This document shows, one piece after another, positions 1 to 64,000 of a stretch of DNA of 64,000 bases. Numbering within the stretch: the first letter of the stretch is position 1; each line of letters starts with the position of its first letter. The notes under the pieces are model-generated. The model saw nothing but the letters and a program-made list of their open reading frames with translations, ran no database searches and had not been told where the DNA came from. The position numbers and the translations under genes were made by a program. The DNA is from Tubulanus polymorphus (taxonomy: Eukaryota > Animalia > Nemertea), in assembly GCF_964204645.1 (NCBI RefSeq), contig NC_134036.1, positions 3,906,001 through 3,970,000 of the forward strand, given 5' to 3'.

Positions 1-889
1 TGATTAGACTGCTTTAAGAAAGCTATATATATCATATGTATCGTAGCCCAAACATCCCACAATATTGTTGATTAACCGAAGAACATGGAAATATTTCCGA
101 TGGTTCCCAACCTCCTCGACGGTCGAGTGGTGGACTGACCTTAAGACTGACAAAGGGGTCGAATTTTAGGTTTATTACTACTAAGTGATTCATAGCCTAT
201 AATGAAATGCAGTGGTATGAATAACGACCGTATAACGTGGAAAGTGTTGTGGTGAAATGTCTGGTGTTTGGAGTCCATTTCTAATCAGAATTATATATGT
301 CGAATGAAGTCCATGCAAATAAAAGTACATACATGTAAAGCCTGGACGATCTAAAATAAGTTGAATGCTTTGTCTGAGCCACCATATTCGCGTCGAATGT
401 CTGAGCGCGCATGGCAAGCGGTTTGATAACTTCAATCGCAGTTGATTGAATGACCTTGATTGGGTATAGCTTCGTGCTTTTTCTTATACACTGATATCGG
501 ACGCGCGAAAGCAAAGTAACAAGTAACAAACAAACGGCAGAACTGCTTCCACTTGACGAAATATATAGACAAATTATTTCGAACTGCTCTAGGGACGCTT
601 TACTATTGCGTTGGGCCTATGTGAATTATTTAAACACGTCAACCGAAGCACGTCGAAGTGCTATATCGAGGGCTCGTAGTTTGCAGATATGCAGCCGACT
701 CTTGGTAAAGTATATCATCGGTAATGATGGCACTTTAGTAGTAACAAGGAGTTGGGCCCACTTCCCTGGTAATGAAATCACCGCGGCGAGTTCTAAGTGT
801 TCGAATACCTCGGCATTTTCCAATACCTAACAGCGAAATTTAAAACAATCCGCGTAAATTAGTATTACTATGCTACGAAGATATTGAAT

Positions 890-1165
890 TCATCGAGAAT
901 GAGAATGGTCGTCATTAGTAACTAATCATAATTTTGCTGAATCGTTGAAGTTATTGAGAATGAGAAGGTTGTAATTAGTAACTAATCATAATTTGACTGA
1001 ATCGTAGAAGTTATCGAGAATGAGAATGGTCGTCATTAGTAACTAATCATAATTTTACTGAATCGTTGAAATTATGAGAAGATCGTCATCAGTAACTAAT
1101 CATGATTTTACTGAATCTTTGAAGTTATCGAGAATGAGAAGGTTATCATTAGTAACTAATCATAT
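890..1165. repeat. Tandem repeat, ~60-62 bp unit (gaatcgttgaagttatcgagaatgagaa...cattagtaactaatcataattttact), ~4.5 copies
   Basis: Repeated units are directly visible; the same family occurs inverted at ~13645-13905. Confidence 0.8.
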
Positions 1166-2838
1166 TTCAAGGACAATAGGATCGTATTTAAACTTAAGGC
1201 CTTAAATTTTAATCGTCCACAAAGTTGTCAATTTGGAAAGCCGTGCATTTTTCGAACTCTAAATCTGGTTAAATATTGACCTGTTCCGATATCGGAAAAT
1301 GTCTTTGTTTTTCAATACAACGACGAAGGAATCAATACCTCGTGGCTTAGGTTGCAAGCGTTTGTTGCTTGGTGATAGTAAGAAAAAGCCCGTTCGAAAT
1401 AGCCGGGTAATCTCGTCACTATTGTCCTTTAATTAAAGACCTATTGATCTCTAAAAAACCGATCCAGCGTCAACTGCGACAAATGCAGTCGCCTATTCCG
1501 TTAATAAGCATCGACTCCGTTTGGATAAACTTTCGACGTAGGGTATTTAACCAAAAAAGCGTTTAAGAGCTATGAAGGCAACAAATATGTTAATGTACGC
1601 ATCTTTAATTTCTGTGCATAATGAAGAAGAGAATGAGGGTGTGTATGCGAGAGTGAATAGGCGAGGGACTTTAAGGACTAGATCATGTCAACTTTGGCTT
1701 TACCTAATTCCGCGCATGATCTATTGTTACGGTGATATTTCCATACTGTTTTATATCATATCGTATATAATCGCATGTCTTTGTACCGATGAATTTGTTA
1801 TGCAAAACTATTTTCTCGACAACAAAAAGCCAGATGAAATGCTGAGCCAGTTACTAGCAACTAATAAAACGCTACCCGAATACGAACATAAATGAAAAAA
1901 GCAAGATTCGAGCTTTTATTTAATGTTTGATTCCTGCAGTTTTCTATTTGCGTTTGGTATAGATTTACACAATTTTGCGGGGAAACCTTCGAAGCATCTT
2001 TAAGTACCATACACAGCCGTTCCCTACGACAAAAAATATACTCCGCGAGTGAATAATTGAGTGAGAATCGTACGCCCTAATATCCCCCCTTCGAAGTTCA
2101 CCTCATTTTTCTCTGTTGTTGTCTAATGAATTATGCAGCGCGGCTTCCTACCGTGTAGTGTCTGTTTTACACGTTCGATGGGTAAAGTTTAAAAGGAATA
2201 CTCTCATACAGTTAAGTTATCGATCGACTGTCGATACCCGACCCCTCGCACTATCGACAGGCAATCATTCGGTGCGAAAAAGAAAATGCCTGCTCGAAAC
2301 AATTGTGAAAAATAAAAAATGCGAATAATCATGAAAATGTGTGAAATCTCCAAGAAAATGTTCGTCAAAATGCAGTTGGATCCCTTTTTTATATACAACC
2401 TACGGAGGTTAGAGTCTAACCTTTTTTATTTTAAGTCTATGCAGAATATGGGCAATAGCCGCTTAAGTTATTTTACCGTGGCACGAAAAACGTGGAAAAA
2501 CGTCCAATTGAATGTACGTGAAAACATGTGAAAACTCCACGAAATAAACTCGAAAAAGGCGAATTTTGATTGATTGGAATTCGTCTTTTATTATTTCGTT
2601 TAATATCGTTCATTCAACGATGTTTGATTGACGGAAATGTTAAAAAATCATATTTCGCGAGTCACGTGCAGCAGGTTCATCCGTGCGTGTGTTTTTAATC
2701 TTATAAGAATGTTTCGTGTAATATATATATATTATTAAATGCTACACATTCACGTGTGCTGCTGTGAGATTACGTTTCTACCGGTATCCGAATTTAGAAA
2801 AAAAAACAACTCGACGCCGCCTGCGATTTCATATCTTC

Positions 2839-3921
2839 CTACCGCCGAGAGGTGGCGCTTCTACTGAGGGAATTGCCGCATCCGGGTAACCGCTCGACCA
2901 TGTCGATCGCCTGTTTCCGGAAATGCTCGTTCGTCAAACAGTAAATGCCGAAGTTCACCGACGAGTCGATGATCGAAAACCCGAGCGAAACTTTGCGCAG
3001 GATCATCTGCGATTTTTTGTTCGTGATTTTGAACCAGTTCCAGCTGTTCATGCGGTCGAGGAAGCCGAGGCCTTCGCAGACGATGTAGACGCCGATGACC
3101 GACATGACCATGCGCAAGACGCGCAGTTCGTTCTTCGACGAGTCGTCTTTGACGCCGAGTTCCGAGCGACGGCTGAATTTCCTGAACAACACGGCGGCCA
3201 CCAGCGCCACGTTCATCACTACCAGAATCGCCAACGGCGCCGTGACGGTGAACCACAAGAACATGTACTCGTCGGAAATGTGCCAACGCCAGAAGATGTA
3301 TATTTTCGGCGGAATTAGGTCGTAAGTGCCGGAAAAGTGGGTCACGTAAGGCCAGCGCGCCGGGCAGCCGATCGAAGGCATTCGTTGATAGGGCAAGAAG
3401 TGGACGAAATGAAACGCGAACGCGAACGCGCCGACCACCAACATGGCGATCGTCGAGATGACCTTCTTCGGCAGGTTTCGCGACGACATCGGGAACATGA
3501 TGACGATCAGTCGTTCGAAGCTCAGTATCGTCGTGCACCAGTTGCGCGTCGTTTGAAAGATGTAGAAAAACGGCGTGCCCAAATAGATGAACCAGGCGCC
3601 GAAAAACCAGTCGTCGCGTCGGAACAGAATGTCGCCTAATACGGCGAATATGTATATCGTCCTCAACGGAAATATGACGAACGCCGCGATGGAAAACGCC
3701 AAATCGTTGATGGCCAGGCATTTGACGAGAAAGTACATGGCGCCTTTCAGTTTGCCGAGAACTAGGATGTTGAATATGTTGAAAGCGATGCCCATCACGC
3801 AGGCCGGCAGGTACATGCCGATGTACATGTAGACGCTGAATTTGAGGTCACTTCTCAGCGGAAGGTCTTTCCACTCGTCGCAAAGCGTAGCGTAGGTTTT
3901 GTTGCTATCGGTGGACGCCAT
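2839..3921 (-). CDS. Intronless rhodopsin-class (class A) GPCR, FMRFamide/peptide-receptor-like
   Basis: 360-aa ORF with seven hydrophobic segments; TM1 GIAFN, TM2 LAINDL, TM3 end ERL (DRY position), TM6 VCE, TM7 DSSVNFGIY (NPxxY variant typical of invertebrate FMRFamide-receptor-like GPCRs); N-terminal sequon NKT. Confidence 0.9.
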   Translation of the reverse strand: MASTDSNKTYATLCDEWKDLPLRSDLKFSVYMYIGMYLPACVMGIAFNIFNILVLGKLKGAMYFLVKCLAINDLAFSIAAFVIFPLRTIYIFAVLGDILFRRDDWFFGAWFIYLGTPFFYIFQTTRNWCTTILSFERLIVIMFPMSSRNLPKKVISTIAMLVVGAFAFAFHFVHFLPYQRMPSIGCPARWPYVTHFSGTYDLIPPKIYIFWRWHISDEYMFLWFTVTAPLAILVVMNVALVAAVLFRKFSRRSELGVKDDSSKNELRVLRMVMSVIGVYIVCEGLGFLDRMNSWNWFKITNKKSQMILRKVSLGFSIIDSSVNFGIYCLTNEHFRKQAIDMVERLPGCGNSLSRSATSRR

Positions 3922-4699
3922 CGCGTCGGGGGCGATTTTAAAATGATCTTTCGATAATTAGTTAGTAAGAAATTGACGAGCAAATCTGTCTAACGTAAAA
4001 ATGAAAGTGTTTTTCGTAATGTTGATGATTCGAGCTGTCGAGAAATCAACGAAAGAAATAGCCAGATGCGTAAGATATCGGCTACGTTGCTTCGCTGTGA
4101 GTTGGCAGTTTTCGATGGCAAGAACGAAGAATTTCGGAGATTAATCGAGAAGTCTACAGAACGGAGGAAATGTAGTCGACGCAGTGCGTTGATACGCTAG
4201 CGTGTCATCGCGATGCAGAAGCCGCAGAAACACTGAACAGGATAGGTTTCAAAGCGAACTCGGATGTTAGCGTGCGCGCCGCCTCGGAAAACTCCGAAAT
4301 CACCTCTCTCACGCGAAAAAAAACGGAGAGCGTCCTGTTGGCGCCGTTAGTGTTCGTTGTAACAAAATCGGCTCGTCGCGGGTTTATCACGAAATTAATT
4401 GGCACCGAAAATCGATTTGCGCGTTCAGAAATCGCCCGTCACACCGAAACTTAATCCGCCGCTCGTGCGGCCCGAAACGTTTAAAAATTTTTAACGCTAC
4501 TTCAAATAGAGATTATTCTAAATCTAACGCGTGATTTGATTTACATATTTTCAACTGAGCTTATACGTTGCCAGCTGCATGGTACTGCTTGAATGCGATT
4601 ATTGCATGGAATCCGCATTTTCGCCCCTGCCAAGTCCATTTGTCATTGTAGCTCGAAATCTGGGCGTTCACTTTTCGAAAATATTTAGGTGATATTTTC

Positions 4700-5000
4700 T
4701 AAGTCGGATGTCTGGCTTTGTAGTTCATTTTCAGTTAAAAACGTCTCAGATGAAGTACATAACACATGTGAAGTGTGAACGATCAGTTTTTGAAAGTGTG
4801 CCTATGTGTGCAATGTCTGGTGTTTGTAGTTCATTGTCAATTGAAAATGTCTCATTTGAAGAAATTGAACAAAATGTGAAGTGTGAACGACCACTTTATG
4901 AAGGTGTGCTGATAACATGTCTAATGTCTGGTGTTTTTATAGTTCATTTCAAATAAAAATGTCTCAGGTGAAACACTGAACATATGGATGATCAGAAATG
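4700..5000 (+). repeat. Dispersed ~115-bp tandem-unit repeat family (aatgtctggtgtttgtagttcattttcaattgaaaatgtctcaggtgaag...gtgaagtgtgaacgatcag)
   Basis: 2-3 units here; same family at ~21220-21440 (-), ~22650-22920 (+), ~24850-25150 (+), with relics upstream of each array gene (e.g. 36140-36350, 37170-37265). Confidence 0.7.
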
Positions 5001-8000
5001 GGAAAGCGGTGATAGTGTCGAATGACTGAGGCGTCGGTCCACTGCGTATACCTTACATGCATGGATTTGTATTGCGGGCCCAAGAAACAACATACAAGGC
5101 CCCCTATATTAGTAAATGCATTAAGAATGAATGTCCTTCCCTTTCTTCAGATTCAAATACAGATTTATTGTTTTGCATGAATATTGCTCAGCACAAAACC
5201 GAAAGTACAAATGAACATAAAAATGTCAACTATTTTTTTTCAGCGAACCGCTTTAAAGAAGCACTGATAACCGATGATTATTGATCATCGATCTCTTTTG
5301 AACAGATGACGAGTCGTTTTCGTGATAATTATATAGATCATTAAAACTCAAAGAAGTGGTTTGTATAGTCGGCTGGTTTTAGCACCAGCTGTTCTGCGCG
5401 CTTACGCGTCAGCTGCGCATTATGTTTGCGTCGTAAATTTTTGCTTCTCGAAAAGCGCCGCTCCAAAAAAAAATCTATAACCGACATTAGGGAAATCGGG
5501 ACTGGGCACGCTTTGTTTCGGATTCACAAGAGCCCGGAGGACCTTTTAAAGTCTTAATTCACGACTGTACCGCAGCCGTTGATGAGAGAGCAAAACCGAA
5601 ACATACGGACAGTATGCATAGAAAATCCTCAAATGAAATTGTTACCCTTTGTACGTTTGAGTTTGATAGTTGAACTGATACAATTAAATGAAATTTATAG
5701 CTTCTGCGTAATTATAGATAATTACATAGGGCAGACGCGTGAATAAGTAGCAAAATAACTAGAAAGTTTATTGACGCCTTGAAAAATGACGTTTAAGCTA
5801 AAAACTGAACTGACTTTCAAATCTCGCTGGTCACATTTTTGGATAGGCATAGATGTATCGAATTGAATTGACCGGCAACCAGTCTAGCATCATTATTGAT
5901 GACGTTGTGCACACCAACTCACGTACGCTATTGAAATTCATTATCAAAAAGAAAATTCTTGAAATAGAAAATAATGTCGTGATATGTAATTTCAAATAAA
6001 CGCCGATACATATATACACAGACGATTGTGATTGCCATTTTGAAACGCCCCAATATTGATGACGTAGAGCACATCGACTCGCACAGTACCATTTTCCGTA
6101 GGATGACGTATACACAATATGCAAATGCATGCAAATTTAGTTGCATATAAATGTGTATTCTTTTTTTAATCGTCGATTTCATATTTTTGTTCCTTATCGA
6201 AAAACAAACACGATATATATATTTGCTAAAACAAATCTGCACACCATATCTTAAGTACTGCATCGAGGCTTACGCGTAGATATATATGTATATATATAAT
6301 TTCAGCGACACGGCGATCGACTTTTCAAATATCGACGTTAAATATGAAATTGTTTTGACCGCGACAGATGTCGCGTTCAATACGCCGTAATAGACTTATA
6401 TAGCATATGTTAAATGTACACACTTTGTGAAACAGTAACATCGCGTTTGTGTTATATCTATATATGTGATAATTAAGCAAGCGAATTTCGCACACGACAA
6501 AAGCGAGTTGATTATCAAGATTTCGTATATTCGTGATTACGTTCAAACTATTTTTCATCGACGTAGATTACCATCGACATCGTATAGTCATGATGTAATC
6601 GATGTCGTGATCGTTGGAACGATTTTAGGTTAGATACGAAAAAGTGGTGAAATCGAAAGTCTTCGATTCAATTAAGGCCCGTTCGGCCGACAAAGGAAAA
6701 TATCTTCAGAGTTTTGCGTTAAATCGGCGAAATTAGGATAAAAATCGTAAATTGCTTCGAAGATTTTTGTTGGATTTTTGTTGCTGGCGAAGAAAGGACG
6801 ATTCGATGGTGACGTGTTATCAACGAGTAGAGGTGAGTCATTCGAATTGATGTAGGCCTAATGGCCTCGTACTCTTTTTGACATTGCTCGGTTTAGAACA
6901 CACCGTAAAATATTTCTAGATTCAAAATTTACACCCTATTGATGGGTAACGATGACGAGACATGGGATAATCGATTTGTAGTACGCTGATTAATCAATTA
7001 ATAATCAAATAAAGAAACTAAGCTAAAAATTGTTCTTTCTGTTCGTGCAGCAAGTTTCAGAAAAAAAGTTAAGCCCTCAAAAATCGAATCAATTTCTTCA
7101 TTGATTCGGTCTATTGCAAAACTATCTAAACTTTTTTGGACATAGAACTGTTGGCCCTGCTCTGTTTATAATTCACCAAAACGAAAGGCTACAATGACGT
7201 AAAAAGAAGATTCAAAATTTCATTTCATATATATGTTTCTCGGCTATTTTCGACTTGGAACTTGAAATATTTCAACTATAAACTAGAGGCCTTTTAAGGC
7301 CTACGTAGAATCTGTGTATAATCGTATGAATAATTCGCGACAGAATACATTTTCGTCGCACAGACACTTTTTTAAACGCTTAAATGTATGAATAACGATA
7401 AGCAAATACAGCTGCAGCATTCATCGCCGCCGCGATAAAGGTTCTTACTGCACGTTGGTGAAAAAGCCTTATATCAATATCCACGTTGAAATGAAATATT
7501 TCACTGCTGTTGATTATGATTTCTTTAAGTCGGAACTAAGTCGGTGAAAAAGGCCTGTACGTACGTATACATTTTGCCAATTTTGCCAATTTAGTCTTAT
7601 TGCCGTTTTGCCTTATTCTACGCACTGTTCGCTCCTACAGAAATCGTTTTTTCCACGAGATACATCCGAAGGTTTAATTAGTAGTCCCACAACCGGACGC
7701 TTCCTTTTATCGCATAGGGTTCTCGTTATTGGTACACGAGTCACCTTTGGTTCATCAGAAGTTCTAGTGGATGAACCGTAACTAAATTTTCTTCCATTAA
7801 ATGTACGTCCTTCCTAAAAAATTGGTGGAGATCGAGTGCCATATTTTTTTTCTAATGTGGCCACCATATTCCCAATATCCACGTATTGTCCTTTTTGCAG
7901 GATGATTTCTTTATGTTCGAGTGAAAAAACTAACGATGGGATCAGATACGCTTGACGAATTATTCCATTATAATGACGAGTAAGTACCAAACGTAAATAC

Positions 8001-8385
8001 ACGACTTAGATAGATCCTCGGATATCGTAGATACTGCGTGGGCGACATGGCCTGAAGTTTGGTGCCACAAAACAAAAAATTCTTTCGAAATCAGGATCAA
8101 ATTATAGCAATACAAGGTGCATCTGTGTTAATCTTGATCATCGAAGTATCTGTTATATGCAATGATATGTAGTATGCAAATTATATGCAAGGATTTGTAG
8201 CCTAGTATGCTAATTTCATGCAAGGTATGCAAATTTTATGCAAGGATGTGTAGTATGCAAATAATATGCAGACTATGTATCTGCAAATTTTACACAATTT
8301 TCAAAGGATCTTGGAAACTTTGAATTATCATCCAAATATACTGAAGAATTCCTAAATTTTCGAACCCTATTCTTTTAGTCCGTCG

Positions 8386-9544
8386 ATGCTGCAGATCATC
8401 GTACACGTGTTACTATGGCTGGCGGTCGGCACGCTGGTGTTGGTGACGTTGTATTACTTGTGTCGATGTGCTTGTTGTAACGCGTCCGGCGAGGAAGGCG
8501 ACGAGGCGGAGGAGGAACGACAGGTGATCGTCCGGCAATACAGCCTACCGTCCGGACACACCGTTCCAGGTATGATGTATACACGTTATATCGTTTTCTA
8601 CCCGCGGTTTATATGTCACGAGAACCGCTAACATTAGGCCTTCTACCAATGTCCGTGATGTCCACCGTCCTTCATGGCATTCTACTACCCATCCTCCTGC
8701 GCAGATTTCATGGAGCATCATTATGTCCATCGTACTGCAAGGATCCTCCTGTACGGTGGTTGTCTTAAACCCATTGCCAAGTCCGTCATAGCCAAAAGCG
8801 CTCTTACCGATCCTCCTATTTGGTTGTATAGCCACTAAAAGGAATCACCAAGATGCCACGGCTCTGTACCAGGAGCGTAACGTTGACGGGCGAAAAAAAA
8901 GAATTGTCTTGAATTTTCCATTATCTCGGAATGGGTATAAACATCATTTCCTGACACATTTGAAACCTTGTGCCGATCACTTGTAACGCATAGACGAGTT
9001 ATAGCCTCTTTCAAATATTCCCTCTTAAAACTTGGCCCAAAGGTTCATGTGCTATCTTTAAAGCCTAAATGGCCATCGATGATGTAACAATCTCGATGAT
9101 GGGATGGGACATTCTCTACGACGTGTCCTCGCCATCCGAGCAAATATTGTCTCTTCGGTAAGATGGGGCAGCCATTTTGTTCTACAACTAGGACACTAGT
9201 TCACTAGATGATATTTGTAATATCTCGTGTATTTTCTATCAACAGGTTCATCGTCCGATGCGCAGAATTTCAGAATTCTGCAAGAGTACGAGTATCTGGA
9301 GTTCCTCGAGTGGCAACAACAGAAAAAACAACTCGGACAAAACTACCAGTCGTTCCCGGCAGCGGGCGGAGCCGGCAACGTCGAACATTACCAACAGATG
9401 TCGTCACCTCCCGGCTACGCGATGCCCACGGCTCCGCCGCCGCCGTACTCTCCCAGCAGCGCTGGGCAACAACAATATATGGCCGGCCAGTACGTCGGGC
9501 CAATACCGTCCGGAACAACGAACGATTCATTACAACGACGCTGA
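8386..9544 (+). CDS. Small single-pass membrane protein with Cys-rich juxtamembrane segment and PTAP/PPxY motifs; join(8386..8569,9246..9544), ~160 aa
   Basis: Acceptor ttcttttag before 8379; donor CCAG|gtatg after 8569; acceptor tctatcaacag before 9246, phase 1 consistent. N-terminal TM (IIVHVLLWLAVGTLVLVTLYYL), then CRCACC, an acidic stretch and a tail with PPGY and PTAPPPPY. Probable 5' non-coding exon donor AG|gtgagt near 6832. Confidence 0.75.
8620..9180 (-). mobile_element. Degenerate RTE-like non-LTR retrotransposon relics in intron
   Basis: Minus-strand translations with stops give YRRILAVRW and LLGWRGHVV...GPSFKREYLK, resembling RTE ORF C-terminal motifs (RRILxxxW; LRWxGHVxR; GRPxxRxxDxLK). 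Confidence 0.4.
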
Positions 9545-9745
9545 TACTTCTGATTCTTTCTCGAAAGGAGAATCATTCATTAGCCAGAATCAAAACAATT
9601 GTGATATATATTAATGTCCAATACCTCCGTTCACAGGATTCATGAATTTGATGAAGCCTTTGAAGAGTAGTCATTGGCAACCTTGTTATTGTTTGTGTTG
9701 TCAGTATAAGCTGATATCGCTCGTGGTTTCGGAATATCCAAGACA

Positions 9746-9834
9746 CAGTTCCACAGTTGTGAGTTAGAGTTAAAGTTAGTTCATTTTCGATGAGTTAACT
9801 CAGAGTCGAATCTTAACTCAGAACTGTGGAACTG
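9746..9834. mobile_element. Short hairpin/MITE-like element with ~21-bp terminal inverted repeats
   Basis: cagttccacagttgtgagtta ... taactcagaactgtggaactg; related half-sites (cacaactgtggaactgg) near 25580-25660. Confidence 0.6.
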
Positions 9835-10585
9835 GACCCAAGTGATTCGGAATTTGATTTCTATGCCATTAAAGTGTCTGTAATTCTAAACGAGTAGGTG
9901 GAGAGAAATTGGGACGCGCAGTTCTGAATGCTCGGGACCAAAGTGTTTCTTTAGGCTGCTTGCTTAGACAGCACTTTGTAAGCGTAAAGTCTTAATGAGT
10001 TGATTGCTTTAAACAGCTATTCCCTTAGTGTGATAAAGTTTAGCTACCTGGGCTGATTTCAAAACTATTTTGCTTCGTAGTTAGTTTAATCTTAGGGTTG
10101 ATGTCTTGTAGTTACATAGATACTGTTTAATGGTTTATTGCTTTAAATCATTATACGCAGGGTTATTATGAATTTGTTTCCCAAGACCTAATTGTGGCTC
10201 TTCTCGTCGGCTGCAATGAGAAGGCACACCATTATTTACGGTTGCTCCACTCGATATATAAAACACGTCAGTCGATTGAATAGATAACAATTATATTCTA
10301 TTTGAATATCTTAATATTTTTTGAAGAAGTATTAAGCACTGGATCGCCGCAAACCCGCAACAGAAGAAAGGTAACTATTGCACTCCTCACTGATATTCGT
10401 AAACCGCGGTGCTTAGAAGTAGTTCGTCTTATATACTCTCAGTCGGTTCTGTAGTTCAGTTTCGTAGACCAACCACATTCGCCTACGATGATGATAGAGC
10501 TTAACTAGAATCTGAAGATAAAAATTGATTCGATGATGATGACAAGAAAGTGACTGGCGTCGCATCGTCTACCGTGTTATCTATT

Positions 10586-13500
10586 TTATGAATGGTAGAA
10601 GCTGTACTCGTCCGGTTTCGCCACTCGCAAATTCGAACGATGGAATCTACAAAATAGAAAAGAACTCGTTGAGCTATTGAAAAGTTTCAGGTGAAGAATT
10701 GGTTTCGAGTCAGGGGTGATACTATGGTCTAATTTTGACTTCCTCGCCAAAAAAGGAAAATTATAGGAATCAACCTCGATTCACGATGAGCCATTTTTAA
10801 CAATCCTTATGATATCTTTTGCAAGAAACCGGACTACAGCATGTTGAATGTACTGCCATTATGGAGGACTGGTGCCTCATTAGAATTACTAATCTACTCA
10901 GAAAACAAACTGTGCTTCATAAAGAGCATTTCGACCTTATCTGCAAGATCGGAATTTCAATTTTCTCGAGTTCCTCAAATTAGGTACCGTAGATCAACCC
11001 GCGGCTGTTTTACGCGATGCAACTCTTACCTCGCCTGTTCATAATCATCGGTATCTAACGATCTGTTTCTGCTCCTCCTGAAGTCATATACGGTATTGCT
11101 TCCGTCCTGCAACCACTGCTGTCGCCGCGACGGCGGTTTCAGGATCCCGGGTGGATGAGCCGCTGGTCTCAATCCCGTATTGTCGGCAGCGGGACTCCAG
11201 CTTTTAGCCGAGTGTGATGCTAAAGATGCCGCGGCGCCGTTGGACGAAAAGGCGGTCGGGGCTAGTAGTCTATTGTTGGGGAAACCAGTCGATGCTCCGG
11301 CGGTTGGTAAACCGCTAGGCGTATCCGCGTAATTATCGCTACCTTTATCACAAAAGAAAAAGAAGTACCTGGATAGTAACATAAAAAAATCAAACTGACT
11401 TTACATAGGGTTTAAGGGAATTGAGTAATATGGAAATCAGTTTTCAAACCATTATCATGCAGTATTATAGAATATAGATATAAAAGATGCCTGTTTATGA
11501 TGCAAACTAAATTGGTTCGGCCACTTTTGCCATCGACACTCTCTACCACTCCTAGATTATTGAGAAGGCACACAAGAGTTGATAACAAGAAGATAACAAG
11601 GTCGGCCAAAAAGCCCGGCTCCCTTTTACATGATGGCCGAGAGCATGCATTGCTGCCACTAGCTGTCATGATGGTCACCGATTTGATATTATAGCGAAAG
11701 GGTTCGGAAGAAGTGGAAATCTAGAAGAGGGCTTCAATGTGTTAAAGCAGCTATTTTCATGAAAATAAATTCGAAATAAATAAAGAAATGCTGTACGTTA
11801 AAGTTAATGAAAATTCAAATGATATTATGAAAATGCTTAAGAACTAATTGTGATTATGTAAGATTTGACGATGTAATCTAGTAAATTCACGTATCATTAT
11901 TCTCAAACTCTTTGAATGTCTTTTCTGCTTTTTACCGTGTGCTGTACTCGTCGTAGCGTGTTGCTGCTTCAACCCGGTCCCGAACACGGGGATATCCCCG
12001 AAAACCCGACCGGAATCCCAGACCTCGTTGGTCGTGACGTCATCACCCGCCGAGTCGCGTCGGCCCGTTCGACGATGCAGGTGCTCGCTTTTGTGTCTGA
12101 AAAATTCAACGAGGACATGTGCGAAAGATTATAACAACTGCCTCTCCCGAAAACTTCCGATGGCCATCGTGGTTCGCCATGGTTTTACTACTCTTCGCCG
12201 GGTGAACGGGAAACGCATAACGCAACGCAGTATGGATAAACCACGGAAGACCGTTTTTTCACTTTCTGTTTTACTCACGGTTTACGACGAAAAGACGACG
12301 AGGTCGCGGCGCCAGAAAACGTGTGGTAGGCTTCGTTATCGGCTCGTAGCGCCCTCTGGTGGCGACGATAACAAACCAGTGCGAGGAAGACCAATCCCAT
12401 CAACACGACGACGGCGCCCCCTGCCGCCAGGGCGACTGTAGCCTGTTGCATCGGTAGACTTTTGACTTAAAATGAAAAGATCATATAGATGAACCGTTTG
12501 TTCGCGGATATGGCGGAATTTATGTTGGCATTGTGTATAGAGTATATAGATCATGCGGATGTAGTTCAACAGTAATGAGTTAGAGCAAACTATAATAAAT
12601 GTTTTGAGTTAGCTATAGAGCAAACACAGAAAGGAAATCATGAAATCAGTCTATTTTCAAGTTAACTCCAATTTAAATCTTTACTAGACAGACTTGTTTT
12701 ATACACGGATTAGAACCTTTACTTACGGGAACCTTTACTTCCACAGGGCATCAGAATATGTTTAAAAAAATGGGGCCATAGGCCCTTGCGTACGTTGAAA
12801 TGTCCAGGGAGTACGACGGTCAAGATTTATTCGACTATATTTTTGAACGGGAACATAATTTGAGGTATGCTGTAGCGGGCCTACCCCCACGAGAGAGAAT
12901 AGGATGTAATTAGAAAAATATCGTTGCCAACGCGAAGAAGAGAAAAACTGATCCCTAAAAGGAAGTACAGAAGATAGTGAGAAAATGCTCACTAAATCTT
13001 TTTCGAACAATTTCTCCGTAATTGAAGTAATTGAGAAAACGTTTAACGACAAGTTACAAAATTTCCGAAATAAGATGAATGTCGAGTTGAATCATAAAAG
13101 GAAAATGATTAATGTTTTTTTTTTGTATCGTGGAATTAATCATAGCTCGTCTTGAAATGATTAATTTTAGGCGGATCGTTCCTGAAAAATTGCATACCGA
13201 CCGTGACCAGTAAATGAAATATAGCATTTTAATTGGGGCCACGGTAAATATTTGAAAAAAACAAGAACAACTCAAAAACAAGTTTATCGACGCGAGTTTA
13301 AAAGTGTCGCGATCTGTTAACGAATCGAGTTACAAAAGTCCTTTAGAATTATGCGGACCAGGTTTCTCGGCCACTCTTTCACGACCGATATCCGCGCATG
13401 CCGGGTCTTTTAGAAATTACGGTAAAAGAAATATGTACTATATTCATATCTACGTGATTGATTAGACCCAATGAGGGGTGTTACGACGATTCATTCAAAA

Positions 13501-14978
13501 GGGGTTTGAAACGAACGAACGCCGCCCAGGGCAAAGGGTGTTGTTGTTCGTGGTTTTACTAGGCTATGTTTGTATTAAATTCATCTGCTCGCTATTTTTG
13601 TTTTTATGAAACATATTTGCCACTATTCGGGCGTTCATTAACGAACTTCTCAGTCTCAGTAACTTCTACGATTCAGTAAGATTATGATTAGTTACTAATG
13701 ACAACCTTCTCATTCTCAATAACTTCAACCATGCAGTAAGATTATGATTAGTTACTATTGACAACCTTATCATTCTCAATAACCTCAACCATTCAGTGAA
13801 ATTATGATTAGTTTCTACCTTCTCATTCTCCATAACTTCAACGATTCAGTAAAATTATGATTAGTTACTTACTAATAACAACCTTTTCATTCTCAATAAC
13901 TTCGAATTGCCACAAACTCATGAAACTACACCCGAGATTCTAGTATCTATCATTTACTTACCGTTATTGGCATTCGTGATTTGCTGGCTGGTTGTCTGTA
14001 TGATGTGAGTTGATGTTGATTGCGGTGTTGCTGTAGTTCGTACCGGTGTCGGATTCGTTGTTATCCATGTTGTCCCTGTTGATACTTCTGCCGTGGATCC
14101 TGTAGTCGATTCTTTTGTTGGATTTGTCGACGATTCTGAGGCTGGCGACGTATTTTGAGACGATTTGGAGACAGGCGATGTTTTTGTAGACGATTCTGAA
14201 ACAGGTGAAGTTTTCGTGGACGATTCCGCGGCTGACGATGTTTTTGTAGACGATTCTGAAACATGTAATGTTTTCGTAGACGATTCTGAACCAGGTGAAG
14301 TTTTCGTAGACGATTCTGAGGCTGACGATTTTTTCGTAGACGATTCTGAGGCTGGCGATGTATTTATAGACGATTCTGAAACATGTGATGTTTTCGTAGA
14401 CGATTCTGAAACAGGTGAAGTTTTCGTAGATGATTCTGCGGCTGACGAAGTTTTCGTAGACGATTCTGAGACCGGCGACGTATTTGTAGATGATTCCGAG
14501 ACAGTCGATAGTTCGGCCGACGCTTTCGATACCGACGTTGCTTCCGTCGTCGGTGATGTAGGCGATTCCGAAGATGTTGACGTCGACGTTAGGGCGCTCA
14601 TGCTTCCAGTCGGGACGGTCGTAGTTTTCGTCGCTGAACTCGAACCAGCAGTAGTAGCTGCTGTTGTTTCTACAGTGCCGGTACTGATCGTAGAACCCGT
14701 TACGGTAGGAGGCCTACTACTCGTTCGGGACGGCTCCGACGTCGTTCGTCGAGTTGATTTCGATACCGTTACCGCAGGCGCGTGTTCGGAAACGTTAGGT
14801 AATCGACTGAACGTCGTCGATTCCGAAGCGGTAGTGGCACGTGTAACGGTGCTAGTTGCTTCGCTCTTCGATGGAGGTGACGTTAAACTAGGCGTCGATA
14901 CGGACGTTTTTGTTATGCGTATCGACGGAGCTCGTTCCGATACCGGGGGCAAGGTCACAGTCGTCGTGTTCGCCATAT
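10586..14978 (-). CDS. Type-I transmembrane mucin-like protein, 5' end unresolved; complement(join(13962..14978,12279..12435,11936..12096,11030..11342,10586..10646))
   Basis: Ser/Thr-rich ~340-aa exon with 10-aa repeats; all junctions are GT/AG and phase-consistent (1,2,1,2). Next exon encodes a TM helix VALAAGGAVVVLMGLVFLALVCY followed by RRH. Cytoplasmic tail has several Tyr and ends ...KPDEYSFYHS*. Confidence 0.7.
11470..11720 (+). mobile_element. Degenerate RTE-like LINE 3' fragment inside a mucin intron
   Basis: Translates with stops/frameshifts to KLNWFGHFCHRHSL...QGRPK, matching the RTE C-terminal motif KLxWFGHxxR...GRPK. Confidence 0.5.
13645..13905. repeat. Tandem ~60-bp repeat, inverted copy of the family at 890-1165
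   Basis: Units of attatgattagttactaatgacaaccttctcattctcaataacttcaacgattcagtaa. Confidence 0.75.
14110..14500 (-). repeat. Coding minisatellite, 30-bp unit encoding SESSTKTSPV-like mucin repeats (~12-13 copies)
   Basis: gacgattctgaaacaggtgaagttttcgta-like units at 30-bp period. Confidence 0.85.
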
Positions 14979-16492
14979 CTAACCTTTACTTACCGCTATA
15001 GGTAAATGCTCTTTTATCACGATATTTTCATTTACTTCTATAACTATCTTGTGAAAGAAAAGCCAACGAGTCAATTCTGTATTTTTTGCATGATCCACCG
15101 TTTACCTTTTGTTGGAAACGCCAATGTCGCCCGAGTACACGGATTGAAGGCATCTATAGTACAGCTAAACGAACACTCGTATATTCCTTTAGCAACTGCC
15201 GCATGCTTGTCCATCCGGAGAATCTTCCGTACACACCCGTTTCACCGTCGATCCCACCAAATTAAAATCCGTTCCACGAATGGCCTGTAGCGTAAATCGC
15301 CTCCCCGTTCAAGGCGCGTCGGCGTTTGTAAGGTGATTCTACGTTGAAATGGCGCGAGGTGAAAAGATGTTCGGCAATTTATGCAGGAATCGAAGTCCTA
15401 TTAATCATAACTGCTTTAAGACAGTGTGTATTATTATTATTATTCTAACAAACTTCTACGTATTCACATCTCTCAGCGCCCTGTCGGAACCGTTACCTTA
15501 GACGTATTTGCAGTAAGAAAAAAACTGGTTTTGATAATGAACGAACGCTCTATTTGGACAAACTCACTTCTTTGATTACTGTGATTTTGGGATCATTTTT
15601 CACGCTGTCTGTGACAGTCGTTTCGGTTATTGTTTGTTCTTGGTGGCATTGATTGATTCGAAGGTCGGCCGTGCGTGTGGGAAAATATGGATTGTGTCGT
15701 TAGTTTTTCTCGGAGTTCGAACCTAACCGCTTCGAGCCTCGTAATTACCCGATTACCTCCTTAGCGAATATTTTCGATTTCCACATTTCGGTTATAAAGG
15801 AAACATCTTGATCCTCTCGCACAGAGCTATAATATTGAACATCGGTAACGAAAATTAGTTGAACCGACGTTTCGGTTAGGATGCCTCCTACCTCTATCCA
15901 TATTCAGAGATTTGTTTGGAAAATAACTCCAGGACTTTTATACACACTTCGTAGACTCGTGCAACTATTCTTCAACGTTTCTCGGATATGACTCTCGATC
16001 AACTCTCGGGCGTGGAAAAATCCATTTTCATATATCTTTTATATCAAAAAAGAAATACAAAAAAAATTCAGCAGGTATTCGTAGCTTTATTTTCAAAGTT
16101 TTAGAGTTCCTTGTATATACTTTGTTCACAGCATCATCATCATCATCATCAATTTCACAGAACCAAAAATATTATGCTTCAAGTTACAATTAGAAATCGT
16201 GTTCGTCATTCAGCCCAGATCTCGGCTTTCTAGAAGTTTTACTCGTTGGATTCGAATTCAAATTCATTTATTGTTGATATGTGTACGTAACTGTGGTTTA
16301 TTTTTGCGCTGATTTCGAAGTTAATAGATTATATCAAAAATATGCTTTATGAGCTGCGCGTGAGTCGCGATTCAGAATGAATTACTCATGCTATACAATG
16401 TCGGATCAATGTAGTTCTTGTCGGGTGTGTCATTTTAAGACATATAGAATTAATCATTCTTCCAAGAACGGACTCGTGTGACTGTTCGACCT

Positions 16493-19063
16493 CTATTCTC
16501 CGATAACCCATTTGAATAACGTTTTGATCTCACGAAAACCCCTGAAAAATAAAACGGGAATAGATTGTGGAATCGAATAGCTTTCGATTCGTTGAGAACT
16601 ATTGCTACAGCTGTGAGAGAAGGGGGTTTACCTGGAACCTTTTAGCGTCTGTTCTTGGAGTAATTCAGTCTGATTACTCCAAGGTCTGTTCCACTCGCTG
16701 CTCTCCCGCTACAGCTGTGAGGAGAGGGGCTTCACCGAGAACCTATTGCGGCTGTTCTACTCGCTGCTCTCTCGCTACAGCTGCGAGGAGAGGGGGTTCA
16801 GCGAGAACCTATTGCGGCTGTTCTACTCGCTGCTCTCCCGCTACAGCTGTGAGGAGAGGGAGTTCAGCGAGAACCTATTGCGGCTGTTCTACTCGCCGCT
16901 CTCCCGCTACAGCTGTGAGGAGAGGGGGTTCACCGAGAACCTATTGTGTCTGTTCTACTCGCCGCTCTCCCGCTACAGTGTGAGGAGAGGGGGTTCACCG
17001 AGAACCTATTGCGGCTGTTCTACTCGCCGCTCTCCCGCTACAGTGTGAGGAGAGGGGGTTCACCGAGAACCTATTGCGTCTGTTCTACTCGCCGCTCTCC
17101 CGCTACAGCTGTGAGGAGAGGGGGTTCACCGAGAACCTATTGTGTCTGTTCTACTCGCTGCTCTCCCGCTACAGCTGTGAGGAGAGGGGGTTCACCGAGA
17201 ACCTATTGTGTCTGTTCTAATCGCTGCTCTCCCGCTACAGCTGTGAGGAGAGCGGGTTCACCGAGAACCTATTGTCTCAGTTCTACTCGCTGCTCTCCCG
17301 CTACAGCTGTGAGGAGAGGGGGTTCACCGATAACCTATTGCGACTGTTCTACTCGCTGCTCTCCCGCTACAGCTGTGAGGAGAGAGGGTTCACCGAGAAC
17401 CTATTGTGTCTGTCCTACTCGCTGCTCTCCGCTACAGCTGTGGGAGGGATTCATATTTGAACTTGCTGTTCATACTTACTTTTTTGTCGCACTGCACTTA
17501 TTCATGTTCTTCGAATTGTAATTATGTTTGTGTCTTTTGAGGCACAGGGTAAGCGCTCGATCACAGCGGCACACGCCATGTTTACACTTGGCGTCAGGAT
17601 CCGTAGCGTCGTAAGCGTGCACCGGAGCTGAAAACAAAAACCAATACAAAACTGATCGAAACAAATAAGAAACAAAACGGAATGTACAATGTACATTGCC
17701 TTGGCTGTTTCCTAAATCTTTTTACCCAGTATCAAATCTTACTGACTCGGGAATCGCCCTGTCTGCGTAGGTAGTCTAAACGAATTTCTAATAATTCTCC
17801 ATGAAGAACTTCCGTTATTCGCGTTATCGACTTCGGTTTACAAAAACTGCAATATCCCACAACGAACGACTATTCATGCAAAAATACTAGAAATATTTCC
17901 GGTGATTCCTACCATCCTTCTTCAGTCCAAAATGGGAAGTAACCACCCAATATATTTCTAGTATTTTGACGAAGTTTTTAGTTTTTCGACAAATGCGTGA
18001 ATTAGTTACATTTTTGTTTTTGTAAACCAAGATTCGAGAATGTGAATCATCGGATTCGACGACCAAAGGGCTACTCACCGCAACTCGTACACTTCCCGCC
18101 CATTTTATAGTTCAAGAAATACGTGTCCCAACTTTCCCGGCAACTTCCTCCGTTCGCCGTCACTTTACCGTAACAATTGTCGTGGTTTTGGCAACACCTG
18201 GAAATGCGAGAAAATGGCAATTCGGTCGTATTAGATTCACGGGAGATAGGAAACTGATGTTATTGATCAAAATGGCAGTTGATTGAATTGAAGACATTTC
18301 TTCTTGCTCTTAGACATCTCTGCATTGGTGCATGTGTTTCCCTTTCATAGCACACGCAATCGAGACATACGCTCGATATCTAGCTCTTGAATGTGGATAC
18401 GGGAAACGGCGCCTCCGCACTAGCGCGCCTGGTGGATCCTCGATTGCCGCAGTAGCATTCTTGGATTGACGTTTCTTCTTACTAGCGCATCTAACGGCCC
18501 TCAGTCACTCGCCACAGTATAGCATCGCCTTTTTCACCGTGCGTACAGCGAATATTTCAAAAATTAGAACTCTTTTTCGTCGGGGAATATTGAGGAATGA
18601 ATTTTGGATTGCAGCAGTTTTTGTTATATTTTTATTCGCTTTTACGGAAGTTACCACCGCTAGCACACTCCCTATGAATGTTTGGGCATTTAAATGACTG
18701 TAAGATCTCCAGAGCGTGCTGATGCAGTGGGATCAGTCCAATTTGACTAGTTTGCCATCTAGCGGAATTTTAGGTCAGTAGATCGCTCCCTCGTTCGTAG
18801 GCATTGGCGTATCCTATCGGGACCGCCACAATCACTTACTTGTCAATAGCGTCCACTGGTTCGCCGCCGCAGTTGCCCAGGCCGCAATAGCGACCGTAAC
18901 CGTTGTAGTCGGTGGCGTCGTGACCGGTGTGTACGCACTCGAGCATTTCCAACAGCTGCAAACTGTTACCGAGACACTGATTCACCAGTAAACTGAACAT
19001 CATCATCATCATCGCCATCGCCGTTGCTAGGCCATATGCCCGACAACGACGATTCGTTGCCAT
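16493..19063 (-). CDS. Secreted phospholipase A2 (group I/II-like fold); complement(join(18840..19063,18079..18197,17480..17627,16493..16541)), ~179 aa
   Basis: Signal peptide; Ca-loop YGRYCGLG; catalytic DKCCQNHDNCY assembled across the exon1/2 junction; CRCDRALTLC (second catalytic Asp motif); 14 Cys in the mature chain; GT/AG junctions sum to 540 nt. Probable 5'UTR exon donor near 20778 and AATAAA near 16086-16091. Confidence 0.9.
16680..17445. repeat. GC-rich 66-bp minisatellite (~11-12 copies) in the last PLA2 intron
   Basis: Unit ccgagaacctattgtgtctgttctactcgctgctctcccgctacagctgtgaggagagggggttca; a 2-bp-deleted variant occurs in two adjacent units. Confidence 0.95.
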
Positions 19064-20222
19064 CGAAATGAAGCGTCGCTGCCTTTGAGATCTGTTTTAC
19101 TGGAAATAGATTTGAAAATAAACTGCATCAAATGTATATATTATATATGTCAAGCTACCCAAGAAGAAATGGCTTCTTCCCTGAAATCTCCTTATATCAT
19201 CATGCCCATTATTATCATAATCAATAAGATGGGATACCCTTCCTGAGAAGACAACCGCGTTCAAAAATTCCCTATGACATCATCGTTACCGACGTGGTGA
19301 TATAGAACCTTTAATAAAGAATGGCTACGACCTCCGTATAGGTCACCTGATATTTTGTTGACGTTTCTGCAAAATCCGTTAGAAAATATCTTTATACATT
19401 GCTAACTTCTAAGCGTTACTTGAGTGTTAGCGTGTGAGTTGGTGTGCTCTACGTCATCATTATTGGCGTTTCAAAATTTGTAACGAATGTTGGCATTTAG
19501 TTTGTAGCGAAGTAAATTTCATGAATTTTCGTGTATTTTCGTAAAGAATTTTTAAGTGCAGTTAGGATATCGTGTGACTGGATGTGTAATACGTCAGCAA
19601 TATTGAGGCTAAGACTGGTTGCCGGTCAATTCAATTCGATTATTGATATATATCGACGATATTGAGCAATATGTGAGTGTAATTATTGAAGGCATCGATG
19701 ACCTATCAAATTAGTTTTCTGGCTCTTATTTGTTCGCGAAATTAGAACCCATTAGAAAATTTCCCATCATTAGATAGATTATTGCTGTGATTCGGAGAAA
19801 AAATGACAATCCCGGCCAATCATCGAATCAACTTAATCAACTTAACGGAATCAACAAAAAATGGAATACCTAATGTTAAATAACTGAGCGATCGCTCGAA
19901 CATCCCCGTCAAAAATAGAACCCATAACCCGGCGATGCTCCCTACCTTCAACAACGATAGACTGAGGAGATGGAATTCTGTCCGCGTAGATACGCTGAAA
20001 GCGTTTGACACTGTCGCTGTTATAAATGGCGCATCGCGAACGACTTTATCATGCATAACGTACGTACATAGAATGTGTTTTAGCCACCTGTTACACCCCC
20101 ACAGGCCTAGCATACGTCACCATGTCACGTCGCTTAATTACTAATAGCTAGGATTAACCTTTTAAACACCGAATAAATATCTTGTATATACATTATAGTT
20201 GTACGTTAAATCAAAGGTTGAA

Positions 20223-20370
<148 letters not shown>

Positions 20371-21049
20371 GTACGGTTGAATACAACGTTTATTGAATAG
20401 AAAAGGATTTACGTTTCCGAAAGTGAAATATGTTTCCAAATCGCATAACTCAAATCGTGGTTTGCATAGGTTTCGTGTAGCTTGTTCGAACTTAAGATAT
20501 CTATAGAGATTAAGTAAAATGGTGTTGATTAAACTCAGCAATTTCACCCGCGATTCGACGCCGTTTTTCGCAACCCAGCATAAAATCGAATTTGGTTATA
20601 AGTGCAAAAACTAACTAATCAGAGGGTATATTATGAAAGGTTCCGGCACTACTGTTACAGTCAACGACTCCAAATATGAAAATAAAGCTCCTTTTTGCCA
20701 CCAATTCGGCCGGTTTGAATCACCCCTGAATTAAGCATACATAATCTAGACCGAATCTCAATCCGCAGCCTAACTTACCGAATATTCGAATTTAACAAAC
20801 CTTTGAAAATCACAGTTGCAACAGCATGGATACTATTATCAACGCAATATGTTTTTTTTTTGCGCTGGAAATTTTTTATAAGCTGAATTAACCTGACAAT
20901 AACCGGCTTGATCAGTTGCTGAACAAGCCTCGATGCACTCCCTGAGTTTGTGTATGGTTAGAGAGCTGTGTTTTTAAATATTTCGAACAATAATGTTGTT
21001 CATTGATAAAAGATCTATCTGTTTTGATAACGTTTATGACAAACAGTTC

Positions 21050-22160
21050 ATATGATCGACACAGCTGTATTCATACCCGTGGTACGCTACAGATCCAATC
21101 CCTGCTCAAACATCCCGCGTATATACAATGCAGCTATTGATCCTCTGCTTGGACCCTGGCATCCTTTAAGACACAACCATCCTTCCAGATTCTGGAAGGC
21201 CAAGATATCGTATCTAATGCAAGACTTCATCTGAGACATTGCTAATCGAAAATGAACTACAAACACCAGACATCAGACATTTATCAGCACACTTTCACAA
21301 ACTGATCGCCCACACTTCACATGTGTCCATAACTTCACCTGAGACATTTCTAATCGAAAATGAACTACTTACACCAGACAGTAGACATTTTATCAGCTCA
21401 CTTTCAAGGAATCGATCGTCCACGCTTCACATGTGTTCAGACAGTGACATTACTGATTGAAAAAGGAATTGAAAAATGATCGATATACACCAGATATTTC
21501 AAAAAGGTGATCGTCTGAAGGGGTTGTTCCAGACTGTAGATTGATATAGTAGCTATTGTTTTGGAAATCCATAGAGATATTATAACGTACTTAAAAAACC
21601 TATGTAAATATACATACATCGACTAAGCATAATGCATATATACATATATATGGTTCTCCAGAACTGAATGTCGCTTTCTAGTAACAAAAAGTCAAATCAA
21701 ATCAAAAAAATCTACTCATATTTTTAGTCACCACGACGCATTATGCTACATACACTGTCTACGTGAAACAGTGAGGTGTTCGTCCTATCGCCATCAGGTC
21801 TCAAATGCTTCAAGATACCGACTCGTTTATAGATGTACAAACCTGGCTTATCATCCTTGATCTCGGTGACATTTACATCAGCGGTTGCAGCTGCAGTCGG
21901 GTACGGATGCTGGAGCTGAGAGAAGGCTGTCCGGTGGTGATAACAAGGCGCCCACGCTGGAGGCGGTGTTCAACACGCCGCCCACGACTCACAAGGTGAC
22001 GGGTAATTACGAGGTCGGGTATGACGCCATCGTTTCTCTCTGCGTGGCTGTGATGCTGCTGCTGCTGCTGCAATCCGTATCGATCGAGGAGACTGCTTTT
22101 TCCCGAGCGTACTGTCGCTGCAACGCGCGACATTTCCATATAGATCGAGGTTCTTCTTAA
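21050..22160 (+). pseudogene. Possible decayed MFS/monocarboxylate-transporter-like fragments
   Basis: GC-richer segments translate with stops/frameshifts to SLLKHPAYI and HKVTGNYEVGYDAIVSLCVAVMLLLLL, resembling SLC16-type 'LLKxPxF' and C-terminal 'DxTGxYxxGF'-TM12 regions; no intact model found. Confidence 0.25.
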
Positions 22161-23810
22161 CGGGATCTCTACATATTATATCAGTCATTCCTGGATATAA
22201 GGAGTTTTTGAAGGGGAAAATTTCAAATTTCGCGGAAGCGTCTGCAACACTTTCATATCACAATTTACCTTTAGACTCCGTGTCCGAAATCGATACTTTT
22301 ACCTCTGTAACCGTTAATTTGGTGGTTTTATAAGCTAATTTCTACCCTAAATACTATTTAAACCTTCAATCGATCGATTTTTTATTCGGTAACCGCCCAA
22401 ATTGGTAAAAAAAATTCCTGGTCCTAAGTGTACCGATTATTTAGGCGTCTAGTCTATTGTACAATGAAATAGATAATTATAATTGCCTATTTCTCAAAAT
22501 TGAAGGAGTTCGGACATTTCGCTCAAATAAAGGGAGATCCATGCACTTTGTGAAAAACATTTTCCGCGTTTTTTAAGGAATCAAGGAGTCGTCGAGAGCC
22601 TGCTCGTTTCAATTCGTAGCCTCAAGCCACTGTTTGTAAACTATTTTGATATTTCATTTTCAATTGAAAATATAGTTGAAAAGGTGAAGAAGTCGTGAAC
22701 ACTTGTAATTAAAGTGTGGGTGATCTCTTTTTAAAAGTTTGCTGGTAAAATGTCTAATGAAGTTTATGCACTTTCAATTGAAAATGACTCAGGTGAAGTC
22801 CTGAACACACGTCAAGTGTGGACGATCGATCAGTTTTTGAAAGTGCGCTGATGATAAAATCAATCAAAAATGTCTCAGGTGAAGCAATGAACAAATGAAG
22901 CGTGGATGATCAGAAATTGGAAATAAATCAGTTTGTGAAATCGCTAAAAATCTTTGCACTACCGGTATCTATTTAACTATATATATATAAATTTGTTTTT
23001 TGGACGACACATCTTCTTTGGTACTAAATAACCTTGGGAAGGTTTTTAGCATAGTTTAAAATGTGAAATGATTGCGAGGAGGCGTTAAATCCATTAAAAG
23101 AAAATCATAGTAAAATGAAATGGACAAACATCAACCATTCGTATTACTACCGATTGGAAGGTGTCTCCCTCAGTGAGGAAATCAGTGAACTATACCATTT
23201 TAACAGTTTTGGGAGATTCTCCCTGTTAGGACATTCATGAACTACATTGGTGTTTATTCTTGTCACTATCATTGACGTGTAACGCTGATATGTTTATGTC
23301 TCAACATCAACCAACCCCCTCGTCAAAGACGATTATCCTGCAAGTGCAACGATAAAATCCGAATTTCTCCTTTGTCCATAACAATTTCATCTGCCAAGAA
23401 ATTCAACGCTTTTCATTAACGTTCAAATAATCGTCAGCTAATCTTTATTTTCAACAACATCGTTATTTTTTCCCGTTAAGTCCCGCGGGTACAAATAATA
23501 GCAAATTATTCCTTTACGACGAATACGATAATTATACATGTACATATTTACAAAAAACAAAATATCAATATACATATCGTTCATTAAACTCATAAGTCCC
23601 ACGGTTGTAAATTTACTAAAAAGTTTACGAAAATAAAGCTGGATTCGTAGTGTGTCCATGACCAATCTCGTTTAATGACTTTCGACGACTTTTTTTCTGA
23701 TTCCAGGACTTAACATATTCGTCATGATTTAGCCAGGGATCCTGAAAGCTACGTTTGAAATATTTCCATATTATAATAAACTTTTTAGTCAATTGTGGAA
23801 CTTATGATTA

Positions 23811-24265
23811 CAGTAAAATCCGCTTAATTCTGATAATTTTGGACCAACGAAATTTTTCCGGTTTAAGGGAAATCCGAATTAAAAGTCTTATTTCTCGTAT
23901 ATTGACGAACAATTGGACTGCAAATAATGTCCAGATTCGACCAAAATCCGGATTAACCCTTTCAGTGCTGACTAATCAATACCCTATAGTGCTGGAGATA
24001 ATTTGAAAATTTTGAAAAATTCCGCCCTAGTGTGTTGAATAACGGGAATACCACTATAGTGCGTCTACACCGCGGCGCAGTGTATCGTTAGTAACTAATA
24101 TTTCACTATGTTCGACATCTTTCAATAGAGATTAAAACTAATTACTAATTACACCAATACACCACAGTGCGGTGTACTAGCAAAATCCATCACCGATTCA
24201 TACACCGCACTGCGGTTAATACGCACTGAAAGGGTTAAGCCGACCCGGATTAAGCGGGTTGACCG
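23811..24265. mobile_element. Tc1/mariner-like MITE with TA target duplication, interrupted by a second MITE
   Basis: TA|cagtaaaatccgcttaatt ... ggattaagcgggttgaccg|TA imperfect TIRs; a related left end (tacagtgaagcccgctt) occurs upstream of each array gene (~35517, ~46758, ~57776). Confidence 0.6.
23957..24234. mobile_element. piggyBac-like MITE (TTAA TSD, CCC...GGG termini)
   Basis: TTAA|ccctttcagtgc ... gcactgaaaggg|TTAA perfect 12-bp TIRs; degenerate second copy at ~26113-26365 in a VPS37 intron. Confidence 0.8.
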
Positions 24266-24404
24266 TAATACATCTCACGAATATTCGTGATTTCAAGCGA
24301 CATATCGTTAGTACCCAAGAATGACTCGATCAGTCACGATCATCCATTTGACTCTTCGAAATGCTACAATCATCCGGGATAGAGAACCACTCTTTCCTAT
24401 ATCG

Positions 24405-26730
24405 TCAGTTCCTCATGTAATACCCGGGCATCGACATGCCGGCCGCCGCGTTGGCGGGTATCGCGCCCGCGTTCAGGCTGCTAGCCGAGTGGCGCTGTTG
24501 CAGAGGCGGTACGCGGTTATTGCTGGCGTTCATTATCTCCGACATTTTCTCCGCTTTCACTTTTCGCAGGTGCGCTTTCGCCCGCCGATCCGGGTACGTT
24601 TCCAAGAACGTGTCGACGTCCATTTTCTTGTCGAGGAAATCTTCGGCCATGTTCTTCACGATGAAAGAAAAACAATTTTGAGATGTACATTAAGCGATAC
24701 ATGTACTCAACACGGGGACTTCTAATTATGAAACAGGTGTTGGCATCATCAGGGATAACCGGTACGTATTTTGTAAACATTAAAAAAAAATTCTTCACAT
24801 GTTTATCGACAGCCTATAACCACACCTCAAGACACTCTCACTATATCAGTGTAAAGTGTGGACGATCAGTTTTTGTAAGTTGTGCTGATAAAATGTCTAA
24901 TATCTGGTGTTTGTAGTTTATTTTCAATATAAAATGTCTCAGGTGAAGTACTTAACATATGTGAAGTGCAGACGATCAATTATTGAAAATTTGCAGATCA
25001 AATGTCTAATGTCTGGTGTTTGTAGTTTATTTTCAATATAAAATGTCTCAGGTGAAGTACTGAACATATGTGAAGTGCGGACGATCAATTATTGAAAGTT
25101 TGCTGATCAAATATCTAATATCTGGGGTTTGTAGTTCATATTCGATCAAAAATATCTTTCTGAAGGACCAAAAAATTGGAAGAATGTTAATAATCAAATG
25201 TCGAATGTTTGAAGGGGTGTGGGGTCCAGGCCGCATTAACACCGGGATAGCCTAAATAGCTTTTGCTTTTAATGTACCTCTGTTTCTTCGTCCAATGTCG
25301 AAGCTCCCGTCATCAACAGAGCGTGTACCGTGTCCAGCGATAAGTTGTTTCTACTGCTCCCTAGAACAAAAAAAAACGAACAAGGAACAATCTTTACCCT
25401 ATGATGTCTACTAGGGATGGCTAAATCAGTCTCATGGTGGTAAATCTATATAATTGCCTCGAGACTGACAATTCTGGTTCGCTCGAACTAGCTGGTGCTG
25501 CCATCTTTCGGTCTTTAGTCTAACTAAAAGCATTCTGGAATGCGGTAACTGTTTAAAACCATACGATACTAATTCAACCCACACAACTGTGGAACTGGAT
25601 TTGGCCTCAAATTATCAGATCCGGAGACAAACTAAGCCTACACAACTGTAGAACCAGGGCACGAGTCATGGAAATAGGGTCGAATTAAGTGGAATTAAAC
25701 ATACACAATTAAGGAATTCTATCCGGAGTCACATAAAAACGTCGATCTCAAAAGTTAAGAAGTTTTTTTTGCGAACCTATTCTCGCTTGTAACTCGTCGA
25801 ATTCCTGTCGAGCTTCTTTCATCGTCTCGAACGTCGCAGCCAATCGTTCTTTATCCTGCGTCAGTCTCGGCTCACGGGACAAATTGAACTCGGCTAAACT
25901 TTTGTTGCTCGCCATCATCATCTGACGCTCGGCTTGAAGTGTCTTCACCTGGAAAAATTAGAAAAACGAAATTCGTCGGGAAACTGCGAAGCCTCGATTC
26001 ATTCTAGGGATGATCTTCCCCGTGGGAATCCTCAATCGTGTTAAGCGAGGATCTTTCGAATTACCTCGATCGGGTCATGTAATGTCCTTCCCTGGGGAAT
26101 TCTCGATTTCGATTACCCTTGCAGTACCGACAAATCAATAGCTAAAAGTGCTGGGAATAATTTGAAAATGTAAAAAAATTCCACCCCAGTGCGTCGCATA
26201 ACGAGCACACCGCTTAAGTGCGGTGTATCGTTAGTTTCAATACGTTTAGCAGGAGCCGCCGTCTTTTGATAAAGATAGAAACAAATACCCGGTAACTAAT
26301 TTCATCAATGCACTGCAATGTACTAGCAATGTCCATCACTGCGGTGTAGCTCACTGACAGGGTGAAGTGCGGATCTCCCAAAAACTGTTGATTCACTCAA
26401 GAGTGAAGATCCCCGGTAATCCTACGTAGATTAGGTTTTTGTGAAGATAATCCCGAGGAACTACACTTAAAAACTTGACCAGGCGAAGATCTCCCAGAGG
26501 CATTTCGGTTCAATAACCTGTTGTAAATCTTTGATCAGTTCTTCCATTTTGCGATCGTTGTCCAACAGACGCTGCAACTCTTCACTGCTCAGGTGCTTCA
26601 GGATGCCGAGCGCGGCCGCCTCGTCGGGCTGCTGAGACTGGCGACTGCCGTTATACTGCTGACCGGGCGGCTCGTACGGCACGGGCGGCGGCTGCATTCC
26701 GCCTCCACTGCTGTAGTGGCGATACATCAT
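24405..26730 (-). CDS. VPS37: ESCRT-I subunit VPS37 (B/C-like, Mod(r) domain); complement(join(26518..26730,25777..25948,25278..25360,24405..24653)), ~238 aa
   Basis: LKHLSSEELQRLLD, MASNKSLAEFNLSREPRL and EETENMAEDFLD...FLETY...AHLRKVKAEKM are characteristic VPS37 segments; GT/AG junctions are phase-consistent (0,1,0), total 717 nt. Confidence 0.92.
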
Positions 26731-28318
26731 CGATACGCGCACGGATACCGCTGACTTCTCAAAACGAATACTAGTTAAAGTAAATGAGAACTAGTTACAA
26801 AAAACTCGTATGAATTCGAGCCCCATACAAATAAAAACTATCACTCAAATACAAAAAGCCTTGAAATTTTGGTTTCTCAAGAGACCAAACCGTGTCGGTT
26901 TATTTATCCCCTCAGTGACATGAAATTAACGTCAGGACGGCCGTGTTACCATTTTCTCTTATTTCTGGACAGAATAGGCGTTTATTTAGACTTTTAAGTT
27001 TCAGTTTCATCAGAATAGAATTAGACTCTTTAGTTTCACTTGACAATAGAACAGGGAACACAATCGTAAACTCTACCTGGGTTTTATGACGGGGTTCCTT
27101 TAATTCGTGCCTAAGTTGTTTAAAAAGATTTCTGAAATGTATACCGAAAAATTGACTCGACTCGAGGGAAAACTGTGTCTAAATCTGCGTATTTGAGTCG
27201 GAAATCGTCGAACCAGGAAGTAAATTTACGCAAATAATCGCGCGATGCGCCATCTGGCGGACGTGCTATTTTTCGCACGTAAACGACTTGTGGCTCGCGG
27301 CTGGCGTTGTCGCCGGTGCGGACAGTTCCACACACAAACATCGGTGATTTTACCTATTTCTATCTCTGAAGAAACTCTAAGACTTCGGTACGAGGAGTAG
27401 GACGAAAGTGTTTTTATCGCCTTTCATTAAAACATGAAAACAGATACAAATATGCTTACTATAATTACACCGGCTTATAACCTCTTCTTGCTTCTAAGCG
27501 TAAGTCCCTCAAGGATCAATACTTGGATTTTCAGTTTTCTATCTATTTTCCGTTTGGTCAAATTCGTGTACATGCACATACACCATTCGCACGAAGTATA
27601 TCGTGTTTTCCCCATCAATATCATACTCTTGACGAATGGAACTCGATCGGGTATTCTTCGGCAGGAACCATAGGTCGTCTTCTGAATTACTGGGCGTATT
27701 TCAGATTCCATGGTGAATTGATGTGAAGTGAATGTAAAATGCGAGTTTATGACAACAAGTTTTATTAGTACAGTGTAGTGTTGTTCACGATTCCATCGAA
27801 AGTATTTCACCATTAAAATAACGATTAATCTTCAGAGACCAGTGCCCGGTTGCTCAAATCCACCGGTTATCTTGACCAACCTTTCAGCAACCGACACCGG
27901 GTCGTTATAAACATGTTATAGTTTGCAACATCGAATTCGAATTTGCAACAAAACTTCGACCAACGCATGGAACTCCAGGCTGCCTGCAAAGCGGTTACAT
28001 CAACGTTATACATACAGATACAGATACACCAGATACAGATACAGAAGTCAATCGTTAAAACCGACGGTTTGGTATTGTTAATGTTTTAATCGATTTGGCA
28101 TTTTAAGGGTACAGTAGTATTAATGTGACAACTTGGTAATACAGCACACATCACCTAACTTGGTACAAACCGGCAAAACAGGACAGATGTCTGAGTTGGA
28201 AATTGGAAAATAAAATTGGAAATCACAAAAAGTCAGTAAGTCCGAGTTGGTCATCGACGAGTTAGGCGAGGTCGACTGTAATGCGCAAGCTATTTTATTT
28301 TCGTTACTAAAAAGTTTT

Positions 28319-31300
28319 TCATTTTCTTCTTTTATTCTTTGCTCGTATGGATTTCATATCGATAGTCAGTATGGTGTAAAGAAGTGGATTGAGGGACGAG
28401 TTTATCGGCAAGAAAAGAACCGCCAGCCAGGCCACCACCTGATTCGGTATTTCTACCCGAAATACCGTGCAAAACTGAACGATTATTAACGGCAGCCAGC
28501 AAAATAGATTACACAGATTTATCACCAAACTCCTACGTGCCAATATTAATTCTGTAGGGTCAATCCTACCAGAGCCAGACCTGCTTCCAGATACGAGTCT
28601 GTACATTTGCGCATAAGTCGACATTATTGTAACAAGTATGACAGAGTTGAACACGGCAAAAATTACGAATGAATATTGCCAGGCGTTGACCTCGATTGTA
28701 ATTAAATTCATAGGTAAACAAACTCCTGTACTGCCATAGAAGTTGTCTCCGAAATAAGATGACTGTGAAAGAGGTATCATAGAAATTGTACCTATGGATA
28801 ACCAACATACGCCACAAATAATGGACACATATTTCGGAGATGTAATCGGGCTTCCAGAAAATGGATTAACGATATTTGAAAATCTGTGTCGCGTTAGAAT
28901 AAGCAGAAAAGACAACGAGCCTTCACAAGAAATCGTCACCACAATTCCAGCGAAACTGCACAATGAACTGTCCGTCCAACTTTCCGAATAAAGAAAATAG
29001 ACTCCTTCATAGAGGTAATCCGCTCCCGCGATCAAAAACAAATAAACCGACATCAGAAAATCACAAGCTGCGATGTTGATGATTAGGATGTCAGAGGATG
29101 TGTTACGCTTTTCGGAGGACGATAGTCGAATTGATCGAAGACGAAATAAAACGACAACACTGTTGGCGAGGAAACTTAATGTGGCGATGACCCAAATGAT
29201 AGCTCTGAGGACTGTGTTGCCCATCAGATCAGAACAGGAGGAAAATTGATCAGCTTCTGGAAGGCACTGATCAACATTTGGTGCCATGCAGCAAAACTTG
29301 TATGCGTTTGATGCGAGAAAAGCCAGAGATGTCAGATTATTGAAAACGCCTTTTCCAACAGAAATAACTTTGGAATTGTTGGTTATATCAAGAAGTCTAA
29401 GTGACTGCAATCCAGAAAATGCATATATAGATATATCACGGATTCTGTTACCGCTGACATTCAGTGACTGTAGTGCGACCAAACCCTTGAAAACATTTTC
29501 TGCAAGGACCGATAGAGATAGTCCATAGAGATCGAGAACTCGAAGCGCCTTCATACCTAAGAAACTGCCTTCTACCAAATAGCTCAATGGATTGCCAGTA
29601 ATGAATAACTGTTCTAAACTATGCAAACCGGTGAACGTATTTTTAGATAAAGATGTTATGTTATTACATGTAAGGTCTAATGTGTGTAGATTATGAAGGT
29701 TTGAAAACGAAGCTGATAATATGTGAGACAATTCATTGAATGAGATATTTAACATACGAAGATATACGAAAGAAGATAAGGTTGATTCGCTTAAACGAAT
29801 TCTATTGCCCGACAAAATCAAAACTCGAGTTGATGCGGAGAAGAGACCAGTGATATTTGATAAACCAGTTTTTCCACAATCGATCGAATAACCTTGACAC
29901 CTGCAATATGTAGGACACGTGACGTTACAGAAAGCCTCGTCATCAGTTGTGTGTTTACAATTTACGAAACCATCACAAACTTCAGATTGTGGAATACACC
30001 GATTTTCCTGACCACATTTAAACATTCCCGGACAAGAAAATGTCTCGCAGTTTTGTTCATCTTCTGAATTAGGACAATCTGATTGACCGTCGCACACCTG
30101 TCTGATCGGTATACAGTAAGACGCAGGACATTTCACAGTGCCAGCTGGACATTCAAATTCTTCACATTTCAAAATGTGCTCAAGATTTCTACAAACTGGG
30201 AAACCATTTGTCATTCTATCTAGAATGCATCTGTGATGTCTTGAATAACAATGTGGAGAATTGAAAGAACATCTTTGTTCATCAGATTTTGTGCAAAGAT
30301 TAGTGAAGTTAGTCGTACAGTGGTTTTCATTGTCGCAGTGAACGGTAGGATTCACAATAACACTAGTTTCTACGAATTCATCTTCTTCAAGACTTCCGCT
30401 ACAATCCACAACACCATCCTGATACAACTGAGAACTGATACAGTCTCCACTGTTACACATGAACCCTTGACACAGTTCAGCAGTGCATCCACTTTCATCG
30501 GAGCCGTCCTTACAATTGAAGATGCCATCACACCTTTTAGATTTACCGACACATTGACCATTTTTACAGCGAAATTGTTCAGACGAACACGGAGGATGAA
30601 AACACGAGTTCTCATCAGAACTATCCACACAATCGTGCATGAAATCACAGAATCCACTTATTGATATAACCTGACCATCATAGCATTGAAACTGACTGTG
30701 CAGATTGATATCCCTACAATTGAGTTCATCTTCACCGTGTTGACAGTCGTGTCTGGTATCACATACGCGATGGTCGCTGATACATCTTTGATCGTTACAT
30801 TTAAACTGCCACAATTTACAACCGCTTATAGAAGCTAACTCTTCGCCAGTTACATTGTAGGAACACAGAACAGAATGCGCTGTATATGTTTGGTTTTCCC
30901 AGGGCATCAATAACCAATCAACCGATTTATTATACGTTATTTCATCTCTGGTAACAAACGGTTTTATTGTCTTCGATTGATTGCTAGAATCCTTAGTTAG
31001 AATAGCGCCATATTGGTGCTGATAACGAAATCTTCCAACCAAATTTTCGACTTCTGTCGCCACCGATATCGCACCTATATCACCGCTGATGCCACGACAC
31101 ATTTCTCTCGCGCTTCCAATATCTAAACTTCGGTTTTTGTCCCAATTTGTCAGTATATGAAAACATCGTCCGGCTATACCTACCCAACCGCGAGTACAGG
31201 TTGCGTTAAACATATTGTTATCAACCTTATCCTCATTCCCAGTCGGAGAAGTTTCGTCATCCGTCCTATTGCTATCTTTTCCAGTTGCATTTTTATCATC

Positions 31301-34300
31301 GTTGATTCTGTCCGTTTCGCACATGAAAGTCGTGTGAACCTCATCAATTCCGCAGGGGAATCGAACCCAGTTCGCCGAACCTCGTGGATTATTCAGTATC
31401 ATCGCCGAACATGGCATATTGACGTCTTGTATTGGTTGTTTTCTCAGGGGAGATATCAATCCTTGAATAACTTCTGGTATCGTTTCGTTGTTACTCGGCG
31501 GCCGGTACCACTCTGTGTAGCTCATCGGTTTCCCATCGGTCCACGTGTAACGACCAGTTGTCAACTGAGAAAATAGAATAAAACATTGTATTATCGGGCA
31601 TATAAAAAACCCACTCAAGTAATAAAGAAATAAAGTACGATTTAGCTAAAGTTGGTTCGACGTTCACGGGCTTTATCGGTAACTATTATACAGGTTCTCT
31701 GACATTTCTACCCAATTCACCATATCTCCATTAACGATTTCTTTTGCCAAACCATATCGATAAGTCCCGTTCTCTACATATTAAAGGTTAGGTTGGGTTT
31801 AAACAATATTTGAAAATATATATTGATTTCCATTGGTAACTAACTGGACTGAGACAAGAGAGGAAATATTGAAAATCTCTTGAAAATCTCTCTTCTCTTT
31901 GTTCTGGATCTCTTAGTTAGTTGTATTGTTGGTCTTATAGATTTTCTTTTTATTGTTTTATAATCATATTTCATTATATATAATGCACCTGTAATTTCAA
32001 GCCGATCATTATTATGAGCGCTTTTCTCGAAAATGCCATCTTCATCAGTCGTCTTACAGCGAATAACGTTTTGATAGCCATCATCTCCTCTTCTGAGTTG
32101 ATACTGAGTAGATTTCCCGCGTACTTCTGTCTACAGTACAATTCAGCATTCTCCCAATTCAGACGTACTTTTCTGATGAATTTCACGCAGGAAAATCCCG
32201 AATCTAAAAGCCCTGCTGATTCGCAGACTCTGTCGCGTTGTTTCGGCATTAGATTCTGTTCTAAGACGTATTGTATGTGAAATCTGGGTATTCTGTTTTT
32301 CACCTCGAGCCACTGCGGTTCTTCCTGCAGACTATAGAATGTAATTCCCGGTACACCGTACGTTTCGCATAGTTTATTCTCGTGACGGGCGTTACTCCTC
32401 TCTTTTCTTCCGTCGTTGTAGATGACCTCCTGCACGAATACGACCGCTTCTGTTTTGTATCGCGATTCTTTGACGCACGGCGCTTCTTCCATATCTTTGA
32501 TAACGAATCGGTAATACTGAATTCGCGCGCGGTTCACCCCGAACCTGACGTTGTATTTCAAAACGACGTCTGAAATGCCAGCCGTTCCCGGGTAGTTCGG
32601 TGACTGCATGACTCCGCAATCGACCACACGACGCTCCGTCCAAATGATGTGTTCGTTGTGCTTTCTCAATCTTTGGCAGGTGCGCCGCAATTCGACGATG
32701 AACGCGAACCTCCAGAAAAAATCGGCCGTGTCGATTTGCACAGTGTAGACAACGCTGTTATTGTTGAGGCGCTGGCTACTGAGCAGGATATATTTTATAC
32801 ATTGCCTGGAATGGTACATAGGGAACAGATGATCGGGCACGTGCGAGCAGATTTCGTATTCGTACGGCGTCAATATGTAAATACTACGAGGCGCAACCTG
32901 TCGGTTTTCGGGCATTATCCTGAAACAGCGCGACGTCACCGTAACCCAGCGCTCTCCTTGTCGCAGAGTGTAGCCGTCACAGTCAGTCGGGCGTAACTTC
33001 AAACTCGCTTTCCTCCGATCGTATACCAACCTCTTGCCCTGACAATTGTATGTGTAGCCAACTACGATAACCGGGCCGCCCGAGGTAATCAGACTGACGA
33101 CGCTGCGTCGATAACCCCACGAACTGGGGCAATACGGACCGTATCGTCTAGCCGTGAAATTACCACCGTCGTATATGTAAAATCCGACGTTTTCGCAATC
33201 AACCGATAACACCCCTAGTTCGAGACTCTGTTCAGTTATTTGGACTTTCCAGGTGAATTCGTACGCGTTTACGTTATATTTCAACGTCCTCGTTGGTGAT
33301 GGAAGCATCGTGAAATATGGCAATGACGCCGGAGCAAGATAGCCGCGTATCTGAAATAAATTCGAAGGAATTAATGAATTCAGTGGCAGTATAATTAAGA
33401 TATCGTCAACCCCTGATATACCGCCAACATCGGTAATCTAGAATTCCAGCGGTATATTGTTAATTTTGACTACTTCTATGACAAAAACACATCACAGAAT
33501 ATACAGCACTGGAAAACCCTGGCTCTACGTGGGGATATTCGGTTTAACATCATTAAAACGAAATCATAGAAATTTGAAATGTGATACGGAATCATTTAGT
33601 TGAGTATTTCGTATTATAACAACTGACTCTAAAGTTGTAAAAGAGGTCGGAACATAATCTATTCGATATTCAATTATTCCGTCAGCTCCTGCCACAACAA
33701 CAAACGCGTTTGCGTTAGCAAACATCAATCGAGACAAAAATAAGTATTCACGCACTTACCGAAGGCTTATGAATGCGAAACTCTGATAATGAAAGCAATT
33801 TCATTCTGAATTCTATTCTCACATTCATATTTGTGATGTTCGGTCTGGTAAGAACGCACAGTGTGACGAGAAATCCTTCAGATTTGAAACTCAGTGATTT
33901 CAGGTAGTTATAACCGAGTAAAATATCAGTTCCTACAACGCGTAACCCTTCTTGTTTATATACACCGATTAAGTCATCGGATGTTACGAGATCACGTGTC
34001 CAGTTGAAGACGACGTACTGTAACACCTGCACTGTGATAGACCAGCAGTGTAAGTGTTTTGATCGAGTTATTACGTGTAAACTGTTGTCATCGGGAATGA
34101 GCACTCCCGAATCGTTATTAGAGACCTGAATCAACGGATTAGAGACGTTCCAATCTGATATTCTGTATATCTGGATTAAAAGCTCAGTCGTTGTCTTGCG
34201 TTGATCCGACACGAAAATGGCGGCTTTATTAGTTTTGGTATAAAACGATGACGGCTGCTGTCCGCTTTGTACGCCTATAAGCGCTATCGGTTCACTGCTG

Positions 34301-34983
34301 ATGTTCCAGCTGTCGTAGATTCGAAAACTCGCCGTTGGATCGACGCCGGCGCCAGGGTATAGTTTCAGGTCCAAATCTACGAATGTGAAATTCATCGCCA
34401 AACCATCCGGGATGTCGATCCATTCGATGAACAACTGACATCGGAAATTAAGGTACATCGCGAATTTGTATCCGGTCGATGTGTTTAACTTATTCACTTT
34501 AAAATACGATCTCCCGCAGCTGTGAGTGATTCTCAATTGGTTTCTTTCGTAACGATATATGATATAAACCCGACTACCTCGCGCACCATCGACGTTACTT
34601 CTAAACATTAATGAGATCGAATCGTTACGAACGATGTCGTATTTTCCGTTACCGCATATGGTCTTCCCGTCGACGAATAGGTAGTTATCGCTGCAGAATA
34701 TTGACAGCTCGATATCGTAGTACGTTTCGACGTGAAAAGTTCCCGGTAAAGAGCTGTTGACGAACCAACGACATTCAACACCGCGCGTTAACGAAGGGTA
34801 ATTCGGCGAAGCGATGTAACCGGACGTAGAATCTAGCGGGTTCCACGTATTGTTACAAGACGAACTTACCGTCACAGACGATTCCTCGATAGAGTCTGCG
34901 CGATCAGCGCGCGCGATGCGAACTTGACAGACGATCAGCGACGCTAACAGCGTTCTCAGTCGCTGCTCCATACCGAACAACAT
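28319..34983 (-). CDS. GRL101: Array copy 1 (exon-3 type A): CUB/C-type lectin/LDLa/LRR GRL101-like GPCR; complement(join(33760..34983,31989..33350,28319..31564)), ~1943 aa
   Basis: Donor TCG|gtaagt at 33760, acceptor tttatttcag at 33350, donor CAG|gtgcat at 31989, acceptor ttttctcag at 31564, all phase 0. CUB (SGYIASPNYP), CTL (IMIGLKLQ|LTTGRYTWTDG), LDLa repeats (CDGQSDCPNSEDE), LRRs, hinge AYKFCC...FSSCSDLM, 7TM ending PINSSLNPLLYT. Confidence 0.85.
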
Positions 34984-36354
34984 CAACACGGTGATGAAAG
35001 ATCAAAATTTCTAAAATCTGTCCGATCAAAAAATACATTACTCTGGTGGAGCCATGAATACTTCAACTACTCGCTTGTCTTGTTTCAAATGAGCGATTTC
35101 GATGCCGGATTTACAGTGAATAAAGAATGAGACTATGCCTCGGATTTCCTCACTATATCGACGACGCCCGCGGGGTATGTATACATCGTGTTTTCCAATG
35201 GAATCCATTCCCTGCGGCATCATTTTTTAGGATATCGTATTTGATTTCCTATTGGATTTCTGACTTTGCTTTTGACTTCGATATACATCTAGGCATACAT
35301 AGATAATATCGACATCTGCTAACAGGTTGGTTTTTGAAATGAAAATTTACTATTTTTTTTTGTAAATTTAGCAAAGTATTGATAACTTGACCTGGAAAAT
35401 TCTAAAACCTCAACATGTTGTCTTATCATTTTAAAATGGAAATGCCTTAAGAAATAAATGCTTTTAGCCCTCCAAAATACCCCTTAATACCCGGCGTCCC
35501 TAAAGATTAATACTTGTACAGTGAAGCCCGCTTCAAATCGGATTACTCCGACTACTAAAAATCCGACCTTAACAGATTTTAATATCAATCTAACCATACC
35601 TTTCGCATCAAATAATTTCTTGTTCGCTTTCTCCCTATCTTTTTTTAAAAAATATATTTCAATCTAAACACCTCTTTCTCGAGACTCTTTTGCCTTAAAA
35701 AATTCCCCAATTATTCTAAAAAATAATAATTCACTATTTTTTGGATCACGAAAAAAAGACGTCTATTTTCAGGATTGAAATATCATCAGGACCTAAAATT
35801 AAATACTTATTTGCTGACGGTAAAAATCTTCTCCGCTGCAGTCATTTTTTTTAAATACACATCAATCTATACACCTCTTTCTCGAGACTCTTTTGGCTTT
35901 AAAAATTTCCCAAATTATTCTACAAAATAATAATTCACTATTTTGGAATCATAAAAAAGACGTCTATTTTCAGGATTCAAATATCATCAGGACCTAAAAC
36001 TAAATACTTATTTGCTGTCGATAGAAATCCTCTTCGCTGCAGTCAAATTCAATCTGCAACAACACGAGGCTGAGCACTCCTATTAGAAATCAATTCGCAT
36101 TATCATTACCATATCTTTAAAATTTATGTAGAGATAAATTCTTGATTGAAGATAAACAACAAACACTAGATATAAGACATTTTATCACTGAACGTTTAAC
36201 AAGTGATCGTCGGCACTTGAGAATCGAGAATGATCAGTAAATACTCGACATTCGGGATTTCACCACAGGAATTTTCGATTGGAGATGAACTACAAACACT
36301 AGATATGTTATAAGACATTTTATCGCCACAGTATTAATGGTTGATCGTCCAAAT

Positions 36355-37135
36355 CCGCCACGTAAAATCCCCCGGTGAATATCCCCCTGGGTAAAAATAC
36401 CACCGGCAAAAATCACCCGAAATTCAAGTTTAAACTAGTGTATAAGACTAAGATAAAATACCCAGAAAAAAATGTTGGTAATGATTTTGCGATATTTGAA
36501 CACCGATATCTTATTATAAACTTGAACTCGAACTTGAACTTGAACTTATATTTATTGCGCCGTATATAACATTTATACATAGAATAAGACATACAATAAA
36601 TTTACAGGGCAAAACATTAAAGAATGACATTTAATATAGAGTACATAATACATTATTATAATATAATTATATTATTGTCATAATATATTATGACTTTCGA
36701 ATTATTTTTTTTTTCATAGAAATCCTCAAAACTACAATCGTGTCAATTTTGATGCATGTAACTTGCATGCTTGCTGAAAGTCACAGAATATTGTAATTCT
36801 GATATTGTGACTAATACCATACATAGTTTTGGATTCATGATAATCTATCAACATGAGAACGTTGAGACATTTAAATCAGTCGAGAATCACAATATCCGTG
36901 ATGAGACGATGAGTAAAAATCCAACAATAAATGTACGAATCTAAGAAGTTCATTACAAAAATTCTAGATATTGCGGGTGGTTGCCGCCACCCTTCTTCGG
37001 CCTAAAATGACTTTACAAATAAATCTCGTATTTTGTTGACATTTAGTTGGTTTTGTTTTGAAATAAAATTTGGGAGACATTTTTTAACCTACGGGGGATG
37101 CTTACGTAGGGATTTTTACGGGGGGGGGGGTGTTG
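36355..37135. mobile_element. Foldback/MITE-like element with C-rich left and G-rich right subterminal repeats, present upstream of each array gene
   Basis: cgtaaaatcccccggtgaatatccccc... versus ...gggggatgcttacgtagggatttttacggggg; homologous copies at ~47600-48200 and ~58410-59220. Confidence 0.4.
36518..36691 (-). mobile_element. Copy-specific 5'-truncated retroelement 3' end with (GTTCAA)n tail
   Basis: Absent at the homologous positions (~47760, ~58575); flanked by a tattat direct repeat; minus strand ends aataaatataagttcaagttcaagttcgagttcaagtt. Confidence 0.6.
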
Positions 37136-39130
37136 TTACCTGTTACGACACTTATGATGCGTTCAGACTTCTCCTGAGAAATTTCCAAATTGAGATGAAA
37201 TAAATATAAACACCAGACATTAGACATTACATCAGCATACATTCAAAACCTGATCATTACTTAACACTACGGGGCGCTTTCCATTGTATCATTTCTTGGA
37301 TGTTTCACCCGATCAAGTGAACTACATCATTTAAATTGATTTTAGGATGAAAAATATTGTCATAAGATGACCTCGGGATAAATATATTAACACCTTGAAA
37401 CCGTGACCGTGATATTCGATAGATTCCTCTTTGAAATCTCTTACGTCCATATGGAAATGTATTAAGCTTAGCAGAATTGATATGAAAACTTTACAGCTGA
37501 AATTCTATATAAACTTCGCATCTGCGCAGTATAGTTTAAACATTATACAATCGTGGATATAAAGGTTATAGTTATGCACTAGGGGAAGCTTGAGATAAAT
37601 ATAGGCGTTTTACTGGTGGTGCTGCAATAAGTGGTTATACCTGCAGCGCTTGGTGTCTCGTTTTAGAACGACACATCCTATATACGTATGGTTGAGATAT
37701 GCCTATAACAATACACGTCTCCATAGATAAAGGTGTCTGAAGCGTGCAGACGATATCCTAACTGACTGACGTCACAATATTGGCTTTTCACCTAACGCGC
37801 CGCAGTCTTTCTAGACCTGGCTGTACGCGGCTGTTTTAGTTTCGTTGCGTTGCCCTAAGAAATAGGCAAATCAGTGAATTTGGCCTCAACTCTTCAATTG
37901 ACCCTAGCTTTTCCTAATCCATTTACCAAAGTGTTGATGTGATGGCGGTTCGAATCTTCGTTTGTTTCGTAAATTATTAAAAATGTATAAATGGGATACT
38001 GGCCCTCACCAGATAGCGCAACATGACTTTGGGTAATTCGTATAGAGTGAAATGATCAGTTCATTATCATTGAAATATGAACTCGATTTTAGGCTTGCTC
38101 ATACGAAAATGATCAAACAAGTCATCGCATAGATACAACATCCGCCTTCTCACTCAATAATGGTATAGCTTTTTTTGATTTACTAATGAGAAAAGTTGAT
38201 TCGAATTTAATTGAAATCTAGGTAATTGAAGCGCGGTAATCTAGTGCCACTAACGATCCTGGCGGATTATCGCTGAATCTTCGCTTGCCGCTGTAGCGTT
38301 GTCGGTGTCCCATTGCCGTGTGTCTATGCAAGATTTAAGTAAGATTTCTTGACCCGAATGTCCCTCTGACGGCTGAGGTTATTTACTCTCAAATACGCCA
38401 AAGATTCTTGTAATCGTGTCCATTCTATTTTTTCCTCCGTATATTATCACTGTGGTCGAATCGTGTACATAAAATATGCTTTCTGCATAACGTATTCCTG
38501 TTGTTTTTTCCATAAATTTCATAATCTTGTCTGATGGTGAAGTAATTGTTTGTTAATCGCATCTCTTTATCGGCGGTTAATGAAAATTGTTTTCTGCTGA
38601 ATAATTCGACCTATTTCCGATTCATTCCACGGTGAATTGAATTGCTCTGACAACACATATTACGGTTAAGTGATACGTGCAGTTGATTCTATCAAAAGCG
38701 TTATACTCTTTAAGTAACGACCGATCTTCAGGCATTAGAAAAATAAGTCTGGTCGTTATAAACTCGTTATAATTTGCAATATCCAATCGGAAATTGCAAC
38801 CAAGAAATCTCATGGACTTTCACGATTCCTAGAAAGTCTTTAGTTATTGCCGACGGTTTGGTAATGTTGATGTTTAAATCGACACGGTATTTAAAAAGGT
38901 GCAATGTGACAACATCAAAACAACAATTTGGTAATGCCGTACGCCTTACATAACCCGGATCAACTGGGACGGCCAAAACGAGCGGAGGCTGAGTTAAAAT
39001 GGTTATATGAGATAGTAAATCGCAAGGATGATTTAATTTTTGTCGAAAAATAGCTATAACTGAGTAAGGCTAGGTTTACAACAATACGCGTGCTATTCTA
39101 GCTATTCTATTTCGGTAGAAAAAACGTCGT

Positions 39131-42100
39131 TCATTTTCTTCTTTTATTCTTTGCTCGTATGGATTTCATATCGATAGTCAGTATGGTGTAAAGAAGGGGA
39201 TTGAGGGACGAGTTGATCGGCAAGAAAAGAACCGCCAGCCAAGCCGCCACCTGATTCGGTATTTGTACCCCGAATACGGCGCAAAACTGGACGATAATTA
39301 ACGGCAGCCAGCAAAATAGATTACAGAGATTTATCACCAAACTCCTACGTGCCAAAATCAGTTCGGTAGGGTCGATTCTCCCAGAGCCAGACCTGCTTCC
39401 TGATACGAGTCTGTACATTTGCGCATATGTCCCCATTATTGTAGCAAGTATGACAGAGTTAAACACGGCAAAAATAGCGAATGAATATTGCCAGGCGTTG
39501 ACATCAATGGTGATTAAATTCATAGGTAAACAAACACCGGTAGTGCCGTAGAAATTATCTCCAAAGTAAGGGTAAGGCGCTAGAGGCAGCAATGCAATGC
39601 CACTCAAAACAATCCAACATGTACAGCAAATAATGGACACAAATCTTTGAGATTTCAGGTTTCCGGAAAATGGATTAACGATATTTGAATATCTGTGGCG
39701 CGTCATGATTAATAGAAACGTCAATGAGCCTTCACAAGAGATTGACACAACGACCCCTGCAAGATGACAAAATACACTTCCCGTCCAAGATTCGGAATTA
39801 AGGAAATAGACACCTTTGAAGATGTAATCTGCCCCGGCGATCAGGAACAGATAAACCGACATCATAAAATCGCAGACAGCTACATTGATGATGAGGATAT
39901 CCGAGGATGGATTGGATTTATCAGAAGAAAATCGAATCGCTTGAACGCGAAGAGAAATGACTATTCCGTTGGCGAAAAAGCTGAACGAAGCGATCACCCA
40001 AATGACGGTTCTAAGGACCGTGTTACCCATCAGGTCGGAGCACGACGAGAACGGGTCGGGTTCTGGAAAACATTCATCGACATTGGGTACCATGCAGCAA
40101 AACTTGTAAGCATCTGATCTCAGGGAGACTAATGATGTCAAATTGTCGAAAACGTTTCTGTCGACGGAAACGACTTTCGAGTTTTCGGACAAATCAAGGA
40201 TTTCAAGCGTCGTCAGCCCGGAAAATGCGTAAAGCGAAATACGATCGATTCTGTTAGCGCTGATGTTTAAAGACAGTAAAGCAGAAAGACCCGCAAACGA
40301 GTATTCATAAAGCGTCAGCATTGAAAGTCCGTGAAGGTCGAGAGATTGGAGAGACCTCAAACCTTGGAAACTGCCTTCTTCTAAATAAGTCAGTGGATTT
40401 CGCGTGATGAACAGTTCTTTCAAACTATACAAACCGGCGAACGTGTTGGCGGATAATGACGTTATGGTGTTATGGGTAAGGTCTAATGTATATAGATTAT
40501 GCAGGTTTGAGAATGAGTTCGGTAAGATGTCAGACAAATCGTTGGAGGAGAGATTGAGCATGCGAAGATAGACGTATGGGGAAAATGTTGACGGGTCCAA
40601 GATAATTTGATTTTTCGACAAAATTAAGACTCGAGTTGATGAAGAAAAGAGACCACTTATATTTGTTAAACGAGCATTGTAGCATTCGATCGAATGACCT
40701 TGGCACTGACAGCCTCTAGAGCACGTGGCACTGCAGAAAGCCTCATCATCAGTTGTATGTTTACAATTTACGACACCATTACAAACTTCGGATTGTGGGA
40801 TACATCGATTTTCCTGGCCACATTTAAACATTCCCGGACATGAAAATGTCTCGCAGTTTTCTTCGTCTTCTGAATTAGGACAGTCTGATTGACCATCGCA
40901 CACCTGTCTGATCGGTATACAGTACGATGCTGGACATTTGACAGTGCCAGCTGGACATTCAAATTCTTCACATCTCAATACGTGCTCAAGATTTCTACAA
41001 ACTGGGTAACTATTCAGCAATCTCTCTAGAATACACCTGTGACGTCTTAAATAACAATGAGGAGAATTGAAAGAACATCTTTGTTCATCAGATTCTGTGC
41101 ATAGAGTTGTGAAGTTAGTCGTACATTGGTTTTCATTATCGCAATGAACGGTAGGATTTACCGTAATATTAGTAGCTGCAACTATTTCATCTTCTTCAAG
41201 GCTACCACTACAATCCACGACACCATCCTGATACAACTGAGAACTGATACAGTCTCCACTGTTACACAGGAACCCCTGACACGTTTCAGTGGTGCATCCC
41301 ATTTCATCGGAGTCGTCTTTACAATTAGTGACTGCATTACATCTGTCCGACCTACTAATACATTGACCATTTTCACAGCGAAATTGTTCAGACAAACACG
41401 GGGGATGAAAACACGAGTTCTCATCGGAACCATCCACGCAATCCTGTATGAAATCACAGAATCCACTTATTGATATGACTTGACCATCGTAGCATCTGAA
41501 ATGACCGTGTAAATTGTTAACCGAACAATCGAGTTCATCTTCACCGTGTTGACAGTCGTGTCTGGTATCACATACGCGATGGTCGCTGATACATCTTCGA
41601 TCGTTACATTCAAACTGCCACGATTTACAACCGCTTATAGAAGCCAACTCTTCGCTAGTTACGTTGCATGAACACAAAACAGAATGTGCTTTATCTGTTC
41701 TATTTTCCCAGGGAATCAATAACCAATTAACCGATTTATTGTATGTTATTTCATCTCTGGTAACAACTGGTTTCAGTGTCCTCCATTGATTGTTAGAATC
41801 CTTAGTAAGAATAGCGCCATATTGGTGCTGATAACGAAACCTTCCAACCAAATTTTCGACAACTGTCGCCACCGATATCTCACCTATATCACCGCAGATG
41901 CCACGACACATTTCTCTCGCGCTTCCAATATCTAAACTTCGGTTTTCGTTCCAATTTGTCAGTATTTGAAGACATCGTCCCGCTATACCTACCCAACCTC
42001 GTGTACAGGTTGCGTTGAACATATTGTTATCAACCTTATCCCGATTCCCAGTCGGAGACGTTTCGTTATCCGTCTTATTGCTATCTTTCCCAGTTTTATC

Positions 42101-45100
42101 GATGTTGATTCTGTCCGTTTCGCACATGAAAGTCGTGTGAACCTCGTCGATTTCGCAGGGGAATCGAACCCAGTTCGCTGAACCTCGTGGATTATTCAGT
42201 ATCATCGCTGTACATGGCATATTGACGTCATTTATCGGTTGTTTCCTTACAGCAGATATCAAACCTTGAATAACTTCTGGTATCGTTTCGTTGCTACTCG
42301 GTGTCCGGTACCACTCTGTGTAGCTCATCGGTTTTCCATCGGTCCACGTATAACGACCAGTTGTCAGCTGAGAAAATAGAATAAAATATTGTATCAGTCA
42401 TATAAAAAACCCAAACAACGCTCAATTACCTTCCACCTGCTTCGCTCCCGGAAAGTGCGTTGGGTTTTAAGGGACACAATATCAGATGAAATCTACCAAT
42501 CGAATGATAACGGGGTAAATCGGTATTCTAAGATTTAAAAAATAAACGTAAAAATGCCACGTAAAAATTAATGAATAACGTCCGAAAAGCGATAGTTCGT
42601 TCATAGCACCCCAACTGGTCCTCTTTTCAAAAAAGATATAAATTTCATCATTATTTTGAAAAATAATTGAATTCCATGATCTAATTCAACTGCAGATTGT
42701 CAATACACTCAAAACACGCTCCCACCTCCACTTCTGAATATATTTCGTCATAATATTGACCTCCACTCCCACTGACTAAAAGACTAAAAACTAAACTTTG
42801 CGCAAGCTGCTTTACACGAATCCAAATTATACAGCAAAAATCTTTATTAGCCCAGATGCCTTGTATCTGGTGAGTTAATCATAATTTTCTCCGTTTATCA
42901 ACACCAGCCTGAATTAACTATCTTTCTTATTTAAAGACAAAACTTTTTTGAAATACTTGTAACTATTCGTTTCCGTATTAGTTAAACCTGGTATGTTCAA
43001 ATTCTATACTCATCACCTAATTTATTATCATTATCTCGATGTCGTTATCAATGTTGTCATTATTATAATCGTGGGGGCTTGCACTAGAACCCCCGTATTA
43101 AGTAATCAATTTAAAAAACTCATTGATTGTTCATTTCCTTGTACGAGAAATCTTTCGTAGCTTTTCTCTATTTTGGGTTGTTTCTTAATATTCAATAGAT
43201 TTCATGCACCTGTAATTTCAAACCGATCATTATTATGAGCGCTTTTCTAGAAAATGCCATCTTCATCAGAGGATTTACAGCGAATAACGTTTTGATAGCC
43301 ATCATCTCCTGTTGTGAGTTGATACTGAGTAGATGTCCCGCGTACTTCTGTCTACAATACAATTCAGCATTATCCCAATTCAGACGTACTTTTCTGATGA
43401 ATTTCACGCAGGAAAATCCCGAATCTAAAAGCCCTGCTGATTCGCAGACATTGCCGCGTTGTTTCGGCATTAGATTCTGTTCTAAGACGTATTGTATGCG
43501 AAATCTGGGCATTCTGTTTTTCACCTCGAGCCACAGCGATCTTTCCTGCAGACTATAGAATGTAACTCCCGGTACACCGTACATTTCGCATAGTTTATCC
43601 TCGTGACGGGCGTTACTCCTGTCTTTGCCATATATGACATTGTGGCTGATCTCCTGCACGAATACAACCGCTTCTGTTTTGTATGAAGTTTCTTTGATGC
43701 ACGGCACTTCTTCCATATCTTTGATAACGAAACGGTAATACTGAATTCGCGTGCTGTTCACCCCGAACCCGACGTTGTATTTCAAAACGACGTTGGAACT
43801 GCCGGCCGTTCCCGGGTAGTTCGGCGACTGCACGATCCCGCAATCCACTTCACTTAGCTTCGACCAGTCGATGTATTCGTTGTGCTTTTTCAAGCTTTGG
43901 CAGGTGCGCAGCAATTCAACAATGTAGGCGAATCTCCAGAACAAATCGGCCTTGTTGATTTTGACCGTGTACTTGAAGAGGACACTGCTGCTGCCACTAT
44001 TGTTGCTGGTGTTGAGGCGCTGGCTACTGAGCGGCATGGCGCGTTTACATGTATGGGTAGGGGACATATGATCGGGCACGCACGAGCCGATTTCGTATTC
44101 GTACGGCGTCAATATGTAAATACTACGTGGCGCAACCTGTCGTTTTTCGGGCATAATCCTGAAACAGCGCGACGTCACCGTAACCCGGCGCTCTCCTTGT
44201 CGCAGAGTGTAGCCGTCGCAGTCAGATGGACGTAACATCAATTTCGCTTTCATCCGATCGTAAACCAACCTCTTGCCCTGACAATTGTATGTGTAGCCAA
44301 CTACGATAACCGGGCCGCCCGAGGTAATCAGACTGACGACGCTGCGTCGATAACCCGACGAACTGGGGCAATACGGGCCGTATCGTCTAGCCGTAAAATT
44401 ACCACCGTCGTATATGTAAAATCCGACGTTTTCGCAATCAACCGATAACACCCCTAGTTCGAGCTTCTGTTCAGTTATTTGGACTTTCCAGGTGAATTCG
44501 TACGCGATAACGCGATATTTCAACGTCCTAGTTGGAAATGGAAGCATCGTGTAATATGCCAATGACGCTGAAGCACGATAGCCGCGTATCTGAAATAAAT
44601 TCGAATGAATTAATGAATTCAGTGGCAGTATAATTAAGATATAGTCAACCCCTGATATACCGCCAACATCGGTAATCTAAAATTTCAGCGGTATATTGTT
44701 AATTTTGACTACTTCTATGACAAAAAAACACATAGCACAGAATATACAGCACTGGAAAACCCTGGCTCTACGTGGGGATATTCGGTTTAACATCATTAAT
44801 ACGAAATCATAGAAATTTGAAATGTGATACGGAATCATTATTTAGTTGAGTATTTCGTATTATAACAACTGACTCTAAAGTTGTAAAAGAGGTCGGAACA
44901 TAATTTATTCGATCATTCAATTATTCCGTCAGCTCCTGACACAACAGCAAACACATTTGCGTTATTAAACATCAATCGAGACAAAAATCAGAATTCCCGC
45001 ACTTACCGAAGGCTTATGAATGCGAAACTCTGATAATGAAAGCAATTTCATTCTGAATTCTATTCTTACATTCACATTTTTGATTTTCGGTCTCGTAAGA

Positions 45101-46227
45101 ACGCACAGTATGACGAGAAATCCTTCAGATTTGAGACTCAGTGATTTCAGGTAGTTGTAACCGAGTAAAATATCAGTTCCTACAACGCGTAACCCTTCTT
45201 GTTTATATACACCGATTACGTCATCGGATGTGACGAGATCACGTGTCCAGTTGAAGACGACGTACTGTAACACCTGCACTGTGATAGACCAGCAGTGTAA
45301 GTGTTTTGATCGAGTTATTACGTGTAAACTGCTGTCATTGGGAATGAGCACTCCCGACTTGTTATTAGAGATCTGAATCAACGGATTAGAGACGTTCCAA
45401 TCTGATATTCTGTACATCTGGATTAAAAGCTCAGTCGTTGTCTTGCGTTGATCCGACACGAAAATGGTGGCTTTGTTAGTTTTGGTATAAAACGATGACG
45501 GCTGCTGTCCGCTCTGAACGCCTATAAGCGCTATCGGTTCACTGCTGATGTTCCAGCCATCGTAGATTCGAAAAGTCGCCGCTGGATCAACATCAGGGCC
45601 AGCTCTCACTTGTAGGTCTAAATCTACGAATGTGAAATTCATCGCCACACCATACGGGATGTCGATCCATTCGATGAACAACTGACATCGGAAATTAAGG
45701 TACATCGCGAATTTGTATCCGGTCGATGTGTTTAACTTATTCACTTTAAAATTCCATCTCCCGCTGTGACTGATTCTCAATTGGTTTCTTTCGTAACGAT
45801 ATATGATATAAACCCGACTACCTCGCGCACCAACGACGTTACTTCTAAACATTAATGAGATCGAATCGTTACGAACGATGTCGTATTTTCCGTTACCGCA
45901 TATGGTCTTCCCGTCGACGAATAGGTAGTTATCACTGCAGAATATTGACAGCTCGATATCGTAGTACGTTTCGACGTGAAAAGTTCCCGGTAAAGAGCTG
46001 TTGACGAACCAACGACATTCAACACCGCGCGTTAACGAAGGGTAATTCGGCGAAGCGATGTAACCGGACGTAGAATCTAGCGGGTTCCACGTATTGTTAC
46101 AAGACGAACTTACCGTCACAGACGATTCCTCGATAGAGTCTGCGCGATCAGCGCGCGCGATGCGAACTTGACAGACGATCAGCGACGCTAACAGCGTTCT
46201 CAGTCGCTGCTCCATACCGAACAACAT
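39131..46227 (-). CDS. GRL101: Array copy 2 (exon-3 type B): CUB/C-type lectin/LDLa/LRR GRL101-like GPCR; complement(join(45007..46227,43210..44589,39131..42367)), ~1945 aa
   Basis: Same phase-0 splice sites and domain order as copy 1; all three exons are open. Confidence 0.85.
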
Positions 46228-49200
46228 CAACACGGTGATGAAAGATCAAAATTTCTAAAATCTGTCCGATCAAAAAATACATTACTCTGGTGGAGCCATG
46301 AATACTTCAACTACTCGCTTTTCTTGTATCAACTGAGCGATTTCAATGCTCGATTTACAGTAAATTAAGATGGAACCATGCCTCGGATTTCCTCACTATA
46401 TCGACGACGCCCGCGGGGTATGTATACATCGTGTTCTCCAAAGGAATCCATTCCCTGCGACATCATTTTTTAGGATATCGTATTTGATTTCCTATTGGAT
46501 TTCTGACTCTGCAGCTTTTGAGTTCGACATACATCTAGGCATACATAGATAATATCGACATCTGCTAACTAGTTTGTTTTTGAAGTGAAAAATAACTATT
46601 TTTGCAAATTTATCAGAGTATTGATAACTTGACCTGGAAAATTCTGAAACCTCAACATATTGTCTTATCATTTTAAAATGGTTATGCCTTAAGGAATAAA
46701 TGCTTTTAGCCCTCCAAAATACCCCTTAATACCCGGCGTCCCTAAAGATTAATACTTGTACGGTGAAGCCCGCTTCAAATCGGATTACTCCGACTACTAA
46801 AAATCCGACCTTAACAGATTTTAATATCAATCTAACCATACCTTTCGCATCAAATAATTTCTTGTTCGCTTTCTCCCTATCTTTTTAAAAAAAAATATAT
46901 TTCAATCTAAACACCTCTTTCTCGAGACTCTTTTGCCTTAAAAAATTCCCCAATTATTCTAAAAAATAATAATTCACTATTTTTTGGATCACGAAAAAAA
47001 GACGTCTATTTTCAGGATTGAAATATCATCAGGACCTAAAATTAAATACTTATTTGCTGACGGTAAAAATCTTCTCCGCTGCAGTCATTTTTTTTTAAAT
47101 ACACATCAATCTATACACCTCTTTCTCGAGACTCTTTTGGCTTTAAAAATTTCCCAAATTATTCTACAGAATAATAATTCACTATTTTGGAATCATAAAA
47201 AAGACGTCTATTTTCAGGATTCAAATATCATCAGGACCTAAAACTAAATACTTATTTGCTGTCGATAGAAATCCTCTTCGCTGCAGTCAAATTCAATCTG
47301 CAACAACACGAGGCTGAGCACTCCTATTAGAAATCAATTCGCATTATCATTACCATATCTTTAAAATTTATGTAGAGATAAATTCTTGATTGAAGATAAA
47401 CAACAAACACTAGATATAAGACATTTTATCACTGAACGTTTAACAAGTGATCGTCGGCACTTGAGAATCGAGAATGATCAGTAAATACTCGACATTCGGG
47501 ATTTCACCACAGGAATTTTCGATTGGAGATGAACTACAAACACTAGATATGTTATAAGACATTTTATCGCCACAGTATTAATGGTTGATCGTCCAAATCC
47601 GCCACGTAAAATCCCCCGGTAAATATCCCCGTGGGTTAAAATACCACCGGTAAAAAGCACCCAAAATTCAGTTTTAAACTAGTGTATGTAACTAAGATAA
47701 AAATATCCAGATAATGTTTTAATAAAGATTTTGCGATATTTGAACACCGATATTTTATTATGACTTTCGAATTATTTTTTTTTTCATAGAAATCATCAAA
47801 ACTACAATCGTGTCAATTTTGATGCATGTAACTTGCATGCTTGCTGAAAGTCACAGAATATTGTCATTCTGATATTGTGACTAATACCATACATAGTTTT
47901 GGATTCATGATAATCTATCAACATGAGAATGTTGAAACATTTAAATCAGTTGAGAATCACAATAACCGTGATGAGACGATGAGTAAAAATCCAACAATAA
48001 ATGTACGAATCTAAAAAATTCATTGAAAAAATTCTAGATATTGTGGGTGTTTGCCACCACCCTTCTTCGGCCTAAAATGACTTGACAAATAAATCTCGTA
48101 TTTAGTTGACATTTAGATGGTTTTGTTTTGAAATCAAATTTGTGGGAAATTTTTTCACCTACCGGGGGATGTTTTGGGGGATTTTTACGGAGGGGGGGGG
48201 GTTGTTATCTGTTACGACACTTATCATGCGTTCAGTACTTCTTCTGAGAAATTTCCAAATTGAGATGAAATATAAACACCAGACATTAGACATTTCATCA
48301 GCATACATTCAAAAACTGATCATTATCACTTAACACTACGGGGCGCTATCCATTGTAATATTTCTTGGATGTTTCACCCGATCAAGTGAACTACATCATT
48401 AAAATGGATTTTAGGATGAAAAATATTGTCATAAGGTGACCTTGGAATAAATACATTAACACCTTGAAACTGTGACGGTGATATTCGATAGATTCCTCTT
48501 TGAAATCTCTTACGTTCATATGGAAATGTATTAAGCTTAGCTGAATTGATATGAAAACTTTACAGCTGAAATTCTATATAAACTTCGCATCTGCGCAGTA
48601 TAGTTTAAACATTGTACAATCGTGGATATAAAGGTTATAGTTATGTACTATGGGAAGCTTGAGATAAATATAGGTGTTTCTGGTGGTGCTGGGATAGGTG
48701 GTTATACCTGCAGCGCTTGATGTATCGTTTTGGAACGACACATCCTATATACGTGTGGTTGAGATATGTGTAACAATACACGTCTCTATAGATAAAGGTG
48801 TCTGAAGCGTGCAGACGATATCCTAACTGACTGACGCCTCAATATTGGCTTTTCGCCTTACGCGCTGCAGTCTTTCTAGACCTGGCTGTACGCGGCTGTT
48901 TTAGTTTCGTTGCGTTGCCTTAAGAAATAGGCAAATCAGTGAATTTGGCCTCAACTCTTCAATTGACCCTAGCTTTTCCTAATCCATTTACCAAAGTGTT
49001 GATGTGATGGCGGTTCGAATCTTCGTTTGTTTCGTAAATTATTAAAAATGTATAAATGGGATACTGGCCCTCACCAGATAGCGCAACATGACTTTGGGTA
49101 ATTCGTATATAGTGAAATGATCAGTTCATTATCATTGAAATATGAACTCGATTTTAGGCTTGCTCATACGAAAATGATCAAACAAGTCATCGCATAGATA

Positions 49201-50192
49201 CAACATCCGCCTTCTCACTCAATAATGGTATAGCTTTTTTGATTTACTAATGAGAAAAATTGATTCGAATTTAATTGAAATCTAGGTAATTGAAGCGCGG
49301 TAATCTAGTGCCACTAACGATCCTGGCGGATTATCGCTGAATCTTCGCTTGCCGCTGTAGCGTTGTCGGTGTCCCATTGCCGTGTGTCTATGCAAGATTT
49401 AAGTAAGATTTCATGACCCGAATGTCCCTCTGACGGCTGAGGTTATTTACTCTCAAATACGCCAAAGATTCTTTTAATCGTGTCCATTCTATTTTTTTCT
49501 CCGTATATTATCACTGTGGTCGAATCGTGTACATAAAATATGCTTTCTGCACAACGTATTCCTGTTGTTTTTTTCCATAAATTTCATAATCTTGTCTGAT
49601 GGTGAAGTAATTGTTTGTTAATCGCATGTCTTTATCGGCGGTTAATGAAAATTGTTTTCTGCTGAATAATTCGCCCTATTTCCGATTCATTCCACGGTGA
49701 ATTGAATTGCTCTGACAACACATATTACGGTTAAGTGATATGTGCAGTTGATTCTATCAAAAGCGTTATACTCTTTAAGTAACGACCGATCTTCAGGCAT
49801 TAGAAAAATAAGTCTGGTCGTTATAAACTCGTTATAATTTGCAATATCCAATCGGAAATTGCAACCAAGAAATCTCATGGACTTTCACGATTCCTGCAAA
49901 GTTATTAGTTATTGCCGACGGTTTGGTAATGTAGATGTTTAAATCGATACGGCATTTATAAAGGTGCAATGTGACATCAAAACAACAATTTGGTAATGCC
50001 GCACACCTAGCATAACCCGGATAAACTGGGACGGCCAAAACGAGCGGAGGCTGAGTTAAAATGGTTATATGAGATAGTAAATCGCAAGGGTGATTTAATT
50101 TTTGTCGAAAAATAGCTATAACTGAGTTAGGCTAGGTTTACAACAATACGCGTGCTATTCTAGCTATTCTATTTCGGTAGAAAAAACGTCGT

Positions 50193-53100
50193 TCATTTTC
50201 TTCTTTTATTCTTTGCTCGTATGGATTTCATATCGATAGTCAGTATGGTGTAAAGAAGGGGATTGAGGGACGAGTTGATCGGCAAGAAAAGAACCGCCAG
50301 CCAAGCCGCCACCTGATTCGGTATTTTTACCCCGAATACGGCGCAAAACTGGACGATAATTAACGGCAACCAGCAAAATAAATTACAAAGATTGATCACC
50401 AAACTCCTACGTGCCAGAATCAGTTCTGTAGGGTCGATTCTCCCAGAGCCAGACCTGCTTCCAGATACGAGTCTGTACATTTGCGCATATGTCCCCATTA
50501 TTGTAGCAAGTATGACAGAGTTAAACACGGCAAAAATAGCGAATGAATATTGCCAGGCGTTGACATCAATGGTGATTAAATTCATAGGTAAACAAACACC
50601 GGTAGTGCCGTAGAAATTATCTCCAAAGTAAGGGTAAGGCGCTAGAGGCAGCAATGCAATGCCACTCAAAACAATCCAACATGTACAGCAAATAATGGAC
50701 ACAAATCTTTGAGATTTCAGGTTTCCAGAAAATGGATTAACGATATTTGAATATCTGTGGCGCGTCATGATTAATAGAAACGTCAATGACCCTTCACAAG
50801 AGATTGACACAACGACCCCTGCAAGATGACAAAATACACTTCCCGTCCAAGATTCGGAATTAAGGAAATAGAAACCTTTGAAGATGTAATCTGCCCCGGC
50901 GATCAGGAATAGATAAACCGACATCATAAAATCGCAGACAGCTACATTGATGATGAGGATATCCGAGGATGGATTGGATTTATCAGAAGAAAATCGAATC
51001 GCTTGAACGCGAAGAGAAATGACTATTCCGTTAGCGAAAAAGCTGAACGAAGCGATCACCCAAATGACGGTTCTGAGGACCGTGTTACCCATCAGGTCTG
51101 AACAAGAGGAGAACGGGTCGGGTTTTGGAAAACATTCATCGACATTGGGTACCATGCAGCAAAACTTGTAAGCATCTGATCTCAGGGAGACTAATGATGT
51201 CAAATTGTCGAAAACGTTTCTGTCGACGGAAACGACTTTCGAGTTTTCGGACAAATCAAGGATTTCAAGCGTCGTCAGCCCGGAAAATGCGTAAAGCGAA
51301 ATACGATCGATTCTGTTAGCGCTGATGTTTAAAGACAGTAAAGCAGAAAGACCCGCAAACGAGTATTCATAAAGCGACAGCATTGAAAGTCCGTGAAGGT
51401 CGAGAGATTGGAGAGACCTCAAACCTTGGAAACTGCCTTCTTCTAAATAAGTCAGTGGATTTCTTGTGATGAACAGTTCTTTCAAACTATACAAACCGGC
51501 GAACGTGTTTGCGGATAATGACGTAATGGTGTTATGGGTAAGGTCTAATGTATATAGATTATGTAGGTTTGAGAATGAGTTCGGTAAAATGTGAGACAAT
51601 TCGTTGGAGGAGAGGTTGAGCATGCGAAGATAGACGTATGGGGAAAATGTTGACGGGTCCAAGATAATTTGATTTTTCGACAAAATTAAGACTCGAGTTG
51701 ATGTAGAAAAGAGACCACTTATATTTGTTAAACGAACATTGTAGCATTCGATCGAATGACCTTGGCACTGACAGCCTCTAGAGCACGTGGCACTGCAGAA
51801 AGCCTCATCATCAGTTGTATGTTTACAATTTACGACACCATTACAAACTTCGGATTGTGGGATACATCGATTTTCCTGGCCACATTTAAACATTCCCGGA
51901 CATGAAAATGTCTCGCAGTTTTCTTCGTCTTCTGAATTAGGACAATCTGATTGACCATCGCACACCTGGCTGATCGGTATACAGTACGATGCTGGACATT
52001 TGACAGTGCCAGCTGGACATTCAAATTCTTCACATCTCAATACGTGCTCAAGATTTCTACAAACTGGGTAACCATTCAGCAATCTCTCTAGAATACACCT
52101 GTGACGTCTTAAATAACAATGAGGAGAATTGAAAGAACATCTTTGTTCATCAGATTCTGTGCATAGAGTTGTGAAGTTAGTCGTACATTGGTTTTCATTA
52201 TCGCAATGAACGGTTGGATTTACCGTAATATTAGTAGCTGCAACTATTTCATCTTCTTCAAGGCTACCACTACAATCCACGACACCATCCTGATACAACT
52301 GAGAACTGATACAGTCTCCACTGTTACACAGGAACCCCTGACACGGTTCAGTGGTGCATCCCATTTCATCGGAGTCGTCTTTACAATTAGTGACTGCATT
52401 ACATCTGTTCGACCTACTAATACATTGACCATTTTCACAGCGAAATTGTTCAGACAAACACGGGGGATGAAAACACGAGTTCTCATCGGAACCATCCACG
52501 CAATCCTGTATGAAATCACAGAATCCACTTATTGATATGACTTGACCATCGTAGCATCTGAAATGACCGTGTAAATTGTTAACCGAACAATCGAGTTCAT
52601 CTTCACCGTGTTGACAGTCGTGTCTGGTATCACATACGCGATGGTCGCTGATACATCTTCGATCGTTACATTCAAACTGCCACGATTTACAACCGCTTAT
52701 AGAAGCTAACTCTTCGCTAGTTACGTTGCATGAACACAAAACAGAATGTGCTTTATCTGTTCTATTTTCCCAGGGAATCAATAACCAATTAACCGATTTA
52801 TTGTATGTTATTTCATCTCTGGTAACAACTGGTTTCAGTGTCCTCCATTGATTGTTAGAACCCTTAGTAAGAATAGCGCCATATTGGTGCTGATAACGAA
52901 ACCTTCCAACCAAATTTTCGACATCTGTCGCCACCGATATCTCACCTATATCACCGCAGATGCCACGACACATTTCTCTCGCGCTTCCAAAATCTAAACT
53001 TCGGTTTTCGTTCCAATTTGTCAGTATTTGAAGACATCGTCCGGCTATACCTACCCAACCTCGTGTACAGGTTGCGTTGAACATATTGTTATCAACCTTA

Positions 53101-56100
53101 TCCCGATTCCCAGTCGGAGACGTTTCGTTATCCGTCTTATTGCTATCTTTCCCAGTTTTATCGATGTTGATTCTGTCCGTTTCGCACATGAAAGTCGTGT
53201 GAACCTCGTCGATTTTGCAGGGGAATCGAACCCAGTTCGCCGAACCTCGCGGATTATTCAGTATCATCGCTGTACACGGCATATTGACGTCATTTATCGG
53301 TTGTTTCCTTACAGCAGATATCAAACCTTGAATAACTTCTGGTATCGTTTCGTTGCTACTCGGTGTCCGGTACCACTCTGTGTAGCTCATCGGTTTTCCA
53401 TCGGTCCACGTATAACGACCAGTTGTCAGCTGAGAAAATAGAATAAAATATTGTATCAGTCATATAAAAAACCCAAACAACGCTCAATTACCTTCCACCT
53501 GCTTCGCTCCCGGAAAGTGCGTTGGGTTTTAAGGGACACAATATCAGATGAAATCTACCAATCGAATGATAACGGGGTAAATCGGTATTCTAAGATTTAA
53601 AAAATACACGTAAAAATGCCACGTAAAAATTAATGAATAACGTCCGAAAAGCGATAGTTCGTTCATAGCACCCCAACTGGTCCTCTTTTCAAAAAAGATA
53701 TAAATTTCATCATTATTTTGAAAAATAATTGAATTCCATGATCTAATTCAACTGCAGATTGTCAATACACTCAAAACACGCTCCCACCTCCACTTCTGAA
53801 TATATTTCGTCATAATATTGACCTCCACTCCCACTGACTAAAAGACTAAAAACTAAACTTTGCGCAAGCTGCTTTACACGAATCCAAATTATACAGCAAA
53901 AATCTTTATTAGCCCAGATGCCTTGTATCTGGTGAGTTAATCATTATTTTCTCCGTTTATCAACACCAGCCTGAATTAACTATCTTTCTTATTTAAAGAC
54001 AAAACTTTTTTGAAATACTTGTAACTATTCGTTTCCGTATTAGTTAAACCTGGTATGTGTTATTATATTTTCAAATTCTATACTCATCACCTAATTTATT
54101 ATCGTTATCTCGATGTCGTTATCAATGTTGTCATTATAATAATCGTGGGGGCTTGCACTAGAACCCCCGTATTAAGTAATCAATTAAAAACTCTTATTGA
54201 TTGTTCATTTCCTTATACGAGAAATATTTCGTAGCTTTTCTCTATATTCTCTAATATTCAATAGATTTAATGCACCTGTAATTTCAAACCGATCATTATT
54301 ATGAGCGCTTTTCTAGAAAATGCCATCTTCATCAGAGGATTTACAGCGAATAACGTTTTGATAGCCATCATCTCCTGTTGTGAGTTGATACTGAGTAGAT
54401 GTCCCGCGTACTTCTGTCTACAGTACAATTCAGCTTTCTCCCAATTCAGACGTACTTTTCTGATGAATTTCACGCAGGAAAATCCCGAATCTAAAAGCCC
54501 TGCTGATTCGCAGACATTGCCGCGTTGTTTCGGCATTAGATTCTGTTCTAAGACGTATTGTACGCGAAATCTGGGCATTCTGTTTTTCACCTCGATCCAC
54601 AGCGATCTTTCCTGCAGACTATAGAATGTAACTCCCGGTACACCGTACATTTCGCATAGTTTATCCTCGTGACGGGCGTTACTACTGTCTTTGCCATATA
54701 TGGCATTGTGGCTGATCTCCTGCACGAATACAACCGCTTCTGTTTTGTATCGCGATTCTTTGATGCACGGCACTTCTTCCATATCTTTGATAACGAAACG
54801 GTAATACTGAATTCGCGTACTGTTCAGCGTGAACCCGACGTTGTATTTCAAGACGACGTTGGAACTGCCGGCCGTTCCCGGGTAGTTCGGCGACTGCACG
54901 ATCCCGCAATCCACTTCACCTCGCTTCATCGTGTCGATGTGATCGCTGTGCTTTCTCAAGCTTTGGCAGGTGCGCTGCAATTCAACAATGTAGGCGAATC
55001 TCCAGAACAAATCGGCCTTGTTGATTTTGACCGTGTACTTGAAGAGGACACTGCTGCTGCCACTGTTGTTGCTGGTGTTGAGACGCTGGCTAGTGAGCGG
55101 CATGGCGCGTTTACATGTATGGGTAGGGGACATATGATCGGGCACGCACGAGCCGATTTCGTATTCGTACGGCGTCAATATGTAAATACTACGTGGCGCA
55201 ACCTGTCGTTTTTCGGGCATAATCCTGAAACAGCGCGACGTCACCGTAACCCGGCGCTCTCCTTGTCGCAGAGTGTAGCCGTCGCAGTCAGATGGACGTA
55301 ACATCAATTTCGCTTTCCTCCGATCGTAAACCAACCTCTTGCCCTGACAATTGTATGTGTAGCCAACTACGATAACCGGGCCGCCCGAGGTAATCAGACT
55401 GACGACGCTGCGTCGATAACCCGACGAATTGGGGCAATACGGGCCGTATCGTCTAGCCGTGAAATTACCACCGTCGTATATGTAAAATCCGACGTTTTCG
55501 CAATCAACCGATAACACCCCTAGTTCGAGACTCTGTTCAGTTATTTGGACTTTCCAGGTGAATTCGTACGCGTTTACGTTATATTTCAACGTCCTAGTTG
55601 GAAATGGAAGCATCATGTAATATGCCAATGGCGCTGAAGCAAGATAGCCGCGTATCTGAAATAAATTCGAAGGAATTAATGAATTCAGTGGCAGTATAAT
55701 TAAGATATGGTCGACCCCTGATATACCGCCAACATCGGTAATCTAAAATTTCAGCGGTATATTGTTAATTTTGACTACTTTTATGACAAAAAACACAAAG
55801 CACAGAATATACAGCACTGGAAAACCCTGGCTCTACGTGGGGATATTCGGTTTAACATCATTAATACGAAATCATAGAAATTTGAAATGTGATACGGAAT
55901 CATTTAGTTGAGTATTTCGTATTATAACAACTGACTCTAAAGTTGTAAAAGAGGTCGGAACATAATCTATTCGATCATTCAATTATTCCGTCAGCTCCTG
56001 CCACAACAACAAACACATTTGTGTTAGTAAACATCAATCGAGACAAAAATCAGTATTCCCGCACTTACCGAAGGCTTATGAATGCGAAACTCTGATAATG

Positions 56101-57295
56101 AAAGCAATTTCATTCTGAATTCTATTCTTACATTCATATTTGTGATGTTCGGTCTGGTAAGAACGCACAGTATGACGAGAAATCCTTCAGATTTGAGACT
56201 CAGTGATTTCAGGTAGTTGTAACCGAGTAGAATATCAGTTCCTACAACGCGTAACCCTTCTTGTTTATAAACACCGATGACGTCATCGGATGTGACGAGA
56301 TCACGTGTCCACTTGAAGACGACATACTGTAACACCTGCACTGTGATAGACCAGCAGTGTAAGTCTTTTGATCGAGTTATTACGTGTAAACTGTTGTCAT
56401 CTGGAATGAGCACTCCCGACTCGTTATTATAGATCTGAATCAACGGATTAGAGACGTTCCAATCCGATATTCTGTACATCTGGATTAAAAGCTCAGTCGT
56501 TGTCCTGCGTTGATCCGACACGAAAATTGTGGCTTTTTTCGTTTTGGTATAAAACGATGACGGCTGCTGTCCGCTTTGAACACCTATAAGCGCTATCGGT
56601 TCACTGCTGATGTTCCAGCCATCGTAGATTCGAAAACTCGCCGCTGGATCGACACCGGCACCAGGGTATAGTATCAGGTCCAGATCTACGAATGTGAAAT
56701 TCATCGCCAAACCATACGGGATGTCGGTCCATTCGATGAACAACTGACATCGGAAATTAAGGAACATTGAGAATTTGTATCCGGTCGATGTTTTTAACTT
56801 ATTCACTTTAAAAAACGATCTCCCGCAGCTGTGAGTGATTCTCAATTGACTTCTTTCGTAACGATATATAATATAAACCCGACTACCTCGAGCACCATCG
56901 ACGTTACTTCTAAACATCAACGAGAGCGAATCGTTACGAACGATGTCGTATTTTCCGTTACCGCAAATGGTCTTCCCGTCGACGAATAGGTAGTTATCAT
57001 TGCAGAATATTGACAGTTCGATATCGTAGTACGTTTCGACGTGAAAAATTCCCGGTAAAGAGCTGTTGACGAACCAACGACATTCAACACCGCGCGTTAA
57101 CGAAGGGTAATTCGGTGAAACGATGTAACCGGACGTTGAATCTAGCGGGTACCACGTGTTGTTACAAGACGAACTTACCGTCACAGACGATTCCTCGATA
57201 GAGTCTGCGCGATCAGCGAGCGCGATGCGAACTCGACAGACGATCAGTGTCGTTATGAACAGCGCTCTTAGTCGCTGCTCCATACGGAATAACAT
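50193..57295 (-). CDS. GRL101: Array copy 3 (exon-3 type B): CUB/C-type lectin/LDLa/LRR GRL101-like GPCR; complement(join(56069..57295,54276..55655,50193..53429)), ~1947 aa
   Basis: Same phase-0 splice sites and domain order; exon 3 and intron 2 are nearly identical to copy 2. Confidence 0.85.
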
Positions 57296-58665
57296 AAACA
57301 CGTTGATGAAAATTTAGAATTCTAAAATCAGTCCAATCGAAGAATCCATTGCTCTGCTGGAGTCATGAATACTTCAACTACTCGCTTGCTTCATCTCAAA
57401 TGATTTCCTCACTATATCGACGACGCCCGCGGGGTATGTATACATCGTGTTCTCCAATGGAATCCATTCCCTGCGACATCATTTTTTAGGATATCGTATT
57501 TGATTTCCTCTTGGATTTCTGACTCTGCAGCTTTTGAGTTCGACATACATCTAGGCATACATAGATAATATCGACATCTGCTAACTGATTGGTTTTTGAA
57601 ATGAAAATTAACTATTTTTTTGAGAATTTAGCAACGTATTGATAATTTGACCTGGAAAATTCTAAAACCTCAACATTTTGTCTTATCATTTTAAAATGGA
57701 AATGCCTTAAGGAATAAATGCTTTTAGCCCTCCAAAATACCCCTTAATACCCGGCTTCCCTAAAGATTAATACTTGTACAGTGAAGCCCGCTTCAAATCG
57801 GATTACTCCGACTACCAAAAATCCGACCTTAACAGATTTTAATATCAATCTAACCATACCTTTCGCATCAAATGATTTCTTGTTCGCTTTCTCACTATCT
57901 TTTAAAAAAAAATATATTTCAATCTAAGCACCTCTTTCTCGAGACTCTTTTGCCTTTAAAAATTTCCCAAATTATTCTACAAAATAATAATTCACTATTT
58001 TTGGAATCATAAAAAAGACGTCTATTCTCAGGATTAAAATATCATCAGGACCTAAAATTAAATACTTATTTGCTGTCGATAGAAATCTTCTTCGCTGCAG
58101 TCAAATTCAATCTGCAACAACACGAGGCTGAGCACTCCTATTAGAAATCAATTCGTATTATCGTTACCATATCTTTCAAATTTATGTAGAGATAAATTCT
58201 TGATTGAAGATAAACAACAAACACTAGATATAAGACATTTCATCATCAAACGTTTAACAAGTGATCGTCGGCACTTGAGAATCGAAAAATGATCAGTAAA
58301 TACTTGCCATTCAGGATTTTATCACAGGCGATGATTGGAGATGAACGACAAACACTAGATATGTTATAAGACATTTTATCGCCACAGTATTAATGGTTGA
58401 TCGTCCAAATCCACCACGTAAAATCCCCCGGTGAATATCCCCGTGGGTAAAAATAATACCATAGGTAAAAATCACCCGAAGTTCAGTTTTAAACTAGTGT
58501 ATAAAACTAAGATAAAAATACCCAGATAATGTTTTGATAAAGATTTTGCGATATTTGAACACCGATATTTTATTATGACTTTCGAATTATTTTTGTTTTC
58601 ATAGAAATCATCAAAACTACATTTCAATTTTGATGCATGTAACTTGCATGCTTGCTGAAAGTCAC

Positions 58666-58862
58666 AGAATAATGTTATATGAATATGATTACATTATAAT
58701 AACATTTATATATATTTTGATCACCGTCAAATGTCACTGTTATTTCTATGATATTTGTAATTGCTTGTAATGTCCTCTGGACCTGGGCATGTATTTATTT
58801 TGTATATACTATTGACTTTGTTTAATGAAATTTATTTGTACTAAAAAAAGAGAGAATAATGT
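58666..58862 (+). mobile_element. Copy-specific ~185-bp retro-insertion with 10-bp target-site duplication
   Basis: agaataatgt repeated at 58666-58675 and 58853-58862; A-rich 3' end (ctaaaaaaag); absent at the homologous sites ~36790 and ~47860. Confidence 0.65.
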
Positions 58863-60155
58863 CATTCTGATATTTTGACTAATACCATACAGAATTTGGG
58901 ATTTATGATAATCTATCAAAACTTATGAATATGAGAACATGGAGACATTTAAATCAGTTGAGAATCACTATATCCGTGATAAGACGATGAGTGAAAATCC
59001 CACAATATATGTACGAATCTAAAAAGTTCATTAAAAAAATTCTAGATATTTCGGGTGGTCGCTACCACCCTTCATCGGTCCAAAAGGACATGTCAAATAA
59101 ATATGGTATTTAGCTGACATTTAGTTGCATTTTGTTTTGAAATTCAATTTGGGGGAAATTTTACCTACAGGGGATATTTACCTAGGGATTTGACCTACTG
59201 GAATTATTACGGAGGGATTGTTAACTGTTGCGACATTTACCTTGCGTTTAGTATTTCTTCTGAGAAATCTCCAAATTGAGATGAAATACTAACACCAGAA
59301 ATTGGACATTTCATCAGCATACATTCAAAAACTGATCATCTACACCTAACACTACGGGGCGCTATCCATTATTTGTAATTCTAACATCTTGCCTAAATTT
59401 ATGAAACCCCGATCAAAGTAATTATAGTGGGAATATTGGATGGATAATATTGTCATGAAATGATCATTTGAATAGATATATCAACACCTTGAAACTGTGG
59501 TTGATACACGATAGATTCTTCTTTGAAATATCTTACAGTCATATGAAAATGTGTTAACCTTAGCTGAATTGATATGAAAACTTTTCAACTGAAATTCTAT
59601 AAACTTCGAATCTGCGCAGTATAGTTTAAACATTATACAATCGTGGATATAAAGGGTATAGTTATGCACCAGGGGAAGCTTGAGATAAACATAGACGTAA
59701 CTGGTGGTGCTGCAATATAGGTTATACCTGCAGCGCTTGATGTCTCGTTATAGAACGACACATCCTATATACGTATGGTTGAGATATGCCTATAACAATA
59801 CACGTCTCCATAGATAAAGGTGTCTGAAGCGTGCAGACGATATCCAAACTGACTGACGCCTCAATATTGGCTTTTCGCCTTACGCGCTGAAACGTTAGCT
59901 CCGCGCTGCAGTCTTTCTTGACCTGGTTGTACGCGGCGGGTCTAGAGAAAATTGGAAGCCCCGAAGGAAAATAAGATGCATCTCCCTGATAAACGGGTTC
60001 CATCCTCACAGTGTTCGATATATTTGATGAAATCCATCTAAAACTAAACACGCGTTCAGTACTTGTGTAGTTGTACGGAACATGCAATATAGATAAGAGA
60101 AACACCAAATACAAATACACTATCAAATACACAAATACACAAATACACTATCAAC

Positions 60156-60371
60156 ATTTTCCTATATCTTTCGAAAGCTTTTGAAACTCTTGATTGTATT
60201 AAACGTCTGGAGAACGTCCAACACTTCGGTAAAAGCGATGTAACTCTTAACTGGATTTAATCGTTTCTTTTTGAAAACTACGGTCAATGTTGTGTTTATT
60301 TCTCTTCTTCCTTCTAAAAGTGGTGTCCCCCAAGGAACAATCCTAGGGCGTTCTCTATTCTTATTGTTTCA
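60156..60371 (+). mobile_element. Non-LTR retrotransposon reverse-transcriptase fragment (CR1/L2-like), decayed
   Basis: Translates to IFLYLSKAFETL...TLNWI*SFL...SGVPQGTILGRSLFLLF, matching RT motifs IFLDLSKAFD and GVPQGSxLGPxLF. Confidence 0.75.
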
Positions 60372-60898
60372 TGGAAAAATTCAATTGAATTATTTTCGTT
60401 GTTTTCTTTTCAGTGTCACTATAACTGATTCCTGGGGCGAAGGCAGATGACTTTCGGTGAACTAAAGCATCGAATTGACAAAGGTAAGGGGTTGTAATGA
60501 AGAGAAAATAGTTACTAGTATCTTAGTCAGTTTTCAAGGCCTGGGTTATTTCATCCTAGGGTACCCTAATCATTCTTTATAGTCACTATATATTTTTGAT
60601 TGACGTTTTCTCCATTGAGTACACTTATTAGGCTCATTGACGTATTAAATCGATCGGTTAAGTGTATATCCGCGTATTAGCCACCCTACCAGCACAATCC
60701 GAAAATACGCATGAATAACCATGAATAACCATCCCAAACTTTCTTAGTTTCATCGCTTTGCCTTTAGAAATAAGCAAACCAATGCATTTGATGGTCTGAA
60801 ATGTTCAATGGACCCTAGCTTTCCCTAATCCATTTACCAAGTGTTGCTTTGATTTCGTTTGTTTCGTCAATTACTAAAAATATATAAATGGGATAATC

Positions 60899-60963
60899 GC
60901 GCATATGTCCCCATTAAACACGGCAAAAATAGCGAATGAATATGGGCGTTGACATCAATGGTG
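60899..60963 (-). pseudogene. 65-bp relic of a type-B receptor exon 3 (TM5 region) in intergenic DNA
   Basis: gcgcatatgtccccatta|aacacggcaaaaatagcgaatgaatat..ggcgttgacatcaatggtg matches 39421-39512 with two small deletions. Confidence 0.75.
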
Positions 60964-61894
60964 TTTTCGGTACGAGGAGTAGGCCTACCCTACTAAAGTT
61001 GTTTTATCGTTTCATGAAAACAGACAACAATGCTTGCTTTAATTCCGCTTGATCTATCGTTGCTTCCAAACGTAATGTCGCTCAAGGATCAATACTTGGA
61101 TTTTCAGTTTTCTATTTGTTTTCCATCTGGTCAATTCGTGTACATGCATTACATATACACTATTTCCACAAAGTATATCGCATTATTCTCACATCAATAT
61201 CATACTCTTGACGAATAGAACTCGATCGGGTTTTCTTCGGCAGGAACCATAGGTCGTCTTCTGAATTTCTGGGCGTATTTCAGATTCCATGGTGAATTGA
61301 TGTAAAGTGAATGTAAAATGCGAGTTTATGACAACAAGTTTTATTAGTACAGTGTAGTGCTGTTCGCGATTACATCGAAAGTATTTTACTATTAAAATAA
61401 CGATTAATCTTCCTTCAAAGACCAGTGCCCGGTTGCTCGAATCCACCGGTTATCTTGACCGACCTTTGAGCAACCGACCCCGGGTCGCTATAAACCTTTT
61501 ATAGTTTGCAACATCGAATTCGAATTGGCAACAAAACTTCGACCAACGCATGGAACTCCAGGGTGCCTGCAAAGCGGTTACATCAACGTTATACATACAG
61601 ATACAGATAGACCAGATACAGATACAGAAGTCAATCGTTAAAACCGACGGTTTGGTAATGTTAATGTCTTAATCGATTTGGCATTTTAAGGGTATAGTAG
61701 TAACAATGTGACAACTTGGTAACACAGCACACATCACCTGGCTTGGTACAAACCGGCAAAACAGGACAGAAGTCTGAGTTGGAAATTGGAAAATAAAATT
61801 GGAAATCACAAAAAGTCAGTAAGTCCGAGTTGGGCATCACCGAGTTGGGCGAGGTCGACTGTAAGCTATTTTATTTTCGTTACTAAAAAGTTTT

Positions 61895-64000
61895 TCATTT
61901 TCTTCTTTTATTCTTTGCTCGTATGGATTTCATATCGATAGTCAGTATGGTGTAAAGAAGGGGATTGAGGGACGAGTTGATCGGTAAGAAAAGAACCGCC
62001 AGCCAAGCCGCCACCTGATTCGGTATTTCTACCCGAAATACCGTGCAAAATTGAACGGTTATTAACGGCAGCCAGCAAAATGAATTGCAAAGATTTATCA
62101 CCAAACTCCTACGTGCCAATATTAATTCTGTAGGGTCAATTCTACCAGAGCCAGACCTGCTTCCAGATACGAGTCTGTACATTTGCGCATAAGTCGACAT
62201 TATTGTAACAAGTATGACAGAGTTGAACACGGCAAAAATTACGAATGAATATTGCCAGGCGTTGACCTCGATTGTAATTAAATTCATAGGTAAACAAACT
62301 CCTGTACTGCCATAGAAGTTGTCTCCGAAATAAGATGACTGTGAAAGAGGTATCATAGAAATTGTACCTATGGATAACCAACATACGCCACAAATAATGG
62401 ACACATATTTCGGAGATGTAATCGGGCTTCCAGAAAATGGATTAACGATATTTGAAAATCTGTGTCGCGTTAGAATAAGCAGAAAAGACAACGAGCCTTC
62501 ACAAGAAATCGTCACCACAATTCCAGCGAAACTGCACAATGAACTGTCCGTCCAACTTTCCGAATAAAGAAAATAGACTCCTTCATAGAGGTAATCCGCT
62601 CCCGCGATCAAAAACAAATAAACCGACATCAGAAAATCACAAGCTGCGATGTTGATGATTAGGATGTCAGAGGATGTGTTACGCTTTTCGGAGGACGATA
62701 GTCGAATTGATCGAAGACGAAATAAAACGACAACACTGTTGGCGAGGAAACTTAATGTGGCGATGACCCAAATGATAGCTCTGAGGACTGTGTTGCCCAT
62801 CAGATCAGAACAGGAGGAAAATTGATCAGCTTCTGGAAGGCACTGATCAACATTTGGTGCCATGCAGCAAAACTTGTATGCGTTTGATGCGAGAAAAGCC
62901 AGAGATGTCAGATTATTGAAAACGCCTTTTCCAACAGAAATAACTTTGGAATTGTTGGTTATATCAAGAAGTCTAAGTGACTGCAATCCAGAAAATGCAT
63001 ATATAGATATATCACGGATTCTGTTACCGCTGACATTCAGTGACTGTAGTGCGACCAAACCCTTGAAAACATTTTCTGCAAGGACCGATAGAGATAGTCC
63101 ATAGAGATTGAGAACTCGAAGCGCCTTCATACCTAAGAAACTGCCTTCTACCAAATAGCTCAATGGATTGCCAGTAATGAATAACTGTTCTAAACTATGC
63201 AAACCGGTGAACGTATTTTTAGATAAAGATGTTATGTTATTACATGTAAGGTCTAATGTGTGTAGATTATGAAGGTTGGAAAACGAAGCTGATAATATGT
63301 GAGACAATTCATTGAATGAGATGTTTAGCATACGAAGATATACGAAAGAAGATAAGGTTGACTCGCTCAAACGAATTCTATTGTCCGACAAAATCAAAAC
63401 TCGAGTTGATGCGGAGAAGAGACCAGTGATATTTGTTAAACCAGTTTTTCTACAATCGATCGAATGACCTTGACACCTGCAATCTGTAGGACACGTGACT
63501 TCACAGAAAGCCTCGTCATCAGTTGTGTGTTTACAATTTACGAAACCATCACAAACTTCAGATTGTGGAATACACCGATTTTCCTGACCACATTTAAACA
63601 TTCCCGGACAAGAAAATATCTCGCAGTTTTGTTCATCTTCTGAATTAGGACAATCTGATTGACCGTCGCATACCTGTCTGATCGGTATACAGTAAGACGC
63701 TGGACATTTCACAGTACCAGCTGGACATTCAAATTCTTCACATTTCAAAATGTGCTCAAGATTTCTACAAACTGGGAAACCATTTGTCATTCTATCTAGA
63801 ATGCATCTGTGATGTCTTAAATAACAATGTGGAGAATTGAAAGAACATCTCTGTTCATCAGATTTTATGCAGAAATTTGTGAAGTTAGTCATACAGTAGT
63901 TTTCATTGTCGCAGTGAACAGTAGGATTCACTGTAACATTAGAAGTTGTTACTAATTCATCTTCCTCAAGGCTTCCACTACAATCCACGACACCATCCTG
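61895..64000 (-). CDS. GRL101: Array copy 4 (exon-3 type A), partial: LDLa-LRR-7TM part of a GRL101-like GPCR; continues beyond the window
   Basis: Open frame to the window edge, nearly identical to copy 1 exon 3; 3' flank ~60970-61895 is homologous to ~27385-28319. Confidence 0.88.
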   Translation of the reverse strand, partial: QDGVVDCSGSLEEDELVTTSNVTVNPTVHCDNENYCMTNFTNFCIKSDEQRCSFNSPHCYLRHHRCILDRMTNGFPVCRNLEHILKCEEFECPAGTVKCPASYCIPIRQVCDGQSDCPNSEDEQNCEIFSCPGMFKCGQENRCIPQSEVCDGFVNCKHTTDDEAFCEVTCPTDCRCQGHSIDCRKTGLTNITGLFSASTRVLILSDNRIRLSESTLSSFVYLRMLNISFNELSHILSASFSNLHNLHTLDLTCNNITSLSKNTFTGLHSLEQLFITGNPLSYLVEGSFLGMKALRVLNLYGLSLSVLAENVFKGLVALQSLNVSGNRIRDISIYAFSGLQSLRLLDITNNSKVISVGKGVFNNLTSLAFLASNAYKFCCMAPNVDQCLPEADQFSSCSDLMGNTVLRAIIWVIATLSFLANSVVVLFRLRSIRLSSSEKRNTSSDILIINIAACDFLMSVYLFLIAGADYLYEGVYFLYSESWTDSSLCSFAGIVVTISCEGSLSFLLILTRHRFSNIVNPFSGSPITSPKYVSIICGVCWLSIGTISMIPLSQSSYFGDNFYGSTGVCLPMNLITIEVNAWQYSFVIFAVFNSVILVTIMSTYAQMYRLVSGSRSGSGRIDPTELILARRSLVINLCNSFCWLPLITVQFCTVFRVEIPNQVAAWLAVLFLPINSSLNPLLYTILTIDMKSIRAKNKRRK

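Follow-up and report, generated by a model that had tools for sequence, protein, structure and literature searches.

The array of open reading frames (ORFs) described here raises a twofold question: do three neighbouring frames that recur along one strand encode three kinds of protein or the pieces of one giant receptor, and what purpose would such a repeated receptor serve? The window, i.e. the whole stretch of 64,000 nucleotides analysed from the ribbon worm Tubulanus polymorphus (Nemertea), carries on its minus strand, between 27.4 and 64 kb, three complete receptor units and one cut-off unit of approximately 11 kb each, so that three and a half mutually paralogous units lie head-to-tail in 36.6 kb. 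The ORFs of unit 1 (28319-31618, 31974-33323 and 33748-34989, all on the minus strand) recur at steps of approximately 11 kb. The 3' flank of this unit (27433..28318, minus strand), which is 95.5% alike between units 1 and 4, marks the low-coordinate end of the array, and positions 1-27,400 of the window are without further receptor copies or fragments.

According to the sequence-only reading, the three ORFs are spliced into a single protein of approximately 1,945 residues, a claim that is upheld by phase-0 GT/AG junctions conserved in three units. In unit 1 (minus strand throughout), exon 1 (33760..34983, 408 codons) begins at the first in-frame ATG and is separated by intron 1 (33351..33759, 409 nt) from exon 2 (31989..33350, 454 codons), which intron 2 (31565..31988, 424 nt), located inside a lectin-like domain, separates from exon 3. 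Unit 2 (39131..46227, minus strand) comprises exons 46227-45007, 44589-43210 and 42367-39134 with a stop codon at 39131-39133, and unit 3 (50193..57295, minus strand) exons 57295-56069, 55655-54276 and 53429-50196 with a stop codon at 50193-50195; unit 4 (61895..64000, minus strand) retains exon 3 only, its 5' part being lost at the window end. The summed coding lengths of units 1, 2 and 3 are nearly constant (1,943, 1,945 and 1,947 codons, respectively), and the length of intron 2 varies (424, 842 and 846 nt). Both junctions are in phase 0, canonical (GT...AG) and alike in all three complete units (donor 1 CG^GTAAGT, acceptor 1 TTTCAG^ATA, donor 2 CAG^GTGCAT, acceptor 2 TCTCAG^T/CTG, the caret marking the junction).

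The claim that the exon 2/exon 3 join rebuilds a C-type lectin domain was likewise borne out. Indeed, a C-type lectin (CTL) profile, for which 49 such domains from related receptors were used, matched the end of exon 2 (aa 397-451) as an N-terminal half (profile positions 2-49, i-E 7.8e-9) and the start of exon 3 (aa 3-83; 31316..31558, minus strand) as a C-terminal half (positions 55-121, i-E 1.5e-17), and such complementarity across the two exons is the outcome predicted by the splice model. With Pfam Lectin_C, the end of exon 2 was matched over profile positions 2-34 only (E 1e-3).

Alternatively, the three ORFs could be independent genes, two for secreted proteins (one with CUB, the other with CUB and lectin modules) and the third for a conventional LDLa-LRR GPCR, in line with their listing as separate ORFs and with the RefSeq models of two paralogues, neither of which extends beyond portions of exon 3 (689 and 525 residues). 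We hold this to be exceedingly improbable, as each lectin half is incomplete alone and the two lie on different ORFs, exons 2 and 3 begin at acceptor sites with no ATG where homology starts, splice sites and phase are conserved, and all modules stand in one protein in homologues. Moreover, the RefSeq model P0174 of a Tubulanus paralogue spans the homologous exon 2/3 junction (MTIGLKWK^NDGYYTWTDG). On the amphioxus protein P0007, the end of exon 2 aligns to residues 899-942 and residue 4 of exon 3 to residue 966, leaving exactly the gap of 24 residues expected; exon 2 is also colinear with residues 112-383 of Macrostomum P0036, and an intron homologous to intron 2 exists in L003, a homologue of approximately 31% identity. 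The independent-gene reading is thus contradicted by the split lectin domain, the conserved splice sites and the one-protein homologues. The three-exon gene model and its domain order hold, and splicing and expression of the units are predicted from comparative evidence only; no RNA run contained the stretch, and the two sequencing runs that do contain it behave as DNA, since contigs occur inside the introns and none is joined across a predicted splice position.

The predicted protein would comprise, in order, a signal peptide, a stack of CUB and CUB-like modules, the split lectin-like domain, approximately seven LDLa modules, an LRRNT with seven to eight LRRs, a hinge and a 7TM domain. A probable signal peptide (approx. 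aa 1-26 of exon 1) is suggested by the sequence and by a predicted N-terminal helix. Of the approximately five CUB modules announced by the sequence-only reading, the two supported ones are in unit 1 exon 1 (approx. aa 43-150, i-E 1e-5, and aa 169-264, i-E 6.5e-3, with a family-derived CUB profile; approx. 1e-5 and 1e-4 to 1e-2 across units), whereas a third, weak CUB-like stretch of exon 1 (approx. aa 292-400, i-E 0.43) is non-significant. Exon 2 of unit 1 holds a weak CUB-like stretch (approx. aa 20-118) and a marginal CUB-like module (approx. aa 244-365), the two i-E values of the exon being 0.03 and 0.15 (0.02 to 0.2 across units with the same profile), so that one module of this exon counts as marginal and the other as non-significant; between them, an alignment of the copies shows a variable region rich in indels (approx. 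aa 165-240). Pfam CUB fell just below its cut-off on exon 1 (E 8e-4; 20.2 bits versus 21.4). Language-model neighbours are CUB clusters (0.90-0.92), and the top Foldseek matches of the exon 1 model are the CUB pairs of C1r/C1s, PCPE-1 and MASP, at a pLDDT of 38 and TM-scores of at most 0.31. The AlphaFold models are poor (mean pLDDT 38 for exon 1 and 31 for exon 2), which leaves the greater part of the first 850 residues without a confident fold assignment. A comparison of exon 1 with proteins of 224-714 residues detected no relatives outside the species.

The rebuilt domain should be called lectin-like with regard to its fold only, without implying sugar binding, since the sugar-binding motifs EPN/QPD and WND are absent from the alignment: the EPN/QPD position is occupied by PPS (RPPSNNE against GEPNN in the consensus) and that of WND by WVR. 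These missing motifs speak against a Ca2+-dependent carbohydrate-binding C-type lectin. The second, ‘degenerate CTL-like’ domain proposed downstream was not confirmed; the putative Cys-containing stretch in question (approx. aa 120-245 of unit 1 exon 3; 30830..31207, minus strand) gave a non-significant i-E of 0.16 with the CTL profile and no Pfam match. The matching stretch of the distant homologue L003 reached 0.004 with the same profile.

In the remainder of exon 3 of unit 1 (minus strand), an LDLa block (29921..30823, approx. aa 248-548) precedes an LRRNT with seven to eight LRRs and the Cys hinge FSSCSDLM (29210..29920, approx. aa 549-785), then a rhodopsin-type 7TM domain with the stop codon (28319..29209, approx. 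aa 786-1081). Pfam, run on the exons separately, detected Ldl_recept_a in five stretches (E 7.3e-35); of the approximately seven LDLa modules first counted, five are canonical, and about seven Cys-rich ones are counted by eye. The LRR, hinge and 7TM parts stood as described, with matches to LRR_8 (5e-26), LRR_4 (2.6e-13) and 7tm_1 (E 2.6e-20), the repeats and the hinge being read from the alignment. The LRR ectodomain matches LGR4, LGR5 and RXFP1, with the Cys hinge directly before TM1; the best solved-structure match of LRR plus 7TM is human RXFP1 (PDB 7TMW, 1.3e-75), and the 7TM alone matches RXFP1 (1e-39), LHCGR (9e-19), TSHR and FSHR (both approx. 2e-16). Together, LDLa, LRR, hinge and an RXFP1-closest 7TM bear out the earlier placement among the LGRs with LDLa (type C, GRL101-like), in which one (C1) or several (C2/GRL101) LDLa modules precede the LRRs, and ‘GRL101-like’ is also the NCBI name of the window's paralogues. 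The 7TM domain keeps D2.50, R3.50, CWLP (CWxP) and NPLLY (NPxxY), and the tail behind helix 8 is very short. At the DRY site, HRF is found, i.e. D3.49 is replaced by His, a state shared by 2 of 116 relatives (D, E or N in 108 of the 116), which could alter coupling.

How these genes evolve bears on whether they are functional at all. Open frames are retained along approximately 5.8 kb in each of the 3.6 copies of the window, and dN/dS amounts to 0.15-0.26 in exon 3 and 0.3-1.2 in exons 1-2. The copies are intact and under purifying selection, and their N-terminal exons evolve faster: between units 2 and 3 (96.5% DNA identity), nonsynonymous and synonymous changes stand at 34 : 8 in exon 2 versus 16 : 30 in exon 3 (Fisher p = 1.4e-5), and protein identity with distant paralogues is 61% in exon 1, 47% in exon 2 and 72% in exon 3. 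Gene-wide positive selection was not found. Exon 3 occurs in two types, ‘A’ in units 1 and 4 (97% protein identity) and ‘B’ in unit 2, and between the two types dS is 0.57 overall, 1.2-1.5 in the block from the LRRs to TM4 and 0.2-0.37 beside it; this block is present as two old variants within otherwise homogenised copies. Intron 2 separates the 5' part of the gene, which is well homogenised, from exon 3, which has diverged more.

Elsewhere, two other loci on chromosome OZ123234.1 hold three further complete paralogues, one of them with a broken exon 3, plus fragments, and 1,427 DNA contigs with a similarity of 90% or more aligned to 5.9 kb. The tandem units and these distant paralogues agree with the proposal of a locally expanding family, and show tandem duplication with recombination or gene conversion, within a species-specific clade that has paralogues elsewhere on a chromosome. 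Such duplicated DNA could be silent or decaying, the units being young pseudogenes that merely look intact: the matching sequencing runs behave as DNA, not RNA, and one paralogue in L001 has two overlapping ORFs in place of an unbroken exon 3, truncated fragments lying close by. This is nonetheless very improbable for the window, given the long open frames, the conserved splice sites and the low dN/dS of exon 3, which persists even between types whose dS exceeds 1 in the LRR-TM4 block.

In a FastTree phylogeny of 120 7TM regions, a set that left out Lymnaea GRL101 itself, the window clade groups with proteins of Lineus, Macrostomum and Lingula in a starred set of 44 rows and lies outside a starred 12-row clade of Antedon, Panonychus and Lycorma GRL101-like proteins (the tree being unrooted, with moderate deep support). 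Of 127 related receptors, 44 combine CUB with lectin modules; these come from hemichordates, echinoderms, amphioxus, a brachiopod and other worms. These relationships bear on another reading, modelled on RXFP1/2, insect LGR3/4 and the function suggested for GRL101, in which the proteins would be classical endocrine receptors for insulin/relaxin-like or IGF-like peptides bound via the LRRs and LDLa, their copies being redundant duplicates. A 7TM domain and LRRs closest to RXFP1, strong purifying selection on the core and the proposal that GRL101 is an IGF receptor (bioRxiv 10.1101/2021.04.15.440029) are all in keeping with it. We consider it improbable, however, as the ambulacrarians studied have a single copy of canonical GRL101, whose orthologues are without CUB or lectin modules, the window clade lies outside the clade of canonical GRL101-like receptors, and tandem arrays with many paralogues and faster-evolving outer modules are better explained by a repertoire of ligands than by one hormone.

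Our preferred reading, which we consider likely, is that the window holds the end of an array of intact three-exon genes for GRL101-like receptors of approximately 1,945 residues that form a diversified sensor repertoire. The proteins would be surface receptors whose variable outer modules (CUB stack, lectin-like domain and LRR surface) may bind extracellular ligands and which would relay the signal to G proteins via the LDLa/hinge/7TM core, in the manner of RXFP1. We infer an immune or chemosensory function, of which the chemosensory one appears more likely by analogy with snails. A more far-reaching version seems doubtful, namely that a CUB-lectin-LGR family of a few hundred genes is the main diversified receptor repertoire of this ribbon worm, chemosensory or immune, and that its old, discrete blocks (e.g. 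the two LRR-to-TM4 variants) are reshuffled among tandem copies that are otherwise homogenised, through recombination in or close to the conserved introns. If true, diversity would arise as blocks are exchanged in the germline on a GPCR scaffold; for Nemertea, neither such a mechanism nor the CUB-lectin-LGR receptor class is known to have been described.

The architecture itself is not unique. The suspicion that it exists among unstudied predictions was confirmed by a domain search, in which it proved common in hemichordates, echinoderms, amphioxus, Lingula, Lineus and Macrostomum. Uncharacterised predictions with the same order (CUB, Lectin_C, Ldl_recept_a, LRR_8, 7tm_1) include those of Ptychodera flava (XP_070539486.1), Acanthaster (XP_022083821.1), Lingula (XP_013411505.1) and Tubulanus (XP_074645996.1), as well as amphioxus ‘RXFP1’/GRL101-like proteins of approximately 2,200 aa. 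Their identity to the window in exon 3 is only 29-43%, EGF, SRCR or kinase-like parts are added in some of them, and their CUB domains are canonical, whereas those of the window are highly diverged.

Similar expanded receptor families have already been published in snails, and, with the same architecture among the predictions of other phyla, they make the novelty lower than initially implied. In Biomphalaria sudanica, the SudRes2 region is a tandem cluster of CTL-LDL-LRR GRL101-like GPCRs that was tied to parasite resistance by GWAS and for which a role in immune recognition was proposed, with an exposed recognition domain feeding a GPCR (PMC12297450). Likened by description, both systems share dense tandem paralogous GPCRs with a lectin-like domain N-terminal to LDL, LRR and 7TM parts; the CUB stack is present in the worm genes, whereas none is described for the SudRes2 genes. 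Apple snails (ampullariids) show tandem GRL101 expansions of 29-132 genes that are expressed in sensory tentacles, with expression data from cephalic tentacles and labial palps (PMC6573481). This burst is equally lineage-specific and organized in tandem clusters, in another phylum and likened at the ‘GRL101’ level.

Human RXFP1 has the same succession of LDLa, LRRs and 7TM, with one LDLa, ten LRRs, a DRY-type motif and relaxin as ligand, whereas the worm receptors combine multiple LDLa modules and seven to eight LRRs with a large additional ectodomain and read HRF at the DRY site. Finally, GRL101 of Lymnaea stagnalis and the type C2 LGRs (arthropod LGR5, crinoid GRL101) share with the worm receptors the passage from LDLa repeats through LRRs to a relaxin-receptor-like rhodopsin 7TM. 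Compared with them, the worm proteins have five to seven LDLa modules instead of 12, are many-copy rather than single-copy, and add approximately 950 residues before the LDLa block, made up of CUB and CUB-like modules, the lectin-like domain and the Cys-containing stretch.

Between 28.3 kb and the end of the window, long minus-strand ORFs recur in groups of three per ~11 kb, and a self-comparison of the window shows that these units are arranged head-to-tail. Units 1–3 are complete, and unit 4 is cut by the window end. In this comparison, units 2 and 3 share 96.5% identity; the 5′ parts are 93–94% alike across all units, while exon 3 of unit 1 shares 95.5% identity with that of unit 4 (together, the A type) and only 83% with those of units 2 and 3 (the B type). 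The spacer upstream of exon 1 carries a 201-bp unit in 1.9 copies (35659–36045 in unit 1, 46902–47289 in unit 2), which belongs to the array unit. Positions 1–27,400 are without a further array copy or fragment, so that one end of the array lies here and the array continues beyond 64,000. The nearest database proteins are ‘GRL101-like’ or ‘uncharacterized’ proteins of Tubulanus polymorphus encoded on chromosome OZ123234.1 (GCA_964204645.2).

The sequence-only reading had joined the three ORFs of each unit into one receptor through conserved phase-0 GT/AG sites, and had noticed that the join of exons 2 and 3 rebuilds a C-type lectin domain. At sequence level, both proposals were borne out. Indeed, both junctions of unit 1 are canonical and in phase 0 (CG/GTAAGT...TTTCAG/ATA and CAG/GTGCAT...TCTCAG/TTG), units 2 and 3 have the same splice sites, and the exons count 408+454+1081, 407+460+1078 and 409+460+1078 codons in units 1, 2 and 3, respectively. 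All searches and structure predictions were run on single exons. A C-type lectin (CTL) profile built from 49 Lectin_C instances of related receptors was matched in two complementary halves, positions 2–49 by the end of exon 2 (i-E 7.8e-9) and positions 55–121 by the start of exon 3 (i-E 1.5e-17). Pfam Lectin_C covered positions 2–34 only, on exon 2, and gave no match on the lectin half of exon 3, for which the family-derived profile was required. The alternative that the three ORFs are independent genes was rejected, as the halves of the lectin domain sit on different ORFs. The sequencing-run search returned no RNA run with the window stretch: the presumed RNA run X3 had no match, and the contigs of runs X1 and X2 behaved like DNA.

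The same split is met outside the window. In P0007, an amphioxus CUB–lectin–LDLa–LRR–7TM protein whose Lectin_C domain spans residues 910–1025, the end of exon 2 aligns at 899–942 and exon 3 from 966, the 24 residues between the two alignments being exactly accounted for. In L003, a distant homologue (approx. 31% identical; ENA contig ctg31892l of ERZ25069853, 3573–6836 and 8001–11297), the upstream ORF ends on CTL profile positions 2–52 and the next ORF starts on 55–116. There, a single called ORF of 1,087 codons holds the CUB modules and the N-terminal lectin half and extends into TA-rich simple sequence, and the next ORF carries the C-terminal lectin half, LDLa, LRR and 7TM; exons 1 and 2 thus form one ORF, intron 1 being absent and the lectin-domain intron kept. 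As this split falls at the same place, the intron position within the lectin-like domain is old. Finally, P0174, the RefSeq model of a paralogue at L001 (another T. polymorphus locus on OZ123234.1), starts with MTIGLKWK/NDGYYTWTDG, a join that spans the homologous GT...AG intron of L001. At sequence level, P0007, L003 and P0174 are three independent lines that agree with a split lectin domain.

The units encode a surface-receptor architecture built around an RXFP1-like signalling core. The LRRNT, 7–8 LRRs, hinge FSSCSDLM and 7TM read from the sequence are all found in exon 3 (LRR_8 5e-26; 7tm_1 2.6e-20), and with the 7TM taken by itself the match is 1e-39 to RXFP1 and 1e-16 to 1e-19 to glycoprotein-hormone receptors. 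The 7TM keeps D2.50, R3.50, CWxP and NPxxY, and the DRY site reads H-R-F in units 1–4 (about 28880–28890 in unit 1, at the end of TM3). Of 116 related receptors, 108 have D, E or N at position 3.49 and only two have His; His at this position may alter basal activity or coupling. As for the LDLa modules, first put at about seven, Ldl_recept_a recognizes five stretches (7e-35), and some seven Cys modules are counted by eye. The alignment places PPS and WVR at the positions of the EPN/QPD and WND motifs of sugar-binding C-type lectins, and the domain is accordingly read as a lectin-like fold without canonical sugar site. A second, ‘degenerate CTL-like’ stretch was not confirmed, being non-significant with the CTL profile and without Pfam match.

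The outermost modules are less sharply defined. About five CUB modules had been proposed; Pfam CUB falls just under threshold, and a profile drawn from 87 CUB instances of related receptors gives support to two exon 1 modules, leaving a third in exon 1 and two in exon 2 marginal or non-significant. AlphaFold models from six- and eight-row alignments were unusable (pLDDT 38 for exon 1, 31 for exon 2), and a Foldseek search with the low-confidence exon 1 model, which ranked multi-CUB proteins top with low TM-scores, carries little weight. Language-model neighbours are CUB and CUB+lectin clusters. No homologue of exon 1 was found among proteins of 224–714 residues, a length range that may miss full-length relatives.

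An array of pseudogenes was rejected, since all window copies are open over their full length and exon 3 displays dN/dS values of 0.15–0.26 in every pair. The corresponding values are 0.30–0.56 for exon 1 and, for exon 2, 0.63–0.67 between unit 1 and units 2/3 and 1.18 between units 2 and 3. In this last pair, nonsynonymous and synonymous changes stand at 34:8 in exon 2 versus 16:30 in exon 3 (Fisher p = 1.4e-5). Exons 1, 2 and 3 show protein identities of 61%, 47% and 72% to a paralogue at another locus, with dN/dS values of 0.30, 0.25 and 0.16, respectively. These figures indicate that the outer modules evolve faster, yet are constrained on average; pairwise dN/dS among copies revealed no gene-wide positive selection.

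Divergence between A and B types is itself uneven: dS is 0.06–0.15 in exons 1–2, 0.2–0.37 across the lectin part, the LDLa part and TM5–TM7, and 1.2–1.5 in the LRR–hinge–TM1–4 block. Within intron 2 (424 nt in unit 1, 842 nt in unit 2 and 846 nt in unit 3), the well-homogenized 5′ part gives way to an exon 3 of greater divergence. This mosaic fits an old pair of block variants retained inside copies otherwise homogenized by recombination or gene conversion.

The family extends well beyond the window. On 5.9 kb of unit 1, two DNA runs yielded 1,427 and 812 contigs with a similarity of 90% or more, far above the yield of four copies. More three-ORF copies, one of them with a broken exon 3, occur together with truncated fragments at two other loci on OZ123234.1 (around 2.80 and 3.05 Mb). 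Their paralogues (L001 10001–13375; L002 10001–12340) have RefSeq products of 689 and 525 residues, where the loci hold three long ORFs of about 418, 450 and 1,099 codons; these public models appear to omit most of the ectodomain. For the window genes, a protein search with the 1,108-residue exon 3 ORF, up to 1,939 residues, found no full-length public model. At L001, the exon 3 of a neighbouring paralogue (18612–21913) consists of two overlapping ORFs, through frameshift or assembly error, and 3–1797 and 3938–4513 are truncated 3′ fragments of further copies. From this split exon 3 and these fragments, some family members seem to be decaying.

The flank of the array has other features. An intronless 360-codon ORF at 2839–3921 (−), with a rhodopsin-family match (7tm_1 E 4.5e-9), represents a small orphan GPCR gene without relation to the array. 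The 60-bp repeat arrays at 884–1164 and 13646–13903, ~12.5 kb apart and with consensus units that are mutually reverse complement by eye, may form the inverted termini of a large mobile element enclosing it. A 340-codon Ser/Thr-rich ORF at 13954–14976 (−), with 30-nt (10-residue, SESSTKTSPV-like) tandem repeats at 14129–14509 and no Pfam match, looks mucin-like, and 16684–17446 is occupied by 11.6 tandem copies of a 66-bp unit, with 94% matches.

Among 127 related proteins with a near-complete 7TM, CUB and lectin domains lie upstream in 44 and lectin only in 18. Named relatives come from Ptychodera, Saccoglossus, Glandiceps, Acanthaster, Diadema, Branchiostoma, Lingula, Lineus, Macrostomum and Tubulanus, mostly labelled ‘uncharacterized’ or ‘GRL101-like’. 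In an unrooted FastTree of 7TM regions, with deep nodes moderately supported, the window genes make up a species-specific clade with a long stem, grouped with Lineus, Macrostomum and Lingula and outside the canonical LDLa–LRR ‘GRL101-like’ clade. Our literature search found no paper on the CUB-containing LGR form or the nemertean family.

The variable outer modules and LRR surface would capture ligand, the LDLa/hinge region would relay the signal to the 7TM as in RXFP1, whose LDLa module is required for activation, and G-protein signalling would be the last step. The tandem, many-copy pattern with fast outer and slow core parts favours a diversified sensor repertoire. The original observation stands, its interpretation being partly supported. 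A correct three-exon model would open the way to a proper family census, selection analysis and expression studies; concrete features open to testing are the LRR–TM4 block mosaic and the His of the DRY site.

Receptors of the GRL101 type are orphans that have undergone independent expansions in several invertebrate lineages. Their expression is tentacle-specific or sensory in Charonia and Acanthaster. In apple snails, tandem expansions of 29–132 GRL101 genes show high expression in tentacles and labial palps (PMC6573481), and in Biomphalaria sudanica a 12-gene CTL–LDL–LRR GRL101-like cluster lies at a schistosome-resistance locus, for which ligand presentation to the GPCR by the lectin domain has been proposed (PMC12297450). 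In snails, these receptors have been tied to chemosensation and parasite resistance; by analogy with the snail data, chemosensation would be somewhat more likely than immunity for the nemertean receptors, and a hormone-receptor role is less likely. As both architecture and expansion pattern have published or database precedents, no new category is called for; GRL101 and the type C2 LGRs are likewise published precedents. Of the GRL101-type receptors, the window holds a nemertean form in good preservation, whose ectodomain is the largest of the series.
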